Notes: generated from the letters alone by a model not told the origin. A DNA stretch of 64,000 nucleotides from a virus (IMGVR_UViG_3300027804_003215:35481-99480); one strand, 5' to 3'; positions 1 to 64,000 are shown, counted from the stretch's first letter. Numbers and translations: made by a program.

Positions 1-2
1 TG

Positions 3-761
3 ACAAAACCTGTAACTGCAAGATTTTATTCAGCACATTTTTGTTTCACTTTGGGTGAGTTCTCTAAAGAAGTTCAACACAATCCTGAATATTATTTTCA
101 TGGCGAAGAGATTTCAATAGCGGCGAGAGCTTACACGTGGGGATACGACTTATTTCATCCACACATTCCTGTTGTATACCATGAGTATACTCGTAAAGGA
201 AGAACAAAGCAGTGGGATGACGATAAAACATGGGGGGATAAAAACAAACATTCACATCTGACAAATAGAAAATTATTTGGTATGGATGGTGAGAAACAAG
301 AAGGTCATGATGGTCCGTACGGATTCGGAACGGTAAGAACCTTAAGAGATTACGAAAAATATTCGGGTTTGTTGTTTGAAAAAAGAGCGGTACAAAGATA
401 TACATTAGACAAAAATTACCCTCCAAATCCTTATAATTACGAAAATGAAGAATCTTGGAAAAAAGATTTTGCTTCAGTTTATAAACATTGTATTGACGTT
501 GGATATTCAAGTGTTCCTGAAAAGGATTATGATTTTTGGGTAGTTGCTTTCCACGGACCGAACGATGAAACATTGTTTAGAAAAGATGCGGATAAAAACG
601 AGATTGCCAGAATGATGAATGACCCAGACAAATATTGTAAAATTTGGAGAGAATTTCAAACAGACGTTCTTCCGAAATATTGGGTTGTATGGCCTCACTC
701 TGAATCAAAAGGTTGGTGTGATAGATTAACGGGACAACTAAACCACAATCACGTAAGTTAA
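3..761 (+). CDS. GT60-like (GlcNAc/Skp1-type) protein O-glycosyltransferase, 5'-truncated by window edge
   Basis: Frame is open from base 3 (TKPVTARFYSAHFCFTLGEF...). F-x-S-A-H-F-x-F followed by P-x-x-Y-F-x-GEEISIAARAYTWGYDLFHP matches the C-terminal half of the GT60/PF11397 catalytic domain. The TTG at 51 is not the true start. Confidence 0.75.
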   Translation, partial: TKPVTARFYSAHFCFTLGEFSKEVQHNPEYYFHGEEISIAARAYTWGYDLFHPHIPVVYHEYTRKGRTKQWDDDKTWGDKNKHSHLTNRKLFGMDGEKQEGHDGPYGFGTVRTLRDYEKYSGLLFEKRAVQRYTLDKNYPPNPYNYENEESWKKDFASVYKHCIDVGYSSVPEKDYDFWVVAFHGPNDETLFRKDADKNEIARMMNDPDKYCKIWREFQTDVLPKYWVVWPHSESKGWCDRLTGQLNHNHVS

Positions 762-1495
762 TGAATCTATCCAATATACCCAAATTTGTTGTTAATTTGG
801 AACGAAGACCTGACCGGTTGGAACATATCAAAAAAGAAATGGAGTACATCGGTTGGGACTTTGAATTATTCAAAGCAATTGATTTGAACAATCACGGAGG
901 TTGTAGTTTATCTCATTTCGAGATTTTGAAATTGGCGAAAGAAAGAAATTACGAGTCTGTAATGGTCATAGAAGATGATTGTACATTTTTACCTTATTCA
1001 AAAAGTTTAATAAATAAGATTGAAAATGAGACTGATGATTTTGAATTCGGTGTGATAAATTTTGCCCCCACTTTGAATAGACCAGTATTACAAAGTTCAA
1101 ATCAACCTTTGTTCTTGGATATAACAACCCTTCCTCCAAAAAAAGAACATGAAAGGGGAATATTTGCAACAAATTTTATGTTATACCATAATTCTATTTA
1201 TGATGGAGTTATGGAAATAGCAAAACCTGAAAATTTGGGTTACTATGCGATTGATGATTTTATTTATCAATTTGTCTACCCAAGAAAACAGAGTTATTCT
1301 CCAATCCTACCATTAGCACCGCAAATTAGTAGTTGGTCTGATGTTTCTCAAGGACAATATAATAACTTTTACACTCAAACTTACAACTGGAATTTATACA
1401 GTCCCTTTAAAATTCCTACTGAGTTTTTGAATGGTGTCAACCTTAAAGAACTTAAAGAAAATAATATTCACAAAGATTTTTATTATGTCAGTTAA
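761..1495 (+). CDS. Glycosyltransferase family 25 (LPS/LOS-type)
   Basis: VVNLERRPDR, GCSLSH and VMVIEDD motifs; TAATG coupling to the upstream gene. Confidence 0.85.
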   Translation: MNLSNIPKFVVNLERRPDRLEHIKKEMEYIGWDFELFKAIDLNNHGGCSLSHFEILKLAKERNYESVMVIEDDCTFLPYSKSLINKIENETDDFEFGVINFAPTLNRPVLQSSNQPLFLDITTLPPKKEHERGIFATNFMLYHNSIYDGVMEIAKPENLGYYAIDDFIYQFVYPRKQSYSPILPLAPQISSWSDVSQGQYNNFYTQTYNWNLYSPFKIPTEFLNGVNLKELKENNIHKDFYYVS

Positions 1496-2366
1496 ATTTA
1501 TTACTTGTATCTACAGTGATTTGAATGGTACAGAGTTTGGAGGAAGACCTCAAAGAGTAAGTCATTATAGATACAGTTTATTATCTCTACTTAAAATGAC
1601 TGAAGCCGATTTTTTGTGTTACACATCAGACAGAGAATTGGAAAATCTAAAAACCTTTTTTTATGAAACACACCAAATCAATCCAAGTAAATTGGAATTT
1701 AAAGTTTTTGATTTAACTCAAACAAAATTCAAAGATTTGATTTTATCCTATAAGGATGTTGGTGCAATAAAAGCAGGTGACAGATGTATTGAAATTCAAT
1801 ATTCAAAATTTCATTGGTGGTGGAATGAAGATAAAAGTTATGATTACTACTATTGGATTGACGCAGGTCTTTCTCATTGTGGTTTAATCCCTTTAAAATA
1901 TTTGACCAATAACCAACTTGAAAGAAGGTATTATGAATCCAATCTCTTTAATAATGATTTTTTGAAAAATATGATTGAAGATACGGGTGATAAGTTTTTA
2001 CTCATTGGTAAAGAGAATGAGAGAAACTATTGGTCAGGAACATTGGACCCCAAATGGTATAAAAACTATGATAGAAGTATTCACATCATTGGTGGGCTTT
2101 TTGGAGGACACAGAAGCAAGTGGGATGAAGTTGTAAACTTATTCGAAAGTTATGCAAAAAATGTTATTGAAGATATCAAACAATTGCCCCACGAAGAAAA
2201 CATCATGAGTCTCATGTTTTTCAATCATCAAGATTTGTTTTATAGAAAACATTTCGATATTTGGTGGTGTAGGGACAATGCACCAAGTGGAGTAGATGAA
2301 ACTTTCTTTACATTGAATAAAAGCTTTTTCAGAATATTAGAAGAATTTAATAGAATTTATGAATAA
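1485..2366 (+). CDS. HtrL/YibB (WlaTC)-like glycosyltransferase
   Basis: YYWIDAGL (DxG), IIGGLFGG and PHEE motifs. Start moved to the ATG at 1485 (MSVKFITC), which overlaps the upstream stop. Confidence 0.6.
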   Translation: MSVKFITCIYSDLNGTEFGGRPQRVSHYRYSLLSLLKMTEADFLCYTSDRELENLKTFFYETHQINPSKLEFKVFDLTQTKFKDLILSYKDVGAIKAGDRCIEIQYSKFHWWWNEDKSYDYYYWIDAGLSHCGLIPLKYLTNNQLERRYYESNLFNNDFLKNMIEDTGDKFLLIGKENERNYWSGTLDPKWYKNYDRSIHIIGGLFGGHRSKWDEVVNLFESYAKNVIEDIKQLPHEENIMSLMFFNHQDLFYRKHFDIWWCRDNAPSGVDETFFTLNKSFFRILEEFNRIYE

Positions 2367-4038
2367 TATAACTCTTGTAACAGGAATATGGGATATTGGA
2401 AGGTCATCTCTCTCTGAGGGTTGGGCAAGACCCTTTCAACATTATTTGGATAAATTTGAATCCTTATTGAAAGTAGAGGAAAACCTTATTGTGTTTGGCG
2501 AAGCCTCGTTGAGGGACTTTGTTTTCCAAAGACGGAGTGAAAAAAACACACAATTTATAGAACGACCTCTTTCTTGGTTCATTAACAATGAGTTTTATCC
2601 CTTAATTCAACAAATTAGAAATAGGGAAGATTGGAAAAACTTGTCGGGTTGGTTAAAAGATTCAACACAAGCAAGATTGGAAAATTATAATCCACTTGTT
2701 ATGTCCAAGGTTTTTCTTTTACACGATGCGAAAATTATGGACAGGTTTGACTCTGAATATATGTTTTGGATTGATGGAGGATTAACAAACACAGTTCATC
2801 CCGGTTATTTTACTCATGACAAAGTATTGGATAAACTAACCAAATACATTTCCAAGTTTTCATTCATTTGTTTCCCTTATGATGCAGAAAGGGAAATTCA
2901 TGGATTTGAATATAATAAATTGAACGAGCTGGCTGGTGCCAAAGTAAATAAAGTGGCAAGAGGAGGGTTCTTTGGTGGACCAAAATCAACAATACCTTCA
3001 ATAAACTCTATCTATTATGGATTGTTAAAATCTACTCTTGAAGAAGGTTACATGGGAACTGAAGAATCAATTTTCAGTATCATGTGTTACAAACACTCTG
3101 ATTTGATAAATTATTTCAAAATTGAATATAACGGACTTATTGGTAAGTTTTTTGAAGACTTGAAAAACGATGTGTTGGAGGCCAAAAATGAAACAAGTGT
3201 TGTATCAAAGAATAATCTTGATATCAACAAAGTTGGATTGTATGTAATCACATTCAATAGTCCAAAACAATTTGAAACTTTGATAAATTCCTTTTTGGAG
3301 TATGATAAAGACTACCTCAATAAAACAAAGAAGTTTCTTCTGAATAACTCAACAGATGATTCAACCTTCGAGGCTTACAAATATCTATGTGAAAAGTATG
3401 ACTTCGAACACATTATACCTGATGAGGGTAATTTAGGAATTTGTGGTGGAAGACAGTTCATTGCAGAACACTTCGACAAAACTGATTTAGATTATTATTT
3501 GTTTTTTGAAGATGACATGTTTTTTTATTGTAAAGACGGAGAAGTTTGTAGAAATGGTTTCAATAGAAAAGTAGACAACTTATACACAAAATCTTTGGAG
3601 ATTGCTAAAAAAGAAAATTTTGATTTCTTAAAGCTAAATTATACTGAGTTCTTCGGTGACAATAGTGTGCAGTGGTCATGGTACAATGTACCCCAAAATG
3701 TTAGAGAAGAGTTTTGGCCTGGTAAACCAAGACTTCCACAAATGGGATTGGACCCAAATGCACCAAAACTTGAATTCAATTCAATTTTATCACACAAAGG
3801 GATTCCTTATGCGACAGGTGAGATTTACTACTGTAATTGGCCTCAAATTGTTTCAAAAACAGGAAATCAAAAAATGTTTTTGGAAACAACTTGGGCGCAT
3901 CCTTTCGAACAGACATGGATGAGTCATATGTATCAACTCACCAAAAAGGGTCAATTGAAACCCGGTATTTTGTTGATGACACCCACGGAACATAACAGGT
4001 TCGAACATTATAATAGAGAACTTCGTAAAGAGTCATAA
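2359..4038 (+). CDS. Two-domain glycosyltransferase: HtrL/YibB-like N-terminus plus GT2/GT-A-like C-terminus
   Basis: N-terminal TLVTGIWDIGR, FWIDGG, GGFFGG and GTEE; C-terminal YVITFN, NLGICGGRQ and FFEDD. Confidence 0.7.
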   Translation: MNNITLVTGIWDIGRSSLSEGWARPFQHYLDKFESLLKVEENLIVFGEASLRDFVFQRRSEKNTQFIERPLSWFINNEFYPLIQQIRNREDWKNLSGWLKDSTQARLENYNPLVMSKVFLLHDAKIMDRFDSEYMFWIDGGLTNTVHPGYFTHDKVLDKLTKYISKFSFICFPYDAEREIHGFEYNKLNELAGAKVNKVARGGFFGGPKSTIPSINSIYYGLLKSTLEEGYMGTEESIFSIMCYKHSDLINYFKIEYNGLIGKFFEDLKNDVLEAKNETSVVSKNNLDINKVGLYVITFNSPKQFETLINSFLEYDKDYLNKTKKFLLNNSTDDSTFEAYKYLCEKYDFEHIIPDEGNLGICGGRQFIAEHFDKTDLDYYLFFEDDMFFYCKDGEVCRNGFNRKVDNLYTKSLEIAKKENFDFLKLNYTEFFGDNSVQWSWYNVPQNVREEFWPGKPRLPQMGLDPNAPKLEFNSILSHKGIPYATGEIYYCNWPQIVSKTGNQKMFLETTWAHPFEQTWMSHMYQLTKKGQLKPGILLMTPTEHNRFEHYNRELRKES

Positions 4039-4043
4039 CAATA

Positions 4044-4050
4044 TATTTAT
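4044..4050 (+). promoter_or_regulatory. TATTTAT promoter-like motif (representative; recurs in most intergenic gaps)
   Basis: Also at + 4461, 12553, 14772, 18945, 20444, 22400, 34521, 42725, 45120, 53848, 60311, 61273 and on the minus strand at 8782, 10345, 14728. The TATTTAA variant is at 19504, 35491, 39109 and 40600. Confidence 0.65.
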
Positions 4051-4054
4051 TGTT

Positions 4055-4435
4055 ATGGAATTTTATATTGCAAAGAATGCCACCCTTCCTTTGTTGAAAA
4101 TGCAAGTTGTTCAAGATGGTAGGTCAAGTTATTTGGAGTTTATGGAATCTCTTCCATTTTCCACCATCTATTTTACAATGATAGATTATTATACGGGTGT
4201 TCCAAAAATCGTATCTGCACCCTGTTATATTACTTCATTGATATTACCTGAACCAGGTGCGGGTGTAGAGTACTATATTTATTTCCAATTTACTTCAATG
4301 GATACAGACACACCGGGTAGGTATCAAGGTCAATTTTTGATTAAAAATGAAGAAGGTAATCTTATTTTACCTCTCAGAGAACAACTTTTCATTAATATTG
4401 AAGACAGTTTTATTGCTGAGTCTCCTTGTTGTTAA
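4055..4435 (+). CDS. Hypothetical phage protein, possibly a BppU-like beta-sandwich structural protein
   Basis: Beta-rich 126 aa ORF with FYIAKNATLP...DTDTPGRYQGQF pattern; TATTTAT motif 4 nt upstream. Confidence 0.45.
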   Translation: MEFYIAKNATLPLLKMQVVQDGRSSYLEFMESLPFSTIYFTMIDYYTGVPKIVSAPCYITSLILPEPGAGVEYYIYFQFTSMDTDTPGRYQGQFLIKNEEGNLILPLREQLFINIEDSFIAESPCC

Positions 4436-4472
4436 TTTGATATAAGATAATTTTTTTTTATATTTATGGGTA

Positions 4473-4521
4473 ATGAGTAAGGTAAACTTCACGATAGTGT
4501 GAAAGCCAATAAACCACTCGT
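4473..4521 (+). promoter_or_regulatory. Structured 5' leader of the DNA polymerase mRNA (nested stem-loop)
   Basis: AUGAGU(4473-78) pairs with ACUCGU(4516-21), GGU(4481-83) with ACC(4513-15), and UUCAC(4488-92) with GUGAA(4499-4503). The element lies between the promoter motif (4461-67) and the ATG at 4529. Confidence 0.5.
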
Positions 4522-4528
4522 AAATTTT

Positions 4529-7327
4529 ATGATTTCGAATAAAGAAATTGAAGAGTTTCTTCAAGGGAACGACCCTGAAGAATTTATAGTTGCAATAGAG
4601 TTTGATTACGTTTCAAACTCAATTTACAAAGTCAAAGAAATACCAGGTAAAGGTAAAGACATCAGAAAAGACCAATTTATTCCATTCGCGTGGGTTGGTG
4701 ACCTAAGAGGTCTTGGTTTCTACAACGATTCCAAAATGGCACAAAAAGAAGCCATGACAAAGTATGGAATAGTAATTGACAAACTTGAAACCAAAGGAGA
4801 TGAAAGACTTGAAAAAGGTCTTACATTTATGGTGAAGTCTCTTAAAGGATATAGAGAATTAATTCAATTTTTTCGTGATGGAAATTTGGACCCTTGGGGT
4901 GATAAGGCAAAAGACAAAATAATGATTCTCCCTCCCGTAGAACAATATCTAATAGCCAAAGAAAAAAGATTGTTCAAAGGGTTTGATGACTACGACCAAG
5001 TCACTCGATTAGTATTTGACTTGGAGACTAACGCCCTTGACCCCAAAGACGGTCGTATTTTCATGATTGGGATAAAAACAAATAAGGGTTACCATAAAGT
5101 AATTGAGTGTCTCGATGAATCTCAAGAAAAGGGTGCAATTATTGAATTCTTCAATATCATTGACCAAATCAAACCTTCTATCATTGGTGGTTATAATTCA
5201 GCAAACTTCGACTGGCACTGGATATTCGAAAGAGGTCAACGTTTAGGGATTGACATGAGAAAATCAATCAAATCGTTACACCCCCAACATTCTTATACAA
5301 GAAAAGAATCAATTCTTAAACTCGCGAACGAGGTTGAAGATTATTTACAGACTTCAATTTGGGGTTATAACGTAATTGACATTATTCATGCGGTAAGAAG
5401 AGCACAGGCTATCAATTCGAACATCAAAGCCGCTGGTCTTAAATACATCACCAAATTCATTAACAAAGAAGCTCCTGACCGTGTTTATATAGAACACACA
5501 GACATCGGAAAGTTTTATGCTGAGAAAGAAGAATTTTGGTTGAACACACAAAATGGTAAATATAAAAAAGTAGGGGTTGACCCTGAAATCGATAATGTTT
5601 GCAGAAGAAGGGAAGATATATACATCAAAACTACGGGTGACAATCTTGTAGAAAGATATTTGGATGATGACTTGGAAGAAACTCTCGCTGTAGATAAAGA
5701 ATTCAATCAAGCATCATTCTTACTTGCATCAATGATTCCAACAACTTACGAGAGAGTTTCAACAATGGGTACCGCAACTCTATGGAAAATGTTGATGCTT
5801 GCATGGTCTTACAAGCACGGACTTGCAATACCACAGAAACAAAGTAAAACAGACTTCGTAGGAGGTCTTTCCCGACTACTTAAGGTTGGGTATAGTAAGA
5901 ATGTACTCAAGTTAGACTTCTCGTCTCTATACCCTTCTATTCAGCTCGTACACGATGTATTTCCCGAGTGTGATGTTACAGGTGCAATGAAAGGTATGTT
6001 AAAATACTTCCGTGATACACGTATCAGATATAAACAACTCGCTGAAGAGTTTGAAAAAACTGACCCACAGAAATCCGCGTCCTACTCTAACAAACAATTA
6101 CCTATTAAGATATTCATTAACTCTATGTTCGGGGCTCTTTCTGCCCCTCAGGTGTTTGCGTGGGGTGACATGTACATGGGGGAGCAAATCACTTGTACAG
6201 GTCGACAATATCTTCGTCAGATGATTAAATTCTTTATGAGTAAAGGATATATCCCACTGGTTATGGACACGGATGGTGTAAACTTTTCAAGTCCCGAAGA
6301 TGTAGACACTCACAGATATATCGGTAGAGGTCTGAATTGGAAAGTAAAAGTCGGTAAAGAGTATACAGGTCCTGAAGCTGACGTTGCAGAGTATAATGAC
6401 ATTTTCATGAGAGGTGAGATGGCCTTGGATACCGATGGTGTTTGGCCTTCATGTATAAATCTTGCCAGAAAAAATTACGCGGTTATGGATGCAAAGGGAA
6501 AGATAAAGTTGACTGGCAATTCTATCAAATCAAAAAAACTTCCATTATATATCGAAGAGTTTCTCGACAAAGGGATAAAATATCTTTTGGAAGGTAAGGG
6601 TAAAGAATTCATTGAATATTATTATGAATACCTACAAAAGATTTTTGACCAAAGAATTGCATTATCGAAGATTGCACAAAGAGCTAAAGTAAAACTCACA
6701 TTGGATGACTATAAGAAAAGATTAACACAAAAGACTAAGGCGGGAAATTCCATGTCAAGAATGGCCCATATGGAACTTGCAATTCAACAGAATTTGAATG
6801 TTAATTTGGGTGATGTTATAATGTATGTAAACAATGGTAAAAAGGCTTCTCAAGGTGACGTGCAGAAAATGACCGCAAAACAAATCAAGGATTTGAATGC
6901 AACAAATAAGTTGGAAAATCCAAAAGCGGTAGAAATTTCGGAAGGTGTAATTGTTAACTGTTACATGTTGGATGCTAATATTTTAGAAAATAATCCTGAT
7001 ACTACAGGAGAGTACAATGTACCAAGAGCAATTGTAACATTTAACAAAAGAATTGAACCGTTGTTGGTAGTGTTCCAACAGGAAGTGAGAGATGGTTTAC
7101 TCGTGACTGACCCAGCAGAAAGAGGAATATTTACAACCTCTCAGTGTGAACTTATAAATGGAATGCCTTTCGAAGAAGGTGACCAAGACAAGTTGAAGGA
7201 AGATGTTTTGGATATTACAGAACAAGAATTGGAATATTGGAGAAAAAGAGGTTTGGAACCAAACTATATGTATGAACTTGCTGAGGAGGGTTGGGAAACA
7301 AAATTAGGATTGTTTCAATCCGTCTGA
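4529..7327 (+). CDS. polB: DNA polymerase family B with 3'-5' exonuclease domain
   Basis: Exo I FDLET, Exo II GYNSANFD, Pol A LDFSSLYPS, Pol B KIFINSMFG, Pol C MDTDG. ATG 4529 is preferred over GTG 4499, which lies inside the leader hairpin. Confidence 0.95.
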   Translation: MISNKEIEEFLQGNDPEEFIVAIEFDYVSNSIYKVKEIPGKGKDIRKDQFIPFAWVGDLRGLGFYNDSKMAQKEAMTKYGIVIDKLETKGDERLEKGLTFMVKSLKGYRELIQFFRDGNLDPWGDKAKDKIMILPPVEQYLIAKEKRLFKGFDDYDQVTRLVFDLETNALDPKDGRIFMIGIKTNKGYHKVIECLDESQEKGAIIEFFNIIDQIKPSIIGGYNSANFDWHWIFERGQRLGIDMRKSIKSLHPQHSYTRKESILKLANEVEDYLQTSIWGYNVIDIIHAVRRAQAINSNIKAAGLKYITKFINKEAPDRVYIEHTDIGKFYAEKEEFWLNTQNGKYKKVGVDPEIDNVCRRREDIYIKTTGDNLVERYLDDDLEETLAVDKEFNQASFLLASMIPTTYERVSTMGTATLWKMLMLAWSYKHGLAIPQKQSKTDFVGGLSRLLKVGYSKNVLKLDFSSLYPSIQLVHDVFPECDVTGAMKGMLKYFRDTRIRYKQLAEEFEKTDPQKSASYSNKQLPIKIFINSMFGALSAPQVFAWGDMYMGEQITCTGRQYLRQMIKFFMSKGYIPLVMDTDGVNFSSPEDVDTHRYIGRGLNWKVKVGKEYTGPEADVAEYNDIFMRGEMALDTDGVWPSCINLARKNYAVMDAKGKIKLTGNSIKSKKLPLYIEEFLDKGIKYLLEGKGKEFIEYYYEYLQKIFDQRIALSKIAQRAKVKLTLDDYKKRLTQKTKAGNSMSRMAHMELAIQQNLNVNLGDVIMYVNNGKKASQGDVQKMTAKQIKDLNATNKLENPKAVEISEGVIVNCYMLDANILENNPDTTGEYNVPRAIVTFNKRIEPLLVVFQQEVRDGLLVTDPAERGIFTTSQCELINGMPFEEGDQDKLKEDVLDITEQELEYWRKRGLEPNYMYELAEEGWETKLGLFQSV

Positions 7328-7639
7328 AGATAATATATACCAATTATTCCTTACAAATCTGAATTCAACACATGCGAGTTTGTCCAACTCAACTTCATCA
7401 TATTCTTCATCAATTAAACCTAAATCAGGGACCACTAAAAGTTTTGTCATAGATTTTACGACTACGTGGTCACTTTTTTGGGAATCTAATGTTAAGATTG
7501 AATTTGGAACACCTCTTACAACAACACATGCCTCACCTTGAATTCTGTAACTTGGCTCTGACACCAAAGCAACATCAGAGGTTTCAATTCTGAGACCGTT
7601 AATAATTCTTGTCGACGGTATGGATTTAACAATGGCCAT
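7304..7639 (-). CDS. Hypothetical protein (111 aa, beta-rich)
   Basis: ATG coupled to the neck-gene stop; 3' end overlaps the polymerase 3' end convergently by 24 nt. Confidence 0.7.
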   Translation of the reverse strand: MAIVKSIPSTRIINGLRIETSDVALVSEPSYRIQGEACVVVRGVPNSILTLDSQKSDHVVVKSMTKLLVVPDLGLIDEEYDEVELDKLACVEFRFVRNNWYILSSDGLKQS

Positions 7640-8766
7640 TAGATTACGTAAATTTGTCTCGGAAAAGCTCTAAATTTCATTTGTTTATTCAGATTTTCAG
7701 CAATAAGGGCTTCTCTTTCCATAACCTTTTCGGGTCTCAATCTTGTCAACCAACCTTCAGCTCCGATTAATTCTTCAAGTAATTTGGATTTTTCGTCTTT
7801 GGACTCTGTTGCTAAACTTTGGTAGTCCATCGTTATCTCTGAATCAGGTGTTTTTAGATTTCCTGAAAACTTACCTCTTACCCTTGATAAGGTTTCTTTG
7901 GCATAGGCGGTAAACCATCTTCTTACCCATTGTTGACCAGGAACGTTCAAGTCCTCCCAAGAAAGAGATTCGATTGGCACGTCAGTTGGAAGTTTGATAA
8001 TATCTGGATTAGCTTTCAAACAGTCATTTCTGTCATCAGGTCCTACATCATAATACCAATACCAAACAGCCTTTCCAACATACAGGCTATAATTACTCCA
8101 ATTGAATCTTCCACCTGGAGTGTTATAAAGGAATACATTTTTCTTTCCATCGGGTAAACCTGTTATTCTATAAGTTAATGAACCACCTAAGATTCTATTC
8201 AAGATATTGGCTTCTTGCATTCTAATTAGATAGTCAAAACCTGACATCATAAAGTATGAACCCTGATACCCCATCTGAGCGTAACCGGCTTCGTTTGCAC
8301 CTAAACCAATACCACCAAACCCAAATCCACCGACGCCACCCAATCCAAACGCAGTCCATGGTTGGTTGGAGAACCATAATAGTTCGTTAACCTCTCTTCC
8401 CGCGGGAATTTCGTAGTTTTGAGTGTTTGCACTCAAGATAAAATAATCTTTCTTTAGAACCCAAGGACCTACTGTTTGTAGACCGACAATTTTGGAATAT
8501 GCGTAAGAAAATTGTTGTTCGAAATCCATTGTTCTAGTAACAAGAGCTCTAGCAACAGATTTTTCATTCATATTCAAGTTTACTAAGTTCACCCATTGAG
8601 AATCAATGAGCCATTGTAAGACGTATTCCTCATAGTCTCCAATAGACAATTCCATCAATGAGTCTAACATCTCATCTGTTAGTTCTACACTTCTTAAGGG
8701 TGCACCCAATTGATTTCTTAGTCGATTATAAATTCTACTTCTTTCTGGTTCTGGAATAACTGCCAT
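7639..8766 (-). CDS. Neck/head-completion protein, T4 gp13-like
   Basis: N-terminal RLRNQLGAP...VEL and C-terminal WVRRW..A.AKE.L...RGKF pattern typical of gp13-like adaptors. Confidence 0.7.
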   Translation of the reverse strand: MAVIPEPERSRIYNRLRNQLGAPLRSVELTDEMLDSLMELSIGDYEEYVLQWLIDSQWVNLVNLNMNEKSVARALVTRTMDFEQQFSYAYSKIVGLQTVGPWVLKKDYFILSANTQNYEIPAGREVNELLWFSNQPWTAFGLGGVGGFGFGGIGLGANEAGYAQMGYQGSYFMMSGFDYLIRMQEANILNRILGGSLTYRITGLPDGKKNVFLYNTPGGRFNWSNYSLYVGKAVWYWYYDVGPDDRNDCLKANPDIIKLPTDVPIESLSWEDLNVPGQQWVRRWFTAYAKETLSRVRGKFSGNLKTPDSEITMDYQSLATESKDEKSKLLEELIGAEGWLTRLRPEKVMEREALIAENLNKQMKFRAFPRQIYVI

Positions 8767-8788
8767 TAGAATGATTTACATATAAATA

Positions 8789-10321
8789 TCATCTTAGTGT
8801 ATAAATCAAATCATCAGGGGGGAACTTGTACGCATTGATTCCCAATTCAACATTTTGATTTTTGAAAACAATGGTTTCGAAAGAATTACTGAAAATCATA
8901 AAGTCAACATTGTATTTTTTTACACTGCTAGGAGTAAGAACCACAACCTTTCCCTCTTCGGTAAAATAAGTTGAGAATGGTTTTATTTGTGCGGTCATCA
9001 CATTACCATCGATTGTAATTTCACCATCAAGTCCTTCTGAATCTGATTGTGCACCGAATTCACTTTTAATGTTTACGTTTTCTAATCCAAATTCTTTTTT
9101 CAGTCTTTTACTAGACCAAGTTTCTACTTTCTCCCCTTTAATTCTACTTTCACCTAAGTTTGACATGATTGCTTTGTAAAATGGAGATTCTTCGTTGAAT
9201 ATTTTTTCTGCTGCTCCAATCAATATATTTACTAATTTTCTTACACCAACAATTTGTTCAGGTAATGTTTTTCCCTTCAATATAATTTTTGGTCTTCCGA
9301 CTTTTTTTAATATTGCGTTTACACTTTTTGTAATCATACAAAAGGCTCTATGATTACCTGCTAAATAACTTATATCGTGTCTTTGACCGTCTTTGTAAAA
9401 CCCCTGCATTCTGTTGATTTCAAGGTCTTTGGGTCTGTATTCTAACCAAGGTACTTTTTTTAGTGCGGTATAAATCCCCCCACCATAAATTTTACTTATT
9501 TCGTCAGTTTTTAAAAGTTGTTGGAAAAATTTATCATCCTCTAAAGTACACGCTTGAATGTATGATGAGTCAGTATCTTCAATCAATAATTCCTGATTTA
9601 ATTTAGATTCAATTAGTTTTGTTTTGGTTTTCATATCAAAAAGTTTTGATACGAAATCCCAATTGACTACTTTCCAAAAGTTTGTGATATATTCATCTCT
9701 TTTGTTTCTGTATTTGAGATAGTAAGCGTGTTCCCATAAATCTAACCCCAAAAGAGGAAACCCTCCGCCTTCAACTACATTCATTAGTGGATTGTCTTGA
9801 TTTGGGGTAGACATAATTTTAAGACTACCATTTTTAGTTATAATCAACCAAACCCAACCTGAACCAAATCTATCTTTGGCAATTGTCTCAAACTTCTTTT
9901 TGAAATTTGTGAAAGTCCCGTATTCCTTTGTAATTTTTTTATAAAGGTCTCCTGTTAGTTTTTTTGGTTTGGGAGTGAGCATGTTCCAAAAAAGTGCGTG
10001 GTTGAATGCTCCACCTGCGTTGTTTCTGATTGTTTTATCGTATCTTGAAATGTTTTTGATAATTTTTTCAAGTTCCAAATCACCATAATTTTTCTTTGCT
10101 AATGCGTCGTTCAATTTATCTACATAACCCTTATAATGTTTGTTATAATGAAACTCCATGGTTTCAGGGTCAATGAACGTTTTTAGGGCTGAATAAGAAT
10201 AAGGTAATTTTTCTATTCCGATTTTTTTCATTTCAGTGAGAAGTAAATTTTTTTCTTCGTTCACTTTGTTCTCCAAAATCTGATACTCTAGATTTTGAAT
10301 TTGTTGTTCTATCTTCTTCAT
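8789..10321 (-). CDS. sodA: Mn-type superoxide dismutase fused to a C-terminal PD-(D/E)xK-like domain
   Basis: LPYSYSAL, HYNKH, NNAGGAFNHALFW, FGSGWVWL, NQDNP and DLWEHAYY give all four metal ligands and the GG/Q Mn signature. An extra ~280 aa C-terminus contains E...D..GLD-x11-AQIKP. Confidence 0.9.
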   Translation of the reverse strand: MKKIEQQIQNLEYQILENKVNEEKNLLLTEMKKIGIEKLPYSYSALKTFIDPETMEFHYNKHYKGYVDKLNDALAKKNYGDLELEKIIKNISRYDKTIRNNAGGAFNHALFWNMLTPKPKKLTGDLYKKITKEYGTFTNFKKKFETIAKDRFGSGWVWLIITKNGSLKIMSTPNQDNPLMNVVEGGGFPLLGLDLWEHAYYLKYRNKRDEYITNFWKVVNWDFVSKLFDMKTKTKLIESKLNQELLIEDTDSSYIQACTLEDDKFFQQLLKTDEISKIYGGGIYTALKKVPWLEYRPKDLEINRMQGFYKDGQRHDISYLAGNHRAFCMITKSVNAILKKVGRPKIILKGKTLPEQIVGVRKLVNILIGAAEKIFNEESPFYKAIMSNLGESRIKGEKVETWSSKRLKKEFGLENVNIKSEFGAQSDSEGLDGEITIDGNVMTAQIKPFSTYFTEEGKVVVLTPSSVKKYNVDFMIFSNSFETIVFKNQNVELGINAYKFPPDDLIYTLR

Positions 10322-10328
10322 ATCTAAT

Positions 10329-10361
10329 GAAAGGCGTTTGTTATATAAATAACACGCTTTC
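10329..10361 (-). promoter_or_regulatory. Inverted repeat enclosing the TATTTAT promoter motif just upstream of the SOD start
   Basis: Minus strand reads GAAAGCGTGTTATTTATATAACAAACGCCTTTC, then 7 nt to the ATG. Confidence 0.55.
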
Positions 10362-10366
10362 TGTTA

Positions 10367-12121
10367 TTATCTCATTTCGTTGATTCTATTCATTATTTCC
10401 TCAACAAAATCTGCGGAGTTTTGTACGTCTCCCATGACAGTTGCAATGACATTTTTCTTTTGATTTAGAATGTCATAAATTATTCCTTCAATTGTGTTTT
10501 CAAATATTGGATAGTATACCAATACATTATTTTTCTGACCATATCTATATGCTCTATCTTCAGCTTGAGAGTGGTCTGAAGGTAGAAATGAAAGGTCGTT
10601 CATTATAACCGCTTCAGCGGAAGTCAAGGTTATACCCACACCAGCGGCTTTTATATTTCCAACGAAAACTGTTATTTTTTCGTTTTCTTGAAATTGGTCT
10701 ACCGCAAATTGTCTTTCTGCTTTTGACATCGAACCGTCAAGTTTAACTGCGGATTTTCCGAAGTGTTCGGTAATTTTATTGAGTGAGTCGGTGAAGTTAC
10801 AAAAGATGATTACTTTTTTTCCTTGCTCCAAAATGTTCTCAGCAAGTTCTATTGTTTGAGTAATTTTTTCATTTGCAACAATTTGTCTGACTTTTGTCAG
10901 TTTAGTAAATTGTACTGTTAAAGATTTAGATTCTTCAGGATTTTTTTCATACCAATTATAATACTCACCCATTACCTCCTCGTACTCTTTTGATTTTAAT
11001 CTAAGATAAACGGGTGTTATTATTTTATCAGGTAAATCTAATACATCTTCTTTGAGTCTTCGCAGTATTGTATTTGATGTTCTGTCTCTAAGTTCTTCTA
11101 GATTTGAAGACCCCATTACGTTCCATACTTTTCTCGGTCCTACTCTGAATTGATATCCTGAACAATACCTTATTACATAAGCCATCCAGTTTTTTGCTAC
11201 AGGAGAATCTACCAAACTTAATAAGTTATAATAATCGATAGGTCGGGAAGTCATTGGAGTACCAGTCAATAACCAAAGTCTGTCAACTTTTTTTACAAGG
11301 TCATTGATTAGTTTTGTTCTTTGTGCTTGAGCATTTTTGATATAGTGTGCTTCGTCAATAACCACCAAATCAAAATTGGCTCCAAGAATTTGCGATTCAG
11401 CTTTTTTCTTAGTGTCATGGAAATTTTTTATAATATCGTAGTTTATAATAACAAAGTCGTGATTTGGGTCGAAGTTTTTACCCTCGGCAATATATACAGA
11501 CCTGTCTGAATAATTTTCTATTTCCCTTTTCCAATTTATTTTCAAAGTTGCAGGACAAATTATTAATATTTTTTTTGCTTTTGTTTCGAGAGCTGCAATG
11601 ATTGTTGAGGTGGTTTTACCTAATCCCATATCGTCAGCCAAAATAAACTTTTTATTTTCAACCAACTTTTGAATTGCTTCTTTTTGATGATTAAGTGGAG
11701 GACGTACAGAATATTTTGAAAAATCTATAACAACATCTTTGACTGTGTTGTCTTTTATAACAGCAGCCTTTGGTAACCAAAAATCGTGTAATTCTTCACT
11801 ATCAAAAACTTTTCCCCAAATATGGAATGCTTTTTCTTTTTCGGCGAGTAATTTTTCCACCCAAACTTTAGTTGGTATTTCAGTGTAAAGTTTGTCGTCG
11901 GCTAGTTTTTGTGCAAAATATGCGTCAAGTATTACCCATTTTCTTGCAACTTTAGGTTGGTTTTCATGGTTATTAATAATATACTCTGATTGACTTCTTG
12001 TTGGGTAGAATTTCTTATTGACAATAGATTTCCTTTTCAACTCTAAGATATAGTTGTTTGCACCTTCATAGGTTTCAAGTATAGTTAGTGCTTTGGATTC
12101 TAAACTGACTTCAGGACTCAT
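10367..12121 (-). CDS. SNF2-family (SMARCAL1/HARP-like) helicase/translocase
   Basis: LADDMGLGKT, DEAHYIKN, LLTGTP, LRRLKEDVL, GVGITLT and QAEDRAYRYGQ motifs. Confidence 0.92.
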   Translation of the reverse strand: MSPEVSLESKALTILETYEGANNYILELKRKSIVNKKFYPTRSQSEYIINNHENQPKVARKWVILDAYFAQKLADDKLYTEIPTKVWVEKLLAEKEKAFHIWGKVFDSEELHDFWLPKAAVIKDNTVKDVVIDFSKYSVRPPLNHQKEAIQKLVENKKFILADDMGLGKTTSTIIAALETKAKKILIICPATLKINWKREIENYSDRSVYIAEGKNFDPNHDFVIINYDIIKNFHDTKKKAESQILGANFDLVVIDEAHYIKNAQAQRTKLINDLVKKVDRLWLLTGTPMTSRPIDYYNLLSLVDSPVAKNWMAYVIRYCSGYQFRVGPRKVWNVMGSSNLEELRDRTSNTILRRLKEDVLDLPDKIITPVYLRLKSKEYEEVMGEYYNWYEKNPEESKSLTVQFTKLTKVRQIVANEKITQTIELAENILEQGKKVIIFCNFTDSLNKITEHFGKSAVKLDGSMSKAERQFAVDQFQENEKITVFVGNIKAAGVGITLTSAEAVIMNDLSFLPSDHSQAEDRAYRYGQKNNVLVYYPIFENTIEGIIYDILNQKKNVIATVMGDVQNSADFVEEIMNRINEMR

Positions 12122-12520
12122 TTACTTAACTTCAACGTTTGTTCTTCCGTCGTTCCAATATTCTTCGCCACCATAATAAACAAAAATTTCTTCATCTTGT
12201 TCTATATCTCTCAAGGCAAAAAACTCAAAGGTGTCATTTTCGAGATTGGACCTCCAATTTGCATTGGGGGTATTACTATGGTTATAAAAACTTGAAAGTC
12301 CACAACCAACAACTTGTTTATCCCAATCGGATGTTCCTTGAGGCCAATTGAAACGGTAATTCATTAAAATTGCACTAGTGGTTTTTTTGGGGATTTCTAA
12401 ATCCAAATAAGGGGTTACCTCGAAAATTTCGTCTTTAAGAATTTTCTGAGAAGCGAAAACCCCTTTACCATGAATGGAACTATTGTCCAAGTATATTTTC
12501 GTTGACGGATATAAACGCAT
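12122..12520 (-). CDS. SET-domain protein-lysine methyltransferase
   Basis: IHGKGVFA, FYNHS..PNA and ALRDI..DEEIFVYYG motifs; likely start ATG at 12520 (MRLYP). Confidence 0.88.
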   Translation of the reverse strand: MRLYPSTKIYLDNSSIHGKGVFASQKILKDEIFEVTPYLDLEIPKKTTSAILMNYRFNWPQGTSDWDKQVVGCGLSSFYNHSNTPNANWRSNLENDTFEFFALRDIEQDEEIFVYYGGEEYWNDGRTNVEVK

Positions 12521-12563
12521 AGCTTTTGATTGAAATATAACAAACAGAAATATATTTATCAAT

Positions 12564-13079
12564 ATGGCAGAAAACTTAGTTCCTATAACTAGACTTGGTA
12601 AATTCTTTGGTGGCGAAGATTATACTCTTGATATTGATATGGGTCAGGAATGGTTAATCGGTGATATGAACTTCACTGTTGTTTTGTACAGAATTGACAG
12701 ATATAAAACCAAAACAGATGATGTCTACGGTGAGGTGTTAGAAGACGGAATTCAATTCTTGGCACCTGTTGAGTTGAAAGGTTATGTTCAAGTTTTAGCT
12801 CCAACAAACAAATTCCTTGGAAATTCAAGAGTGGAACAACAAGAGCCCGGTAATATGAGGTTCAGTGTATATCAAAAAACATTAGATGATTTACAAGTTG
12901 AAATTTTCATGGGAGACTATTTGGGTTATTATGAGAGTGAGGACAGGGTCAGATATTATGTTGTCTCGGATGACGGGTATGTTAAGTCGGACAATAAACA
13001 CACTTATGGTGGATACAAACCGTTCTACAGAACGGTTGTTGCTACTTATGTGAGTGAAAATGAATTCAGGGGTATATAA
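12564..13079 (+). CDS. Head-closure/neck protein (gp14-like)
   Basis: VVLYRID...DDVYGE...F..PVEL pattern; position before the tail terminator and sheath. Confidence 0.55.
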   Translation: MAENLVPITRLGKFFGGEDYTLDIDMGQEWLIGDMNFTVVLYRIDRYKTKTDDVYGEVLEDGIQFLAPVELKGYVQVLAPTNKFLGNSRVEQQEPGNMRFSVYQKTLDDLQVEIFMGDYLGYYESEDRVRYYVVSDDGYVKSDNKHTYGGYKPFYRTVVATYVSENEFRGI

Positions 13080-13492
13080 TGAAAATATTAATAAAAGAGT
13101 CTCAGTTCGACAATTTGTTTTTGGGTGCAAGAGTAATGGTATATTACAACTTACACAAACATACTTTTTCGGTAACATACTCAGGAAAGGTCATCATTCA
13201 TGCTGATTATGTAAAACTTGATGACGTTGAATTCAGAGTGAGAGAGGCTGGTAAATCTAAAGTTAGAGATGAAAAAAGAAAAAATGTTCATGCCTTTGTC
13301 ATTGGTAATTTGATTGATTATTGTGAGTTCCCTTGTGAAGATTTGGCCGAGCCTGAGGATGGTGTGGTAGTAACATATGACCCTTACAAGTATGATAGTT
13401 TCGTGATTAAAAAAACAGGGAAACCGGTCTATAACGCTAGTGAGGTTGAAATGGTCAATCTCAAAAATAAAATATATATAATTGAAGATTAA
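13079..13492 (+). CDS. Conserved phage hypothetical protein
   Basis: YYNLHK..FSV, RKNVHAFV.G and YDPYKYDSF motifs recur in phage proteins; N-terminal MKILIKESQ leader. Confidence 0.7.
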   Translation: MKILIKESQFDNLFLGARVMVYYNLHKHTFSVTYSGKVIIHADYVKLDDVEFRVREAGKSKVRDEKRKNVHAFVIGNLIDYCEFPCEDLAEPEDGVVVTYDPYKYDSFVIKKTGKPVYNASEVEMVNLKNKIYIIED

Positions 13493-13494
13493 AG

Positions 13495-14535
13495 ATGCCT
13501 TTACCTAAACAAGTCAAACCAACATTACCGTTAGTCCCAAAGAAAACTTTGAGTGCAAGAAGGGAGCAACTTTTGGAGTACATAAAAAAAGATGGTACTT
13601 ATCTTCCGAAGTCTGTTCTTCATGCCGATTTGGATAAGGGTATGTTGGAGTTTTCAAAAAATGAGTTGAAAGTAGTAACCGCTGGTAAAATTGTCCCTTT
13701 CCTTGATATAATCATTACAACTCAGAATTGGTCACAATATTTGGAAACATGGAAATTTGTTGATTTGGATTACAACCCTAGTCCTCCCTTTATAACTTTA
13801 GTCAGAAGCCCTGAGGTTAAGTATGGTTCGAACCCCGCAACAAAATATAACATACCAAATAGGAAACAGTTTTATTATGCTTCGGTACCAACTTGGGATG
13901 GAAACATGCAAGGAATGGACATATATACAATACCTCAACCTGTACCTGTGGATATCAATTATAGTTTGAAAATAATTTGTAACAGGATGAGGGAGCTCAA
14001 CCAACTCAATAAAAATGTAATGCAGACTTTTGCATCAAGACAAGCATATACTTTTATTAAGGGGCAATACGTTCCGATTATTTTGAACAATGTTGGTGAC
14101 GAGTCTCAAATGAATATGGACGCAAGAAAATATTATGTTCAATCTTATGATTTCACAATGCTAGGTTATTTGATTGATGAAGAAGAATTCGAAGTAAAAC
14201 CGGCAATCCAAAGAGTTACTCAATTAGTTGAAGTTGATACTTCCGTACTTAAAAAGAAAAGAAAAATTTGGCCCGAGAACCCAAGTCAGTTCCCAACTCA
14301 ATTTTTATTTTTATCGGGAGTAACTTCTCTCAGTGAAAAAATAGATTTCACTGCAAACATGTCAATTTTATCTACCGACAACATCTCATCTTACGATGTA
14401 TACATTAATGGTAACTTTTACGGGACTGACGTACCATTTATTCAAATAACATACAACGATGTACTCAACGTACAAGTAGAAAAAATTGACAACACCAAAG
14501 AAGCGATTATAAACTTTGACAACAAATTAGTTTAA
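13495..14535 (+). CDS. Tail terminator/sheath stabiliser (gp15-like)
   Basis: PQPVPVDINYSL...ELNQL...F pattern; located just upstream of the sheath gene. Confidence 0.6.
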   Translation: MPLPKQVKPTLPLVPKKTLSARREQLLEYIKKDGTYLPKSVLHADLDKGMLEFSKNELKVVTAGKIVPFLDIIITTQNWSQYLETWKFVDLDYNPSPPFITLVRSPEVKYGSNPATKYNIPNRKQFYYASVPTWDGNMQGMDIYTIPQPVPVDINYSLKIICNRMRELNQLNKNVMQTFASRQAYTFIKGQYVPIILNNVGDESQMNMDARKYYVQSYDFTMLGYLIDEEEFEVKPAIQRVTQLVEVDTSVLKKKRKIWPENPSQFPTQFLFLSGVTSLSEKIDFTANMSILSTDNISSYDVYINGNFYGTDVPFIQITYNDVLNVQVEKIDNTKEAIINFDNKLV

Positions 14536-14693
14536 TCTTCCCCGTATATATCTTTTTTCTCTTGACACTTTTCGAGTATCAGATTTTCCAAAAATTTATA
14601 AATTTTAATTCCCCTCTTATCACAATACTTTTTTAGGATTTCGTGTACTGCAGGGTCAATTTTTATGTTTTTGATTTCTTTCTTTGTCCTCAT
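14532..14693 (-). CDS. Small ribbon-helix-helix-like DNA-binding protein (53 aa, not in ORF track)
   Basis: Manual translation MRTKKEIKNIKIDPAVHEILKKYCDKRGIKIYKFLENLILEKCQEKKDIYGED. It has an alternating strand (KNIKI), a helix, a Gly turn and a second helix, and its own minus-strand TATTTAT at 14728-14734. Confidence 0.7.
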   Translation of the reverse strand: MRTKKEIKNIKIDPAVHEILKKYCDKRGIKIYKFLENLILEKCQEKKDIYGED

Positions 14694-14812
14694 GGTAGAA
14701 AAAAGGCAGAATTTATTCTCACCGTTTATAAATAGATAGTTAAAAGTAAAGTTTTTTCATTCGTATTAGAATATTTATCAATAAAATAAATCTGACAGAA
14801 TAATTTTTAATA

Positions 14813-17800
14813 ATGGCAACAACAACTGTAAACCAAAAAGTTTATGTTTCACCTGGCGTCTATACTTCTGAGACCGACTTATCATTTGTGGCTCAAAGCG
14901 TTGGTGTAACAACATTAGGTTTGGTAGGAGAGACTATAAAAGGTCCTGCTTTCGAACCCGTTTTCATAACAAACTATGATGAGTTTCAAGCCTTCTTTGG
15001 AGGAACTGAACCAGTGAAGTTTGTAAATACACAAATTCCAAAGTACGAGGCTGCATATATTGCAAAATCTTACTTACAACAATCAAACCAACTTTTTGTA
15101 ACGAGAGTGTTGGGATTGTCTGGTTACGACGCGGGTCCGTCTTGGAGCATTTCCTTGGTGGCAAATCCTGACCCAACAACAATTGATATTGACACAGGAG
15201 TTGCTGCAATCAATTTTACAAGTGCGTTCTCAGGAAACACTGGAGGAACAGTAAATTTCTCAAGTTTACCAGCGGTAATTGCAACAAACTTCAACAGTCT
15301 TTATACTTTGAATGATGGTAGTACTTCTACCTTCAATAACGATTTTACAGATGCATTATTATCTGTATTCTCTAATAACAGTTTATCAGGTAACACAGCA
15401 TTTGCTTGGGGAGCAATTCCAAGTTCAACTTACTTCAACGTATTAGGTGCAGGATATACTGGTTTCACAAACGAGTTCAGTGTTGATAATGTAAACTTAG
15501 ACAATAATGATTTGTCTGCGGGAGACAATGATGCATGGTACTACGCTAACTTTGATTTACAAACAGGTAATGATTATGGTGGATACTCATTTTATTGGGC
15601 AATCAATCAAATGATTAATCCAAGTGCTGGAATTTTCTCAGGAACTGTATCAGGAACAATTTTTACATATTCGGGAAGTGCATATAGTGAGTGGAATAAC
15701 ATGGTTGTTGCAACACTTCGTTCAAGAGGTATCTCTTTATTTACAAACAGTTCAACAAGTCAAAACCACGGACCAATTTATGAGGTGACTGGATTGACTG
15801 ATGTTGATTTAGTTTGTAACGGTCAATACACAGGGGTTACACAAAATCCTTTTTCTCTTTTTGGAATCTCAGGTGTTACTAAAGACGGTGATACTTTCCA
15901 ATTTGAAACTTCATTACAATCAACATCTTCTGAATTCATTACGAAAGTATTAGGTGTTGACAACTTTGGTAAACCAAGAAACGAGGTTCCTCTATTTGTT
16001 GAAGAAATTTATTCAGGTTCTTTAACATATGGTTATAATCTGAGTTATATTAGAGGATTAAATTGTAATTTGATTGCGTTACCAGGTGCTAGACCTGAAA
16101 CAGGAACTCCTTCAAGTTCTTCTATTGCTTGGAAACTTCAAAAATATCAATCTCCAAAAACACCTTTCATTGTTTCTGAATTAAGAGGTAATAAGGTGTA
16201 TGATTTGTTTAGATTTATATCTATATCTGATGGAGATGCTGCAAACTCGGAGGTAAAAGTTTCTATTGCTAATATGTCATATAATAATATGACTTTCGAT
16301 ATTTTGATTAGAAATTTCTTTGACACAGATGCTAATCCTGTCGTAATTGAAAAGTTCACCAATTGTACAATGGACCCAGGTTCTAACAACTTCGTTGCTA
16401 AGAAAATTGGTTCTTCGGATGGTGAGTTTGCATTAATCTCAAGATATGTGATGGTTGAAATGGCTGAAAACGCTCCAATCGACGCATTACCTTGTGGATT
16501 TAATGGTTACACTCAAAGAATTTATGAAAGTACTACAAATCAAGGACCAAACATTGTTTACAAAACAAGATATTTTTATCCTCAAGAAACAATATGGAAT
16601 CCTCCATTTGGAAATACATCAGGTGGACCTAATACTACTTTAGCACCTGGTGATGTTATAAGAAGAACATATTTAGGTTTTTCATCTTACTATGGTATTG
16701 ATGATTCTTTCCTACAATATTTGGGACAACAAAATCCTCAAATTGATTGGGCTGATACAACTGAATCTATTCCTTGGAACGGACTTACAAAAGGTTTCCA
16801 TATGGACTCAGGTGCTACTGTAATTTCAATTGGAAATATCTACACAACTAGCGGTCAACCGGCATATGAGTGTGGTGTTGCTAATTTTACAGCTGACCCT
16901 GAAACTCAAGAAAACCCTTACTACTTCATCTATTCAAGAAAATTCACAGTATGTTTTGCTGGTGGATTTGATGGATGGGACATTTATAGTGAACATAGAA
17001 CAAATGAAGACAGGTTCCAACTCGGAGCGTCAGGTTACTTAGCTGGGGCGGCACCTTCTGTAAGATATCCAAATGCAACAGGTCAAGGATTGTTCAAGAG
17101 AATTGTTGTAGAAAACAATACTCAAGACTTCGCTAACACTGACTACTACGCTTATTTGTTGGGTATTTTGACATACCGTAACCCTGAATCAACTAACATT
17201 AACGTTTTCGCAACTGCAAGTATCGACTACGTAAATAACTCTAACTTGTGTGAAGAAGCAATCGACATGATACAGTTCCAAAGAGCTGACTCTGTTTATA
17301 TTGTTACTACACCTGACTACGATATGTATAGTCCTGATGGAAGTGACGCACTACAAATTATTTACCCTCAGGAGGCTGTAGATAATTTGGATAACACAGG
17401 AATTGACTCTAACTATACTTCAACTTACTATCCTTGGATTTTAACAAGGGATACTGTTAACAACACACAAATCTATCTACCAGCAACTGGTGAGGTTTGT
17501 AGAAACTTAGCTTTGACTGACAACATTTCCTTCCCTTGGTTCGCAACAGCGGGTTACACAAGAGGTTTGGTAAATTCCATCAAAGCGAGAGTTAAGTTGA
17601 CACAAGAAGATAGAGATACTCTTTATCAAGGTAGAATTAATCCTATCGCAACATTTGCTGATGTAGGAACCGTAATTTGGGGTAATAAAACACTACAAGT
17701 TGCAGATACCGCACTTAACAGATTAAACGTAAGAAGATTGTTGTTACAAGCTCGTAAATTAATTTCAGCGGTAGCGGTTAGATTGTTGTTCGAACAGAAC

Positions 17801-18028
17801 GACCAAATCGTGAGACAACAGTTCTTGGATAGTGTGAACCCAATCCTCGATGGAATTAGAAGAGATAGAGGTCTTTACGATTTCCGTGTAACAGTTTCTT
17901 CTTCTCCTGAAGATTTGGACAGAAACACATTAACAGGTAAAATTTACCTTAAACCAACGAAAGCTCTTGAGTTCATTGATATTGAATTCTTTATCACACC
18001 AACAGGAGCTTCGTTCGAAAATATCTAA
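14813..18028 (+). CDS. Contractile tail sheath protein (gp18-like) with large insertions
   Basis: SPGVYTSETDLS, GETIKGPAFEP, YYPW, PWFATAGYTRG, LYQGRINPI, IWGNKTL, RLNVRRLL, LFEQND and KPTKALEFI motifs. Confidence 0.95.
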   Translation: MATTTVNQKVYVSPGVYTSETDLSFVAQSVGVTTLGLVGETIKGPAFEPVFITNYDEFQAFFGGTEPVKFVNTQIPKYEAAYIAKSYLQQSNQLFVTRVLGLSGYDAGPSWSISLVANPDPTTIDIDTGVAAINFTSAFSGNTGGTVNFSSLPAVIATNFNSLYTLNDGSTSTFNNDFTDALLSVFSNNSLSGNTAFAWGAIPSSTYFNVLGAGYTGFTNEFSVDNVNLDNNDLSAGDNDAWYYANFDLQTGNDYGGYSFYWAINQMINPSAGIFSGTVSGTIFTYSGSAYSEWNNMVVATLRSRGISLFTNSSTSQNHGPIYEVTGLTDVDLVCNGQYTGVTQNPFSLFGISGVTKDGDTFQFETSLQSTSSEFITKVLGVDNFGKPRNEVPLFVEEIYSGSLTYGYNLSYIRGLNCNLIALPGARPETGTPSSSSIAWKLQKYQSPKTPFIVSELRGNKVYDLFRFISISDGDAANSEVKVSIANMSYNNMTFDILIRNFFDTDANPVVIEKFTNCTMDPGSNNFVAKKIGSSDGEFALISRYVMVEMAENAPIDALPCGFNGYTQRIYESTTNQGPNIVYKTRYFYPQETIWNPPFGNTSGGPNTTLAPGDVIRRTYLGFSSYYGIDDSFLQYLGQQNPQIDWADTTESIPWNGLTKGFHMDSGATVISIGNIYTTSGQPAYECGVANFTADPETQENPYYFIYSRKFTVCFAGGFDGWDIYSEHRTNEDRFQLGASGYLAGAAPSVRYPNATGQGLFKRIVVENNTQDFANTDYYAYLLGILTYRNPESTNINVFATASIDYVNNSNLCEEAIDMIQFQRADSVYIVTTPDYDMYSPDGSDALQIIYPQEAVDNLDNTGIDSNYTSTYYPWILTRDTVNNTQIYLPATGEVCRNLALTDNISFPWFATAGYTRGLVNSIKARVKLTQEDRDTLYQGRINPIATFADVGTVIWGNKTLQVADTALNRLNVRRLLLQARKLISAVAVRLLFEQNDQIVRQQFLDSVNPILDGIRRDRGLYDFRVTVSSSPEDLDRNTLTGKIYLKPTKALEFIDIEFFITPTGASFENI

Positions 18029-18033
18029 TAAGG

Positions 18034-18061
18034 AAGGGGGGCTTAGCTCCCCCCTTTTTTT
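18034..18061 (+). terminator. Rho-independent terminator after the sheath gene
   Basis: AAGGGGGG-CTTAGCT-CCCCCC followed by a T-run. Confidence 0.85.
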
Positions 18062-18069
18062 AGCCTTTT

Positions 18070-18894
18070 ATGGAACCTATTATTAAAGAAGCTTTTATAG
18101 ATGAAACAACCCCCGAACTCAAGTATTATGCTTTTGATTGGGATGATAATATTGTCCATATGCCGACCGAAATTATCTTATTAGATGAAGATGGTAATGA
18201 GGTAGGTATGAGTACAGAAGATTTTGCGAAGTACAGGACGGACATAGGAAAAAAAGATATTAATTATAAAGGAAAAAAAATTACTGGTTTTGCGGAAAAC
18301 GCTTTCAGAAATTTTAGAACTGAGGGAGACAAGAAGTTTATAACAGATTCCCTCAAAGCAAAATTAGGACCCGCTTTTAAAGACTTCAGAGAAGCTATTA
18401 ACAATGGGTCCATTTTCTCTATCATCACAGCCAGAGGACACAACCCAAACGCAATTAAAGAATCGGTCTACAACTACATTTTAACTGGTTTCGGAGGTAT
18501 AAATAAAGATGAACTTTTGAAAAATTTACGGAAGTACCGTTCTTTTGTTGGTGAAGAAGAGATGGATGATGATGAGTTAATTAAGACATACTTAGCGATG
18601 AACAAATATTTTCCTGTAACTTTTGGGGACGAAAAAAATGCGATTAATCCTGAGGAGGCTAAAGTGATGGCGATGCAAGATTTTGTTGATTACATTAAAG
18701 GTATGGCTGCAGTTCTTAACAAAAAGGCTTTTCTTAAAAAAGATATAGGAAATAAATTCATTCCTTCTAAACCAATTATTGGATTTTCTGATGATGATTT
18801 AAGAAACGTAGAAGTAATGAAAAAAGCTTTTAAAAATAAACCAGAGATAAAAACTTATTCTACTGCTGGAGGAAAGAAGAAAGAAGTAAAATAA
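18070..18894 (+). CDS. HAD-superfamily phosphatase-like protein
   Basis: Motif I FDWDDNI, motif II IITARGH, motif III K, motif IV GFSDDD..N. Confidence 0.7.
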   Translation: MEPIIKEAFIDETTPELKYYAFDWDDNIVHMPTEIILLDEDGNEVGMSTEDFAKYRTDIGKKDINYKGKKITGFAENAFRNFRTEGDKKFITDSLKAKLGPAFKDFREAINNGSIFSIITARGHNPNAIKESVYNYILTGFGGINKDELLKNLRKYRSFVGEEEMDDDELIKTYLAMNKYFPVTFGDEKNAINPEEAKVMAMQDFVDYIKGMAAVLNKKAFLKKDIGNKFIPSKPIIGFSDDDLRNVEVMKKAFKNKPEIKTYSTAGGKKKEVK

Positions 18895-18985
18895 TATTTA
18901 TCATTTCGTGAAAAAAGTAAATAGAAATATTTTCTAACACCCTATATTTATAGGATATAAACAATAGAAACAAAATTATAATAAC

Positions 18986-19474
18986 ATGGCTGATTTACTG
19001 ATGAAAATGCCAATACCTTATGAACCGAAACGACAGAATCGATTCATTCTTAGATTTCCTTCTTCATTGGGTATAAATGAGTGGTTTGTTGAATCTGCAG
19101 CAAGACCATCTATTAAAATCGCATCTAAAGAAATTGAATTTTTGAATACGTCTACTTTCGTTGCGGGAAGATTTAATTGGGACCCAATTTCTGTTAAGTT
19201 CAGAGACCCAATTGGTCCTTCAGCTGCACAAGCACTTATGGAGTGGGTACGTTTACACGCCGAGTCCGTGACAGGTCGTATGGGATATGCTGCGGGTTAC
19301 AAAAAAGACATCGACCTCGAGATGTTGGACCCAACAGGAGTTGTTGTAGAAAAATGGATTTTATACGGAACGTTTTTAACCTCTGTAAATTTTGGTTCAT
19401 TGGCATACAACACCGACAACTTAGCTGATATTCAAGCGGAACTTAGAATGGACAGATGTGTGTTAGTTTACTAA
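18986..19474 (+). CDS. Tail tube protein (gp19-like)
   Basis: EPKRQNRF, ARPSI, GRFNWDPISV.F.D, YKKDI.L.MLDP.G.VVEKW.L.G.F pattern. Confidence 0.9.
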   Translation: MADLLMKMPIPYEPKRQNRFILRFPSSLGINEWFVESAARPSIKIASKEIEFLNTSTFVAGRFNWDPISVKFRDPIGPSAAQALMEWVRLHAESVTGRMGYAAGYKKDIDLEMLDPTGVVVEKWILYGTFLTSVNFGSLAYNTDNLADIQAELRMDRCVLVY

Positions 19475-19507
19475 TACTCTTTATAAAAAATCAATAGCAT
19501 TTATATT

Positions 19508-19544
19508 TAACCGTAAAGACATAAACTTTACGGTTATTTTTTTT
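19508..19544 (+). terminator. Rho-independent terminator after the tube gene, overlapping a promoter motif
   Basis: TAACCGTAAAG-ACATAAA-CTTTACGGTTA then T8; TATTTAA at 19504-19510 overlaps the 5' arm. Confidence 0.8.
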
Positions 19545-19546
19545 AT

Positions 19547-20293
19547 ATGGAAGATAAATCAAGAGAATTCGGTCAACAATTTTTAAGTTTACCCCACGAC
19601 GTAGTCCCCCTTCCTTCAGGCGGAAGATTTTATAAAAACAAAAAGAAATCCCTCAAGGTTGGATATTTGACAGCCGCAGATGAGAATATATTATTGGGTG
19701 GTACAGATGATATCACAGGTTCTTTATTAAGAAACAAAATCTATGAACCTGATATGAGAATTGATGATTTACTCGAGGGAGACGTTGAGGCAATTTTGAT
19801 TTTCTTGAGAAACACATCATTTGGTCCCGAAATGCAACTAACTTTGATTGACCCTCAAACTAAAAAGAGTTTCGAGACAAATGTTAGATTGGATGAATTA
19901 GATATAAAACAACCGAAACAAGACCCTAACGAAGACGGAACATATAACACCACACTACCAAAGTCGGGAGTTAATGTCAAATTAAAAATTCTAACCTACG
20001 GAGAACAAACTGAACTTCAAAAAATTTTGGACTCATATCCACAGGGTAGAGTACCCCCTAAGGTAACACTTTTATTACAAAGACAAATATTGGAAATAGA
20101 CGGTAACTCGGACAAGGGAGAAATTGCAAAATTTGTTGAACAACTCCCTATCTCAGATTCCAAATACATAAGAAATTTCTTGTTCGATAATGAACCAAGA
20201 TTAGATTTAAGAAGAGTTGTAATTGCCCCATCAGGAGAAAAACTAACTGTGAACGTTAGTTTTGGGGTTGAATTTTTTCGCCCTTTCTTCTGA
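19547..20293 (+). CDS. Baseplate hub assembly/tail assembly chaperone (gp26-like)
   Basis: VPLPSGGRFY, LTAADENIL, LL.GD..AILIFLR.TSFG, LPKSG and a C-terminal FF; lies between tube and tape-measure genes. Confidence 0.75.
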   Translation: MEDKSREFGQQFLSLPHDVVPLPSGGRFYKNKKKSLKVGYLTAADENILLGGTDDITGSLLRNKIYEPDMRIDDLLEGDVEAILIFLRNTSFGPEMQLTLIDPQTKKSFETNVRLDELDIKQPKQDPNEDGTYNTTLPKSGVNVKLKILTYGEQTELQKILDSYPQGRVPPKVTLLLQRQILEIDGNSDKGEIAKFVEQLPISDSKYIRNFLFDNEPRLDLRRVVIAPSGEKLTVNVSFGVEFFRPFF

Positions 20294-20435
20294 TTATAGA
20301 AAGAACCAATTAGACGAGTTTTATTATTTAAGTACACTTCTGAAGGTAAGTTATTCAGACTTCCTCATAATGCCCATATTTGTACGGAAATATCTTTTGG
20401 ACAAGTGGATAGAGATTAATTCAACAGAAAAATAA
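20262..20435 (+). CDS. gp51-like small chaperone ORF, probably reached by frameshift from the gp26-like gene (not in ORF track)
   Basis: +1 frame reads ...FFALSSDYRKNQLDEFYYLSTLLKVSYSDFLIMPIFVRKYLLDKWIEINSTEK*. The S-x-x-D/E-x-x-x-MP-x-x-x-R-x-Y pattern is typical of gp51-like proteins. There is no ATG before the conserved part. Confidence 0.6.
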   Translation: MGLNFFALSSDYRKNQLDEFYYLSTLLKVSYSDFLIMPIFVRKYLLDKWIEINSTEK

Positions 20436-20464
20436 AAAAACTCTATTTATAGAAAAATACACAG

Positions 20465-22375
20465 ATGTTTTTTCAGTCAACAGACGAACAGAATGAAGCT
20501 GCAAAACAGGCGGTTAAAGCCACGGATTTTAGTGCACTTTCAACAGAGTTAGATAAGACGTTGAAAAGAATGACGGACTTGAAAGAAGGGGCGTCAGCAG
20601 TTTTCAGTATGTTCCAAGATTTAATTATTCAATCTGAGGAATTGAATAAGACCTTTGTTGGTGGTAGATTGAGAATACAGGAGATGCAAAAAGCTATAAA
20701 CGACGCAGCTCCTGATGTAGTACGTTTAGGCGGAACATATGAAGATGTTAGTAAGACTATCAGCGAAATTGCTGCTGGTACAAGAACTCAAATTGTTGCA
20801 TCAACAAAAGATGTAAGAGAGTTATTTGCTGCGGGAGAAATCATAGGAACATCGGTACTGAAAATAGTAGACGCTTTTGATAAAGTAGGTATAAGTTACG
20901 ACAACATTGCAGAGAACTTAGCTGATTCTATTAGTTACGTTCAAGGAATAGGACAAAATGCGAAAGTCGTTATGCAATCCGTTGTTGCAAACACAGAACA
21001 ACTTTCAAGATTTAATTTTGCAAACGGAGTTCAAGGTTTAACAAAAATGGCAGCACAAGCTTCGATGATGAGGTTTGATATGGGAAAAACATTTGATTTT
21101 GCTGAAAAAATGTTGGACCCTGAAGCCGCAATTGAAATGTCATCAGCCTTCCAAAGACTTGGAGTATCTGTAGGCAATTTGACCGACCCTCTTTCTCTTG
21201 TTAATCAATCCCTAACAGACCCGTCAGGTTTACAGAATTCTCTGATAAACATGACCAAACAGTTCACATATTTTGACGAACAAACAAGAAGTTTTAAGAT
21301 TAATCCTCAAGGAATTTTAACTATGAGAGAGCTGGCGAACGCCACAGGGATAAGTGCTGCTGAGTTGAGAAAAACCGCACTAGCCGCGGCAGAGATGGAC
21401 GCTAAGCTAGCAAAAATTAATACAACGGGATTGAATTTTGACGTCAGTGATGAAAACAAAATGTTGATTGCCAACGTTGCAAGGATGGGAGAAGGGGGAG
21501 AATATGAGGTGAGTATTAAAGATGATAGAGGAAACGAATATCAACAGAAATTAACTGAATTGACTGAAACAGAATTCAAAAGACTTATAGAACAACAATC
21601 AAAAGCACCCAAAACAATTGAAGAAATCCAACAATCACAATTGAATACGGCTGAGTTGATGTTGGGTGAAATTAAAGGATTGAGAGAGACTATGTCAACC
21701 GCGTTCTTCAATCTACCCAATGTTCAAAGTTCGATTGAAAGTACAACCAAACTTACAAGAGAGTCCATGGGAGCGTTTCAAAAAGTCATGGAAACATCAG
21801 GATTCAGAGAAAGATTGAGTAATATTAGGAAAGAGGAAACAGCTATTCGACAACAGGGATTAAGTCCAGAAAAGGAAAAAGAAGCTCTCAACAAATTATT
21901 CACAGAAGCTACCGAAGCAATTAAAAAACAAGCCCCTGAAATTTTGAGAGGAGCAGGTGTTGCTATTTCTACAATCAAAGAAGAATCAAACGAACAAGTA
22001 AAAGCGTTCACAGATAGTGTCGACAAATATTTTAATATTCTTTTCAAAAGCGAAGATAAAAGACCCAAACCAGGAAGTAGTCAATATGCCACACCAACAC
22101 AATACGGACTTCTGTCAACAAGTTATGCGAACCCTGTTGCTGCGAGCACCGCAGCTGCAACCGCTCTTGGATTAGCCAAACCTGGTCCTTTGGAGGTAGA
22201 ATTCTTAAACCCTACTTTGACTGTTAATGTAAATGTTTCAACACCAGCTGGTGTGGATTCTACCGCTCTTACACAGATAATCAAAGATGCACAAGTTCCA
22301 TTACAACAAGAACTTTATAATGCTGTAAGAAAAGTTGCAATCAATAAAGGGGAGATAAAATCCGTAACGGCTTGA
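20465..22375 (+). CDS. Tape-measure-like protein
   Basis: Helical Ala/Gln/Glu-rich 636 aa ORF directly after the tail chaperone genes. Confidence 0.6.
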   Translation: MFFQSTDEQNEAAKQAVKATDFSALSTELDKTLKRMTDLKEGASAVFSMFQDLIIQSEELNKTFVGGRLRIQEMQKAINDAAPDVVRLGGTYEDVSKTISEIAAGTRTQIVASTKDVRELFAAGEIIGTSVLKIVDAFDKVGISYDNIAENLADSISYVQGIGQNAKVVMQSVVANTEQLSRFNFANGVQGLTKMAAQASMMRFDMGKTFDFAEKMLDPEAAIEMSSAFQRLGVSVGNLTDPLSLVNQSLTDPSGLQNSLINMTKQFTYFDEQTRSFKINPQGILTMRELANATGISAAELRKTALAAAEMDAKLAKINTTGLNFDVSDENKMLIANVARMGEGGEYEVSIKDDRGNEYQQKLTELTETEFKRLIEQQSKAPKTIEEIQQSQLNTAELMLGEIKGLRETMSTAFFNLPNVQSSIESTTKLTRESMGAFQKVMETSGFRERLSNIRKEETAIRQQGLSPEKEKEALNKLFTEATEAIKKQAPEILRGAGVAISTIKEESNEQVKAFTDSVDKYFNILFKSEDKRPKPGSSQYATPTQYGLLSTSYANPVAASTAAATALGLAKPGPLEVEFLNPTLTVNVNVSTPAGVDSTALTQIIKDAQVPLQQELYNAVRKVAINKGEIKSVTA

Positions 22376-22422
22376 TGACTGAAAAAAACGTTTTTTCTCT
22401 ATTTATTTATAAATAAGTTGGA

Positions 22423-25400
22423 ATGGCAGGTAGCCCATTAGATTTAGTAAACTCAGATGCTTTCAGAAAAAAGTTAATCACAAGGAACCTAACACCTTAT
22501 GCTAAGGCTCCTAACAGACCTTCATTACCCACCAATCTTCCATATATACAAACAGATAGCTCTGTACAAGATAGTCCTGACCAACTAATTGATGAACCTT
22601 CATTTGCTAACCAATTATACCCTCTAAATCAATGGGGGGCAGAAGGAGGATTTCAACAAGTACCTGACCCTGGTGCACTTCTCAACACCAAATCAAACGA
22701 GGGCGAATACGGACCAGGTCAACAAGATGCTCACATATTAGACCAAGCCTCAATTGAACAATACAATTGGAAACCCAAAAATGCGTATTCCAATGGTACT
22801 CAAGAAGTTTTAGATAGTGGTGAGTATATTACTGAGCCTGATTGGATAAGAAGCGGTACACCAAATCTATATAATAACCAACCATATCCAACGACATTTG
22901 TACCCTCAGCATACGCACCAGTATCAATTCTTCTTTCACCAGACCCAGTTGGTAGTAACGGTCTGATGAGTCAAGACTCTTTTTTGGCTCAATTGGGTTC
23001 CAAAACACTTAAAAAAGAATTTCAAGAGAGAATTGCAACAAACATATATCAAAATACAGTAGGAAGAGCAAACCTATTTAATGTGAATAGTGGTACGGAT
23101 ATTCTCAATTTGGTTACCACCAGAGTTCCTTTGATAGAGCCGAATTGGGTGATTACAGTCCCCGAAAATCCAATACTTGCAGCATCAGATTTTGCTTTGA
23201 GATTAGCGGGAAGTATAATCCCTGTTTCACCTATACCTGGCTCTTATTTTGACACAAGTATAGTATTAGGTCAACCAACAACAATTCAACAGATTCGTAA
23301 TGCTTTCAGACAATCAAATAGTGGTATAGGAAAGTTTTTCAATAGACTTCTTGGAGCAGACAGGACAGGGTCTCAAATTTTCTTAAATAATACTGGTGGT
23401 GGGCAAAAATCTAGATTGTTTGGTAATTTAAAATTCAACAGATTTAAACCAGGTTACGATAGAAACATTTTCGATAGATTGGGAGGAGTTCTTGTTGGGG
23501 CAAGAGAAAACAACTCTAATTTTTATATTGGTTCTGTCACTTCAGAACCATCACAAATATTTTCACCAGCAGGAGATTTACCTGTTAGTGAGTTCGGTGC
23601 TGAGGTACAAGCCCCTGTTTATGGTCCGAGTGAACTAGCTCAACTATATGAGGGACCGAATAGAGAAATCAGATTGGGTGCGAATGCACCGGCTTATGCA
23701 GATGGTGGAGGTTTAGAAGGGGGGTTGACTTGGGTTTCTCCAAAATATAAAGGTAATGCTGGTAAAAAAGTTGGTATAGGTGGTGAAGTAACAAACCCTG
23801 ATGAAAATTTCAGACCATCCTCATATGTTACTACTGAGTCCACAAATATCGCATTCAGGAACGGGTCCATAATGGACGACACCCAAAGATTGATTGATAG
23901 TCAACCTAATGGTGGTAGAAGATTACAACACGTTGGAAACGCAATTGACCAAGTAAGTAAAGTATTCCATGATGGGTATAAAGAAATGACAAAAGGCTCA
24001 AGGGTACTTACGTACGTCGGTTCTTTGGGTCAAGAGGTGGGTTCGGAGTATTGTCGAGTTTTTGCTAAAGATTTACCTTATGCAGAATATTCAGACCTAC
24101 AAAAGAAAGATGGGGTTGTTAATGAGGGTAGGAGATTTTCTTATTCTGTTTTTGACAAAACTTACAATCTGAATATCGCACCAAACAAACAAGAAGGTGG
24201 ACAAGATTCGTCAAACCTTATAGGAACGGGTGACCAAGCTTATGCAAAAAAGTATATGTTCTCCATTGAAAATTTAGCATGGAGAACCTCACATACACCA
24301 GGAGTGAATGTGAATGATTTACCTATCTGTGAAAGAGGACCTAATGGAGGAAGAGTAATGTGGTTCCCACCTTACGGATTAACCTTCAGTGAGAGTTCAA
24401 GGGCTTCATGGAAACCCCAAGACTTTTTGGGTAGACCGGAAAAAGTTTACACATATACAAACTCAGAAAGAGATGGTACAATTACTTGGAAAATTGTTGT
24501 AGACCACCCTTCTGTGTTGAATGTGATTGTAAATAAAGTACTTGCAAATAATTCAAGTTCCGAAAGAATTAATGGACTTCTCGATTCATTTTTTGCGGGT
24601 TGTAAAAAATATGACTTGTATGAGTTGGCAAAAAAATATTATACCATTTCACCAAACGAACTATCAGTCCTACAACAAATAATTTCTTCCAAAGATGCAA
24701 GTAGAGAGGTTGTTGGTACAATCAGAGACAACCAAGCTTCGGGTGGTCTGGACACAGGAAACCAAAGTCAAATTTCAACTCAACCAAATCAACAAACACC
24801 TTCACAGAACTTTCAACAATTTGAAAACTTCGCATTATTCTTTCCAAATGCCCAACCCGTTGAAGGTTCATCAGTTTCTAACTATACAGATTATTACAGC
24901 ATTTACAATGCTCAAATGAACGGGACATATGAGGGTTCTTCAGTAACTTTTTTTGATGACGTAATTGCAAAGAATTATGACGAAATTCAAAATAAATTTG
25001 TGGACCAATTGGCACAATATTTGAAAGAAAATACAAATTCTGTGGTCACTATCTTCTTGGAGGCTTCAGCATCTGCTCCTGGTACAAATGATTATAACTT
25101 GAAACTATCTCAAAGGAGAGGTGAAAGTGTTATCAAGTTTTTTTCAGAGAATAGTAAATTGAAAAACTATGTTTCTAATAGAAGAATTGTTTTTCCTCCT
25201 GTAAATGCTCAAGGTGAAAATGGTGAAGTAAGACAATACAATGGGACGACATATGTTCCGAACGTCAAGACACAAAGATGTTCTGAGATAGTGAGTAATT
25301 CTTCAAATCTTAATGATAGTAATCCTAATATAACAAATCAGACTGCAATGGCTTGTAGAAGGGTCAGTATCTCCAAAATACAAGTAAGTAGTCCACAACC

Positions 25401-27402
25401 CGTACAACCGACCGCTCAACCTAACATCCCTACAGGTTCAGGTTTACCCTCAACAAATCAAGAGAGACCAATTCCAAGAACAGACGTGGAACCTAAATTT
25501 GTAAAATCAGATTGGGTGACTAAAAGAATTGTAAGAAACTTGATATCGGAGTGTGATTATTTCGAAACGATAAAACAAGAGACGCCCATGGTTTATGATA
25601 ACTTGAAACAAAAACTCAAGTTTTTTCAACCAAGTTTCCACTCTACAACACCAGAAGGATTGAACTCGAGACTTACTTTCCTCCAACAATGTATGAGACC
25701 TGGTGATACAATCCCAACCGTAAACCCACAACCAAATGGTAATTATCAATTGGATTTCAATAATGCAATAAATTCTGCATTTGGAATACCACCGGTTTTG
25801 GTTCTAAGAATTGGAGATTTTTATCACACCAAGATTATACCTAATAGTTTACAATTGAAGTTTGAAGGTTTGGATATCAACCCTGAGGGAATTGGTATTC
25901 AACCTATGATTGCTGAGGTTACCCTTAGTTTTAATTTTGTAGGTGGACAGGGACTTGCAACCGCAATTGATAGATTACAAAACGCACTTTCTTTCAATTA
26001 TTATGCAAACACTGAGATGTGGGACGAAAGAGCTGATGCGACCGATACTGAAAATTTGAAAGTATTGAGTAATGAGTTTCTTCAGATGGTACAAATGCCT
26101 TCTGCTCCAACAACAAATCAAGTTCAAAACACAGGTGGTCTTAATAACGCCAATACGATTGGAAATAAAGTGAATAGTAATATTTCCTCAACCGGAGAAA
26201 CGGGTGTGATGAGTTATACACAATTTATGGATACACTATCCAATCAAACTCAAACATATTTCCAAAACGTATTCAACCAAAGTAGAAGTACTTTCAGACA
26301 ATATAACAACGCAATTCTACAGCAATGGTCTTTGAATAACATTTATCAAAGTGGAAGTTTGTTATCAAACCCATCTCAACCAAACGAAATTTTACTCTAC
26401 GGGAAAAACGATTCTTACCAAAGTAACATTGATAGAATTTTCGAAGACCTAATAAGAGATATTAAAAATGATTCAGACGGTTTCGTCAAATTAATCAATT
26501 CTTCGGGTGTTAATTTCTCAGGTAAGGCTCAGAGATTGATTAAAGACAACTATTTGAATTTTGTTAAAAACAAAAGAAATACTTATTCAAACCCGTTGGC
26601 AAAACTAATTCAAGATACTACATACAACCAACAAAATTATATTCAATACCTTTCAAGAGTTAATACAGTGTTATTTGTTACAGGTCCTAATAATGGTACA
26701 GATGGATTTCAACAAAAAAACGGAAATGTTGTTGTGTATGATTTACAACAAAAAACAAATGAATACACCGAAATGGTTGAAGACGGTGCTAAAATAGGAC
26801 AAGGTATTCTTGACTATTATAATGTTTTGAAGAGTCAAACTGATTTCAAAGTTGGTGACAAAAGTTACTCTGGATATTTGACATATTGGGACTCATCTTC
26901 CAACCCACAACAACTAACAAATGAAGTATTCATACCTTTTAGTAAGAATATTCTCTTTGGTGAGAAAGAGTTTAGAAGACAATATGCGATTTTATCAAAT
27001 GATATTAAATCTGAAAATTACAATAATTTCAAAACCGCAATTATAGGTCAGCTATTGACAGACCCAAGTTTGGCTGGAAGAAACGGAAGAGACAACTTTA
27101 ATGAAGTGTTTGACCAATATTGGTTGAAGACAGCGAAACCTCTTTTTGATGAGGAAGATTCTTTAACAAATACATTTTTGGACACTTTAGAAAAAGATAA
27201 ACTGAAAAACTTTTTGAATTTCACACCTTATCCTTCGGGCAAAGTTAGAGAATTTACTTTTAATAGAACCGATTCTCCAAGTGATGCTCAGAAGAAATTA
27301 ATAAAATCTTTGGGTGCTGTTAACAATAGTGAAAGAAATAAATCTAGTTGGAATTCATCTGACGGAGCAAATGTTTATATTTCAAAAGTAAAACTTAACT
27401 AA
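22423..27402 (+). CDS. Large baseplate/tube-initiator protein with an internal OmpA-like domain
   Basis: Tube-initiator-like segments (WFPPYGLTFSE...W....FLGRPE.VYTY.NSER; PPVLVLRIGDFYHTKII) flank ASAS.PG.NDYNLKLSQRRGESV...CRRVSI. Confidence 0.6.
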   Translation: MAGSPLDLVNSDAFRKKLITRNLTPYAKAPNRPSLPTNLPYIQTDSSVQDSPDQLIDEPSFANQLYPLNQWGAEGGFQQVPDPGALLNTKSNEGEYGPGQQDAHILDQASIEQYNWKPKNAYSNGTQEVLDSGEYITEPDWIRSGTPNLYNNQPYPTTFVPSAYAPVSILLSPDPVGSNGLMSQDSFLAQLGSKTLKKEFQERIATNIYQNTVGRANLFNVNSGTDILNLVTTRVPLIEPNWVITVPENPILAASDFALRLAGSIIPVSPIPGSYFDTSIVLGQPTTIQQIRNAFRQSNSGIGKFFNRLLGADRTGSQIFLNNTGGGQKSRLFGNLKFNRFKPGYDRNIFDRLGGVLVGARENNSNFYIGSVTSEPSQIFSPAGDLPVSEFGAEVQAPVYGPSELAQLYEGPNREIRLGANAPAYADGGGLEGGLTWVSPKYKGNAGKKVGIGGEVTNPDENFRPSSYVTTESTNIAFRNGSIMDDTQRLIDSQPNGGRRLQHVGNAIDQVSKVFHDGYKEMTKGSRVLTYVGSLGQEVGSEYCRVFAKDLPYAEYSDLQKKDGVVNEGRRFSYSVFDKTYNLNIAPNKQEGGQDSSNLIGTGDQAYAKKYMFSIENLAWRTSHTPGVNVNDLPICERGPNGGRVMWFPPYGLTFSESSRASWKPQDFLGRPEKVYTYTNSERDGTITWKIVVDHPSVLNVIVNKVLANNSSSERINGLLDSFFAGCKKYDLYELAKKYYTISPNELSVLQQIISSKDASREVVGTIRDNQASGGLDTGNQSQISTQPNQQTPSQNFQQFENFALFFPNAQPVEGSSVSNYTDYYSIYNAQMNGTYEGSSVTFFDDVIAKNYDEIQNKFVDQLAQYLKENTNSVVTIFLEASASAPGTNDYNLKLSQRRGESVIKFFSENSKLKNYVSNRRIVFPPVNAQGENGEVRQYNGTTYVPNVKTQRCSEIVSNSSNLNDSNPNITNQTAMACRRVSISKIQVSSPQPVQPTAQPNIPTGSGLPSTNQERPIPRTDVEPKFVKSDWVTKRIVRNLISECDYFETIKQETPMVYDNLKQKLKFFQPSFHSTTPEGLNSRLTFLQQCMRPGDTIPTVNPQPNGNYQLDFNNAINSAFGIPPVLVLRIGDFYHTKIIPNSLQLKFEGLDINPEGIGIQPMIAEVTLSFNFVGGQGLATAIDRLQNALSFNYYANTEMWDERADATDTENLKVLSNEFLQMVQMPSAPTTNQVQNTGGLNNANTIGNKVNSNISSTGETGVMSYTQFMDTLSNQTQTYFQNVFNQSRSTFRQYNNAILQQWSLNNIYQSGSLLSNPSQPNEILLYGKNDSYQSNIDRIFEDLIRDIKNDSDGFVKLINSSGVNFSGKAQRLIKDNYLNFVKNKRNTYSNPLAKLIQDTTYNQQNYIQYLSRVNTVLFVTGPNNGTDGFQQKNGNVVVYDLQQKTNEYTEMVEDGAKIGQGILDYYNVLKSQTDFKVGDKSYSGYLTYWDSSSNPQQLTNEVFIPFSKNILFGEKEFRRQYAILSNDIKSENYNNFKTAIIGQLLTDPSLAGRNGRDNFNEVFDQYWLKTAKPLFDEEDSLTNTFLDTLEKDKLKNFLNFTPYPSGKVREFTFNRTDSPSDAQKKLIKSLGAVNNSERNKSSWNSSDGANVYISKVKLN

Positions 27403-27722
27403 TGTATCCATATTACAATAGATATACGGAATTTTTATTGAACGGACAACAATCCGTGGTACCGTTTGTGACCTTGCCTTCAAAATCTACCGATAAGAGT
27501 TACATTTATAAAGTTGGTCAAAGTAGATTGGATAAGGTCTCACAACAGTTTTATAATTCACCTGTTTACAATTGGTTGATATTACAAGCCAATCCAATAT
27601 TCGGGGGGTTAGAAAACACAATCTATGATGGGGCAATATTAGTCATTCCGTTTCCTTTGGTTCCTTCTTTACAGGATTATAAGTCGGCGGTAGAAAACTA
27701 TTTTTATTATTATGGCAGGTAA
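27402..27722 (+). CDS. LysM-like baseplate protein (gp53/tail X-like)
   Basis: RLDKVSQQFYNSP.Y.WLILQANP...I..G..LVIP pattern. Confidence 0.75.
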   Translation: MYPYYNRYTEFLLNGQQSVVPFVTLPSKSTDKSYIYKVGQSRLDKVSQQFYNSPVYNWLILQANPIFGGLENTIYDGAILVIPFPLVPSLQDYKSAVENYFYYYGR

Positions 27723-30700
27723 TTTTCAAGGAGACTTGAGCGGTGATATTTTGGTTGAATTTGACTATAATAACATCGTAATAGTAGACCCAAATAAAAC
27801 AGTTGATAGTAAAGGAGTAATAAGTGAAAGATTACTCGACCACGAGAATTTGGTTATGTATGCCAATCTCGAAGCCCAAGTTTTACCAAGAACAAAACTT
27901 TCACTTGGCACACAACCTGGTGAAAACGTAAGTACCACAATGACAATTGCTGGTATTAATTTCTTAAAACCAAATAAGGACAATTACATGACCTCTGGTT
28001 ATTTGGACGAACTGACTGGAAAAAATAGTTTAGTTGGTAGGGGTCAAAATCAAATGTCAGAGCAAAGGAAGGTTGACTCAAAAAACAACGCATATTTTGC
28101 TCGAGGTGTTGTTGACAGTCAAAGTATTGTTGACAATGGATTGTTGGGAATTACTTCAATATCCGTGAAGACATCAACATCATTCATACCTTCAGTTTCA
28201 ATGCAACTTGAAGATGTTCAAGGGAGAGCCTTGTTTCAATTAGGGGACCAATCCCCATATGCCGCGTTTTTCAACTTACCTTACCCTCAATTTTATCTTA
28301 CTCTTAAAGGGTATTATGGCCAAGCAATTCGTTACCAACTTAATTTAGAAAAGTTTGATGCTAGATTTAATTCCACAACAGGAAACTATAGTATTACTTT
28401 AGAATTCAAAGGTTTTAAGTTCAATATTTTGAATGAGGTTTTAGTATCTCATCTGATTGCAACACCTCACATGTATAATAAAAGATTTAGTGTAACGAAT
28501 AATGTTGCTCAGGCGAACACTTCAACTAACAACAGAACTCTACAAACGCAAGAATCGGGTGCTCAAACAGGAAAAATAAATACTGGTCAAGATGCACCAG
28601 TGAAATCTGTAACAGAACTAGTCACTGAGAGAGGTTATGAAAAAATCGTTGAAGTTTACAGTGAATATAAAACCAAAGGATTAATTCCTCCTGATTTTCC
28701 AGAATTAACCCTGATGCAGTTTGTATATAAAATGGATATGTTTGAACAGAACGTTATCAATTCTTATCCTAAAGCAAACGTTGAACCTCTTACCGATATC
28801 AAGAATTTTCAAAAAACACTCACAAGTTTATTTGATAAATTGAGAGGTTCAAGCACCGCTAGTTGGTTTAGTATAAATTTAGACCCAAGACCAATAGTCT
28901 TGGAAAACGGGAGTTTAGTTTATTACTTTAAGGAAAATATTAGACAAAATCCTCAAGCTAGACAACTTGCTTTAGATGAACTGAAAAACATTATTCAGTC
29001 TTCTGTAAAGACTTTGTCTGAAAACCCTTCCGTTGGATTGGGAAGAAAGTTAGAAATCAAACTTAATAATTTAACCTATCAAAATTTATTTTTTAATTTA
29101 AATCTCAGTGATATCAATGAGAGAGAGACTGCCGCCAGATATTTTAACCTATTCGATGTTACAGACCAAGATACTATCAATAGAAGTAACGAAGAAATAA
29201 AAAGATTATTTGTATCCAATCCTACAATTTCAAATCTACCGAATTTCAGTTTCTTCACTTTCGAGGGACAAGATAGGTTCGATAACGTTATCAAAACAAT
29301 CAATGCCGAAGCGTCACAAAAGTTGTCACAACTTCAACAAGCCATAACCGATGACTTAGCTGCGTTCATTCAAGATAGTGCGACGGGAATTGGATTTAGA
29401 CCAACGGTCAGAAACATCACTGCTGTAATTATGGCAAATGCAGAAGCCTTCATCAGATTGATGGAAGAGGTTCATACAAATTCTTGGAATGTAAGAAACA
29501 ACCCTGTAAGAAAACTTGTTATTCAAGACACATCTAAGTCCGCTCCAAATACCGAAGCTGTTTACAAAATTGGAATAACACAACAAGCAGCTCAACAAAA
29601 CCAAGGAATTGTCACAGGTGAAGAACCTGTTTACCCTTGGCCGCAGTTTTTCATTGAGTCTCCTGATGATAAAAAAGGAAGATTTCAGTTGGAATACCTT
29701 GGTCACCCTTCAGTTGTGGGTTTAACTCAAGCTTACAACTTCAAAATTTGGCCAGAAGTAGAGTTCGTGGAAGAGTATATTAAAGGATTAAATCAAAAAG
29801 ACAACCCCCCCGCGTCTCAACCACCATTAGATTCTCAACTTACAACTTTCTTAACACAAATTAACGCAATACAGTTCCCTCCAGATAATTTGGCGTATTT
29901 CAATAAGCAACAAACAAGATTTTTATATGAGATTTGGGAGCGACAATATGTTACCGCTCATTATTCAAATTATATTCGTATAAATGCAAATCAGAGAAAC
30001 CAACTAATCACGACAAACTTTTCAAGTGAAACACAAAACATCGTTCTCAGTTTGGGTGAAAGTAATCCTTTTTTGAGTTTCACCCTAAAAAATCAACCTC
30101 TCAGTTCTCAGTTTTATATTCCTTATCTGAGAGAAATTTCGAACAATGGAACAGGTGCACTTTGGGTAAATTTCTCAAGTGGAATTTTTAACACACCATA
30201 CATTAGAGAAGATGTAGAAAATCCATTTGTAATTTACAAAACCTCTGAACTCGGACTAAATCCCGAAACGAACATACCACTGAGGTCGTTAGAACAAATA
30301 GTCTTAAATTCAAGCACTGAGCCATTAATCATTGATACATATCCATTTACAAGTCAATCATGGGTCAGAGACAATATGTCTTTGAGTAATCAAGCTCAAG
30401 GGAATGAGGTTTACAGTACAAACAAGAGTTTGAAAGTTTATAAAGACAGGAACGTAATTTCCAATTTTACAAACATTTTTAGTTATACAGAAAATAGACC
30501 AGTGACAAATTTTTGTTACTATGATGCAGTCCAACCAACAATAGTTAATTCAAATCAAGGGACAGAAGTTGCGGACATCAAACTATTTTATCAATCTGAA
30601 CTTCCTAAAAATTTTATTCCAACGGTTGGTTACGTCTTCAACCCATTGGCAAACAAAACCAATTTACCTGAAAGACAAACCACTTCCATTTTGAATTCAC

Positions 30701-33700
30701 CTTACTTTGTAAATGCGGTTCTTAATGGGGTTGAAAATGAAAAGAACAGAAAAGAATATCCATATGTACAAGCGGCATATCTGTTTTTGAATTCCCTACC
30801 ATTGGGAACATTGAGAGAGAGATATAAAACGTTCGGACAAACTGAGGAATTGGATTACATTGCCTCTTGTTTCAATAAGTTCGGTGCTTTACATAAAATC
30901 CCCTACGTTTGGATTTTGAAAATAGGTTCCATTTGGCACAGATACAAAAATTTCGTAGAAAAAAATATTGATATCTTAGATAATACAGTTTGGACTAATT
31001 TCGATTACGTAAAAAACTATGACCCTAAAACTCAATCTAAAACAAAGGTTTATAAATTCAAACCTAACTCAGGAAGTGCTCAAGATACTTCAATAGTTTT
31101 AGAGTCAACAGCCAACAATGACATTAATATCAACACAGGATTTTATCCTGGATTGATGAATAGTTTTTCATATTTCTATAATGGGGTAGATTTATTCAAA
31201 GATTATTCTGATGCAGAAATTCAATCAGCGGTAAACGATAAATTACAATTATTCAATTTCCCTAACTCATCTATTTCTGCCAAAGAAGGGGGTAAAAACT
31301 TAACCTTGAAAACATGGTCAATTCTTTTACCGAGTACGTTGAAAGACGCGTCAACTTCTCTGAATACTTGTTTATTACCTCCAACAAATAACCAAACTAT
31401 TTCTACGGCACAGAAATATTTTATTGTTCCATCATTCGGAATTAACGTAAATCAAACAAAATCTCAATGTTTGAATAACCCGACTGTACCACAGCAAACT
31501 GTCGAACCAATTGTAAACAACAACTCAATGTACAATGGTTCTGTCAGAACACTATGGGCGGCGCCAAACTACGGATACTTCAATTCAACAGTCTTGAAAA
31601 AACCTGAACCTGACGAATACTTCACTACAATATTTCCTGATACCGCTGACCAATCTCCTATCATGTTTAATTCCTCGTTGAATTATTCAAAAATAGAAGA
31701 GATATTTGGTGTATTCGATAGGAGAGAATTGAATTTGATGGAAAAAGAATTCTTGGAATTTTGTAGACCTGCTTCATCTGTAAAATACCAAAGAGTTAAG
31801 TCAGGTGACGGAGCTTTTATAATTGACATAGATGTTAATTTTAGAAATTTTCAAATCTTTTTGAGAAACAACATGTTGGTGGAGACAAACCAATCAGCAC
31901 AAAATCAAATTGAGTTTTATAAAAAAGCGATTGAGATTCAATACGGAAACTTCAAAAACAATATAAAAAATTTGATGGAATATGATGTTTTACTTAAAAA
32001 CGGAAATCCCTCAAAATTCAACAGAAGAGTTTTCAATTCTTATTTACAAACACCAGGGTTTGAAAGACCAATTATTTTTAAGCCATACCAAAGAGGTAGT
32101 TTACCAACAAGTGGAGGCACAACTACACTTGTACAATCTCAAACAACATATCCGAGAGAGTGGGCGGCACTTAAAACAGAAGTAGGATTTTCTACAATAT
32201 CTGGTTTGAGGTATTCGAATAACGGTTCTTATATAACAGATTTCTTTGTTGACAATGATATTGAATTCAGTGTAAACAATATCACCCTATTATATCAAAT
32301 AATTAAAATTTACGCAACTCAAAAATTGAAAAACCCATCTTTGGTTTCCTCAACTTTTAAAAATAGTTTACAAACCTTTTTAGGGAACGAAAGAGATTTA
32401 CAAAATCAATTTTTGAATGAAGTTATTTCAAATGTCAAAAATCAAATTAAAGAAATACCAACACCTGTTGAACAAAATATAAGAAGTACATTGTCAGGGA
32501 CTCAAGGTAAAGCTGAGTTGTATAGTTTGTTTAGAGCACTAAATGATAAGTGGATTGCAGGCACTGATTATGTATCGAAAACATTATTCGAAGACTTTTT
32601 GTTCTTGGATAGAGCCTCGAGAAATATCGGAGACACTATTTTAGTTGACATCTTTGCAGTAAAAAATCTAATCAACAGAAATGCGTTGAACGAACAAATG
32701 AGTGTATACACTCTATTGAGTGGTTTACTTATTCAAAATAATTTTACTGTAATGCCATTACCTGCTTATGTGAATTATTACAACGTATTGAATGTTGATG
32801 GTTCAGTAACACCAAACACAGAGAGTATTAAGAATTTTGGAAATAACCTATGGGGTACCTTTACCACAGTCGATTATAGAAACTCCACACCCAAAATGGT
32901 ATGTTTCTATGTGGGTAAACCATCTGAACAATTACCACTTCCGAGACAGATATCTGGATATGGAGATGACGGGTTTGATATTCGTAACCCCAACAATCCT
33001 TTGATTGAAAACCAACAAGATAAACAAGATTGGAATTATTCCAATAAGGTGGTTGGATTTACTGTTGATATTGGAATTAGAAACCAAAATGTCTTTCAAA
33101 ATTTTTCAGTTTCTCAAGATACAGGAAAGGCAACTTCGGAAGCAATTGCGGCTTTGATTGCGATGACCGACCAAACCAACACAAGGAATGTGGCAACTCA
33201 AAATGCTAGTCTATACAATTTGTATAAACGTAGAAGTTATCAATGTGACGTACAATGTTTGGGTAATGCTCTTATTCAACCAACGATGTATTTTAATTTG
33301 AGACACGTTCCAATGTTCTATGGTCCGTACATGATTACCGAGGTTACTCATACAATAACTCCAGGAGATTTTACAACAAATTTCAAAGGAGTAAGACAAG
33401 GATATTTTGATTTTCCACAGATTGACAATTTTATACAAAAAATTAATCAGAACCTTTTAAGCAAAATAGAGGCTCAGATTTTCCAACAATCCGACCAAAA
33501 AAATAACTTACCAACAAGTCAACAGGCAAAAGAAAACAATATTATAGTCAACACTACATCGGTACAGGCTGCTGCTGAAGAGGCTTGTTATAATAACAGA
33601 GCACCTCAATTTTCAACTTACATAACACAGGCCTTGGGTCTAACACAACGTTCTCAAAATGAATTTGCTGATGATATCAAACGCAAATTCCCGACAAACC

Positions 33701-34518
33701 AACAATTACAAACCCTTATTTATATTCTTTCATACGTAAGGACCTATTCAACACCAGGAAAACAGGGTGGTAATTTCCAATCTGCAAATTGGAATTTCGC
33801 TGATATCACATTGGATAAATCCTTACCTGGTAACAGCGTACAAAACATACAACAAGGATTTTACACTTGTAAAAAAGTTCAAACAGCAGACGGAAAAGGG
33901 TTGTCATTGCCAACGGCTAGATTTGTCTCGGTGGACAAGTATTTGGATTTTATGGGAGCACTTTTGACTGCAAGAGTTTCACAAATCGTTCAAGGTTATA
34001 TTATACAATATTATTGTACAGAGTTTCCATCATCGAATATAAGTCTTGAGTATTATCAGAAAAACCAACAATCAATAGATAATAGATTCAAAACAATTTT
34101 TGAACAAGCCGTTGACAGTGCCAAATCATTAGGTTTCAAAACAGATTTCCCTGTTTTACCGCCTTCACAATCAGGTACTACTAACAACTTAAATACCACA
34201 ACCGCAGCACCATTATGTCCTTCAACCACATTAACATCTGTTACACCATCTGACGGTAAGCCAGGTACAATAGTTACCTTAGATGGTACGTACATGGAGT
34301 ATATAAGAACAATAGAAATCGGAGGAGTTCCTTCTAATCTATGGACAAGAGCCGAACCTTCTACATACCAATTAGTGTCATCGACAAGGGTTAAGTTTTC
34401 TATTCCATCAATTCCATCGATAACTACACCAACAAATTTGAATATAAGAGCGATAACAACCACAAGTGGTCCTAATGGAATAATACTCCCAATAACCTTC
34501 ACCTTTATCCCAAGTTAA
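27712..34518 (+). CDS. Giant baseplate hub protein (gp27/GpD-like core) with a C-terminal IPT/TIG-like domain
   Basis: N-terminal LGITSISV...VSMQLEDVQG; hub-type GNALIQPTMYF.L..VPMFYGPYMITEVTHTI..G.FTT.F.G.R; C-terminal LTSVTPSDGKPGTIVTLDGT. Confidence 0.6.
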   Translation: MAGNFQGDLSGDILVEFDYNNIVIVDPNKTVDSKGVISERLLDHENLVMYANLEAQVLPRTKLSLGTQPGENVSTTMTIAGINFLKPNKDNYMTSGYLDELTGKNSLVGRGQNQMSEQRKVDSKNNAYFARGVVDSQSIVDNGLLGITSISVKTSTSFIPSVSMQLEDVQGRALFQLGDQSPYAAFFNLPYPQFYLTLKGYYGQAIRYQLNLEKFDARFNSTTGNYSITLEFKGFKFNILNEVLVSHLIATPHMYNKRFSVTNNVAQANTSTNNRTLQTQESGAQTGKINTGQDAPVKSVTELVTERGYEKIVEVYSEYKTKGLIPPDFPELTLMQFVYKMDMFEQNVINSYPKANVEPLTDIKNFQKTLTSLFDKLRGSSTASWFSINLDPRPIVLENGSLVYYFKENIRQNPQARQLALDELKNIIQSSVKTLSENPSVGLGRKLEIKLNNLTYQNLFFNLNLSDINERETAARYFNLFDVTDQDTINRSNEEIKRLFVSNPTISNLPNFSFFTFEGQDRFDNVIKTINAEASQKLSQLQQAITDDLAAFIQDSATGIGFRPTVRNITAVIMANAEAFIRLMEEVHTNSWNVRNNPVRKLVIQDTSKSAPNTEAVYKIGITQQAAQQNQGIVTGEEPVYPWPQFFIESPDDKKGRFQLEYLGHPSVVGLTQAYNFKIWPEVEFVEEYIKGLNQKDNPPASQPPLDSQLTTFLTQINAIQFPPDNLAYFNKQQTRFLYEIWERQYVTAHYSNYIRINANQRNQLITTNFSSETQNIVLSLGESNPFLSFTLKNQPLSSQFYIPYLREISNNGTGALWVNFSSGIFNTPYIREDVENPFVIYKTSELGLNPETNIPLRSLEQIVLNSSTEPLIIDTYPFTSQSWVRDNMSLSNQAQGNEVYSTNKSLKVYKDRNVISNFTNIFSYTENRPVTNFCYYDAVQPTIVNSNQGTEVADIKLFYQSELPKNFIPTVGYVFNPLANKTNLPERQTTSILNSPYFVNAVLNGVENEKNRKEYPYVQAAYLFLNSLPLGTLRERYKTFGQTEELDYIASCFNKFGALHKIPYVWILKIGSIWHRYKNFVEKNIDILDNTVWTNFDYVKNYDPKTQSKTKVYKFKPNSGSAQDTSIVLESTANNDININTGFYPGLMNSFSYFYNGVDLFKDYSDAEIQSAVNDKLQLFNFPNSSISAKEGGKNLTLKTWSILLPSTLKDASTSLNTCLLPPTNNQTISTAQKYFIVPSFGINVNQTKSQCLNNPTVPQQTVEPIVNNNSMYNGSVRTLWAAPNYGYFNSTVLKKPEPDEYFTTIFPDTADQSPIMFNSSLNYSKIEEIFGVFDRRELNLMEKEFLEFCRPASSVKYQRVKSGDGAFIIDIDVNFRNFQIFLRNNMLVETNQSAQNQIEFYKKAIEIQYGNFKNNIKNLMEYDVLLKNGNPSKFNRRVFNSYLQTPGFERPIIFKPYQRGSLPTSGGTTTLVQSQTTYPREWAALKTEVGFSTISGLRYSNNGSYITDFFVDNDIEFSVNNITLLYQIIKIYATQKLKNPSLVSSTFKNSLQTFLGNERDLQNQFLNEVISNVKNQIKEIPTPVEQNIRSTLSGTQGKAELYSLFRALNDKWIAGTDYVSKTLFEDFLFLDRASRNIGDTILVDIFAVKNLINRNALNEQMSVYTLLSGLLIQNNFTVMPLPAYVNYYNVLNVDGSVTPNTESIKNFGNNLWGTFTTVDYRNSTPKMVCFYVGKPSEQLPLPRQISGYGDDGFDIRNPNNPLIENQQDKQDWNYSNKVVGFTVDIGIRNQNVFQNFSVSQDTGKATSEAIAALIAMTDQTNTRNVATQNASLYNLYKRRSYQCDVQCLGNALIQPTMYFNLRHVPMFYGPYMITEVTHTITPGDFTTNFKGVRQGYFDFPQIDNFIQKINQNLLSKIEAQIFQQSDQKNNLPTSQQAKENNIIVNTTSVQAAAEEACYNNRAPQFSTYITQALGLTQRSQNEFADDIKRKFPTNQQLQTLIYILSYVRTYSTPGKQGGNFQSANWNFADITLDKSLPGNSVQNIQQGFYTCKKVQTADGKGLSLPTARFVSVDKYLDFMGALLTARVSQIVQGYIIQYYCTEFPSSNISLEYYQKNQQSIDNRFKTIFEQAVDSAKSLGFKTDFPVLPPSQSGTTNNLNTTTAAPLCPSTTLTSVTPSDGKPGTIVTLDGTYMEYIRTIEIGGVPSNLWTRAEPSTYQLVSSTRVKFSIPSIPSITTPTNLNIRAITTTSGPNGIILPITFTFIPS

Positions 34519-34541
34519 TATATTTATATAAAAAGTATTTT

Positions 34542-34766
34542 ATGGACTTGAAATCAAAATTGAATGCTTATTTAGGAAAAAACATTAGGTATTCAGAGCA
34601 AGACAACGGTGATGGAACGAGAGAAGTTTGTGACTTAGATACAGGTGAGTGTTACGTTGTCAGAGACAGAGATGGTCTTATTGAAAGAGCCGGCCACCAA
34701 CACATGGCAAATAGAAAAGTTAAAGTTGAAACCGTTCACGGTATAAAACAATTATTAAACGGTTAA
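34542..34766 (+). CDS. Hypothetical protein (74 aa)
   Basis: ATG ORF downstream of TATTTAT at 34521; EVCDLDTGEC motif. Confidence 0.65.
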   Translation: MDLKSKLNAYLGKNIRYSEQDNGDGTREVCDLDTGECYVVRDRDGLIERAGHQHMANRKVKVETVHGIKQLLNG

Positions 34767-34770
34767 TCAG

Positions 34771-35436
34771 ATGAGTTTAGATAAGAAAATTTTAAGTGAA
34801 ATCGAAAGATATAGAAACATTAACAAATATATAATGGAACAAGATGCTGTAGCAGACCCGTTGGCGGCACCTCCACCACCCGCACCAGCACCCGACGCGG
34901 CGGCACCGGCAGAACCAGCTCCAGCGGCACCAGCCCCTGAAGCACCTAAGGCGGAACCATTAGATGTTGAGGCTGACCCTGATGTAGAAAAAATTGATGA
35001 TGAAGGGAAATCAGAGGAGAAGAAAGGTGATGAAACTGAAGAACTTGATGTGACAGAACTTGTAACCTCTCAAAAAAACGTCGAACAAAAACAAGAAGAG
35101 TATTTTGATACATTATTCAACCAGCTCGGTAACTTGGAAAAGAAACTCGGAGAAATGGACCAAATAATGAACAAACTCAATAGTTTGGAAAATAAGATTG
35201 AGAGATACAGAGAAAAAACTCCACAAGAAAAGTTGGAATTAAGAACATATGACTCATATCCTTATAACCAAAAACTATCAGATTTTTTTGACGACAAAAA
35301 AGATGAGATGGAAAAAACAGGAAAACATGATTATATTTTAACTTCGGACCAAGTGGTTGATATGAACGTGAATGACGTAAAAAACTCATTCCAACCAGGA
35401 CAAAATCCGACAGATAATTTTGAATTTAAAAGATAA
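34771..35436 (+). CDS. Acidic, Pro/Ala-linker coiled-coil protein (scaffold or internal-head-like)
   Basis: Low-complexity APPPPAPAP segment, acidic stretch and heptad coiled coil; followed by a terminator. Confidence 0.65.
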   Translation: MSLDKKILSEIERYRNINKYIMEQDAVADPLAAPPPPAPAPDAAAPAEPAPAAPAPEAPKAEPLDVEADPDVEKIDDEGKSEEKKGDETEELDVTELVTSQKNVEQKQEEYFDTLFNQLGNLEKKLGEMDQIMNKLNSLENKIERYREKTPQEKLELRTYDSYPYNQKLSDFFDDKKDEMEKTGKHDYILTSDQVVDMNVNDVKNSFQPGQNPTDNFEFKR

Positions 35437-35437
35437 T

Positions 35438-35461
35438 AAAAGGGACTGAAAAGTCCCTTTT
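35438..35461 (+). terminator. Rho-independent (possibly bidirectional) terminator
   Basis: AAAAGGGACT-GAAA-AGTCCCTTTT perfect stem with a GNRA loop. Confidence 0.85.
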
Positions 35462-35465
35462 CAAT

Positions 35466-35500
35466 TTGACTAATAGGGTAAACCCAATTATATTTAATAA
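35466..35500 (+). promoter_or_regulatory. Promoter of the replication operon
   Basis: TTGACT-N17-TATATT overlapping ATATTTAATAA. A similar AATTTGA...TATATTTA arrangement precedes the polymerase gene (4434-4467). Confidence 0.55.
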
Positions 35501-35519
35501 ACAATCTAAATTTTAAACT

Positions 35520-36368
35520 ATGAGTAATGTATTAGACGCCGTATTGGCACAGTATGAAAAATCACAACAAGGGGGCGGGGCTCAATCAAGAATGTCGCAA
35601 GACGAAAGAATGAAAAAGTATTTCGCTTTAATCCTTGGTGATAAAGAGAAATCAGGTCAAAGAAGAATAAGAATTCTTCCTACCGCAGATGGTTCCTCAC
35701 CATTCAAAGAGGCTTGGTATCACGAAATCCAAGTAGGAGGTCAATGGCAAAAGTTCTACGACCCAGGAAAAAACGACAACGAACGTTCACCTTTAAATGA
35801 GGTTTACGAAGAGTTGATGTCAACAGGAAAAGAATCCGATAAAGAGTTGGCAAAACAATACAAGTCACGTAAGTTTTACATCGTGAAAGTTATCGATAGA
35901 GATAACGAAGCGGACGGACCAAAGTTTTGGAGATTCAAACACAACTACAAGAATGAGGGTATCCTTGACAAAATCATTCCAATTTGGAGAAATAAAGGGG
36001 ACATTACAGACCCAGAAAAAGGACGTGATTTAGTAATTGAACTTGCTAAGTCCAAGACTCCAAAAGGGAAAGAGTACACAACTGTATCTGCAATTATGTA
36101 TGATGACCCATCCCCAATCTCTCCAGATGCAGAACAAGGTAAGGCTTGGTTGTCTGATGAATTGAGTTGGACTGATGTTTACAGCAAAAAACCTGTTGAG
36201 TACTTAGAAGCAATTGCTGAAGGTAAAACACCAAAGTGGGACAATGAAAAGGGTGGATACGTTTATGGTGATGACGAAGTTTCTGAAACCTCTATGGGTG
36301 GAAGTAAACCTTCAAAAACCGTAGACCCACAAGCAGACGCAGCTGCTGATGAAGATTTACCATTCTAA
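35520..36368 (+). CDS. Single-stranded DNA-binding protein (gp32-like)
   Basis: IRILP, F...WYH, YIVKVIDR, KFWRF, DITDPEKGRDL motifs and an acidic tail ending DEDLPF; next to UvsX. Confidence 0.8.
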   Translation: MSNVLDAVLAQYEKSQQGGGAQSRMSQDERMKKYFALILGDKEKSGQRRIRILPTADGSSPFKEAWYHEIQVGGQWQKFYDPGKNDNERSPLNEVYEELMSTGKESDKELAKQYKSRKFYIVKVIDRDNEADGPKFWRFKHNYKNEGILDKIIPIWRNKGDITDPEKGRDLVIELAKSKTPKGKEYTTVSAIMYDDPSPISPDAEQGKAWLSDELSWTDVYSKKPVEYLEAIAEGKTPKWDNEKGGYVYGDDEVSETSMGGSKPSKTVDPQADAAADEDLPF

Positions 36369-36377
36369 TTTATAACA

Positions 36378-36410
36378 AAGGGCGGTGATAAGCCGCCCTT
36401 AATTTTATTT
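36378..36410 (+). terminator. Probable Rho-independent terminator after SSB
   Basis: AAGGGCGGT-GATAA-GCCGCCCTT followed by an AT/T-rich tail. Confidence 0.7.
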
Positions 36411-36411
36411 C

Positions 36412-36624
36412 ATGAGTTTCAAAATACAAGAACAACCCAAAAAAATTTACGAAGCTGTTACCTACGAATTCAAATTGGAAGATGAAGGTGGAAATGTTTA
36501 TCATTTAAGAAAATGGGAAGATGGTAACGGTGGGGGATTTTATATTAACAAAGATGGAATGTGGGAAGATTTTTACCCAGAAGATGACTTACTAGATTTC
36601 ATCGATTACGACTTAGACTTTTAA
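36412..36624 (+). CDS. Hypothetical acidic protein (70 aa)
   Basis: ATG ORF exactly filling the SSB-UvsX gap. Confidence 0.65.
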   Translation: MSFKIQEQPKKIYEAVTYEFKLEDEGGNVYHLRKWEDGNGGGFYINKDGMWEDFYPEDDLLDFIDYDLDF

Positions 36625-36626
36625 TT

Positions 36627-37628
36627 ATGGCTATTAAAAAAAACGACTTCAGTAATTTAAAGAAGAAGTTCTCTACTTCTGCAAAATACAAACCCCAAAG
36701 ATTTTTGGACTTAGGTTCCGATTTCTTGGATGCTGTTGGACTTCCTGGTCCTGCAATTGGACACATAAATATGTTCCTCGGTCACTCTGATACGGGTAAG
36801 ACAACTGCGGCAATTAAAGCGGCTGTGGATGCCCAAAAAAAAGAGATACTCCCTGTTTTTATTATTACAGAACAGAAATGGAGTTTTGACCACGCTAAAC
36901 TTATGGGTTTCCAATGTGAAGAAGTTGTTGACAAAGAAACTGGTGAAATGGACTGGGATGGTTTCTTTTTATTCAATAATAATTTTAGTTACATTGAACA
37001 AATTACTGATTACATTAACGAACTTTTAGATGCTCAAGAGAAAGGGGAACTAAATTATAGTCTTTGTTTTATTTGGGATTCAGTTGGTTCTGTACCTTGT
37101 AAGATGACCTATGAAGGTAAAGGGGGAAAGCAACACAATGCTTCCGTATTATCCGACAAAATAGGAATGGGTATTAATCAAAGAATTTCAGGCTCAAGGA
37201 AGGCAGATACAGAATATGAAAACACACTCATAATTATTAACCAACCTTGGGTTGAACTTCCTGACAATCCTTTCGGACAACCAAAAATCAAAGCAAAAGG
37301 TGGAGAATCAGTTTGGTTGAACTCTTCTTTGGTTTTCTTATTTGGAAATCAGAAAGGGGCTGGTACTACCAAGATTACTGCAACTAAAGACAAAAGAAGT
37401 GTTAAGTTTGCTGTAAGAAGTAAAGTATCTGTGATGAAGAACCACATCAATGGTTTAGGTTATGATGATGGAAGAATTATTGTAACACCACACGGATTTT
37501 TGGCGGGAAAAGATTCTGCAGAGGAAAAAACTTCTATTGAGGCATATAAAAAAGAATATGCTGATTATTGGAAAGACATTATAGGTGCGGAAGGAGATTT
37601 TACATTGACAGAAGAAAAAGAAGATTGA
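36627..37628 (+). CDS. uvsX: RecA/UvsX-like recombinase
   Basis: Walker A GHSDTGKTT, Walker B FIWDSVG, IIINQ, KGGES and KNHING motifs. Confidence 0.88.
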   Translation: MAIKKNDFSNLKKKFSTSAKYKPQRFLDLGSDFLDAVGLPGPAIGHINMFLGHSDTGKTTAAIKAAVDAQKKEILPVFIITEQKWSFDHAKLMGFQCEEVVDKETGEMDWDGFFLFNNNFSYIEQITDYINELLDAQEKGELNYSLCFIWDSVGSVPCKMTYEGKGGKQHNASVLSDKIGMGINQRISGSRKADTEYENTLIIINQPWVELPDNPFGQPKIKAKGGESVWLNSSLVFLFGNQKGAGTTKITATKDKRSVKFAVRSKVSVMKNHINGLGYDDGRIIVTPHGFLAGKDSAEEKTSIEAYKKEYADYWKDIIGAEGDFTLTEEKED

Positions 37629-37648
37629 GTAACCCTTAAAAGAGGTTT

Positions 37649-38650
37649 GTGACAAAAACACTACTTGTCGACGGAGACAATTTATTTAAAATAGGATTTC
37701 ACGGGGTTAAGGACCTTTTTACGGACGGTTCTCACATAGGTGGAGTATATCACTTCATCAATACACTTAGACGATTCTTGGAGGAGCACAATCACGATAA
37801 AGTGGTTGTATTTTGGGACGGCGACTCAAACTCATCAATAAGAAAATCTTTATACCCACAATACAAGGGTAATCGTCGACAAGACATGAATGAGTACAAA
37901 TACGAATCTTACTTGCAACAAAAGGCAAGAGTAAAGATGTATTTGGAGGAGGTCTACATCCGACAGGTGGAAATGGTAAACAATGAAGCTGATGATTTGA
38001 TTGCTTATTACAGTCAAGTAGCGACTGATGAAAACATAATAATTTTTTCAGCAGATAAAGACCTCACTCAATTAATAAATGAAAGAGTAACAATCTATTC
38101 ACCTGTATCCAAAAGGTATTTCAAAAACGGGGACAAGATTTCAATCAACAAAGTGGAAATACCACACCAAAATGTGACGGTATGTAAAGTTTTTACGGGT
38201 GATAAGTCAGACAATATCGATGGTATTGAGGGTTTAGGTGAAAAAACTCTTATAAAACTTTTCCCTCAAATGTTGACTAAGTCATGCACTATCGACGAAA
38301 TATTGGATAATGCACGAAATATCGAGCAGAAAAAACCTATCAAAAGTTTATCAAATATTTTGACTGGTAAGACCAAAAGCGGTATACTTGGAGAACAGTT
38401 CTACTCCATCAACAAACAAATAGTGGACCTAAACTCCCCTCTTATAACTGATGATGGTAAACAACTTGTAGAACAAATTCATACCGATACAATTGACCCC
38501 ACAGACCGTGGATATAAAAACTTGATGAGACTTATGATGGAGGACGGTCTCTTCAAATATCTCCCCAAGAACGATGAAGCTTGGGTAAACTTCCTAAAAC
38601 CCTTCTTAAAATTAATAAGAAAAGAAAAACGAAACACTAAAAACAAATGA
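37649..38650 (+). CDS. 5'-3' exonuclease / flap endonuclease (T4 RNase H, PolA N-terminal-like)
   Basis: LLVDGDNL, VFWDG, YKGNR, EADDLIA, SADKDLTQL and GDKSDNIDGIEGLGEKT motifs; GTG start. Confidence 0.92.
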   Translation: MTKTLLVDGDNLFKIGFHGVKDLFTDGSHIGGVYHFINTLRRFLEEHNHDKVVVFWDGDSNSSIRKSLYPQYKGNRRQDMNEYKYESYLQQKARVKMYLEEVYIRQVEMVNNEADDLIAYYSQVATDENIIIFSADKDLTQLINERVTIYSPVSKRYFKNGDKISINKVEIPHQNVTVCKVFTGDKSDNIDGIEGLGEKTLIKLFPQMLTKSCTIDEILDNARNIEQKKPIKSLSNILTGKTKSGILGEQFYSINKQIVDLNSPLITDDGKQLVEQIHTDTIDPTDRGYKNLMRLMMEDGLFKYLPKNDEAWVNFLKPFLKLIRKEKRNTKNK

Positions 38651-39108
38651 AAAACATGAAAGAACAAGAAATCACCAAGATGGAGTTTCTTTTGACTCTC
38701 AACGAAAACATTGTAGTACAAAGATACTTCAATGTTAAAGGTTACAATCCTGATGCGAAAAGCTCAATTGAGTTTTATGAGTTCATCAAAGACTTAAAAG
38801 ATGAATTACATTATTACCTTAAAATGAAAACGGTTGTTTATATGATGGACAACATGGAGGCAATCAAACATGACCCAAAAATCATGGAAACTTCTTTCAC
38901 TGATGGACCTGAAGTATTCAACATTTATGTTAAAGTGGGAGACCAGACAATTTGTCATAGAATTTTTGATGGTAAACTATTTCCTCCAAAAGTTCGTTAT
39001 ACAGTGGACGTAAGACCATATTTGAAAGATGTTTTGAAAAGTTTGACTGACATTTTTTCATCTGAAGAATTAAATTACCAATACTGCGAATTTGATTTGA
39101 GGGACTAA
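38647..39108 (+). CDS. Hypothetical protein in the replication operon
   Basis: ATGA overlap with the exonuclease gene; no recognised motif. Confidence 0.65.
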   Translation: MKNMKEQEITKMEFLLTLNENIVVQRYFNVKGYNPDAKSSIEFYEFIKDLKDELHYYLKMKTVVYMMDNMEAIKHDPKIMETSFTDGPEVFNIYVKVGDQTICHRIFDGKLFPPKVRYTVDVRPYLKDVLKSLTDIFSSEELNYQYCEFDLRD

Positions 39109-39142
39109 TATTTAATAAATAGAGGGGATATATTTCGGAGTT

Positions 39143-40525
39143 ATGAATAAGAATTTTGACTACTTAGGCAACACATTTCAGATACAATTACTGAACCAAA
39201 TTATTGAAGATAAAGACTTCGCATCGTCCATTATGGATGTTATTGAGAGTTCATATTTCGATAACAAGTATTTCAAAATTATTATTCAATTAATTAAAGA
39301 GTATTATAAAAAGTTTGAGGCAACACCAAATTTTGAAACTTTGGAGCAACTCATCAGAGCCGAAGTTACACAAGAATTTGTTGCAAAGATAGTTCTCGAC
39401 ACACTCAAACAAGTCAAAGACGCACCATTCGAAGGTTCACAGTTTGTTCAAGAAAAAGCACTCAAGTTTTGTAAACAACAAGAGCTTCAGAAGGCTATGG
39501 ACAAAGCCCAAAAAATTATCACAGAGGGTGACTTTGAGTCTTACGATAAAGTGGAAGGTTTAGTCCGTGAAGCTTTACAGGTGGGAGAAGTTGAGAAAAA
39601 TGTTTCTGATATCTTTACAGGTTTGGAAACAGTATTGGAAGAAGATTATAGACACCCAATCCCTATGGGAGTTGCTGGTATTGACAAACTATTGAAGGGT
39701 GGATTAGCCAAAGGTGAAATTGGGGTCATACTTGCACCCACAGGTGTTGGTAAGACCACAATTTTAACCAAAATTGCAAACACAGCATTCAACATGGGTT
39801 ATAACGTTCTTCAAATTTTCTTTGAGGACAATCCGAAAATAGTTCAAAGAAAGCACTTCACGATTTGGACTGGTATTGCACCCGACGAACTTGCCAATCA
39901 CAAAGAAGAAGTCATGTCAAAAATTGTCGAAATACAAGAGACAATGAAAAACAAACTTGTCTTAAAGAAACTTGCCTCTGATACGGTCACTATGAACCAA
40001 ATCAAAAACCAAGTTAGAAAGATGATTGCTGACGGAACAAAAATCGATTTGATTTTGTTGGATTACATTGATTGTGTTCTTCCTGAACAATCTGCAAAAG
40101 ACGAGTGGAAAGCTGAGGGTTCTGTAATGAGAGCATTTGAAGCCATGTGTCATGAATTAAATCTTGTCGGATGGACTGCAACTCAAGGTAACAGAAGTTC
40201 AATTTCTTCGGAAGTTGTAACTACTGACCAAATGGGAGGTTCAATTAAGAAAGCACAAGTCGGACACGTAATCATTACAGTAGCAAAAACACTTCAACAA
40301 AAAGAGTTGAACTTAGCAACTATAGCCATTACAAAATCCCGTTTGGGTAAAGACGGAGTTGTATTTGAAAATTGTAAATTCAATAATGAACTCCTTGAGA
40401 TAGATACAGAATCCTCAGTCACATTCCTTGGATTTGAAGAACAACAAGAAGAGAAAAAAAGAGATAGAGTTAGAGAACTACTTGAAAAAAGAAAGGCTCG
40501 TGAAAATACTCAAAACAACGTGTAA
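39143..40525 (+). CDS. dnaB: Replicative DnaB-like helicase (gp41-like)
   Basis: Walker A APTGVGKT, LLDYID, WTATQGNR and KSRLG motifs. Confidence 0.92.
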   Translation: MNKNFDYLGNTFQIQLLNQIIEDKDFASSIMDVIESSYFDNKYFKIIIQLIKEYYKKFEATPNFETLEQLIRAEVTQEFVAKIVLDTLKQVKDAPFEGSQFVQEKALKFCKQQELQKAMDKAQKIITEGDFESYDKVEGLVREALQVGEVEKNVSDIFTGLETVLEEDYRHPIPMGVAGIDKLLKGGLAKGEIGVILAPTGVGKTTILTKIANTAFNMGYNVLQIFFEDNPKIVQRKHFTIWTGIAPDELANHKEEVMSKIVEIQETMKNKLVLKKLASDTVTMNQIKNQVRKMIADGTKIDLILLDYIDCVLPEQSAKDEWKAEGSVMRAFEAMCHELNLVGWTATQGNRSSISSEVVTTDQMGGSIKKAQVGHVIITVAKTLQQKELNLATIAITKSRLGKDGVVFENCKFNNELLEIDTESSVTFLGFEEQQEEKKRDRVRELLEKRKARENTQNNV

Positions 40526-40659
40526 TTAAATATCTACTTTTTTCAAAAAAAACTTATTTTTTTTTAATTAAATTTGTGGTCGATTAGTACACGACCCGAT
40601 ATTTAATAAGAAAATCACCGATTTTTTTAATAAAAATATTCTACAAAAAAATTACAAAA

Positions 40660-42522
40660 ATGGACATTTCGAACAGAATTTTATCAGAGATTACAGTGTA
40701 CATGAAGTACGCAAAGTATATCCCTGAGTTGAAGAGAAGAGAGACGTGGCAAGAGCTTGTCACAAGAAACATGGAGATGCATATCAAAAAGTTTCCACAA
40801 TTAGAAAATGAAATCAGAGAGAATTACATGTATGTTTACAAAAAACAAGTTCTCCCTTCAATGAGGTCAATGCAGTTTGCAGGAAAACCTATTGAAATTT
40901 CACCAAACAGAATTTATAACTGTGCATATGCACCTGTTGATGATTGGAGAGTTTTTTCTGAAATTATGTTTCTATTGTTAGGTGGAACAGGTGTGGGATA
41001 TTCTGTTCAAAAACATCACGTAGACGCATTACCCGAAATTAGAAAACCAAGTAAAGAAAGAGGTAGAAGATGGTTGGTTGCGGATTCTATCGAGGGATGG
41101 GCAGATGCAATTAAAGTTTTGGTTAAAACTTACTTCTTTGGTGGTTCACACATTGAATTCGATTTCAGTGATATCAGACCAAAAGGTGCGAGACTTGTTA
41201 CCTCAGGTGGTAAAGCACCCGGTCCTCAACCTCTCAAAGAGTGTCTTATCAAGTTAGAGGGTATTTTAGATTCAAAACAAGACGGTGACAAACTCAGACC
41301 AATTGAAGTTCATGATATGGTTTGTCATATCGCAGACGCGGTTCTTGCGGGTGGTATCAGAAGAGCTGCATTAATATCTTTGTTCTCAGCAACAGATGAA
41401 GAAATGATTGGTTGTAAAAGTGGTCAATGGTGGGAACACAACCCACAGAGGGGTAGAGCTAATAACTCGGCCGTTCTTATGAGACACAAGATTACGAAGG
41501 ATTACTTTATGGACCTTTGGAAAAGAATTGAAGCTAGTGGTGCTGGTGAACCAGGAATTTATTTGAGTAACGATAAAGATTGGGGAACTAACCCATGTTG
41601 TGAAATTGCACTTCGTCCATTCCAATTCTGTAATCTTACAGAGGTGAATGTATCCAATGTTGTATCACAAGAAGACTATGAGGATAGAGTTAAAGCTGCA
41701 ACATTCATCGGGACACTTCAAGCAGGTTATACCGATTTCCACTACCTAAGACCAATTTGGCAAAGAACAACTGAAAAAGATGCGTTGATTGGAATTTCAA
41801 TGACAGGTATTGGTTCAGGTGCGGTCTTAGGATTGAACATGAAATCAGCGGCTAAAGTAGTAAAAGAAGAAAACAAAAGAGTTGCTGAGATAATTGGAAT
41901 AAATCCTGCGGCTAGAACAACAACAGTTAAACCTGCGGGGACAACATCTCTTACCCTTGGAACTTCATCAGGTATTCACGCTTGGCATAATGAATACTAT
42001 ATCAGAAGAGTAAGAGTTGGTAAGAACGAAGCAATTTATAGTCATCTCAAGAGTAATCATCCTGAATTAGTAGAAGACGAATACTTCAGACCACACGATA
42101 CTGCGGTTATTGGTATTCCACAAAAATCACCAGAGGGCTCAATTCTAAGAAACGAATCACCAATTCAACTTTTAGAGAGAGTTAAAAAGGTACAACAAGA
42201 ATGGATTAAACCTGGTCATAGAAGTGGCTCAAACGCCCACAACGTATCTGCGACGGTTTCAATTCGTGAACACGAATGGCCTGCAGTAGGTGAGTGGATG
42301 TGGGAAAACAAAGAGTATTATAATGGTCTTTCTGTACTTCCTTATGATGGTGGAACTTATATTCAGGCACCATTCGAAGATTGTACCAAAGAAAAGTATG
42401 ACGAATTAATGGCAACACTTAAGGACGTTGATTTATCCAAAATCGTTGAAATAGACGACAATACAGATTTGAGTGGTGAAGCGGCATGTGCTGGTGGCGC
42501 TTGTGAAGTAAAATTTGTTTAA
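40660..42522 (+). CDS. nrdJ: Class II (adenosylcobalamin-dependent, monomeric-type) ribonucleotide reductase
   Basis: PSMRSMQFAG, YNC, GGIRRAALI, RANNS, TNPCCEI, CNLTEVN, VKPAGT and C-terminal CAGGAC motifs; no small-subunit gene nearby. Confidence 0.9.
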   Translation: MDISNRILSEITVYMKYAKYIPELKRRETWQELVTRNMEMHIKKFPQLENEIRENYMYVYKKQVLPSMRSMQFAGKPIEISPNRIYNCAYAPVDDWRVFSEIMFLLLGGTGVGYSVQKHHVDALPEIRKPSKERGRRWLVADSIEGWADAIKVLVKTYFFGGSHIEFDFSDIRPKGARLVTSGGKAPGPQPLKECLIKLEGILDSKQDGDKLRPIEVHDMVCHIADAVLAGGIRRAALISLFSATDEEMIGCKSGQWWEHNPQRGRANNSAVLMRHKITKDYFMDLWKRIEASGAGEPGIYLSNDKDWGTNPCCEIALRPFQFCNLTEVNVSNVVSQEDYEDRVKAATFIGTLQAGYTDFHYLRPIWQRTTEKDALIGISMTGIGSGAVLGLNMKSAAKVVKEENKRVAEIIGINPAARTTTVKPAGTTSLTLGTSSGIHAWHNEYYIRRVRVGKNEAIYSHLKSNHPELVEDEYFRPHDTAVIGIPQKSPEGSILRNESPIQLLERVKKVQQEWIKPGHRSGSNAHNVSATVSIREHEWPAVGEWMWENKEYYNGLSVLPYDGGTYIQAPFEDCTKEKYDELMATLKDVDLSKIVEIDDNTDLSGEAACAGGACEVKFV

Positions 42523-42722
42523 TGAAAGAAAGTAAAAACAATAGTCAAAGGGAGAAGTCAAAACTTCTCCCTTCTGATTTTTACATGGAGAATGGACGAA
42601 AAGTTATGACCGAGTATTATCATGTAAGGAGGGGATACTGTTGCGGTTCAGGATGTAGACATTGTCCTTTTGAACCAATAGCAGTTAAAGGGAATACAAC
42701 TTTAATTAAAAAAACACCGTAG
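42522..42722 (+). CDS. DUF5522-like Cys-rich small protein
   Basis: DFYMENG..V.TE.YH..RGYCCGSGCRHCP motif; TAATG-coupled to nrdJ. Confidence 0.75.
   Translation: MKESKNNSQREKSKLLPSDFYMENGRKVMTEYYHVRRGYCCGSGCRHCPFEPIAVKGNTTLIKKTP
42548..42580 (+). terminator. Strong hairpin, possible terminator or attenuator after nrdJ, inside the DUF5522 5' region
   Basis: AAGGGAGAAGT-CAAA-ACTTCTCCCTT 11-bp perfect stem followed by CTGATTTTT. Confidence 0.5.
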
Positions 42723-42735
42723 TATATTTATGTTT

Positions 42736-43209
42736 ATGGCAGATGGTATTACTTATGGTTTGAAATTTCCTTTTGAGGATTCACTTAGAGGTGACTATCT
42801 AAGATTGACAGAATTTGAATCACAACAAATCAGGGCAGATTTGATTTTTCTACTTCTAACTAGAAAGGGTTCAAGATATTATTTACCTGAATTCGGAACA
42901 AGACTTTATGAGTTCATATTCGAACCCAACGACGGGTTAACATTCCAAGCCATTGAGTCAGACATACGTGACTCAATAAATCAATTCATGCCCAATCTCC
43001 TTGTAAATCAAATAACTATCGAACCTGCAGACCAATCTGTTGAGGTAAATAGTATTAACGAACAACCAATTTCAAGTGACCCGAGACTTACGGACATTTA
43101 CAGGGTACCAGGAAAAGGTACAGGAGAGTATACTGCAAAAATAAAAATAGATTATTCAGTCAATGCACAAACCTTTGCACAGAGTGATTTTGTAATAATC
43201 AATATTTAA
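42736..43209 (+). CDS. Baseplate wedge subunit, gp25/GPW-like
   Basis: GLKFPF, L.FLLLTRKGSR..LPEFGT.LYEFIFEP motifs. Start ATG 42736 lies 4 nt after TATTTAT. Confidence 0.88.
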   Translation: MADGITYGLKFPFEDSLRGDYLRLTEFESQQIRADLIFLLLTRKGSRYYLPEFGTRLYEFIFEPNDGLTFQAIESDIRDSINQFMPNLLVNQITIEPADQSVEVNSINEQPISSDPRLTDIYRVPGKGTGEYTAKIKIDYSVNAQTFAQSDFVIINI

Positions 43210-43214
43210 AAGAA

Positions 43215-45053
43215 ATGGCAGATAGAAATATATCATACGCTACAAGAGACTTCGCGGCAATTAGAGTTGAGTTACAAAATTATGTAAGAACTTATTATCC
43301 CGAACTTATTCAAGATTTTAATGACGCCTCAGTATTTTCAGTATTTCTTGATTTGAATGCTGCCGTAGCAGACAATCTCAATTTTCATATCGATAGAAGT
43401 TTACAAGAGACAGTTTTACAGTATGCTCAACAGAAGTCTTCGATTTACAATATAGCTCGAACTTATGGTTTGAAAATACCTGGAATGAGACCATCTGTTG
43501 CTCTTGTCGATTTTTCAATCACCGTTCCAGCCTTCGGAGATAAAGAAGATGAAAGATATCTTGGAACCTTACTAAGAGGTTCACAAGTAATCGGTGCGGG
43601 TATTGTTTTTGAAAACGTTGAAGATATTGATTTTGCTTCTCCATATAATTCTCAAGGTTTCCCTAATAGATTGAAAATACCAAATTTCAACGCTAATGGG
43701 GTTTTAATCAATTACACAATAACAAAAAGAGAAGTTGTAGTAAACGGAATAACAAAAGTATTCAAAAGAGTTATCACACCAAATGATGTTAGACCATTCT
43801 TTGAATTGTTTTTACCTGAAAAAAATGTTTTAGGTATCACAAGTGTGTTATTGAAAAATGGAACTCAGTTTACTAACCTACCGAGTACCGCAGAATTTTT
43901 AGGTTTACAAGATAGGTGGTATGAGGTTGATGCCTTAGCAGAGGATAGAATATTTGTAGAAGACCCAACAAAAGTTTCTGACCAACCCGGTATCAAAGTT
44001 GGTAGATATATCCAAACACAAAATAGATTTATATCAGAGTTTACTTCAGAGGGTTTCAAAAAGTTAACGTTTGGTGGAGGTACAAATACGGCTCAAGATG
44101 CCTTAGACCAGTTTACAACTTTAGGTGCAACATTGGATTTACAAAAGTATACCAACAACCTTTCTTTAGGTTCAGCACTTAGACCTAACTCTACTTTGTT
44201 TATTCAATATAGAGTTGGGGGTGGACTTAACACAAACATGGGAACAAATGTAATTAATCAAGTTGGGACTGTATCATTTTTTGTAAATGGCCCATCAGAC
44301 AATACAAACACCGCAGTGGTTAATTCGTTGAGATGTAATAACGTTACAGCAGCAATTGGTGGTGCAAACATGCCAACGATTGACGAAGTAAGAAACTACG
44401 TTTCATTTAACTTCGCAGCACAAAAAAGAGCAGTCACAGTTTCAGACTATGAGTCAATAATCAGAACGATGCCAGCTCAGTTTGGAGCACCAGCAAAAGT
44501 GGCGATAACCGAAAACGACAATAAAATACTAGTTCAAATTCTTTCATACGATACATCAGGAAGATTGACTAACATTGTTTCAAATACCTTGAAACAAAAT
44601 ATTGCAAACTACTTGTCAAACTACAGAATGATGAATGACTATATTTCGATTTTCAGTGCTGAGGTTATTGATTTGAGTGTTGATGTTTCAATAGTTTTAG
44701 ACTCGGCTCAAAACTCAGGTCAAGTTATTACCAACGTAATCGACAAAATATCTGCTTATTTTAATCCTCAAACAAGAGAACTTGGACAAAACGTATATCT
44801 TTCAGAACTAAGAAGTATAATTCAAAATACAAACGGAGTATTGACTGTTGCAAGTATCGATGTCTTCAATGAGGTAGGCGGACAATATTCATCCGCAGAG
44901 ACTTCTATGGAATATTCTGACCCTGAACTCAAACAAGTTGGACCTGTTGATGATACAATATTTGCTCAACCTAACCAAATTTATCAGATAAGATTTCCGA
45001 ATAAAGATATTAGAGTTTCAGTTAAGAACTTCCAATCTATTACCTTCTCTTAA
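43215..45053 (+). CDS. Baseplate wedge subunit, gp6/Baseplate-J-like
   Basis: RDFAAIR..L, DFNDAS, YRVGGG..N, GGA and QKRAVT.SDY motifs. Confidence 0.88.
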   Translation: MADRNISYATRDFAAIRVELQNYVRTYYPELIQDFNDASVFSVFLDLNAAVADNLNFHIDRSLQETVLQYAQQKSSIYNIARTYGLKIPGMRPSVALVDFSITVPAFGDKEDERYLGTLLRGSQVIGAGIVFENVEDIDFASPYNSQGFPNRLKIPNFNANGVLINYTITKREVVVNGITKVFKRVITPNDVRPFFELFLPEKNVLGITSVLLKNGTQFTNLPSTAEFLGLQDRWYEVDALAEDRIFVEDPTKVSDQPGIKVGRYIQTQNRFISEFTSEGFKKLTFGGGTNTAQDALDQFTTLGATLDLQKYTNNLSLGSALRPNSTLFIQYRVGGGLNTNMGTNVINQVGTVSFFVNGPSDNTNTAVVNSLRCNNVTAAIGGANMPTIDEVRNYVSFNFAAQKRAVTVSDYESIIRTMPAQFGAPAKVAITENDNKILVQILSYDTSGRLTNIVSNTLKQNIANYLSNYRMMNDYISIFSAEVIDLSVDVSIVLDSAQNSGQVITNVIDKISAYFNPQTRELGQNVYLSELRSIIQNTNGVLTVASIDVFNEVGGQYSSAETSMEYSDPELKQVGPVDDTIFAQPNQIYQIRFPNKDIRVSVKNFQSITFS

Positions 45054-45140
45054 TCAATTTATTTTGGGGTTAATATCCCTATACTTTGATTGTGTGTTTT
45101 TACAAAATTACACAATAACTATTTATTTTAAAAGTATTGG

Positions 45141-48100
45141 ATGGGTCAATCATATAGGATTAGAACGGAACTTGGCATCACCAAATCAATCAACGTAGAA
45201 CTTGACCAAGAGTTTGAGTTTTTGGAAATATTGTCGTTGAAATTAAATCAAACAGACATCTATCTAAGAGCTTGTAGTGAGTATGGTGTGATTGTAGGTC
45301 GTGTTACAGCAAACAATGGATTGGGTCTACCAAATGCCAGAGTTTCAATCTTTATTCCAATAGAACCAATTGATGAATCCAACCCCGTTATTTCTTCCAT
45401 TTATCCCTATAAATCACCAGAGGATAAAAACGAAGATGGTTACAGATACAATTTATTACCTTACGAAAAATCTTATTCAGTTCACGCGGCAACAGGAACC
45501 TTACCTACAAGACTTGATGTTTTAACAGGAAATACCGCTTTCGAAATTTACGAAAAATATTATAAGTTCACAGCCAAAACTAATGATAGTGGTGACTATA
45601 TGATTATGGGTGTTCCACTCGGGGAGCAAACTGTAGTTATGGATGTTGACCTTTCTGACATCGGAGAGTTCTCTGTAACACCTCAAGATTTGATTAGAAT
45701 GGGAAGGGCAACAGAAGCTCAAGTTGCTGGAAATAGATTTAGAACATCCACTGATTTAAATTCTTTACCGCAGATTGTAAGTCTTTCGAAATCTGTTGAG
45801 ATTTCTCCACTTTGGGGTGAACCATCAATTTGTCAGATTGCAATTAACAGGGTTGATTTTGATTTGAGGGATGAAGCAAATATTGATATTCAACCCACCT
45901 CTGTTTTCATGGGGTCGATATATTCTACTTCGGACTCAATGAGAGTGAGACCAGATTTCAAGTTACCTTTTACAAATTTGACTATTTTGGGGCAAAGGCC
46001 AAAAGATAATTTTGGAAACTTGTGTAGTTTAGAGACAGGAACCGGTCAAATATTGGCGATAAGACAAACCATAAATTTGGATATAAGCGGAAATCCAATA
46101 TTAGAGCAATACCAAATAGAACAGAACGGAAATGTCATAGACGAGAATGGTTCATGGTTATTGGAACTTCCAATGAATTTGGATTATTTCATTACAAATG
46201 AATTTGGAGAAAAAGTGATATCTTATGACCCAACTATCGGAATTCCAACCAAAGCCAAATATAGATTTAAAATTAAGTGGACACAAGCCGCGACGTTAAC
46301 GGATGGGGTTAGAAGACCATATTATTTATTACCTAATGTTAAAGAATATGGATGGACAAGTCCTTCTAACGACCCAAATTTGGGCTTCAGCACATCGGCA
46401 AGAGCTAGATTAGGAAGTTCATATTATTTTGGTTTAGATTGGTCAGGGTATACAAATGGTTTTTCAACACAGGAAGCAAGTTCAAGAATAGATGAAATTA
46501 TAAATTGTCAGGACACTTTTTATCAATTTGAATACAATCGAGTTTATACCCCTTCTTCATTAATAGACCAATTCAAATTTGGTGGAAGAAGTAGATTTAT
46601 TGGTATTAAAGAAATTGACGATAATTCTTGTGCGGATACTGTAAATAAATTCCCTGTAAACGAAGGATTTAGGAATTTTGATTTACTCTATTTTATAGTA
46701 TCAATTATATTGCAAATTTTTCAATTAATATCCGCACCACTTATTGTTGCAATACATTTCATTTTAGGTTTATGGGATTTTTTAAATGAAACGAAGGGTT
46801 TACTTCAAGCATTTCTTTTTACAGTAGCTGGTCTTTATTTAACTTTAGCAATCATAAGTTTCGTTCAGGCCGGTAATTTGGAATTTCAGGCGGTAATTAG
46901 GCCGGCGAGGGTGGACATAAATGCCGTTCAAAATGCTTTGGAGGCCTTCGCTTTAAAATTACAGGCAGCACAAGCACTTGCTCAGGGTTGGTCTTACCTG
47001 GCGTCTTTCGGTAAAACATTAGCATTTGCAATTGCTGCTAACCTTTTAGGTAGATTATTACAGGGTAAAACGGTTAAGGTATTAACCCTACCTGCAATAA
47101 CATATCCTGATTGTGAAGGATGTCCATGTACAACAAGAGATGAGGGTTCAAATAATATCTCTGTTGGTTATAGTATTCTTTCATATTACTCAGGTAATTG
47201 GAATTATGGTTCACTTATTTACAGTAATATTTTAGAACCCTCGAATGTAAACCCTGATGACTTCGATATTCTTGAATTTATGTTAAGTTCTGTTTTCGCG
47301 GGAAATCCTAGCTCACAAAGAGGAAGAACCATTGATAGGTTATTGGAAGTTCAAACATATAAAACACCACAATCTTTTACGGCATACTTTCATAACTTAA
47401 GAGATAACCTCAGGCAAGGATATATTTTTACAAACTATCTACCCTACGGTGAAAGATTTAATTTGTTTAATCTAAGACAAAAATATTTTACTAATAAAAA
47501 TAGAATTAAAGTTACTTTTGATTTTACAGGAAATACTTCATTTCACTTGGATAATACTTTGTGTATTTCGACTCAAGAAAAATTTGAAACTGGACAACTT
47601 CTCACTTTTGTAAATCCAGTTAATTCACAAGATATAAATTACAAGTATTTTGGAAACCAAAGTAGTGCATTTTTTGGTATCACAGGAACTCCTCTTAATG
47701 TTGGTGCATCAACTTATGTGGTAAAATATGCTGACCCGAACAACCCAAGAGCAGAGATGAGTTCGACCTATAGATTAGGATATGGTTCCACAAACGACAT
47801 TTATAAATTCGCATCAGATGTTGAATATTTTCAGGTTGTAACGGCTATGACCATGGCACAAGCCTCTCAATATTTTCCTACTTCATTCCCACCCGAAACT
47901 CTACCCGATGTTTTGACATCAAAAACTAGATTCATTTTGAATACAAAGGAAACTTTTGGTTGGGGTAGACCAACAGTAAGTCCTGAATATCAAGTATCTT
48001 CTCTTTACGAAGATTTCGATAACCAATACTTGGTAATCTTACAAAGGGGTGTTGACCCATATTCACCAAAATATAATAACAAGTATGACCTAAACGTTTT

Positions 48101-50273
48101 GTTTGGAAAAAACATGGGGTCTGATTCAAATTTAATAATAACTGCAAGTACAAAACTGAACATTCCAATTCAAAAATTGGAAACCACAACTATGACCGTT
48201 CAACCATTTACAGTTAATGGTCAGAACGAAATTTTTTACCCGTCCCACTTTTTCCGAGGAGGAATTAACGGTTCAACTACTGTCGGCACACAGTGGTCTG
48301 CATTTACCACATCACAAGTTGGATACTACTCATCCTTAGATGCATCACAAATTGTACGTACATATAACCCTAATCAACTTTACGGTTCCCCTTTTGCTCG
48401 TGGGTATTTACAAGTTGTAAATTTAGGTACTAACTTCCAAAATGCAATTATCTCCAGCCCTGCTACAGGTAATATATTCAACGGAACATTGAGTAACCGA
48501 ATTGCAAGTTATACTTTTGATGAACCCTCAGCTTTCTATGGTGCAACAGAAGATTTATCTGGAGGTGCTGCTTTTGTTGGTAAATGTGATGGGTATGAAC
48601 CTGATGAAGTTGGGATGTTCAACTTGACTTATACATATTACCCAACATTCAGCGCAACACCAATGAATATTCAAACAAACACAAGAAATGTGTTTAGAAC
48701 TGATAGACTCCCAAGTTCTGACCAATTGGATGGTTCAAGCTGGAAAGTTAATCCGTCTTTACTACAACAAAATTTGAATTTTGGAATATATTTAATCTCC
48801 GATGAGAGTGGGTCTGCGGAGAATATTGAAAACACTGTGGTAAGCACAGGGGCACAACAACCTACTGAAGATATTGCGGGTCAGTATGGTGAAACTAATG
48901 TATTCAGTACCTTCACCTGTGAAAACATGGTTAGTCTGTCTTGTTACGATGGAACGGGTACTGGTTTTACGGTAAATTTGAACTGTTCGGAATTAGACCA
49001 AGTGGAGAGAGGATGTTATACTTTTGTAAAAAGAAGAATACGAGATATAGGAAAAGACATTCGAAATTTTAATGAATGGGCATACAGATTTAGATTTTTT
49101 TATGGATTATGTAGAGGGGTTCTAAGTCAAACATTCACAAACAATTGGGTTAACGGTTCATTATTTATGTTCCCAATCCAAGTCGACATTACTTTCGATT
49201 CGAACAACAAAGCTCTCCCACCAAATTATCCCAATAAACTCACATATTTTGATTCAAATACAAATAATTTTTATTTCAGAAGTAGCCCTTGGTCAGGAAC
49301 AACAACTGTAGGTAGATTTATTGGAAGGCCGGCGGACATGAGTGCACCGCAGTTTTCATTGAATGATAGAAATCTTCTTTTTCCAACAACAATAATGAAT
49401 TTGGGAATGAAAGATTTCTTTTATGATGAAATAATTTTTGAACCCTCGACCAATGCTTACGTAATGAACAATTTGAGTAACACTAGTTATTCTGACACAT
49501 CTGATTTGGTCAATCTTTTTGTTATTTCAAGAATTCTTAACAAGACTTTTTTACAACAGATGTTGAATGCTAGAGACAATTCCGTAAATTCATTATTCAC
49601 AAGAAACGGTAGACCAACAAGCCCATTGTTCAACCCAAAAAGTAGATTGGATGCGGACTTAGCACAACTTTTTTCTATCAACTCGGAAATAGGATTAGTT
49701 CCTTTTAGTCCCGAATATTATCCGTTCTCAAATAATAATCCAAATAATGCTGTTTATGTTTATACTCAGGGACAGGATAATCCTACGATAGGTGTGTTTT
49801 ATTCTTCAACAACAGAAAATTTACAAACAAAAGATTTTCTTACACCAGGGTTAATCAATTTTAGATTTGACCCTAATGTTACCGCAGTAGTTTTCAATTA
49901 TGGAATAAAATCACAACAAGTTCCTTTCTATCAATGGCAATTAACTCAAGGGTCTGTTTCTCAAACTATTTTTGGTAGTGAATTTAATAATTGGGCGACT
50001 TCAATTTCTGATATTGTGAGTTCACCTTATCAATCATTGAACAGAAGAAACTTGACCACACCAAATTATTTTGTGCCATCTGATACAACACTGGATGTAA
50101 ATCAAAGAGGTTATATCTTCAATAAAAATTCTCAAGGACTTTACAGTGGATTGAAGTTTCCTGGTATGAAAGATAAGTTTATGGTTGGTGCTCCATTTCA
50201 TTTTTATTTCGGTGTAACAAAAGGAGCTTCTGCTTTAGATAAATTCAAACAAAAATATCTCCCGAATGAATAA
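45141..50273 (+). CDS. Large putative virion protein with an N-terminal carboxypeptidase-regulatory-like fold and an internal hydrophobic membrane segment
   Basis: YGVIVGRV.ANNG.GLPNARVSIF and TNDSGDYMI.GVP.G motifs; long hydrophobic helices encoded at about 46680-47060. Confidence 0.6.
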   Translation: MGQSYRIRTELGITKSINVELDQEFEFLEILSLKLNQTDIYLRACSEYGVIVGRVTANNGLGLPNARVSIFIPIEPIDESNPVISSIYPYKSPEDKNEDGYRYNLLPYEKSYSVHAATGTLPTRLDVLTGNTAFEIYEKYYKFTAKTNDSGDYMIMGVPLGEQTVVMDVDLSDIGEFSVTPQDLIRMGRATEAQVAGNRFRTSTDLNSLPQIVSLSKSVEISPLWGEPSICQIAINRVDFDLRDEANIDIQPTSVFMGSIYSTSDSMRVRPDFKLPFTNLTILGQRPKDNFGNLCSLETGTGQILAIRQTINLDISGNPILEQYQIEQNGNVIDENGSWLLELPMNLDYFITNEFGEKVISYDPTIGIPTKAKYRFKIKWTQAATLTDGVRRPYYLLPNVKEYGWTSPSNDPNLGFSTSARARLGSSYYFGLDWSGYTNGFSTQEASSRIDEIINCQDTFYQFEYNRVYTPSSLIDQFKFGGRSRFIGIKEIDDNSCADTVNKFPVNEGFRNFDLLYFIVSIILQIFQLISAPLIVAIHFILGLWDFLNETKGLLQAFLFTVAGLYLTLAIISFVQAGNLEFQAVIRPARVDINAVQNALEAFALKLQAAQALAQGWSYLASFGKTLAFAIAANLLGRLLQGKTVKVLTLPAITYPDCEGCPCTTRDEGSNNISVGYSILSYYSGNWNYGSLIYSNILEPSNVNPDDFDILEFMLSSVFAGNPSSQRGRTIDRLLEVQTYKTPQSFTAYFHNLRDNLRQGYIFTNYLPYGERFNLFNLRQKYFTNKNRIKVTFDFTGNTSFHLDNTLCISTQEKFETGQLLTFVNPVNSQDINYKYFGNQSSAFFGITGTPLNVGASTYVVKYADPNNPRAEMSSTYRLGYGSTNDIYKFASDVEYFQVVTAMTMAQASQYFPTSFPPETLPDVLTSKTRFILNTKETFGWGRPTVSPEYQVSSLYEDFDNQYLVILQRGVDPYSPKYNNKYDLNVLFGKNMGSDSNLIITASTKLNIPIQKLETTTMTVQPFTVNGQNEIFYPSHFFRGGINGSTTVGTQWSAFTTSQVGYYSSLDASQIVRTYNPNQLYGSPFARGYLQVVNLGTNFQNAIISSPATGNIFNGTLSNRIASYTFDEPSAFYGATEDLSGGAAFVGKCDGYEPDEVGMFNLTYTYYPTFSATPMNIQTNTRNVFRTDRLPSSDQLDGSSWKVNPSLLQQNLNFGIYLISDESGSAENIENTVVSTGAQQPTEDIAGQYGETNVFSTFTCENMVSLSCYDGTGTGFTVNLNCSELDQVERGCYTFVKRRIRDIGKDIRNFNEWAYRFRFFYGLCRGVLSQTFTNNWVNGSLFMFPIQVDITFDSNNKALPPNYPNKLTYFDSNTNNFYFRSSPWSGTTTVGRFIGRPADMSAPQFSLNDRNLLFPTTIMNLGMKDFFYDEIIFEPSTNAYVMNNLSNTSYSDTSDLVNLFVISRILNKTFLQQMLNARDNSVNSLFTRNGRPTSPLFNPKSRLDADLAQLFSINSEIGLVPFSPEYYPFSNNNPNNAVYVYTQGQDNPTIGVFYSSTTENLQTKDFLTPGLINFRFDPNVTAVVFNYGIKSQQVPFYQWQLTQGSVSQTIFGSEFNNWATSISDIVSSPYQSLNRRNLTTPNYFVPSDTTLDVNQRGYIFNKNSQGLYSGLKFPGMKDKFMVGAPFHFYFGVTKGASALDKFKQKYLPNE

Positions 50274-51948
50274 TTTCAAAATTATACCGAGCGAGATACA
50301 ATTTCCTGAGGCACCTACTGTAGACCAATCTATCCAAATTAGTTTCGAAGCTAAACAACAAGTCATAACGGAGTACGATAGAAGTTCTACGATTAGTTTG
50401 GAACAAGTTTATGATGATGAAAGACAGGCATGCACAATATATAGACCAACATTCAAAGTAATTTATCTATATGGGAACACAATAACAGGTTCTACTAATT
50501 ATGTACCTTTTCAATACAATCTTTATTACGTAAATGAAGTAGAGTCTGTCTCAAGTGGAATATGGAAAGGATTTCCGCAATATTATGAATTCGATTTTTT
50601 TAGACCGAATATTTCAGACCAGCACGTTGATTATTTTGCAAAAAGCGCTTACACCTACAATTGGTCTTATTACCTTACATATGCTAGTCAAAATGATGAA
50701 AATAAAGTTTTAAGTACTACACTATGTGCAATTAACACGTGGGTTGCTAAAGACGGAATACCATTTACGATAAACAATATACAATTCCAAGGAAATAATG
50801 TTATTCAATTTGTTTGTGTTTCTCCACACGGATTAACTCCTGGCGAATATGTAAAACTCTCATTCAAATATCGAAATAATGATTTGTTCGAAGTCTTCTC
50901 TTTGGGGAATGGACAAACAGGTTCTGAGTCACACATTTTTAATGTTTATAACTATGGATTTATAGGTACTACCTTTGACACAGGAAAAGTGGGTACATTC
51001 AAAAGAATGATTAACCCTGATAATCCTGTTGAAACACTATCAAAATATTACATAAGACAACATAAAGTAATAACAACACCAGACGACCTATTAATGACAA
51101 AAGCGGGATTTGAAAAAAACGTTTTTTTAGAAGAACAAAAATTAGAACTTAGTTCCCTTACTCCAAATAGAATTACAAGGATTTCAAAAAAAACGAGTAG
51201 TAATGCTTATAGTGTGAGTTCGGCATACGATATAAATTTTTCAGGTGTAACTGACAATCAAAAAAGACCCGTATCTGAATTGTTTTTATCAATAATTTTC
51301 AAAGGGTATTCGGGATACTTTTTTGACCCAACAAGGAACATAGGAATAAAACAAGGGTGGGAATTCAATATCACACCAAATCCAAACCAATGGTGGAACC
51401 AAAATAATGTAGACTCCGATACATCTATAGGATTGGAAAAATACACAAAAACACAGGGAACCACTCAATTTACTTTTGCATATAGTAAATCATTGAAAAT
51501 AGGAGACATCATAGATGGAGACTTTTGTGAATGGAATGATTATGAACAACAAGAAAGGGTGGTTTCAACTTATTATCAGAAAATTATTTTCAATAAAAAC
51601 AACTTTACCACTTTACCACAAAACTTCGGATATTATTACGCACCACATAATAAAATGACCTTGCGAAATTTTTCGGACTATGTAGAAACTGCCGATGTCG
51701 GTGAGGTGGACAATGTTCCGACATATTCTTTTTTCTCGCAAGTTGACCAACAATTCAGATGGAGAGACCTTTATTCATATGGTTTTATTGATTCTCTATT
51801 TATTGGAGTTGATTATCCATTTTTGAACAGCGCACACTATCCTTTTGAAAATATAGTATTCAGACTAATACCTGAAGGTGCTAATTATAATAGTACAATT
51901 CAGGGAATAAATTTCCCAATCAAGCCTTTAATAGATGAGTGTGAATAA
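50266..51948 (+). CDS. Putative baseplate/structural protein
   Basis: Overlap-coupled gene in the baseplate operon; aromatic, beta-rich sequence. Confidence 0.6.
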   Translation: MNNFKIIPSEIQFPEAPTVDQSIQISFEAKQQVITEYDRSSTISLEQVYDDERQACTIYRPTFKVIYLYGNTITGSTNYVPFQYNLYYVNEVESVSSGIWKGFPQYYEFDFFRPNISDQHVDYFAKSAYTYNWSYYLTYASQNDENKVLSTTLCAINTWVAKDGIPFTINNIQFQGNNVIQFVCVSPHGLTPGEYVKLSFKYRNNDLFEVFSLGNGQTGSESHIFNVYNYGFIGTTFDTGKVGTFKRMINPDNPVETLSKYYIRQHKVITTPDDLLMTKAGFEKNVFLEEQKLELSSLTPNRITRISKKTSSNAYSVSSAYDINFSGVTDNQKRPVSELFLSIIFKGYSGYFFDPTRNIGIKQGWEFNITPNPNQWWNQNNVDSDTSIGLEKYTKTQGTTQFTFAYSKSLKIGDIIDGDFCEWNDYEQQERVVSTYYQKIIFNKNNFTTLPQNFGYYYAPHNKMTLRNFSDYVETADVGEVDNVPTYSFFSQVDQQFRWRDLYSYGFIDSLFIGVDYPFLNSAHYPFENIVFRLIPEGANYNSTIQGINFPIKPLIDECE

Positions 51949-52741
51949 GTTTACAATAGAAAGGACACAGGGTGTGGACAAGACTATTAATGTTCCTATT
52001 GAATTATCATGGGATTATGATGGTATTGACCAAAGTATCGACTTGTATGAAGAAGACATAATAACACAAGTTATTGGTGTTGGAAGAGATTTCGAGGTCA
52101 GTAGATTTACAAACGAACCATACACCTCAACGACCTACAACAACCGTACTGAAGTCAATTATGAATTTTATTTTCACTCAGGTACATCGGTGACCAATAT
52201 AAACAATTGGTCAATCAATTATTTAACAGAGGGTTTTTCCGCTCAAGACGTCTTTTATTATAATAGAAATTTTTCGAACTCTTTCTTCAAATTAGATTTT
52301 TATGACTCTCCTGATGAAAAACAACAAATAAATTATTTGACAACAATTATCCCAACTCAACAAGGTCTCAAAATACCTGTTCAAATGCAAAGACAGGTTG
52401 TTCAAATCAACAGACCAAAGTTTGTTTTGGATTATGTTGGAGATAAAGAGGGGTTTTTTATCTATTGGTTGAAAAAAAGAAACTTTTTGGATATCACGAA
52501 GTTTTATATGACCGCAAAATTTTATAATGCAGAAATAGGTGCATTCGTAAGGATGATGAATCAACCACAATCTTCACTCCCGAATACCGAATATACATTC
52601 AATACTCTGACAAACTTCTATTACATACTAAATTTAGATTACCCCAAACAAACTTATACAATTACCACTACAACTGGTGTTAGACTTGGTGACCCGGCAA
52701 ATCCGATAAAATGGTATGAATATGTTAATCCACCAAGATGA
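51935..52741 (+). CDS. Putative baseplate/structural protein
   Basis: Coupled ORF; NSFFKLDFYDS motif. Confidence 0.6.
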   Translation: MSVNKFTIERTQGVDKTINVPIELSWDYDGIDQSIDLYEEDIITQVIGVGRDFEVSRFTNEPYTSTTYNNRTEVNYEFYFHSGTSVTNINNWSINYLTEGFSAQDVFYYNRNFSNSFFKLDFYDSPDEKQQINYLTTIIPTQQGLKIPVQMQRQVVQINRPKFVLDYVGDKEGFFIYWLKKRNFLDITKFYMTAKFYNAEIGAFVRMMNQPQSSLPNTEYTFNTLTNFYYILNLDYPKQTYTITTTTGVRLGDPANPIKWYEYVNPPR

Positions 52742-53832
52742 ATAATAATTTTTACAATATTATTATTTCACCCGAAACCATTCTCGGAGACCTATCAAAA
52801 GTAAATTATAGAGGGAACGAGTTTGGTGTTTATTCTGCCATGACTCAAGTCCTTAGTGGTAGTACAGGAGGAACGTCTACATTGACTGGACTAACGGTTC
52901 CCATTCTTCTGACCCAAACTGCAATAGATGCTGGTTATTACGACCCGTTCGATGGTGCGGTTTTACAAAAAGATGTGGTTGCCAATTTTTTATTTTCAGC
53001 AACAACTGGTTCACCTTACACTTATTACGTTTATAACACCTCAAACGACTTTGCCAAATTTTTAGATTTATCTGTTTATACTATTACATGGGGAGACAAT
53101 TCACCAATACAAATTGTGAACAATTTTTCTCCGAACTTTATTTCTCACACTTATCCATCGGGGTCCAATCAATATACTATAACCTTAAGACAGGATAACC
53201 CTTGGGGAACAACACTTGTAGAAAAGAAAATTGTAACACCTTTTACAAACATTGTTGCTCCTAATCCAAATGGAACCGCATTTTTTATACCGAGAGGGGG
53301 GAATTGGTCTGGTACACCGATAAGTTACAATTATATTTTTTCGGGTGATGCAGTAAATCAAGTATCGGCACAGACAAGTAACAGATATACTACAGTCCCT
53401 TATACTGTTTCAGGTGAGACAAAATCAAGATTGAACGAGCTTCAACTTTATGGTCCGAACAAATTTCAACTTTTTACACCTGTTATTCAAAATGCTCAAG
53501 TTTGGGGAAATATATTTGTTACCGCTTCTACCTACACAGGATATACAGTTCAAGGTATTGATTACTATGATTACATAGATGGTACAACTGTGTTTTTTGG
53601 AAAGTCTTCAGGTTTCACAGACCAAAACCTAACGGCTGTTCCAATAACAAAAAACGAAACATTAATTAAGGTTATGGACCAACCACAGATACAGACAGAT
53701 GTTTTTGTGGAAAGAGGTAAAAACAGTGCCTATGAGAGAGTTCAGAGGTTGGGAGAAGTGGACAACTTGGGTGATATGATAAATTATGGATACGGGTTCT
53801 TTAATGTTGAAAATAAAACAAACGGAGTTTGA
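52738..53832 (+). CDS. Putative structural protein with a PKD-like segment
   Basis: ITWGDNSP...SHTYP..YTITL pattern; ten [ST][GA]xT motifs. Confidence 0.6.
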   Translation: MNNNFYNIIISPETILGDLSKVNYRGNEFGVYSAMTQVLSGSTGGTSTLTGLTVPILLTQTAIDAGYYDPFDGAVLQKDVVANFLFSATTGSPYTYYVYNTSNDFAKFLDLSVYTITWGDNSPIQIVNNFSPNFISHTYPSGSNQYTITLRQDNPWGTTLVEKKIVTPFTNIVAPNPNGTAFFIPRGGNWSGTPISYNYIFSGDAVNQVSAQTSNRYTTVPYTVSGETKSRLNELQLYGPNKFQLFTPVIQNAQVWGNIFVTASTYTGYTVQGIDYYDYIDGTTVFFGKSSGFTDQNLTAVPITKNETLIKVMDQPQIQTDVFVERGKNSAYERVQRLGEVDNLGDMINYGYGFFNVENKTNGV

Positions 53833-53868
53833 AAAAACTAAATTAACTATTTATAAAAAAACTATAAA

Positions 53869-54777
53869 ATGGCTATAGGTTCATACGGTACAATTAGACC
53901 AAGTGATGTTTCCCCACAGGATGTGGAGATACTGATGGTTTATACGCCATCAAGAGATGTCACTAATGATTTTGTATTAACACGATTGGATGCTCCAACA
54001 ATTCTCAGACCTTATTTCAATAATACTGAGACTGGTGGAAATAATGGTGTAGAAGTTTTGGGAGGACTATATAATCTAACACTTCCCGCAGGTCAGTTCA
54101 ACAATTTAGGATTTTACACTTTGTATATTAGACCTGCACAGATTAGAACAGTAATCACAGATTGTGGTGTATTGAGTGCACTGCCCAACGTAAAAGGGAT
54201 TGTTATAGATTTGTCAAACGTACCTACACAATATCAAAACAATTTTGTTCAACAAGGACTTGTTGGATTTAGAGTTGAATATTTGAATCCTGATGGTTCA
54301 AAAATTCCGAATTTCTTCAGAGTTGTGACCTCTTCATTTTTTTGTGAACCTGTGGTTACAAATGAGGTTAATACAACACAAAAGGCAATAAGGTACAGAT
54401 ATGTTCAAGGAACATCAAATTTGCTTTTCTTAACCTTATCACCATCTTCATCTCCAACCAATAACCCAAATGCCACACCTTACATTGGACAACCTGACCA
54501 AGATATTATCATTTCAAATACATTTTTTAATCCAGTAACATTGGAAATTGAGATGGTTGAATATGACGTATCGAGCTTGGCAATTGCTCTTTATGGTAAT
54601 CAGACCAAGTCTATTGATGATGGAATTTACACTATCTATGATGCTGAAAATAACATCTACAGACAATACAACTTGTATGAAATTAGAGACCAATTCAACG
54701 CTCTTCTTTATGAGGTTAGACAAAGTAGAGGTACAAATATTGATTTCAGTAAGAACTTTGCTTCAATAACAAGTTAA
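53869..54777 (+). CDS. Putative structural protein
   Basis: Own TATTTAT at 53848; beta-rich; TAATG-coupled to the next gene. Confidence 0.6.
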   Translation: MAIGSYGTIRPSDVSPQDVEILMVYTPSRDVTNDFVLTRLDAPTILRPYFNNTETGGNNGVEVLGGLYNLTLPAGQFNNLGFYTLYIRPAQIRTVITDCGVLSALPNVKGIVIDLSNVPTQYQNNFVQQGLVGFRVEYLNPDGSKIPNFFRVVTSSFFCEPVVTNEVNTTQKAIRYRYVQGTSNLLFLTLSPSSSPTNNPNATPYIGQPDQDIIISNTFFNPVTLEIEMVEYDVSSLAIALYGNQTKSIDDGIYTIYDAENNIYRQYNLYEIRDQFNALLYEVRQSRGTNIDFSKNFASITS

Positions 54778-57752
54778 TGGCGACAAGTAGAACAAAATAT
54801 TTTTATCCCCCAAGACCTGGAAATGGTGCTGGGACCTTCTCTGACAATATAGTTGGTCTGCAAACTGTCAATGCGGGTGGTTTGACCTTAGGAACCTTTG
54901 ATTTCACAAGTAATGTGACAGAGAAGGTGAACCGCAAGTTTAATGTCGGTGCTTTTTCTGAATTGATTTCATTAGAAGACTTAAATATTGAGGATATATT
55001 TGAGTCGAGAAGGATACAAGCAACAAACTTTAGAGTTTATCCTAACTACGATGTCTCACAAGTTCTCAATTTTTCTCTTTATGGTTCTTTGGCAAAGAGA
55101 TTTGAAGTTTCTGTTACTAAAATCATCAATTATTTCCCAGCGGCACTAGAAGTTGTTGTTACGAACTTAGAGTTGGTAACAGGTGCAACTGCGATTAACA
55201 TCTCGTACGACCAAATTGAAGATGAAACTTTCTTCGAAGTCAATCTTGATAGGTTAATCAATCCTTTTGATATAGATTATTCTGTAAGTGCCACAACAAA
55301 TATTGAAGCGAGGGAGATTGTTCAATCATATCTCAGAAATTTGACGAATTCGTATTTGGATTATTGTATTGATATCAATGATGACATTTATCAAGTATCA
55401 TCATTTATACCTTCAGATACATTAAGCTCAGGGATATTGGGTTTTTACGTTTCAGGTGCACCATTTGGAACAACCGCGACGACACTAACTCAAAATTTTT
55501 TGATTAGACCAAATGATTACATCGTTGATAAAGTTTTCACAGAAAATTTCGATGAAGTTGAAAAGTTTTTGACAAATAGATTAGTTGTTCCACCTTACAC
55601 AGCCTTTTTCCAAGTACCACAACAAAATGTAGATGGTCAATTTTATACCGAATACAAACAAGTAACTTGGCCAAAAAACGGAAGTTGGAATTTGCTCATC
55701 AGAGGAATTGAGTTTGATAACTATTTGACCGAACTACAATCGATTGCGGAAAATTTGGACTCTTACAAAACCAATTTGGTTTCAAGGTTTCTCGTTTCAG
55801 ATTCTTTGAAAGAATTTGATACGTTAAGTAGAAAGGCTGAAAAGATATTTCAAATTTACGGTAGAAGTTTCGACCAAATCAAACAATTTGCAGATGCTCT
55901 GGCATTTATGAACTCTGTGAATTACAATCCAGGTAATGATATCCCTTCACAACTTTTGGTTAACTTATCACAAACCTTAGGTTGGAGTTCAAACTTCTCT
56001 CCGATTACAGATGAGGACTTTTTGGATTCTATTTTTGGAACAACACCGAATCCAACTTATCCAGGATATGCCCGTTCTCTCACCCCAACAGAAATTAATT
56101 ATGCTTTTTATAGAAATTTGATTTTGAACTCCGCATATCTTTTCAAATCCAAAGGAACAAGAAGGTCAATTGAATTTCTTTTAGGTTTAATCGGTGCACC
56201 ACAATCTCTGATTGAATATAATGAACACATTTATCTTGCGGACCAAAGAATTAATATAGAAAGTTTCAATGCTCAATACGCACAAATTTCAGGTGGAACT
56301 TATGCAGTTGATACCCCCACTTATCTACCTGGAGCAACTTATAAAATCAAAGGTCAATTATTTTCAGCCTTTACCTCTTCATCAAGTTATGAACTGGTTT
56401 TTACCACACCACAAGATTACCCGATAGATGCGGAAGGGTATCCAAAAGCACCTGTAGATACTGAAACTTATTTCTTTGAAATAGGTGCGGGTTGGTATGA
56501 GGTAACACCTGACCATAGAAGTCCTGATGATGTTGTTGTAACAGGAGATGTATTCACGGGACAAAACTTTGATATACAAACTCAGCTTCAGCCTTTCACC
56601 TATGGACAAAAATACTTTGATAGGTTCAGAAATTTTCCATATATGGATTTGGGATACACGTTGAGGTATGTCGTGGATAACAATAAATCTTGGCTTGCTG
56701 ATGATGACAAGATAAGGGTCTCAAGAAATGCAGATTACAATGCCTACTACTTCACACAGAACGAAAAATTAGTATTGAATGCCAAGAATATTGATTTGTT
56801 TTTAAATCCCGCTCAAGGACTTTTATATGATGTGTGGGTTCAATCAAGAAAACATGATTTTCCAATTCCTGAGTCAGGATTAACAATTGGTTATCCTGTC
56901 CCTGGTGGTGTTGATTCAACCTTTATAAATCCCGAGCCGAAGAAAAAAACATTTTTTGAATTCTCTCAGACTTTTTGGGAGAATATGATTAATGTAAGGA
57001 ACAGACAATTTATTACTGACGGAAAAACAGGAGGATATCCAACTCTTCAATCAATTTGGTGGAAGTATATTCAACAATATCAGTTGGACGGTACCGTTAA
57101 CAATCAATATACCTATCAAAAGTTAATTGATTACCTCAATGGAATAGGCCCTTATTGGATGAAGTTGGTAGAACAAATGATTCCTGCCACCACAATTTGG
57201 AACGGTGGTAATAAATTTGAAAATTCAATTTTACATAGACAAAAATTTGTTTACAGAAGACAAAGGGGTTGTGAATTGGTTCCAGTTGTGAAACCTGACT
57301 GCGAGGCTACGTCAGGTATCTTAGGGGGTACAAGTTCAAATCAATATTGGTCGATTTATATTTATCCTTGGCTTAATGGAAATCCAACTGTGTCGGATTT
57401 TAATGGTGTAATGCTTTCTGCTTTGAATACATTCCTAGCATCAAGAGGATTGAACTTGAACAATTGTGTAATAGATACCCTTCAGACCGAGTGGTATGTT
57501 GATTTAAGAATTGGTTCAACTATTTTGGTTCAAGAGATGTTTTTTCAAGGATTAGGTTCAACAGGTTACCCAAGCAATCAACAGTGGATAGATGCCTTAA
57601 ATCAATACCTTCCTGAACTTTATACTCAGGGGTATAATTTTGTGGTAAGTGGAAATCAACTAACAATTACAAATTTGACCTCATCACCATTATACAACGG
57701 ACAACAACTAACATTGAACGTTGGAATAAACTTTAATATCAACTGTAATTAA
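54777..57752 (+). CDS. Baseplate wedge protein (gp7/tail protein I-like core)
   Basis: IPSQLL..L.Q.LGW and YLFKSKGTRRSIEFLL.LIG motifs. Confidence 0.6.
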   Translation: MATSRTKYFYPPRPGNGAGTFSDNIVGLQTVNAGGLTLGTFDFTSNVTEKVNRKFNVGAFSELISLEDLNIEDIFESRRIQATNFRVYPNYDVSQVLNFSLYGSLAKRFEVSVTKIINYFPAALEVVVTNLELVTGATAINISYDQIEDETFFEVNLDRLINPFDIDYSVSATTNIEAREIVQSYLRNLTNSYLDYCIDINDDIYQVSSFIPSDTLSSGILGFYVSGAPFGTTATTLTQNFLIRPNDYIVDKVFTENFDEVEKFLTNRLVVPPYTAFFQVPQQNVDGQFYTEYKQVTWPKNGSWNLLIRGIEFDNYLTELQSIAENLDSYKTNLVSRFLVSDSLKEFDTLSRKAEKIFQIYGRSFDQIKQFADALAFMNSVNYNPGNDIPSQLLVNLSQTLGWSSNFSPITDEDFLDSIFGTTPNPTYPGYARSLTPTEINYAFYRNLILNSAYLFKSKGTRRSIEFLLGLIGAPQSLIEYNEHIYLADQRINIESFNAQYAQISGGTYAVDTPTYLPGATYKIKGQLFSAFTSSSSYELVFTTPQDYPIDAEGYPKAPVDTETYFFEIGAGWYEVTPDHRSPDDVVVTGDVFTGQNFDIQTQLQPFTYGQKYFDRFRNFPYMDLGYTLRYVVDNNKSWLADDDKIRVSRNADYNAYYFTQNEKLVLNAKNIDLFLNPAQGLLYDVWVQSRKHDFPIPESGLTIGYPVPGGVDSTFINPEPKKKTFFEFSQTFWENMINVRNRQFITDGKTGGYPTLQSIWWKYIQQYQLDGTVNNQYTYQKLIDYLNGIGPYWMKLVEQMIPATTIWNGGNKFENSILHRQKFVYRRQRGCELVPVVKPDCEATSGILGGTSSNQYWSIYIYPWLNGNPTVSDFNGVMLSALNTFLASRGLNLNNCVIDTLQTEWYVDLRIGSTILVQEMFFQGLGSTGYPSNQQWIDALNQYLPELYTQGYNFVVSGNQLTITNLTSSPLYNGQQLTLNVGINFNINCN

Positions 57753-59926
57753 TGTTTTTTATTGGTTATGAATTAAATGTAACAGGTGATTGTAGTTCAC
57801 AAGGCGTAGGTATAATTAGTATTTTACCTTCAGGAGGAACGCCTCCTTATGTGGTAGAGTGGATTAATCCAGTCTTGCCACCAACTGAAACGATTTTAGG
57901 AACAAGTTTAGAAGAATCCTTAGAAGTACAAGCCGTTTCTCCGTCAGTAAGAACTGGTCTTTACCCTGGAATTTATCAAATCAACATCACTGACAGCGCA
58001 CAACCTACCAACAACCAAATTTTAGTAAACGCATATGTTTCAAGTGGATTTTGTACTTCAATTCTTTCAGTAAGTGCAACTACATGTGGTTTAAATAATG
58101 GTTCTGTTACACCATCTGCAACAACAGCAGCTTCCGCAGTTCAATTTAATGTTTATAATACAGGAAATACTCTTGTTGATTTCATTGATACACAAAATGG
58201 AGAATTTCAAATAGGTGATTTAAGTGGTGGTACATATTATATTGTTGCAATTGATAGTGGAGGATGTTCAGCTAGAACATCTAATTTCATAGTTTTAGAC
58301 TCCTCACCACTCGATTTTGGTTTTTACACTGTGCCAAACTCCGCATGTTTACCAACAGGGGAGGCAATCGGTAAAATATATGTTACGGGTCAAACGGGAA
58401 CTCCCCCTTACACATATCTTTGGAGTAATAATGCTACAGGAAGCACAATAACCGGTCTTACAACTGGAGTTTACTCTTGTACCGTTACAGATTCGAATGG
58501 TTGTTCTACAACGAAAAACACTGAGGTAACCAATGTACCCACTTTGGGTCTTATATATTTCAGTGCATACACACCCACTTGTTTTGAGGCAAACGGTGCT
58601 TTAGAAATTTTCATCTCAGGAGGAACTGCACCGTATTATTATTCTGCAAGTACAGGAAATGTAGATATAAGTTACGCACAAAATTTTACAATCTCGAATA
58701 TACCCTCAGGTGATTATGGTTTCGTTGTAACAGACGCAGGTTTATGTCAACTATATGCTGCAAGTAATTTACAGGCGCCTAATTCAATCGGTTCCATATC
58801 AATAAATGCCACGAATTCTACTTGTTCCTCAACAAATGGTTCCATCGCAGTAAATGTTGGTCAAGGTACACCTCCATTTACTTATACATTGGTTTATCCT
58901 GATAGTTCGAACGATTCTATAACAATCAGTCTCCCTAATTATAGCTTCACTAATTTGTATCAGGGCTCATATACAGTTTTAGTTGAAGATGATAGTTCGT
59001 GTGTATTTTCTCAAGTCGTAAATATTTTTACTTCAAATCTCTTTGAAATTTTTACTTCAACAACAGGTTCAACTTGTGGGTTGAACAATGGTTCAATTTA
59101 TGTTGAGATGACGACGGGTGGAACTGCACCTTTCACGTATTCCATCGATGACGTTAATGTTGTCCCTAATTCAAGTTTGACAAGTTATACATATTCTAAT
59201 GTATCACAGGGTTCTCACGTAGTTTCTGTCACCGATGCTAACGGGTGTCAACAACCTCAAACAGTATTTGTGAATGGAACTCCACAAATGGAGTTTAGTT
59301 TATTTGCAGTTGGATGTGGTAATGGCTCAGAGGGTTCTATAACTGCACTAATATCTTCAGGAACTCCACCTTTTGTTTATACGTGGTCGAATAATGTTGC
59401 TGGTAATCCCCAATCAATAACCGCAAACAATCTTACAGGTGGAACATATAATTTAACAATCACGGATGCCAACGGATGTAGTTTAGAAAGAAGCACCACA
59501 ATATCATGTTCTGCAGTCAATTCAGGTTACGTACCTTTTGAGGTTGGAACTGAGGAATTAGTTGTTACTGTGGAAAGTGAAATGGGAATGTTAGAAATGC
59601 TCAATGATGGGTTCCAAGATTTAACAAACGGAAATCCAAATTGTATTCTAAACTCTGCAACATTCATTGCTTCAGTTTCAGTTACACCTGTTGGTTTGTA
59701 TTTACAAGATGTTTTCTATTCAGGGTCAACACTTGTCGATGTTCCTGCTTCTAACTTGTGGTATTCGGCTGTTGAAAATTTACTGATAGCCGTTCCTGGA
59801 GTACAGAGTGTAAACATCAATCCTCTCACAAATCAAATTACAATTACGAAGAGTCCAACCAATCCATATCTGAGTGGACAAATCATAAACATTTCAATTG
59901 CTATTGAATACGATATAAGTTGTTAA
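57752..59926 (+). CDS. SprB-repeat adhesin-like virion protein
   Basis: About six repeats of C...NGSI.V...GGT(A/P)P(F/Y)TY.W.......L..G.Y...VTD.NGC. Confidence 0.75.
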   Translation: MFFIGYELNVTGDCSSQGVGIISILPSGGTPPYVVEWINPVLPPTETILGTSLEESLEVQAVSPSVRTGLYPGIYQINITDSAQPTNNQILVNAYVSSGFCTSILSVSATTCGLNNGSVTPSATTAASAVQFNVYNTGNTLVDFIDTQNGEFQIGDLSGGTYYIVAIDSGGCSARTSNFIVLDSSPLDFGFYTVPNSACLPTGEAIGKIYVTGQTGTPPYTYLWSNNATGSTITGLTTGVYSCTVTDSNGCSTTKNTEVTNVPTLGLIYFSAYTPTCFEANGALEIFISGGTAPYYYSASTGNVDISYAQNFTISNIPSGDYGFVVTDAGLCQLYAASNLQAPNSIGSISINATNSTCSSTNGSIAVNVGQGTPPFTYTLVYPDSSNDSITISLPNYSFTNLYQGSYTVLVEDDSSCVFSQVVNIFTSNLFEIFTSTTGSTCGLNNGSIYVEMTTGGTAPFTYSIDDVNVVPNSSLTSYTYSNVSQGSHVVSVTDANGCQQPQTVFVNGTPQMEFSLFAVGCGNGSEGSITALISSGTPPFVYTWSNNVAGNPQSITANNLTGGTYNLTITDANGCSLERSTTISCSAVNSGYVPFEVGTEELVVTVESEMGMLEMLNDGFQDLTNGNPNCILNSATFIASVSVTPVGLYLQDVFYSGSTLVDVPASNLWYSAVENLLIAVPGVQSVNINPLTNQITITKSPTNPYLSGQIINISIAIEYDISC

Positions 59927-59927
59927 A

Positions 59928-60269
59928 ATGGTACAAGTAAGATTAGATTTTATTTCGGGTGCCTCATATCCAGTTTCAGTGTTCATAGCAGATGTTTATG
60001 GAAACAATCAATCCCTTTTGGGAACAATTAACGCTGGTCCTGTACCTCCTGAAATATCCTACAATTCCGTCATTCCTCCAATTTTTCAAACTGCACCTCA
60101 AATCATGTTGATATTGAGAGATTCGGCGGGTTGTGAAATTTTCAAAATATTGGATTGTACATTCGGATGCGCATTTAATATCACCGTTAGTTTGGTGGAT
60201 TGTATTGTTAATATTTCAATCCAAGGGGCAGTTTGCACGATTGATGGTTGTGATACTTATCCAACCTAA
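59928..60269 (+). CDS. Hypothetical Cys-containing structural protein (113 aa)
   Basis: ORF following the SprB-repeat gene; contains a DSAGC motif like the SprB repeat end. Confidence 0.6.
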   Translation: MVQVRLDFISGASYPVSVFIADVYGNNQSLLGTINAGPVPPEISYNSVIPPIFQTAPQIMLILRDSAGCEIFKILDCTFGCAFNITVSLVDCIVNISIQGAVCTIDGCDTYPT

Positions 60270-60336
60270 TTTTTTTTCAAATTTTATTTCACTAAACTAA
60301 GTCATTCGGGTATTTATAAAATAAAAAAAAGACCCG

Positions 60337-61242
60337 ATGTCCCTTCAATCAATTTTTGTTGTCAATACTGCACCCGGTTGTGATAATTTCATTCAACAAC
60401 AAATCTCTGCGGACACTTGTAATTCGTATATAATTAGAATTACCCCTAATACAAATGCGTTAGGTCCTTTTGATGTTTATGTAAGTACCTATCCCGACCC
60501 GTTATCTGCAGCAACACTTTATTATTCTGCACAAACACGTACGCAAATGTTGAACGGAGTTGTAGTTCAACTCGGTCCTTGTGTTACTCCTACGCCAACA
60601 CCAACTCCAACATCTACACCTCCACCTTCAACTCCAACACAAACGCCAACAAACACCGCCACTCCTTCAGAAACTCCTACAAATACACCAACACCTTCTT
60701 TCACACCAACTTCATCTGAAACCCCAACACCTACACCAACGTTTACAAGTACACCAACTAACACTCCAACTTATACTCCATCAGAGACACCAACTGAAAC
60801 ACCAACGCCAACAAACACAGAAACTCCTACTGAAACGCCAACAAATACACCGACAACAACTGAAACACCGACTCAAACACCTACACCTTCACCATCTCCA
60901 TCACCAAGTGTTTTTGAGATTTTAATTATGGACCAAAATGGTAATGTAATTATTACCCAAGATGGTAATCCATTGATTTTACAAGAGGATGCGACAGGGT
61001 ATTTAGTGAGTTCAGGTGAAACATCTCAACCAATTTGTATTGACCCGCAAACATTGACTCAAACAATATACTCCCCAACAAATGATTGGAGTATTGTTTT
61101 AAGATTCTTCAGTGATAGTGGTCTGAATACTCCATTTAACGGAAACAACTATTGGTACACTAATAGTACAGATTCTCAAACAGGTTATTGGCAAATTGGA
61201 ACAGACGGTTTTGTGATTGGATATTTATGGGACCCTTGTTAA
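60337..61242 (+). CDS. Pro/Thr-repeat (mucin-like linker) protein
   Basis: About 105 aa of TPTPT/TPTNT/TPSET repeats between two globular parts; TATTTAT at 60311. Confidence 0.8.
60584..60908 (+). repeat. Coding low-complexity (T-P-T-x)n repeat
   Basis: Degenerate ACWCCWACN repeats. Confidence 0.85.
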
Positions 61243-61284
61243 AAATAAAATGAAAAAAGTAAAGATTAAAAATATTTATTAGCT

Positions 61285-64000
61285 ATGGCAAATGTAAGAA
61301 TAACCGATTTAAGTATTGCACTTTCAGCCGCCCCCAGCGATGTGCTCTATATTGTAACGAACTACGAGCAAGGTAGTCCAACTTTAACCGGGGATTCTCA
61401 ACAGATAGCATTTTCTGCTTTGACAGACAGTATCACCGGGGGTACTAGTGGTTCGTCTGGAACAAGTGGAACATCTGGTTCATCAGGAATTGATGGTACT
61501 TCTGGTACTAACGGTTCTTCTGGTATTGATGGTACATCAGGAACGTCTGGCTCATCAGGAACGTCTGGCTCATCAGGAGTTGATGGTACTTCGGGTACTA
61601 ACGGCTCTTCTGGTGTTGATGGAACATCGGGTACTAACGGCTCTTCTGGTGTTGATGGTACATCGGGAACGAGTGGCTCATCAGGAATTGATGGAACATC
61701 AGGAACGTCTGGTTCATCAGGAATTGATGGAACATCAGGAACGTCTGGCTCATCAGGAACTGATGGTACTTCTGGTACTAACGGCTCTTCTGGTGTTGAT
61801 GGAACATCGGGTACTAACGGCTCTTCTGGTATTGATGGCACATCGGGAACGTCTGGTTCATCAGGAATTGATGGAACATCAGGAACGTCTGGCTCATCAG
61901 GAATTGATGGAACATCAGGAACGTCTGGCTCATCAGGAGTTGATGGTACTTCGGGTTCTTCAGGAGTGGATGGAACATCAGGAACAAGTGGTACATCGGG
62001 GACATCAGGAACAAGCGGTTCATCAGGAACAAGTGGATTGAGTGGTGTTAATGGAACAAGCGGTACCTCAGGTTCAAGTGGAACACAAGGAACTAGCGGT
62101 TCATCTGGTACAAGTGGTTCTTCAGGAACAGATGGTACATCAGGAACAAGCGGTTCATCTGGTACAAGTGGTTCTTCAGGAACAGACGGAACAAGTGGAA
62201 CGTCAGGTTCAAGTGGAACAGACGGAACAAGCGGAACATCAGGTTCAAGCGGTACAGACGGAACATCTGGTTCATCAGGTACAGACGGAACAAGTGGTAC
62301 TTCAGGAAGTTCAGGTACAGACGGAACAAGTGGTACTTCAGGAAGTTCAGGTACAGACGGAACGAGCGGAACATCAGGCTCAAGTGGTACAGATGGCACA
62401 AGCGGTACATCAGGTTCAAGTGGTACAGATGGCACAAGCGGTACATCAGGTTCATCTGGAACAGATGGTAGTTCGGGAACATCTGGTTCATCAGGAACAG
62501 ATGGCACATCAGGAACAAGTGGTTCTTCAGGAACAGACGGAACAAGCGGAACATCAGGTTCAAGTGGTACAGATGGCACAAGCGGTACATCAGGTTCATC
62601 TGGAACAGATGGTAGTTCGGGAACATCTGGTTCATCAGGAACAGATGGCACATCAGGAACAAGTGGTTCTTCAGGAACAGACGGAACAAGCGGAACATCA
62701 GGTTCAAGTGGGACAGATGGTACATCAGGAACAAGTGGAACATCTGGTTCATCAGGCACAGACGGAACATCAGGTTCAAGTGGTACGGATGGTACTTCAG
62801 GAACTTCTGGTTCATCAGGAACGTCGGGTTCTTCGGGAACTGACGGAACTTCAGGTACAAGTGGCTCTTCAGGAACAGATGGCACAAGCGGTACATCAGG
62901 CTCATCAGGAACAGACGGAACAAGCGGAACTTCAGGTTCAAGTGGAACAGACGGAACAAGCGGAACATCAGGTTCAAGTGGGACAGATGGTACTTCAGGA
63001 ACAAGTGGTTCTTCAGGAACTGACGGTACAAGTGGTACGTCAGGTTCTTCAGGAACAGATGGCACATCAGGAACATCGGGTTCTTCAGGAACAAGCGGTA
63101 CAGATGGTACATCAGGTACAAGTGGTTCTTCTGGAACTAGTGGAACATCAGGTTCAAGTGGAACAGACGGTACTTCGGGTACAAGTGGTTCATCAGGAAC
63201 AGATGGTACTTCAGGTACATCAGGAACAAGCGGTTCGTCAGGAACTAGCGGTACAGATGGTACATCAGGTACAAGTGGTTCTTCTGGAACTAGCGGTACA
63301 GACGGCACTTCAGGAACATCAGGTTCATCAGGTACAAGCGGAACAGATGGTACTTCAGGTACAAGCGGTTCATCAGGAACAAGCGGAACAGATGGTACAT
63401 CAGGAACATCAGGTTCATCAGGTACATCCGGAACTGACGGAACATCAGGAACATCAGGTACTTCAGGGTCATCAGGAACAAGCGGTACAGATGGTACTTC
63501 AGGAACATCTGGAACAAGCGGTTCTTCAGGTACTTCAGGTACAGACGGCACTTCAGGAACAAGTGGTACATCAGGAACAACTGGCACATCGGGAACAAGT
63601 GGTACATCAGGTACAAGTGGTACATCAGGTACAAGTGGAACATCAGGAACTACTGGAACTAGTGGTAGTTCAGGAACAAGTGGTACAGACGGTACATCAG
63701 GAACTAGTGGTACATCAGGTACAACTGGCACATCAGGAACAAGTGGAACTTCAGGTACTAGTGGAACTTCAGGAACTACTGGAACAAGTGGTACATCAGG
63801 TACAACTGGCACATCAGGAACAAGTGGTACATCAGGAACAACTGGCACATCGGGAACAAGTGGTACATCTGGTACAACTGGCACATCGGGAACAAGTGGT
63901 ACATCAGGTACAAGTGGTACATCAGGTACAAGTGGAACATCAGGAACTACTGGAACTAGTGGTAGTTCAGGAACAAGTGGTACAGACGGTACATCAGGAA
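61285..64000 (+). CDS. Proline-free collagen-like (Gly-X-Y)n fibre protein, 3'-truncated by window edge (not in ORF track)
   Basis: ATG 61285 gives MANVRITDLSIALSAAPSDVLYIV... (a fibre-type N-terminus), then GTS/GSS/GTD/GID/GTN/GTT triplets from 61441 to the window end with no stop. TATTTAT lies 5 nt upstream. Confidence 0.9.
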   Translation, partial: MANVRITDLSIALSAAPSDVLYIVTNYEQGSPTLTGDSQQIAFSALTDSITGGTSGSSGTSGTSGSSGIDGTSGTNGSSGIDGTSGTSGSSGTSGSSGVDGTSGTNGSSGVDGTSGTNGSSGVDGTSGTSGSSGIDGTSGTSGSSGIDGTSGTSGSSGTDGTSGTNGSSGVDGTSGTNGSSGIDGTSGTSGSSGIDGTSGTSGSSGIDGTSGTSGSSGVDGTSGSSGVDGTSGTSGTSGTSGTSGSSGTSGLSGVNGTSGTSGSSGTQGTSGSSGTSGSSGTDGTSGTSGSSGTSGSSGTDGTSGTSGSSGTDGTSGTSGSSGTDGTSGSSGTDGTSGTSGSSGTDGTSGTSGSSGTDGTSGTSGSSGTDGTSGTSGSSGTDGTSGTSGSSGTDGSSGTSGSSGTDGTSGTSGSSGTDGTSGTSGSSGTDGTSGTSGSSGTDGSSGTSGSSGTDGTSGTSGSSGTDGTSGTSGSSGTDGTSGTSGTSGSSGTDGTSGSSGTDGTSGTSGSSGTSGSSGTDGTSGTSGSSGTDGTSGTSGSSGTDGTSGTSGSSGTDGTSGTSGSSGTDGTSGTSGSSGTDGTSGTSGSSGTDGTSGTSGSSGTSGTDGTSGTSGSSGTSGTSGSSGTDGTSGTSGSSGTDGTSGTSGTSGSSGTSGTDGTSGTSGSSGTSGTDGTSGTSGSSGTSGTDGTSGTSGSSGTSGTDGTSGTSGSSGTSGTDGTSGTSGTSGSSGTSGTDGTSGTSGTSGSSGTSGTDGTSGTSGTSGTTGTSGTSGTSGTSGTSGTSGTSGTTGTSGSSGTSGTDGTSGTSGTSGTTGTSGTSGTSGTSGTSGTTGTSGTSGTTGTSGTSGTSGTTGTSGTSGTSGTTGTSGTSGTSGTSGTSGTSGTSGTTGTSGSSGTSGTDGTSG
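61441..64000 (+). repeat. 9-bp-period coding repeat (GGN-ACN/TCN-NNN), about 284 triplets, with internal exact duplications
   Basis: 144-bp-period tandem duplication at about 62407-62711; a ~127 bp block at 63577 is repeated at 63874. Confidence 0.9.

What the first reader, a model, noticed from the sequence alone, without database searches (positions are those of the whole stretch)
3..64000. Candidate phage-encoded virion O-glycosylation system: GT60 initiator, extending GTs, and a [S/T]-[G/A]-x-T sequon in structural proteins
Seen in sequence: the 4-residue motif [ST][GA]xT is dense in virion proteins and nearly absent from the enzymes checked. Hand counts give 10 in the 364-aa ORF 52738 (SAMT, SGST, TGGT, TGLT, SATT, SAQT, SGET, TAST, TGYT, SGFT; roughly 1 expected from composition) and about 8 in the sheath, all in the non-core insertions. 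There are about 16 in the SprB-repeat protein (some are part of the repeat itself) and several each in ORFs 45141, 54777, 60337 and 61285. I found none in the ~930-aa polymerase or the 620-aa NrdJ. The window also has five GT domains at 3-4038. Established: GT60 enzymes (Dictyostelium Gnt1, trypanosome mucin OGNTs) are relatives of polypeptide GalNAc-transferases and start O-glycans on protein hydroxyls. The Bacteroidota general O-glycosylation sequon D-[ST]-[AILVMT] is a different motif. Inference: the phage coats tail, baseplate and fibres with its own glycans through a dedicated sequon, for shielding, stability or adhesion.
Basis: partly seen in the sequence, partly recalled or inferred. 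Interest (0 to 1): 0.9.

Follow-up and report, generated by a model that had tools for sequence, protein, structure and literature searches.

The report
Phage virion motif beside glycosylation genes
An uncultured jumbo phage carries many sugar-adding genes, and a subset of its outer tail proteins holds the short motif Ser/Thr-Gly/Ala-x-Thr about five times too often; the excess is real and selected, but it does not follow the GT60 enzyme from phage to phage, and nothing shows that sugar is attached there.

Summary
The counts are right and far beyond chance. Six virion proteins in the window hold 52 [ST][GA]xT against 11.2 expected; the reversed control gives 16, and Ser at position 4 is depleted (4 vs 10.7). 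Twelve other tail-module proteins (6 vs 8.4) and the enzymes (4 vs 4.1) sit at expectation, so 'absent from enzymes' is not a depletion. The motif is protein-level, directional and Thr-specific, with a hydrophobic residue before it. Outside the SprB-repeat protein it lies in mutually non-homologous segments. It persists in homologues down to about 30% identity (278 vs 35), and motif-free homologues keep the strand framework, so the fold does not need it. The GT60, GT25 and HtrL/GT2 genes are real. All relatives sampled over enough sequence carry both GT60 and the motif, which is not an independent test. Phage XacN1 has GT60 and HtrL/GT2 homologues but no motif excess. Thr-Pro mucin-like tracts do track GT60: they occur in this clade and in XacN1 but not in T4, RaK2 or Mel-JY01, and lie 73-84 bp from GT60 here and in one relative. 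GT60 therefore more likely decorates Thr-Pro linkers. The motif may be a tag with an unknown reader or a structural preference. The scan found the same motif before in other genomes, with similar verdicts.

The parts
3..761 (+). C-terminal 252 aa of the GT60-like glycosyltransferase. The full 422-aa ORF starts 507 bases before the window (contig 34973-36241 = L002:14973-16241).
   Evidence: PF11397 at 230 bits for the full ORF and phrog_24687 at E 1.7e-164. It is 45-50% identical to GTs of XacN1, Xoo-sp13, CM1 and RAS14.
761..1495 (+). GT25-family glycosyltransferase
   Evidence: PF01755 at 56 bits, above cut-off.
1431..2366 (+). ORF with a weak HtrL-like segment
   Evidence: No Pfam hit. A 49-residue match to the HtrL domain of the next ORF, E 2e-5.
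2359..4038 (+). HtrL/YibB domain plus a weak GT2-like C-terminal half
   Evidence: PF09612 at 65 bits; PF00535 at E 0.0065, below cut-off. A full-length 43% homologue in XacN1 (ORF330) lies four genes from XacN1's GT60.
14813..18028 (+). Tail sheath with a large N-terminal insertion. It has 8 motifs, 7 of them at residues 140-353.
   Evidence: phrog_23 at E 8e-56, plus PF04984 and PF17482 at residues 853-1061. 8 against 2.5 expected, all with Gly at position 2.
45141..50273 (+). 1710-aa protein after the baseplate wedge genes; motif-rich
   Evidence: 9 against 2.7 expected, z 3.9. No Pfam or PHROG hit.
50266..51948 (+). 560-aa protein in the baseplate/fibre gene run; modest excess here, extreme in clade 2
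   Evidence: 3 against 0.55 here. The G006 homologue has 17 against 0.92.
52738..53832 (+). 364-aa protein with a PKD-like domain and a second confident beta-rich domain; the most motif-dense protein
   Evidence: 10 against 1.0, z 9.3. Family-wide 278 against 34.6, with the reversed control at 35. AF2 model mean pLDDT 66 with confident strand-rich regions at 84-170 and 223-290. PKD1 domains match about 90 aligned residues at TM about 0.7; the WGDGS signature sits at 118-122.
54777..57752 (+). 991-aa fibre-region protein; motif-rich
   Evidence: 6 against 1.3. Clade-2 homologues have 20 against 2.75 and 22 against 1.9.
57752..59926 (+). SprB-repeat protein; its motif excess comes mostly from internal repeats
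   Evidence: PF13573 at 80 bits in 5 stretches. 16 against 3.05 expected. 15 of 16 motif windows fall in two homologous clusters.
60337..61242 (+). Thr-Pro mucin-like tract protein (22% Thr, 18 TPT); a likely GT60-type acceptor
   Evidence: T.T occurs 42 times against 14 expected. Maximum of 50% Thr in a 40-aa window. 18 TPT.
61285..64000 (+). Gly-X-Y collagen-like protein rich in Gly, Ser and Thr, open at the window end; the motif is depleted here
   Evidence: 10 against 40 expected. GTS/GTT triplets.
20465..34518 (+). Internal contrast: four ORFs in the tail module (636, 1659, 106 and 2268 aa) without motif excess
   Evidence: The three large ORFs give 1 vs 1.3, 2 vs 1.9 and 2 vs 2.9. The 1659-aa ORF has an OmpA-like domain.

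Best explanation
Two separate features sit in this window.

(1) The GT60-led cassette (GT60, GT25, HtrL-like, HtrL/GT2) most likely starts and extends O-glycans on Thr in the Thr-Pro mucin-like linkers of fibre-type virion proteins. One such gene ends 73 bp before GT60.

(2) The motif hydrophobic-[ST]-[G>>A]-x-T is a genuine linear motif selected at the protein level. It lies on a subset of outer virion proteins: the sheath insertion, the proteins encoded after the baseplate wedge genes, and two unannotated proteins near the head genes. It is specific to this superclade of uncultured jumbo phages. The fold does not require it and it is not the GT60 sequon.

My leading guess is that the motif is a recognition tag for some clade-specific factor, possibly another soluble glycosyltransferase such as the conserved GT2-like/GT1-like pair. 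A structural or assembly role is nearly as likely.

Shown: the excess, its directionality, its Thr specificity, its independence from homology, its persistence in the family, and its failure to follow GT60 into XacN1. Inferred: that anything is attached, to either the tracts or the motif.
For: Motif excess and specificity: (52 against 11.2; reversed control 16; xS 4 against 10.7).

Family-wide persistence. All 80 close relatives have 4-10 motifs. Forty-five distant homologues total 278 against 34.6. The motif occupies 76 alignment columns, with a few conserved sites and many lineage-specific ones.

Not generic to myovirus tails: T4, Mel-JY01 and RaK2 have no significant protein.

Not one duplicated domain: 64 of 81 motif windows are non-homologous singletons, and the only flanking preference is hydrophobic at -1, 60% against 35% background.

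Not a DNA motif: codons follow the gene background at Gly, Ala and both Thr positions.

The fold does not need it: motif-free homologues P0025, P0030 and P0106 keep the strand framework but carry K, E, H or V at motif positions.

GT60 against the tracts: the GT60-positive genomes (own contig, G001, G012, XacN1) have 4, 11, 6 and 14 proteins with Thr-rich tracts. The GT60-negative T4, RaK2 and Mel-JY01 have none. GT60 lies 73 bp (own contig) and 84 bp (G001) from a TPT-tract gene.

Literature: T. cruzi GT60 acts on Thr runs (PMC3769586). XacN1 virions give glycoprotein-stained bands (PMC5852040).
Against: There is no chemical evidence of any modification.

The tract-GT60 co-occurrence rests on two independent GT60-positive lineages and three negative controls. 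In G012 and XacN1 the tract genes are not adjacent to GT60.

Every genome of this superclade that I sampled over enough sequence has both GT60 and the motif. A clade-specific change in GT60 acceptor preference therefore cannot be excluded.

Surface exposure of the motif is not established. The only usable model has mean pLDDT 66, and six of the ten sites in ORF 52738 lie in low-confidence regions.

The candidate alternative reader (the GT2-like/GT1-like pair) has the same clade-wide distribution as any other clade-specific gene, so it is only a lead.

The GT cassette sits next to the DNA polymerase, so an acceptor other than protein is possible.
Confidence: 0.45

Rival explanations
1. One reading: the GT60 enzyme recognises [ST][GA]xT as a dedicated sequon on tail, baseplate and fibre proteins, and the neighbouring GTs extend the glycan.
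For: GT60 is a polypeptide O-GlcNAc-transferase family, and the T. cruzi enzyme makes GlcNAc-O-Thr linkages, which fits the strict Thr at position 4. Eight of nine long related contigs carry GT60, and the ninth appears truncated before the GT60 position. All of them carry a 52738 homologue, and G001 and G012, which I analysed in full, are motif-rich. The motif is independent of the fold, and charged replacements in motif-free homologues suggest exposed positions.
Against: XacN1 has GT60 (47% identity) and HtrL/GT2 (43%) homologues but no motif excess in 553 ORFs. Co-occurrence within the clade is not phylogenetically independent. Known GT60 acceptors are Thr-rich tracts, which this phage has next to GT60. 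GT60 changes position between subclades while the motif-rich genes stay put.
Confidence: 0.12
2. The motif carries no modification. It is a local structural or assembly feature, such as a preferred strand-end or edge-strand solution or a contact surface, that spread among the beta-rich outer proteins of this clade.
For: In the confident parts of the model the motifs lie at strand ends or inside strands (residues 87, 225, 262, 267). The hydrophobic residue at -1 and the frequent aromatic or aliphatic x fit beta structure. Part of the signal in 57752 is the conserved SprB-repeat turn. Some sites are nearly invariant, for example ref 267 and 291.
Against: There is no excess in the tail and fibre proteins of T4, RaK2, XacN1 or Mel-JY01. 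Motif-free homologues keep the same strand framework. There is high turnover, with 76 alignment columns against 25 for the reversed control. Gly and Ala interchange at position 2, which suggests a small side chain is needed rather than a positive-phi turn (inference). Strict Thr with Ser depleted is unusual for a purely conformational preference.
Confidence: 0.3
3. The GT cassette does not act on virion proteins at all. It remodels a host surface glycan (LPS, capsule or glycoprotein) or glycosylates modified phage DNA, and the motif is unrelated.
For: The cassette lies directly upstream of the DNA polymerase, and XacN1's GT60 also lies near its polymerase and RNase H. GT25 and HtrL are named after LPS-related functions. 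Phage GTs that modify DNA or host serotype are well known (PMC12619734 text).
Against: PF11397 enzymes with known activity act on polypeptides. GT60 abuts Thr-Pro tract genes in two genomes. XacN1 has stained virion glycoproteins. I did not look for hydroxymethylase genes, so DNA modification is untested.
Confidence: 0.13

Closest known systems
Protist GT60 (Pfam PF11397) polypeptide alpha-GlcNAc-transferases: T. cruzi pp-alpha-GlcNAcT on mucins; Dictyostelium Gnt1
   Same: Strong full-length PF11397 match (230 bits). The T. cruzi product is GlcNAc-O-Thr on Thr-rich mucin cores (PMC3769586), and this phage encodes Thr-Pro mucin-like proteins right beside the gene.
   Different: Here the enzyme is phage-encoded and would act in the bacterial cytoplasm on virion proteins. 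Its donor sugar and acceptor are untested. The dispersed [ST][GA]xT motif has no counterpart among the GT60 acceptors described in that paper.
Mycobacteriophage virion O-glycosylation (Freeman et al. 2023, Cell Host Microbe; known to me only through its citation in PMC12619734)
   Same: Phage-encoded GTs thought to decorate the phage's own virion proteins.
   Different: In that system the glycans sit on C-terminal tracts of the capsid and tail-tube subunits. Here the capsid protein is not clearly enriched, the motif is dispersed inside folded domains of sheath, baseplate-region and fibre proteins, and the GT families differ.
Xanthomonas jumbo phage XacN1 (PMC5852040)
   Same: It shares the GT60 (47%) and HtrL/GT2 (43%) genes and many Thr-Pro tract proteins. 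Its virions give glycoprotein-stained bands.
   Different: It has no [ST][GA]xT excess (163 against 175 expected). Its structural genes are unrelated, being RaK2-like according to that paper.
Bacteroidota general O-glycosylation sequon D-[ST]-[AILVMT]
   Same: A short sequon on many unrelated proteins in the likely host phylum.
   Different: The motif is different. Position -1 here is hydrophobic in 60% of cases and Asp is not among the six commonest residues there. By my own knowledge, that system acts after export, whereas phage virion proteins fold in the cytoplasm.
'Moraphages', aquatic jumbo phages predicted to infect Flavobacteriia (PMC12619734)
   Same: Uncultured aquatic phages of roughly 300 kb with contractile tails, T4-like affinities and four core GT orthogroups.
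   Different: I did not test whether this contig belongs to that lineage. The passages I searched did not mention the motif.

Membership tests
GT60 / PF11397 polypeptide GlcNAc-transferase | Full-length match to the family profile above the curated cut-off | tested here: met
   230 bits against a cut-off of 21 for the 422-aa ORF; phrog_24687 at E 1.7e-164.
GT60 / PF11397 polypeptide GlcNAc-transferase | Catalytic metal-binding motif and UDP-GlcNAc donor use | not tested
   I did not inspect catalytic residues. Activity needs an enzyme assay.
GT60 / PF11397 polypeptide GlcNAc-transferase | Thr-rich polypeptide acceptors available | tested here: met
   Four proteins on the contig have at least 35% Thr in a 40-aa window, and one ends 73 bp from GT60.
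Sequon-directed protein glycosylation (generic definition) | The motif is over-represented against composition, directional and residue-specific | tested here: met
   52 against 11.2; reversed control 16; xS 4 against 10.7.
Sequon-directed protein glycosylation (generic definition) | The motif is independent of fold and homology | tested here: met
   64 of 81 windows are non-homologous. Motif-free homologues keep the strand framework.
Sequon-directed protein glycosylation (generic definition) | Motif residues are solvent-exposed | tested here: inconclusive
   The model has mean pLDDT 66 and no coordinates are available; four sites lie at strand ends or in strands and six in low-confidence regions. 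Charged replacements in motif-free homologues hint at exposure.
Sequon-directed protein glycosylation (generic definition) | The motif co-varies with its proposed reader enzyme (GT60) across independent lineages | tested here: not met
   XacN1 is GT60-positive with no excess. Within the clade both features are present together in the genomes analysed.
Sequon-directed protein glycosylation (generic definition) | A glycan is shown on the motif residue | not testable with these tools
   Needs mass spectrometry of virions or of co-expressed proteins.
Mycobacteriophage-type virion glycosylation | Glycans on C-terminal tracts of the capsid and tail-tube subunits | tested here: not met
   The tube (18986) has 0 motifs. 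The capsid protein of relatives has 2 against 1.0 and 4 against 1.2. The motifs are internal and dispersed.
Bacteroidota D-[ST]-[AILVMT] O-glycosylation | Asp immediately before the acceptor Ser/Thr | tested here: not met
   Position -1 is hydrophobic in 60% of 210 instances, and Asp is not among the six commonest residues there.
T4-type contractile tail sheath | Sheath core domains | tested here: met
   phrog_23 at E 8e-56, with PF04984 and PF17482 at residues 853-1061.
SprB repeat protein (PF13573) | Repeated SprB units above the cut-off | tested here: met
   80 bits in five stretches in ORF 57752.

The most novel reading that the evidence does not exclude
Hydrophobic-[ST]-[GA]-x-T is a true modification sequon on beta-rich surface domains of outer virion proteins. 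A soluble, clade-specific phage enzyme reads it in the host cytoplasm; that enzyme is not GT60 and may be the conserved GT2-like/GT1-like pair. This widespread group of uncultured jumbo phages would then run two parallel virion-glycosylation routes, mucin-type on Thr-Pro linkers and sequon-type on folded domains. It would be the first sequon-directed general protein glycosylation system known in a phage.
Probability: 0.3. Interest if true: 0.85.

Novelty: new variant of a known kind. Interest (0 to 1): 0.58.

Why it matters
Virion glycosylation is experimentally established in very few phages. Here a common group of uncultured jumbo phages combines a protist-type mucin-initiating enzyme, its likely Thr-Pro acceptors and a nucleotide-sugar toolkit. 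It also has a separate five-residue motif, statistically very strong, on non-homologous outer virion proteins. If the motif is a modification tag, it would give a predictive rule for which phage surfaces are decorated. That matters for host recognition, for stability and for how phages are seen by defences and grazers. If it is structural, it is an unusual clade-specific sequence rule for beta-rich virion proteins. Either way the GT60 question can be tested directly with two peptides and one recombinant enzyme.

Tried and rejected
1. A 'natural experiment' that I first accepted and then rejected. Contigs G006 and G007 are collinear with this contig, lack the GT60 cassette and the sugar operon at the syntenic sites, and are equally motif-rich. 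Near-complete genomes of the same subclade carry GT60 elsewhere. The one without it (G014) is a contig that ends before the position where its collinear relative G012 has GT60 and HtrL. So no GT60-less, motif-rich relative was found.

The genomic context of the motif-free homologues P0025, P0030 and P0106 could not be read, and IMG/VR holds no usable relatives of P0025 or P0030.

3. The first AlphaFold model, from a shallow alignment, was unusable at pLDDT 41. The second reached 66. Foldseek against the PDB gave no match at E <= 0.001 and only weak PKD/FN3 domain hits.

4. A same-fold comparison with T4, Mel-JY01 and XacN1 by BLAST failed. Only the motif-free sheath core and some enzymes have homologues there.

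5. The conserved GT2-like and GT1-like genes have no homologue in 50,697 deposited phage records, so no independent co-occurrence test was possible.

6. DNA-level cause rejected. Only Ser at position 1 shows a codon skew, towards TCA.

7. A single duplicated domain as the source was rejected, except for the SprB protein.

8. Composition or low complexity as the source was rejected by local shuffles and by the reversed and permuted controls.

9. I did not use complex prediction. No specific enzyme-substrate pair was well enough supported, and enzyme-substrate pairs rarely pass that test.

Full report
WHAT THE WINDOW IS. The window is the last 64 kb of a 99,480-base virus contig. It encodes a distant T4-like contractile tail: sheath 14813-18028, tube 18986, baseplate hub 19547, and wedge subunits 42730 and 43215. 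A run of large unannotated proteins follows, which by position I take to be baseplate-periphery and fibre proteins (45141 to the window end). The window starts inside a GT60-like gene. The full 422-aa ORF gives PF11397 at 230 bits and phrog_24687 at E 1.7e-164. Next come a GT25 gene, an ORF with a weak HtrL-like segment, and an HtrL protein with a weak GT2 match. Upstream on the contig are Gmd, a DegT/ColD-like enzyme, an epimerase/reductase, GT11, GT10, a TylF-type methyltransferase, a weak GT1 match and a GT2-like gene at contig 8727-9512. Relatives are abundant in IMG/VR. They include a 317-kb genome rated complete (G001) and a second subclade with contigs of 234-334 kb, four of which I could search (234-288 kb).

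Against 2000 shuffles, ORF 52738 has 10 motifs against 1.0 expected (z 9.3), 57752 has 16 against 3.05, the sheath 8 against 2.5, 45141 has 9 against 2.7 and 54777 has 6 against 1.3. Shuffling within 20-residue blocks, which keeps local composition, changes little. The signal is directional and residue-specific. The reversed pattern, the two permuted patterns and altered spacing are all flat, and Ser at position 4 is depleted. Summed over the six motif-rich proteins, the forward motif is 52 against 11.2 expected, the reversed control is 16, and [ST][GA]xS is 4 against 10.7.

Two parts of the description need correcting. First, the enzymes are not depleted: non-structural proteins total 4 against 4.1, so zero in the polymerase and NrdJ is simply what chance gives. 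Second, 'virion proteins' is too broad. Twelve other tail-module proteins, including ORFs of 636, 1659 and 2268 aa, total 6 against 8.4. The major capsid protein of complete relatives is not clearly enriched, at 2 against 1.0 and 4 against 1.2. The Gly-X-Y protein at 61285 is depleted, at 10 against 40.

WHAT KIND OF MOTIF IT IS. Outside the window, a 502-aa protein (contig 2208-3716) has 8 against 0.7. All 80 close relatives of ORF 52738 carry 4-10 motifs. So do most of 45 full-length homologues at 29-57% identity: 278 observed against 34.6 expected, with the reversed control at 35. In a 48-sequence alignment the motif occupies 76 columns, against 25 for the reversed control. A few sites are nearly fixed (ref 225, 267, 291) and many are lineage-specific.

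Motif windows from different proteins are not homologous to one another: 64 of 81 are singletons. The exception is the SprB-repeat protein, where 15 of 16 windows fall in two repeat clusters. The only flanking preference is a hydrophobic residue at -1 (60% against 35% background), and position 2 is Gly in 83% and Ala in 17% of cases. Codon usage inside the motif follows the gene background apart from a TCA preference for Ser, so the constraint is on the protein, not the DNA.

Three family members (P0025, P0030, P0106) have no motif at all. At the best-conserved sites they keep the strand framework but carry other residues. For example, F-V-K-Y-E-I stands where motif-bearing members have [FY]-T-[GA]-Y-T-I, and E-G-T-T or K-G-K-T stands where the others have S-G-x-T. 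So the fold does not require the motif, and the charged replacements suggest that positions 2 and 4 tolerate solvent.

The AlphaFold model of ORF 52738 reached mean pLDDT 66. It has two confident strand-rich regions (84-170 and 223-290). The first is PKD-like: solved PKD1 domains match about 90 aligned residues at TM about 0.7, and the WGDGS signature sits at residues 118-122. In the confident regions the motifs lie at strand ends or in strands, and the other six sites are in low-confidence regions. Exposure is therefore not settled.

IS IT GENERIC TO PHAGE TAILS? No. The same whole-proteome test gives 4 significant proteins (p < 1e-3) on this contig, 7 in G001 and 11 in G012. It gives none in T4, Mel-JY01, RaK2 or XacN1.

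DOES IT FOLLOW GT60? Within the superclade the question cannot be answered. All five long contigs of the first subclade and three of four long contigs of the second carry GT60. The exception, G014, ends at 233 kb, while its apparently collinear relative G012 has GT60 and HtrL at 265-280 kb. I first read two 76-86 kb contigs that lack the cassette at the syntenic site, yet are very motif-rich, as a natural knock-out. The longer genomes showed this to be relocation plus truncation, and I withdraw that reading.

The one independent lineage with GT60 is the XacN1 group of Xanthomonas and Stenotrophomonas jumbo phages, at 45-50% identity. XacN1 also has a full-length 43% homologue of the HtrL/GT2 protein four genes away. 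Even so it shows no motif excess: 163 against 175 expected, with no significant protein among 553 ORFs.

WHAT DOES FOLLOW GT60. Proteins with a 40-residue window of at least 35% Thr, almost all of the (x-T-P-T)n type, number 4 on this contig, 11 in G001, 6 in G012 and 14 in XacN1. T4, RaK2 (which the XacN1 paper describes as its closest structural relative) and Mel-JY01 have none. On this contig a TPT-tract gene ends 73 bp before GT60, and in G001 the gap is 84 bp. In G012 and XacN1 the tract genes lie further away. The characterised T. cruzi enzyme makes GlcNAc-alpha-O-Thr on mucins that are about 50% Thr and about 1% Ser, and it is assayed on a Thr-run peptide (PMC3769586). XacN1 encodes only two annotated GTs, one of them the GT60 homologue, and its virions show at least two periodate-Schiff-stained bands whose identity was not reported (PMC5852040). 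The sample is small, with two independent positive lineages and three negatives, but it points to Thr-Pro linkers as the GT60 acceptors.

BEST READING. The GT60 cassette probably builds mucin-type glycans on Thr-Pro linkers of fibre proteins. The hydrophobic-[ST]-[G>>A]-x-T motif is a separate, selected, fold-independent linear motif on a subset of outer virion proteins, and its reader, if it has one, is unknown.

A modification tag read by another clade-specific enzyme is my leading guess. It rests on the strict Thr, the small residue two positions before it, the turnover of sites, and the absence of the motif from other phages and from some homologues. The GT2-like/GT1-like pair beside the motif-rich proteins near the head genes is conserved in both subclades and absent from all deposited phage records. 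It is a candidate reader, but that distribution is shared by any clade-specific gene.

A purely structural or assembly role is almost as likely. A non-protein acceptor for the GT cassette (host glycan or DNA) is not excluded.

KNOWN COMPARISONS. The enzyme is a member of PF11397 by sequence. The system resembles mycobacteriophage virion glycosylation only in being phage-encoded, because the sites and GT families differ. The motif is not the Bacteroidota D-[ST]-[AILVMT] sequon. The clade may be the 'moraphages' of PMC12619734, but I did not test that.

EARLIER NOTES OF THIS SCAN. Notes on this genome and follow-ups on at least five other genomes describe the same motif. Their verdicts match mine: the excess is real, it does not follow GT60, and Pro-Thr tracts are the likelier target. 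I read the follow-ups after running my own tests. One of them prompted the check.

LIMITS. There is no chemistry. My ORF calls use a simple longest-ORF picker, which missed at least one gene.

Noticed in passing
window 2359-4038; L104:13312-14952 (XacN1 ORF330): The HtrL/GT2 protein has a full-length 43% homologue in XacN1, annotated there as hypothetical and four genes from XacN1's GT60. GT60 plus HtrL/GT2 looks like a two-gene module shared by two otherwise unrelated jumbo phage groups.
   Followed up: partly
contig 8727-10569, minus strand (L001), outside the window: A GT2-like gene (missed by my ORF picker) and a weak GT1-like gene sit side by side next to the motif-rich 502- and 699-aa proteins. 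BLAST shows the pair in both subclades (G001, G006, G007). Neither gene has a homologue in 50,697 deposited phage records.
   Followed up: partly
G012:C1:107949-124367 (L298-L299): A single 5472-aa ORF with 978 TPT tripeptides: a giant mucin-like protein in the fibre region of the second subclade.
   Followed up: no
G012:C1:265393-267547: Two tandem GT60 copies in this 92%-complete relative, about 135-200 kb from its Thr-Pro tract genes. The position of GT60 differs between the two subclades.
   Followed up: no
contig 12178-22354 (L001/L002), outside the window: The sugar operon (Gmd, DegT/ColD-like, epimerase, GT11, GT10, TylF methyltransferase) is missing at the syntenic site of G006 and G007, where PhoH is followed directly by the homologue of contig 22539. 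It looks like an accessory island.
   Followed up: partly
G007 carries class I RNR large and small subunits between the homologues of window ORFs 39143 and 42730, where this window has NrdJ.
   Followed up: no
window 22423-27402, residues 857-940: An OmpA-like peptidoglycan-binding domain (PF00691, 29 bits) inside the 1659-aa tail-module protein that lacks motif excess. It fits a cell-wall-engaging hub or ejected protein.
   Followed up: no
motif-rich ORFs of the contig: Ser at motif position 1 uses TCA in 67% of cases against 32% elsewhere in the same genes (p 5e-4). All other motif codons follow the background. This may be a codon-pair effect before GGN/GCN.
   Followed up: no
G001:C1:291276-293474 (L102:11276-13474, minus strand): A 732-aa protein with 18 motifs against 1.8 expected (p 1e-12) and no Pfam hit. 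It lies beside three Thr-Pro tract proteins and has no counterpart on my contig.
   Followed up: partly
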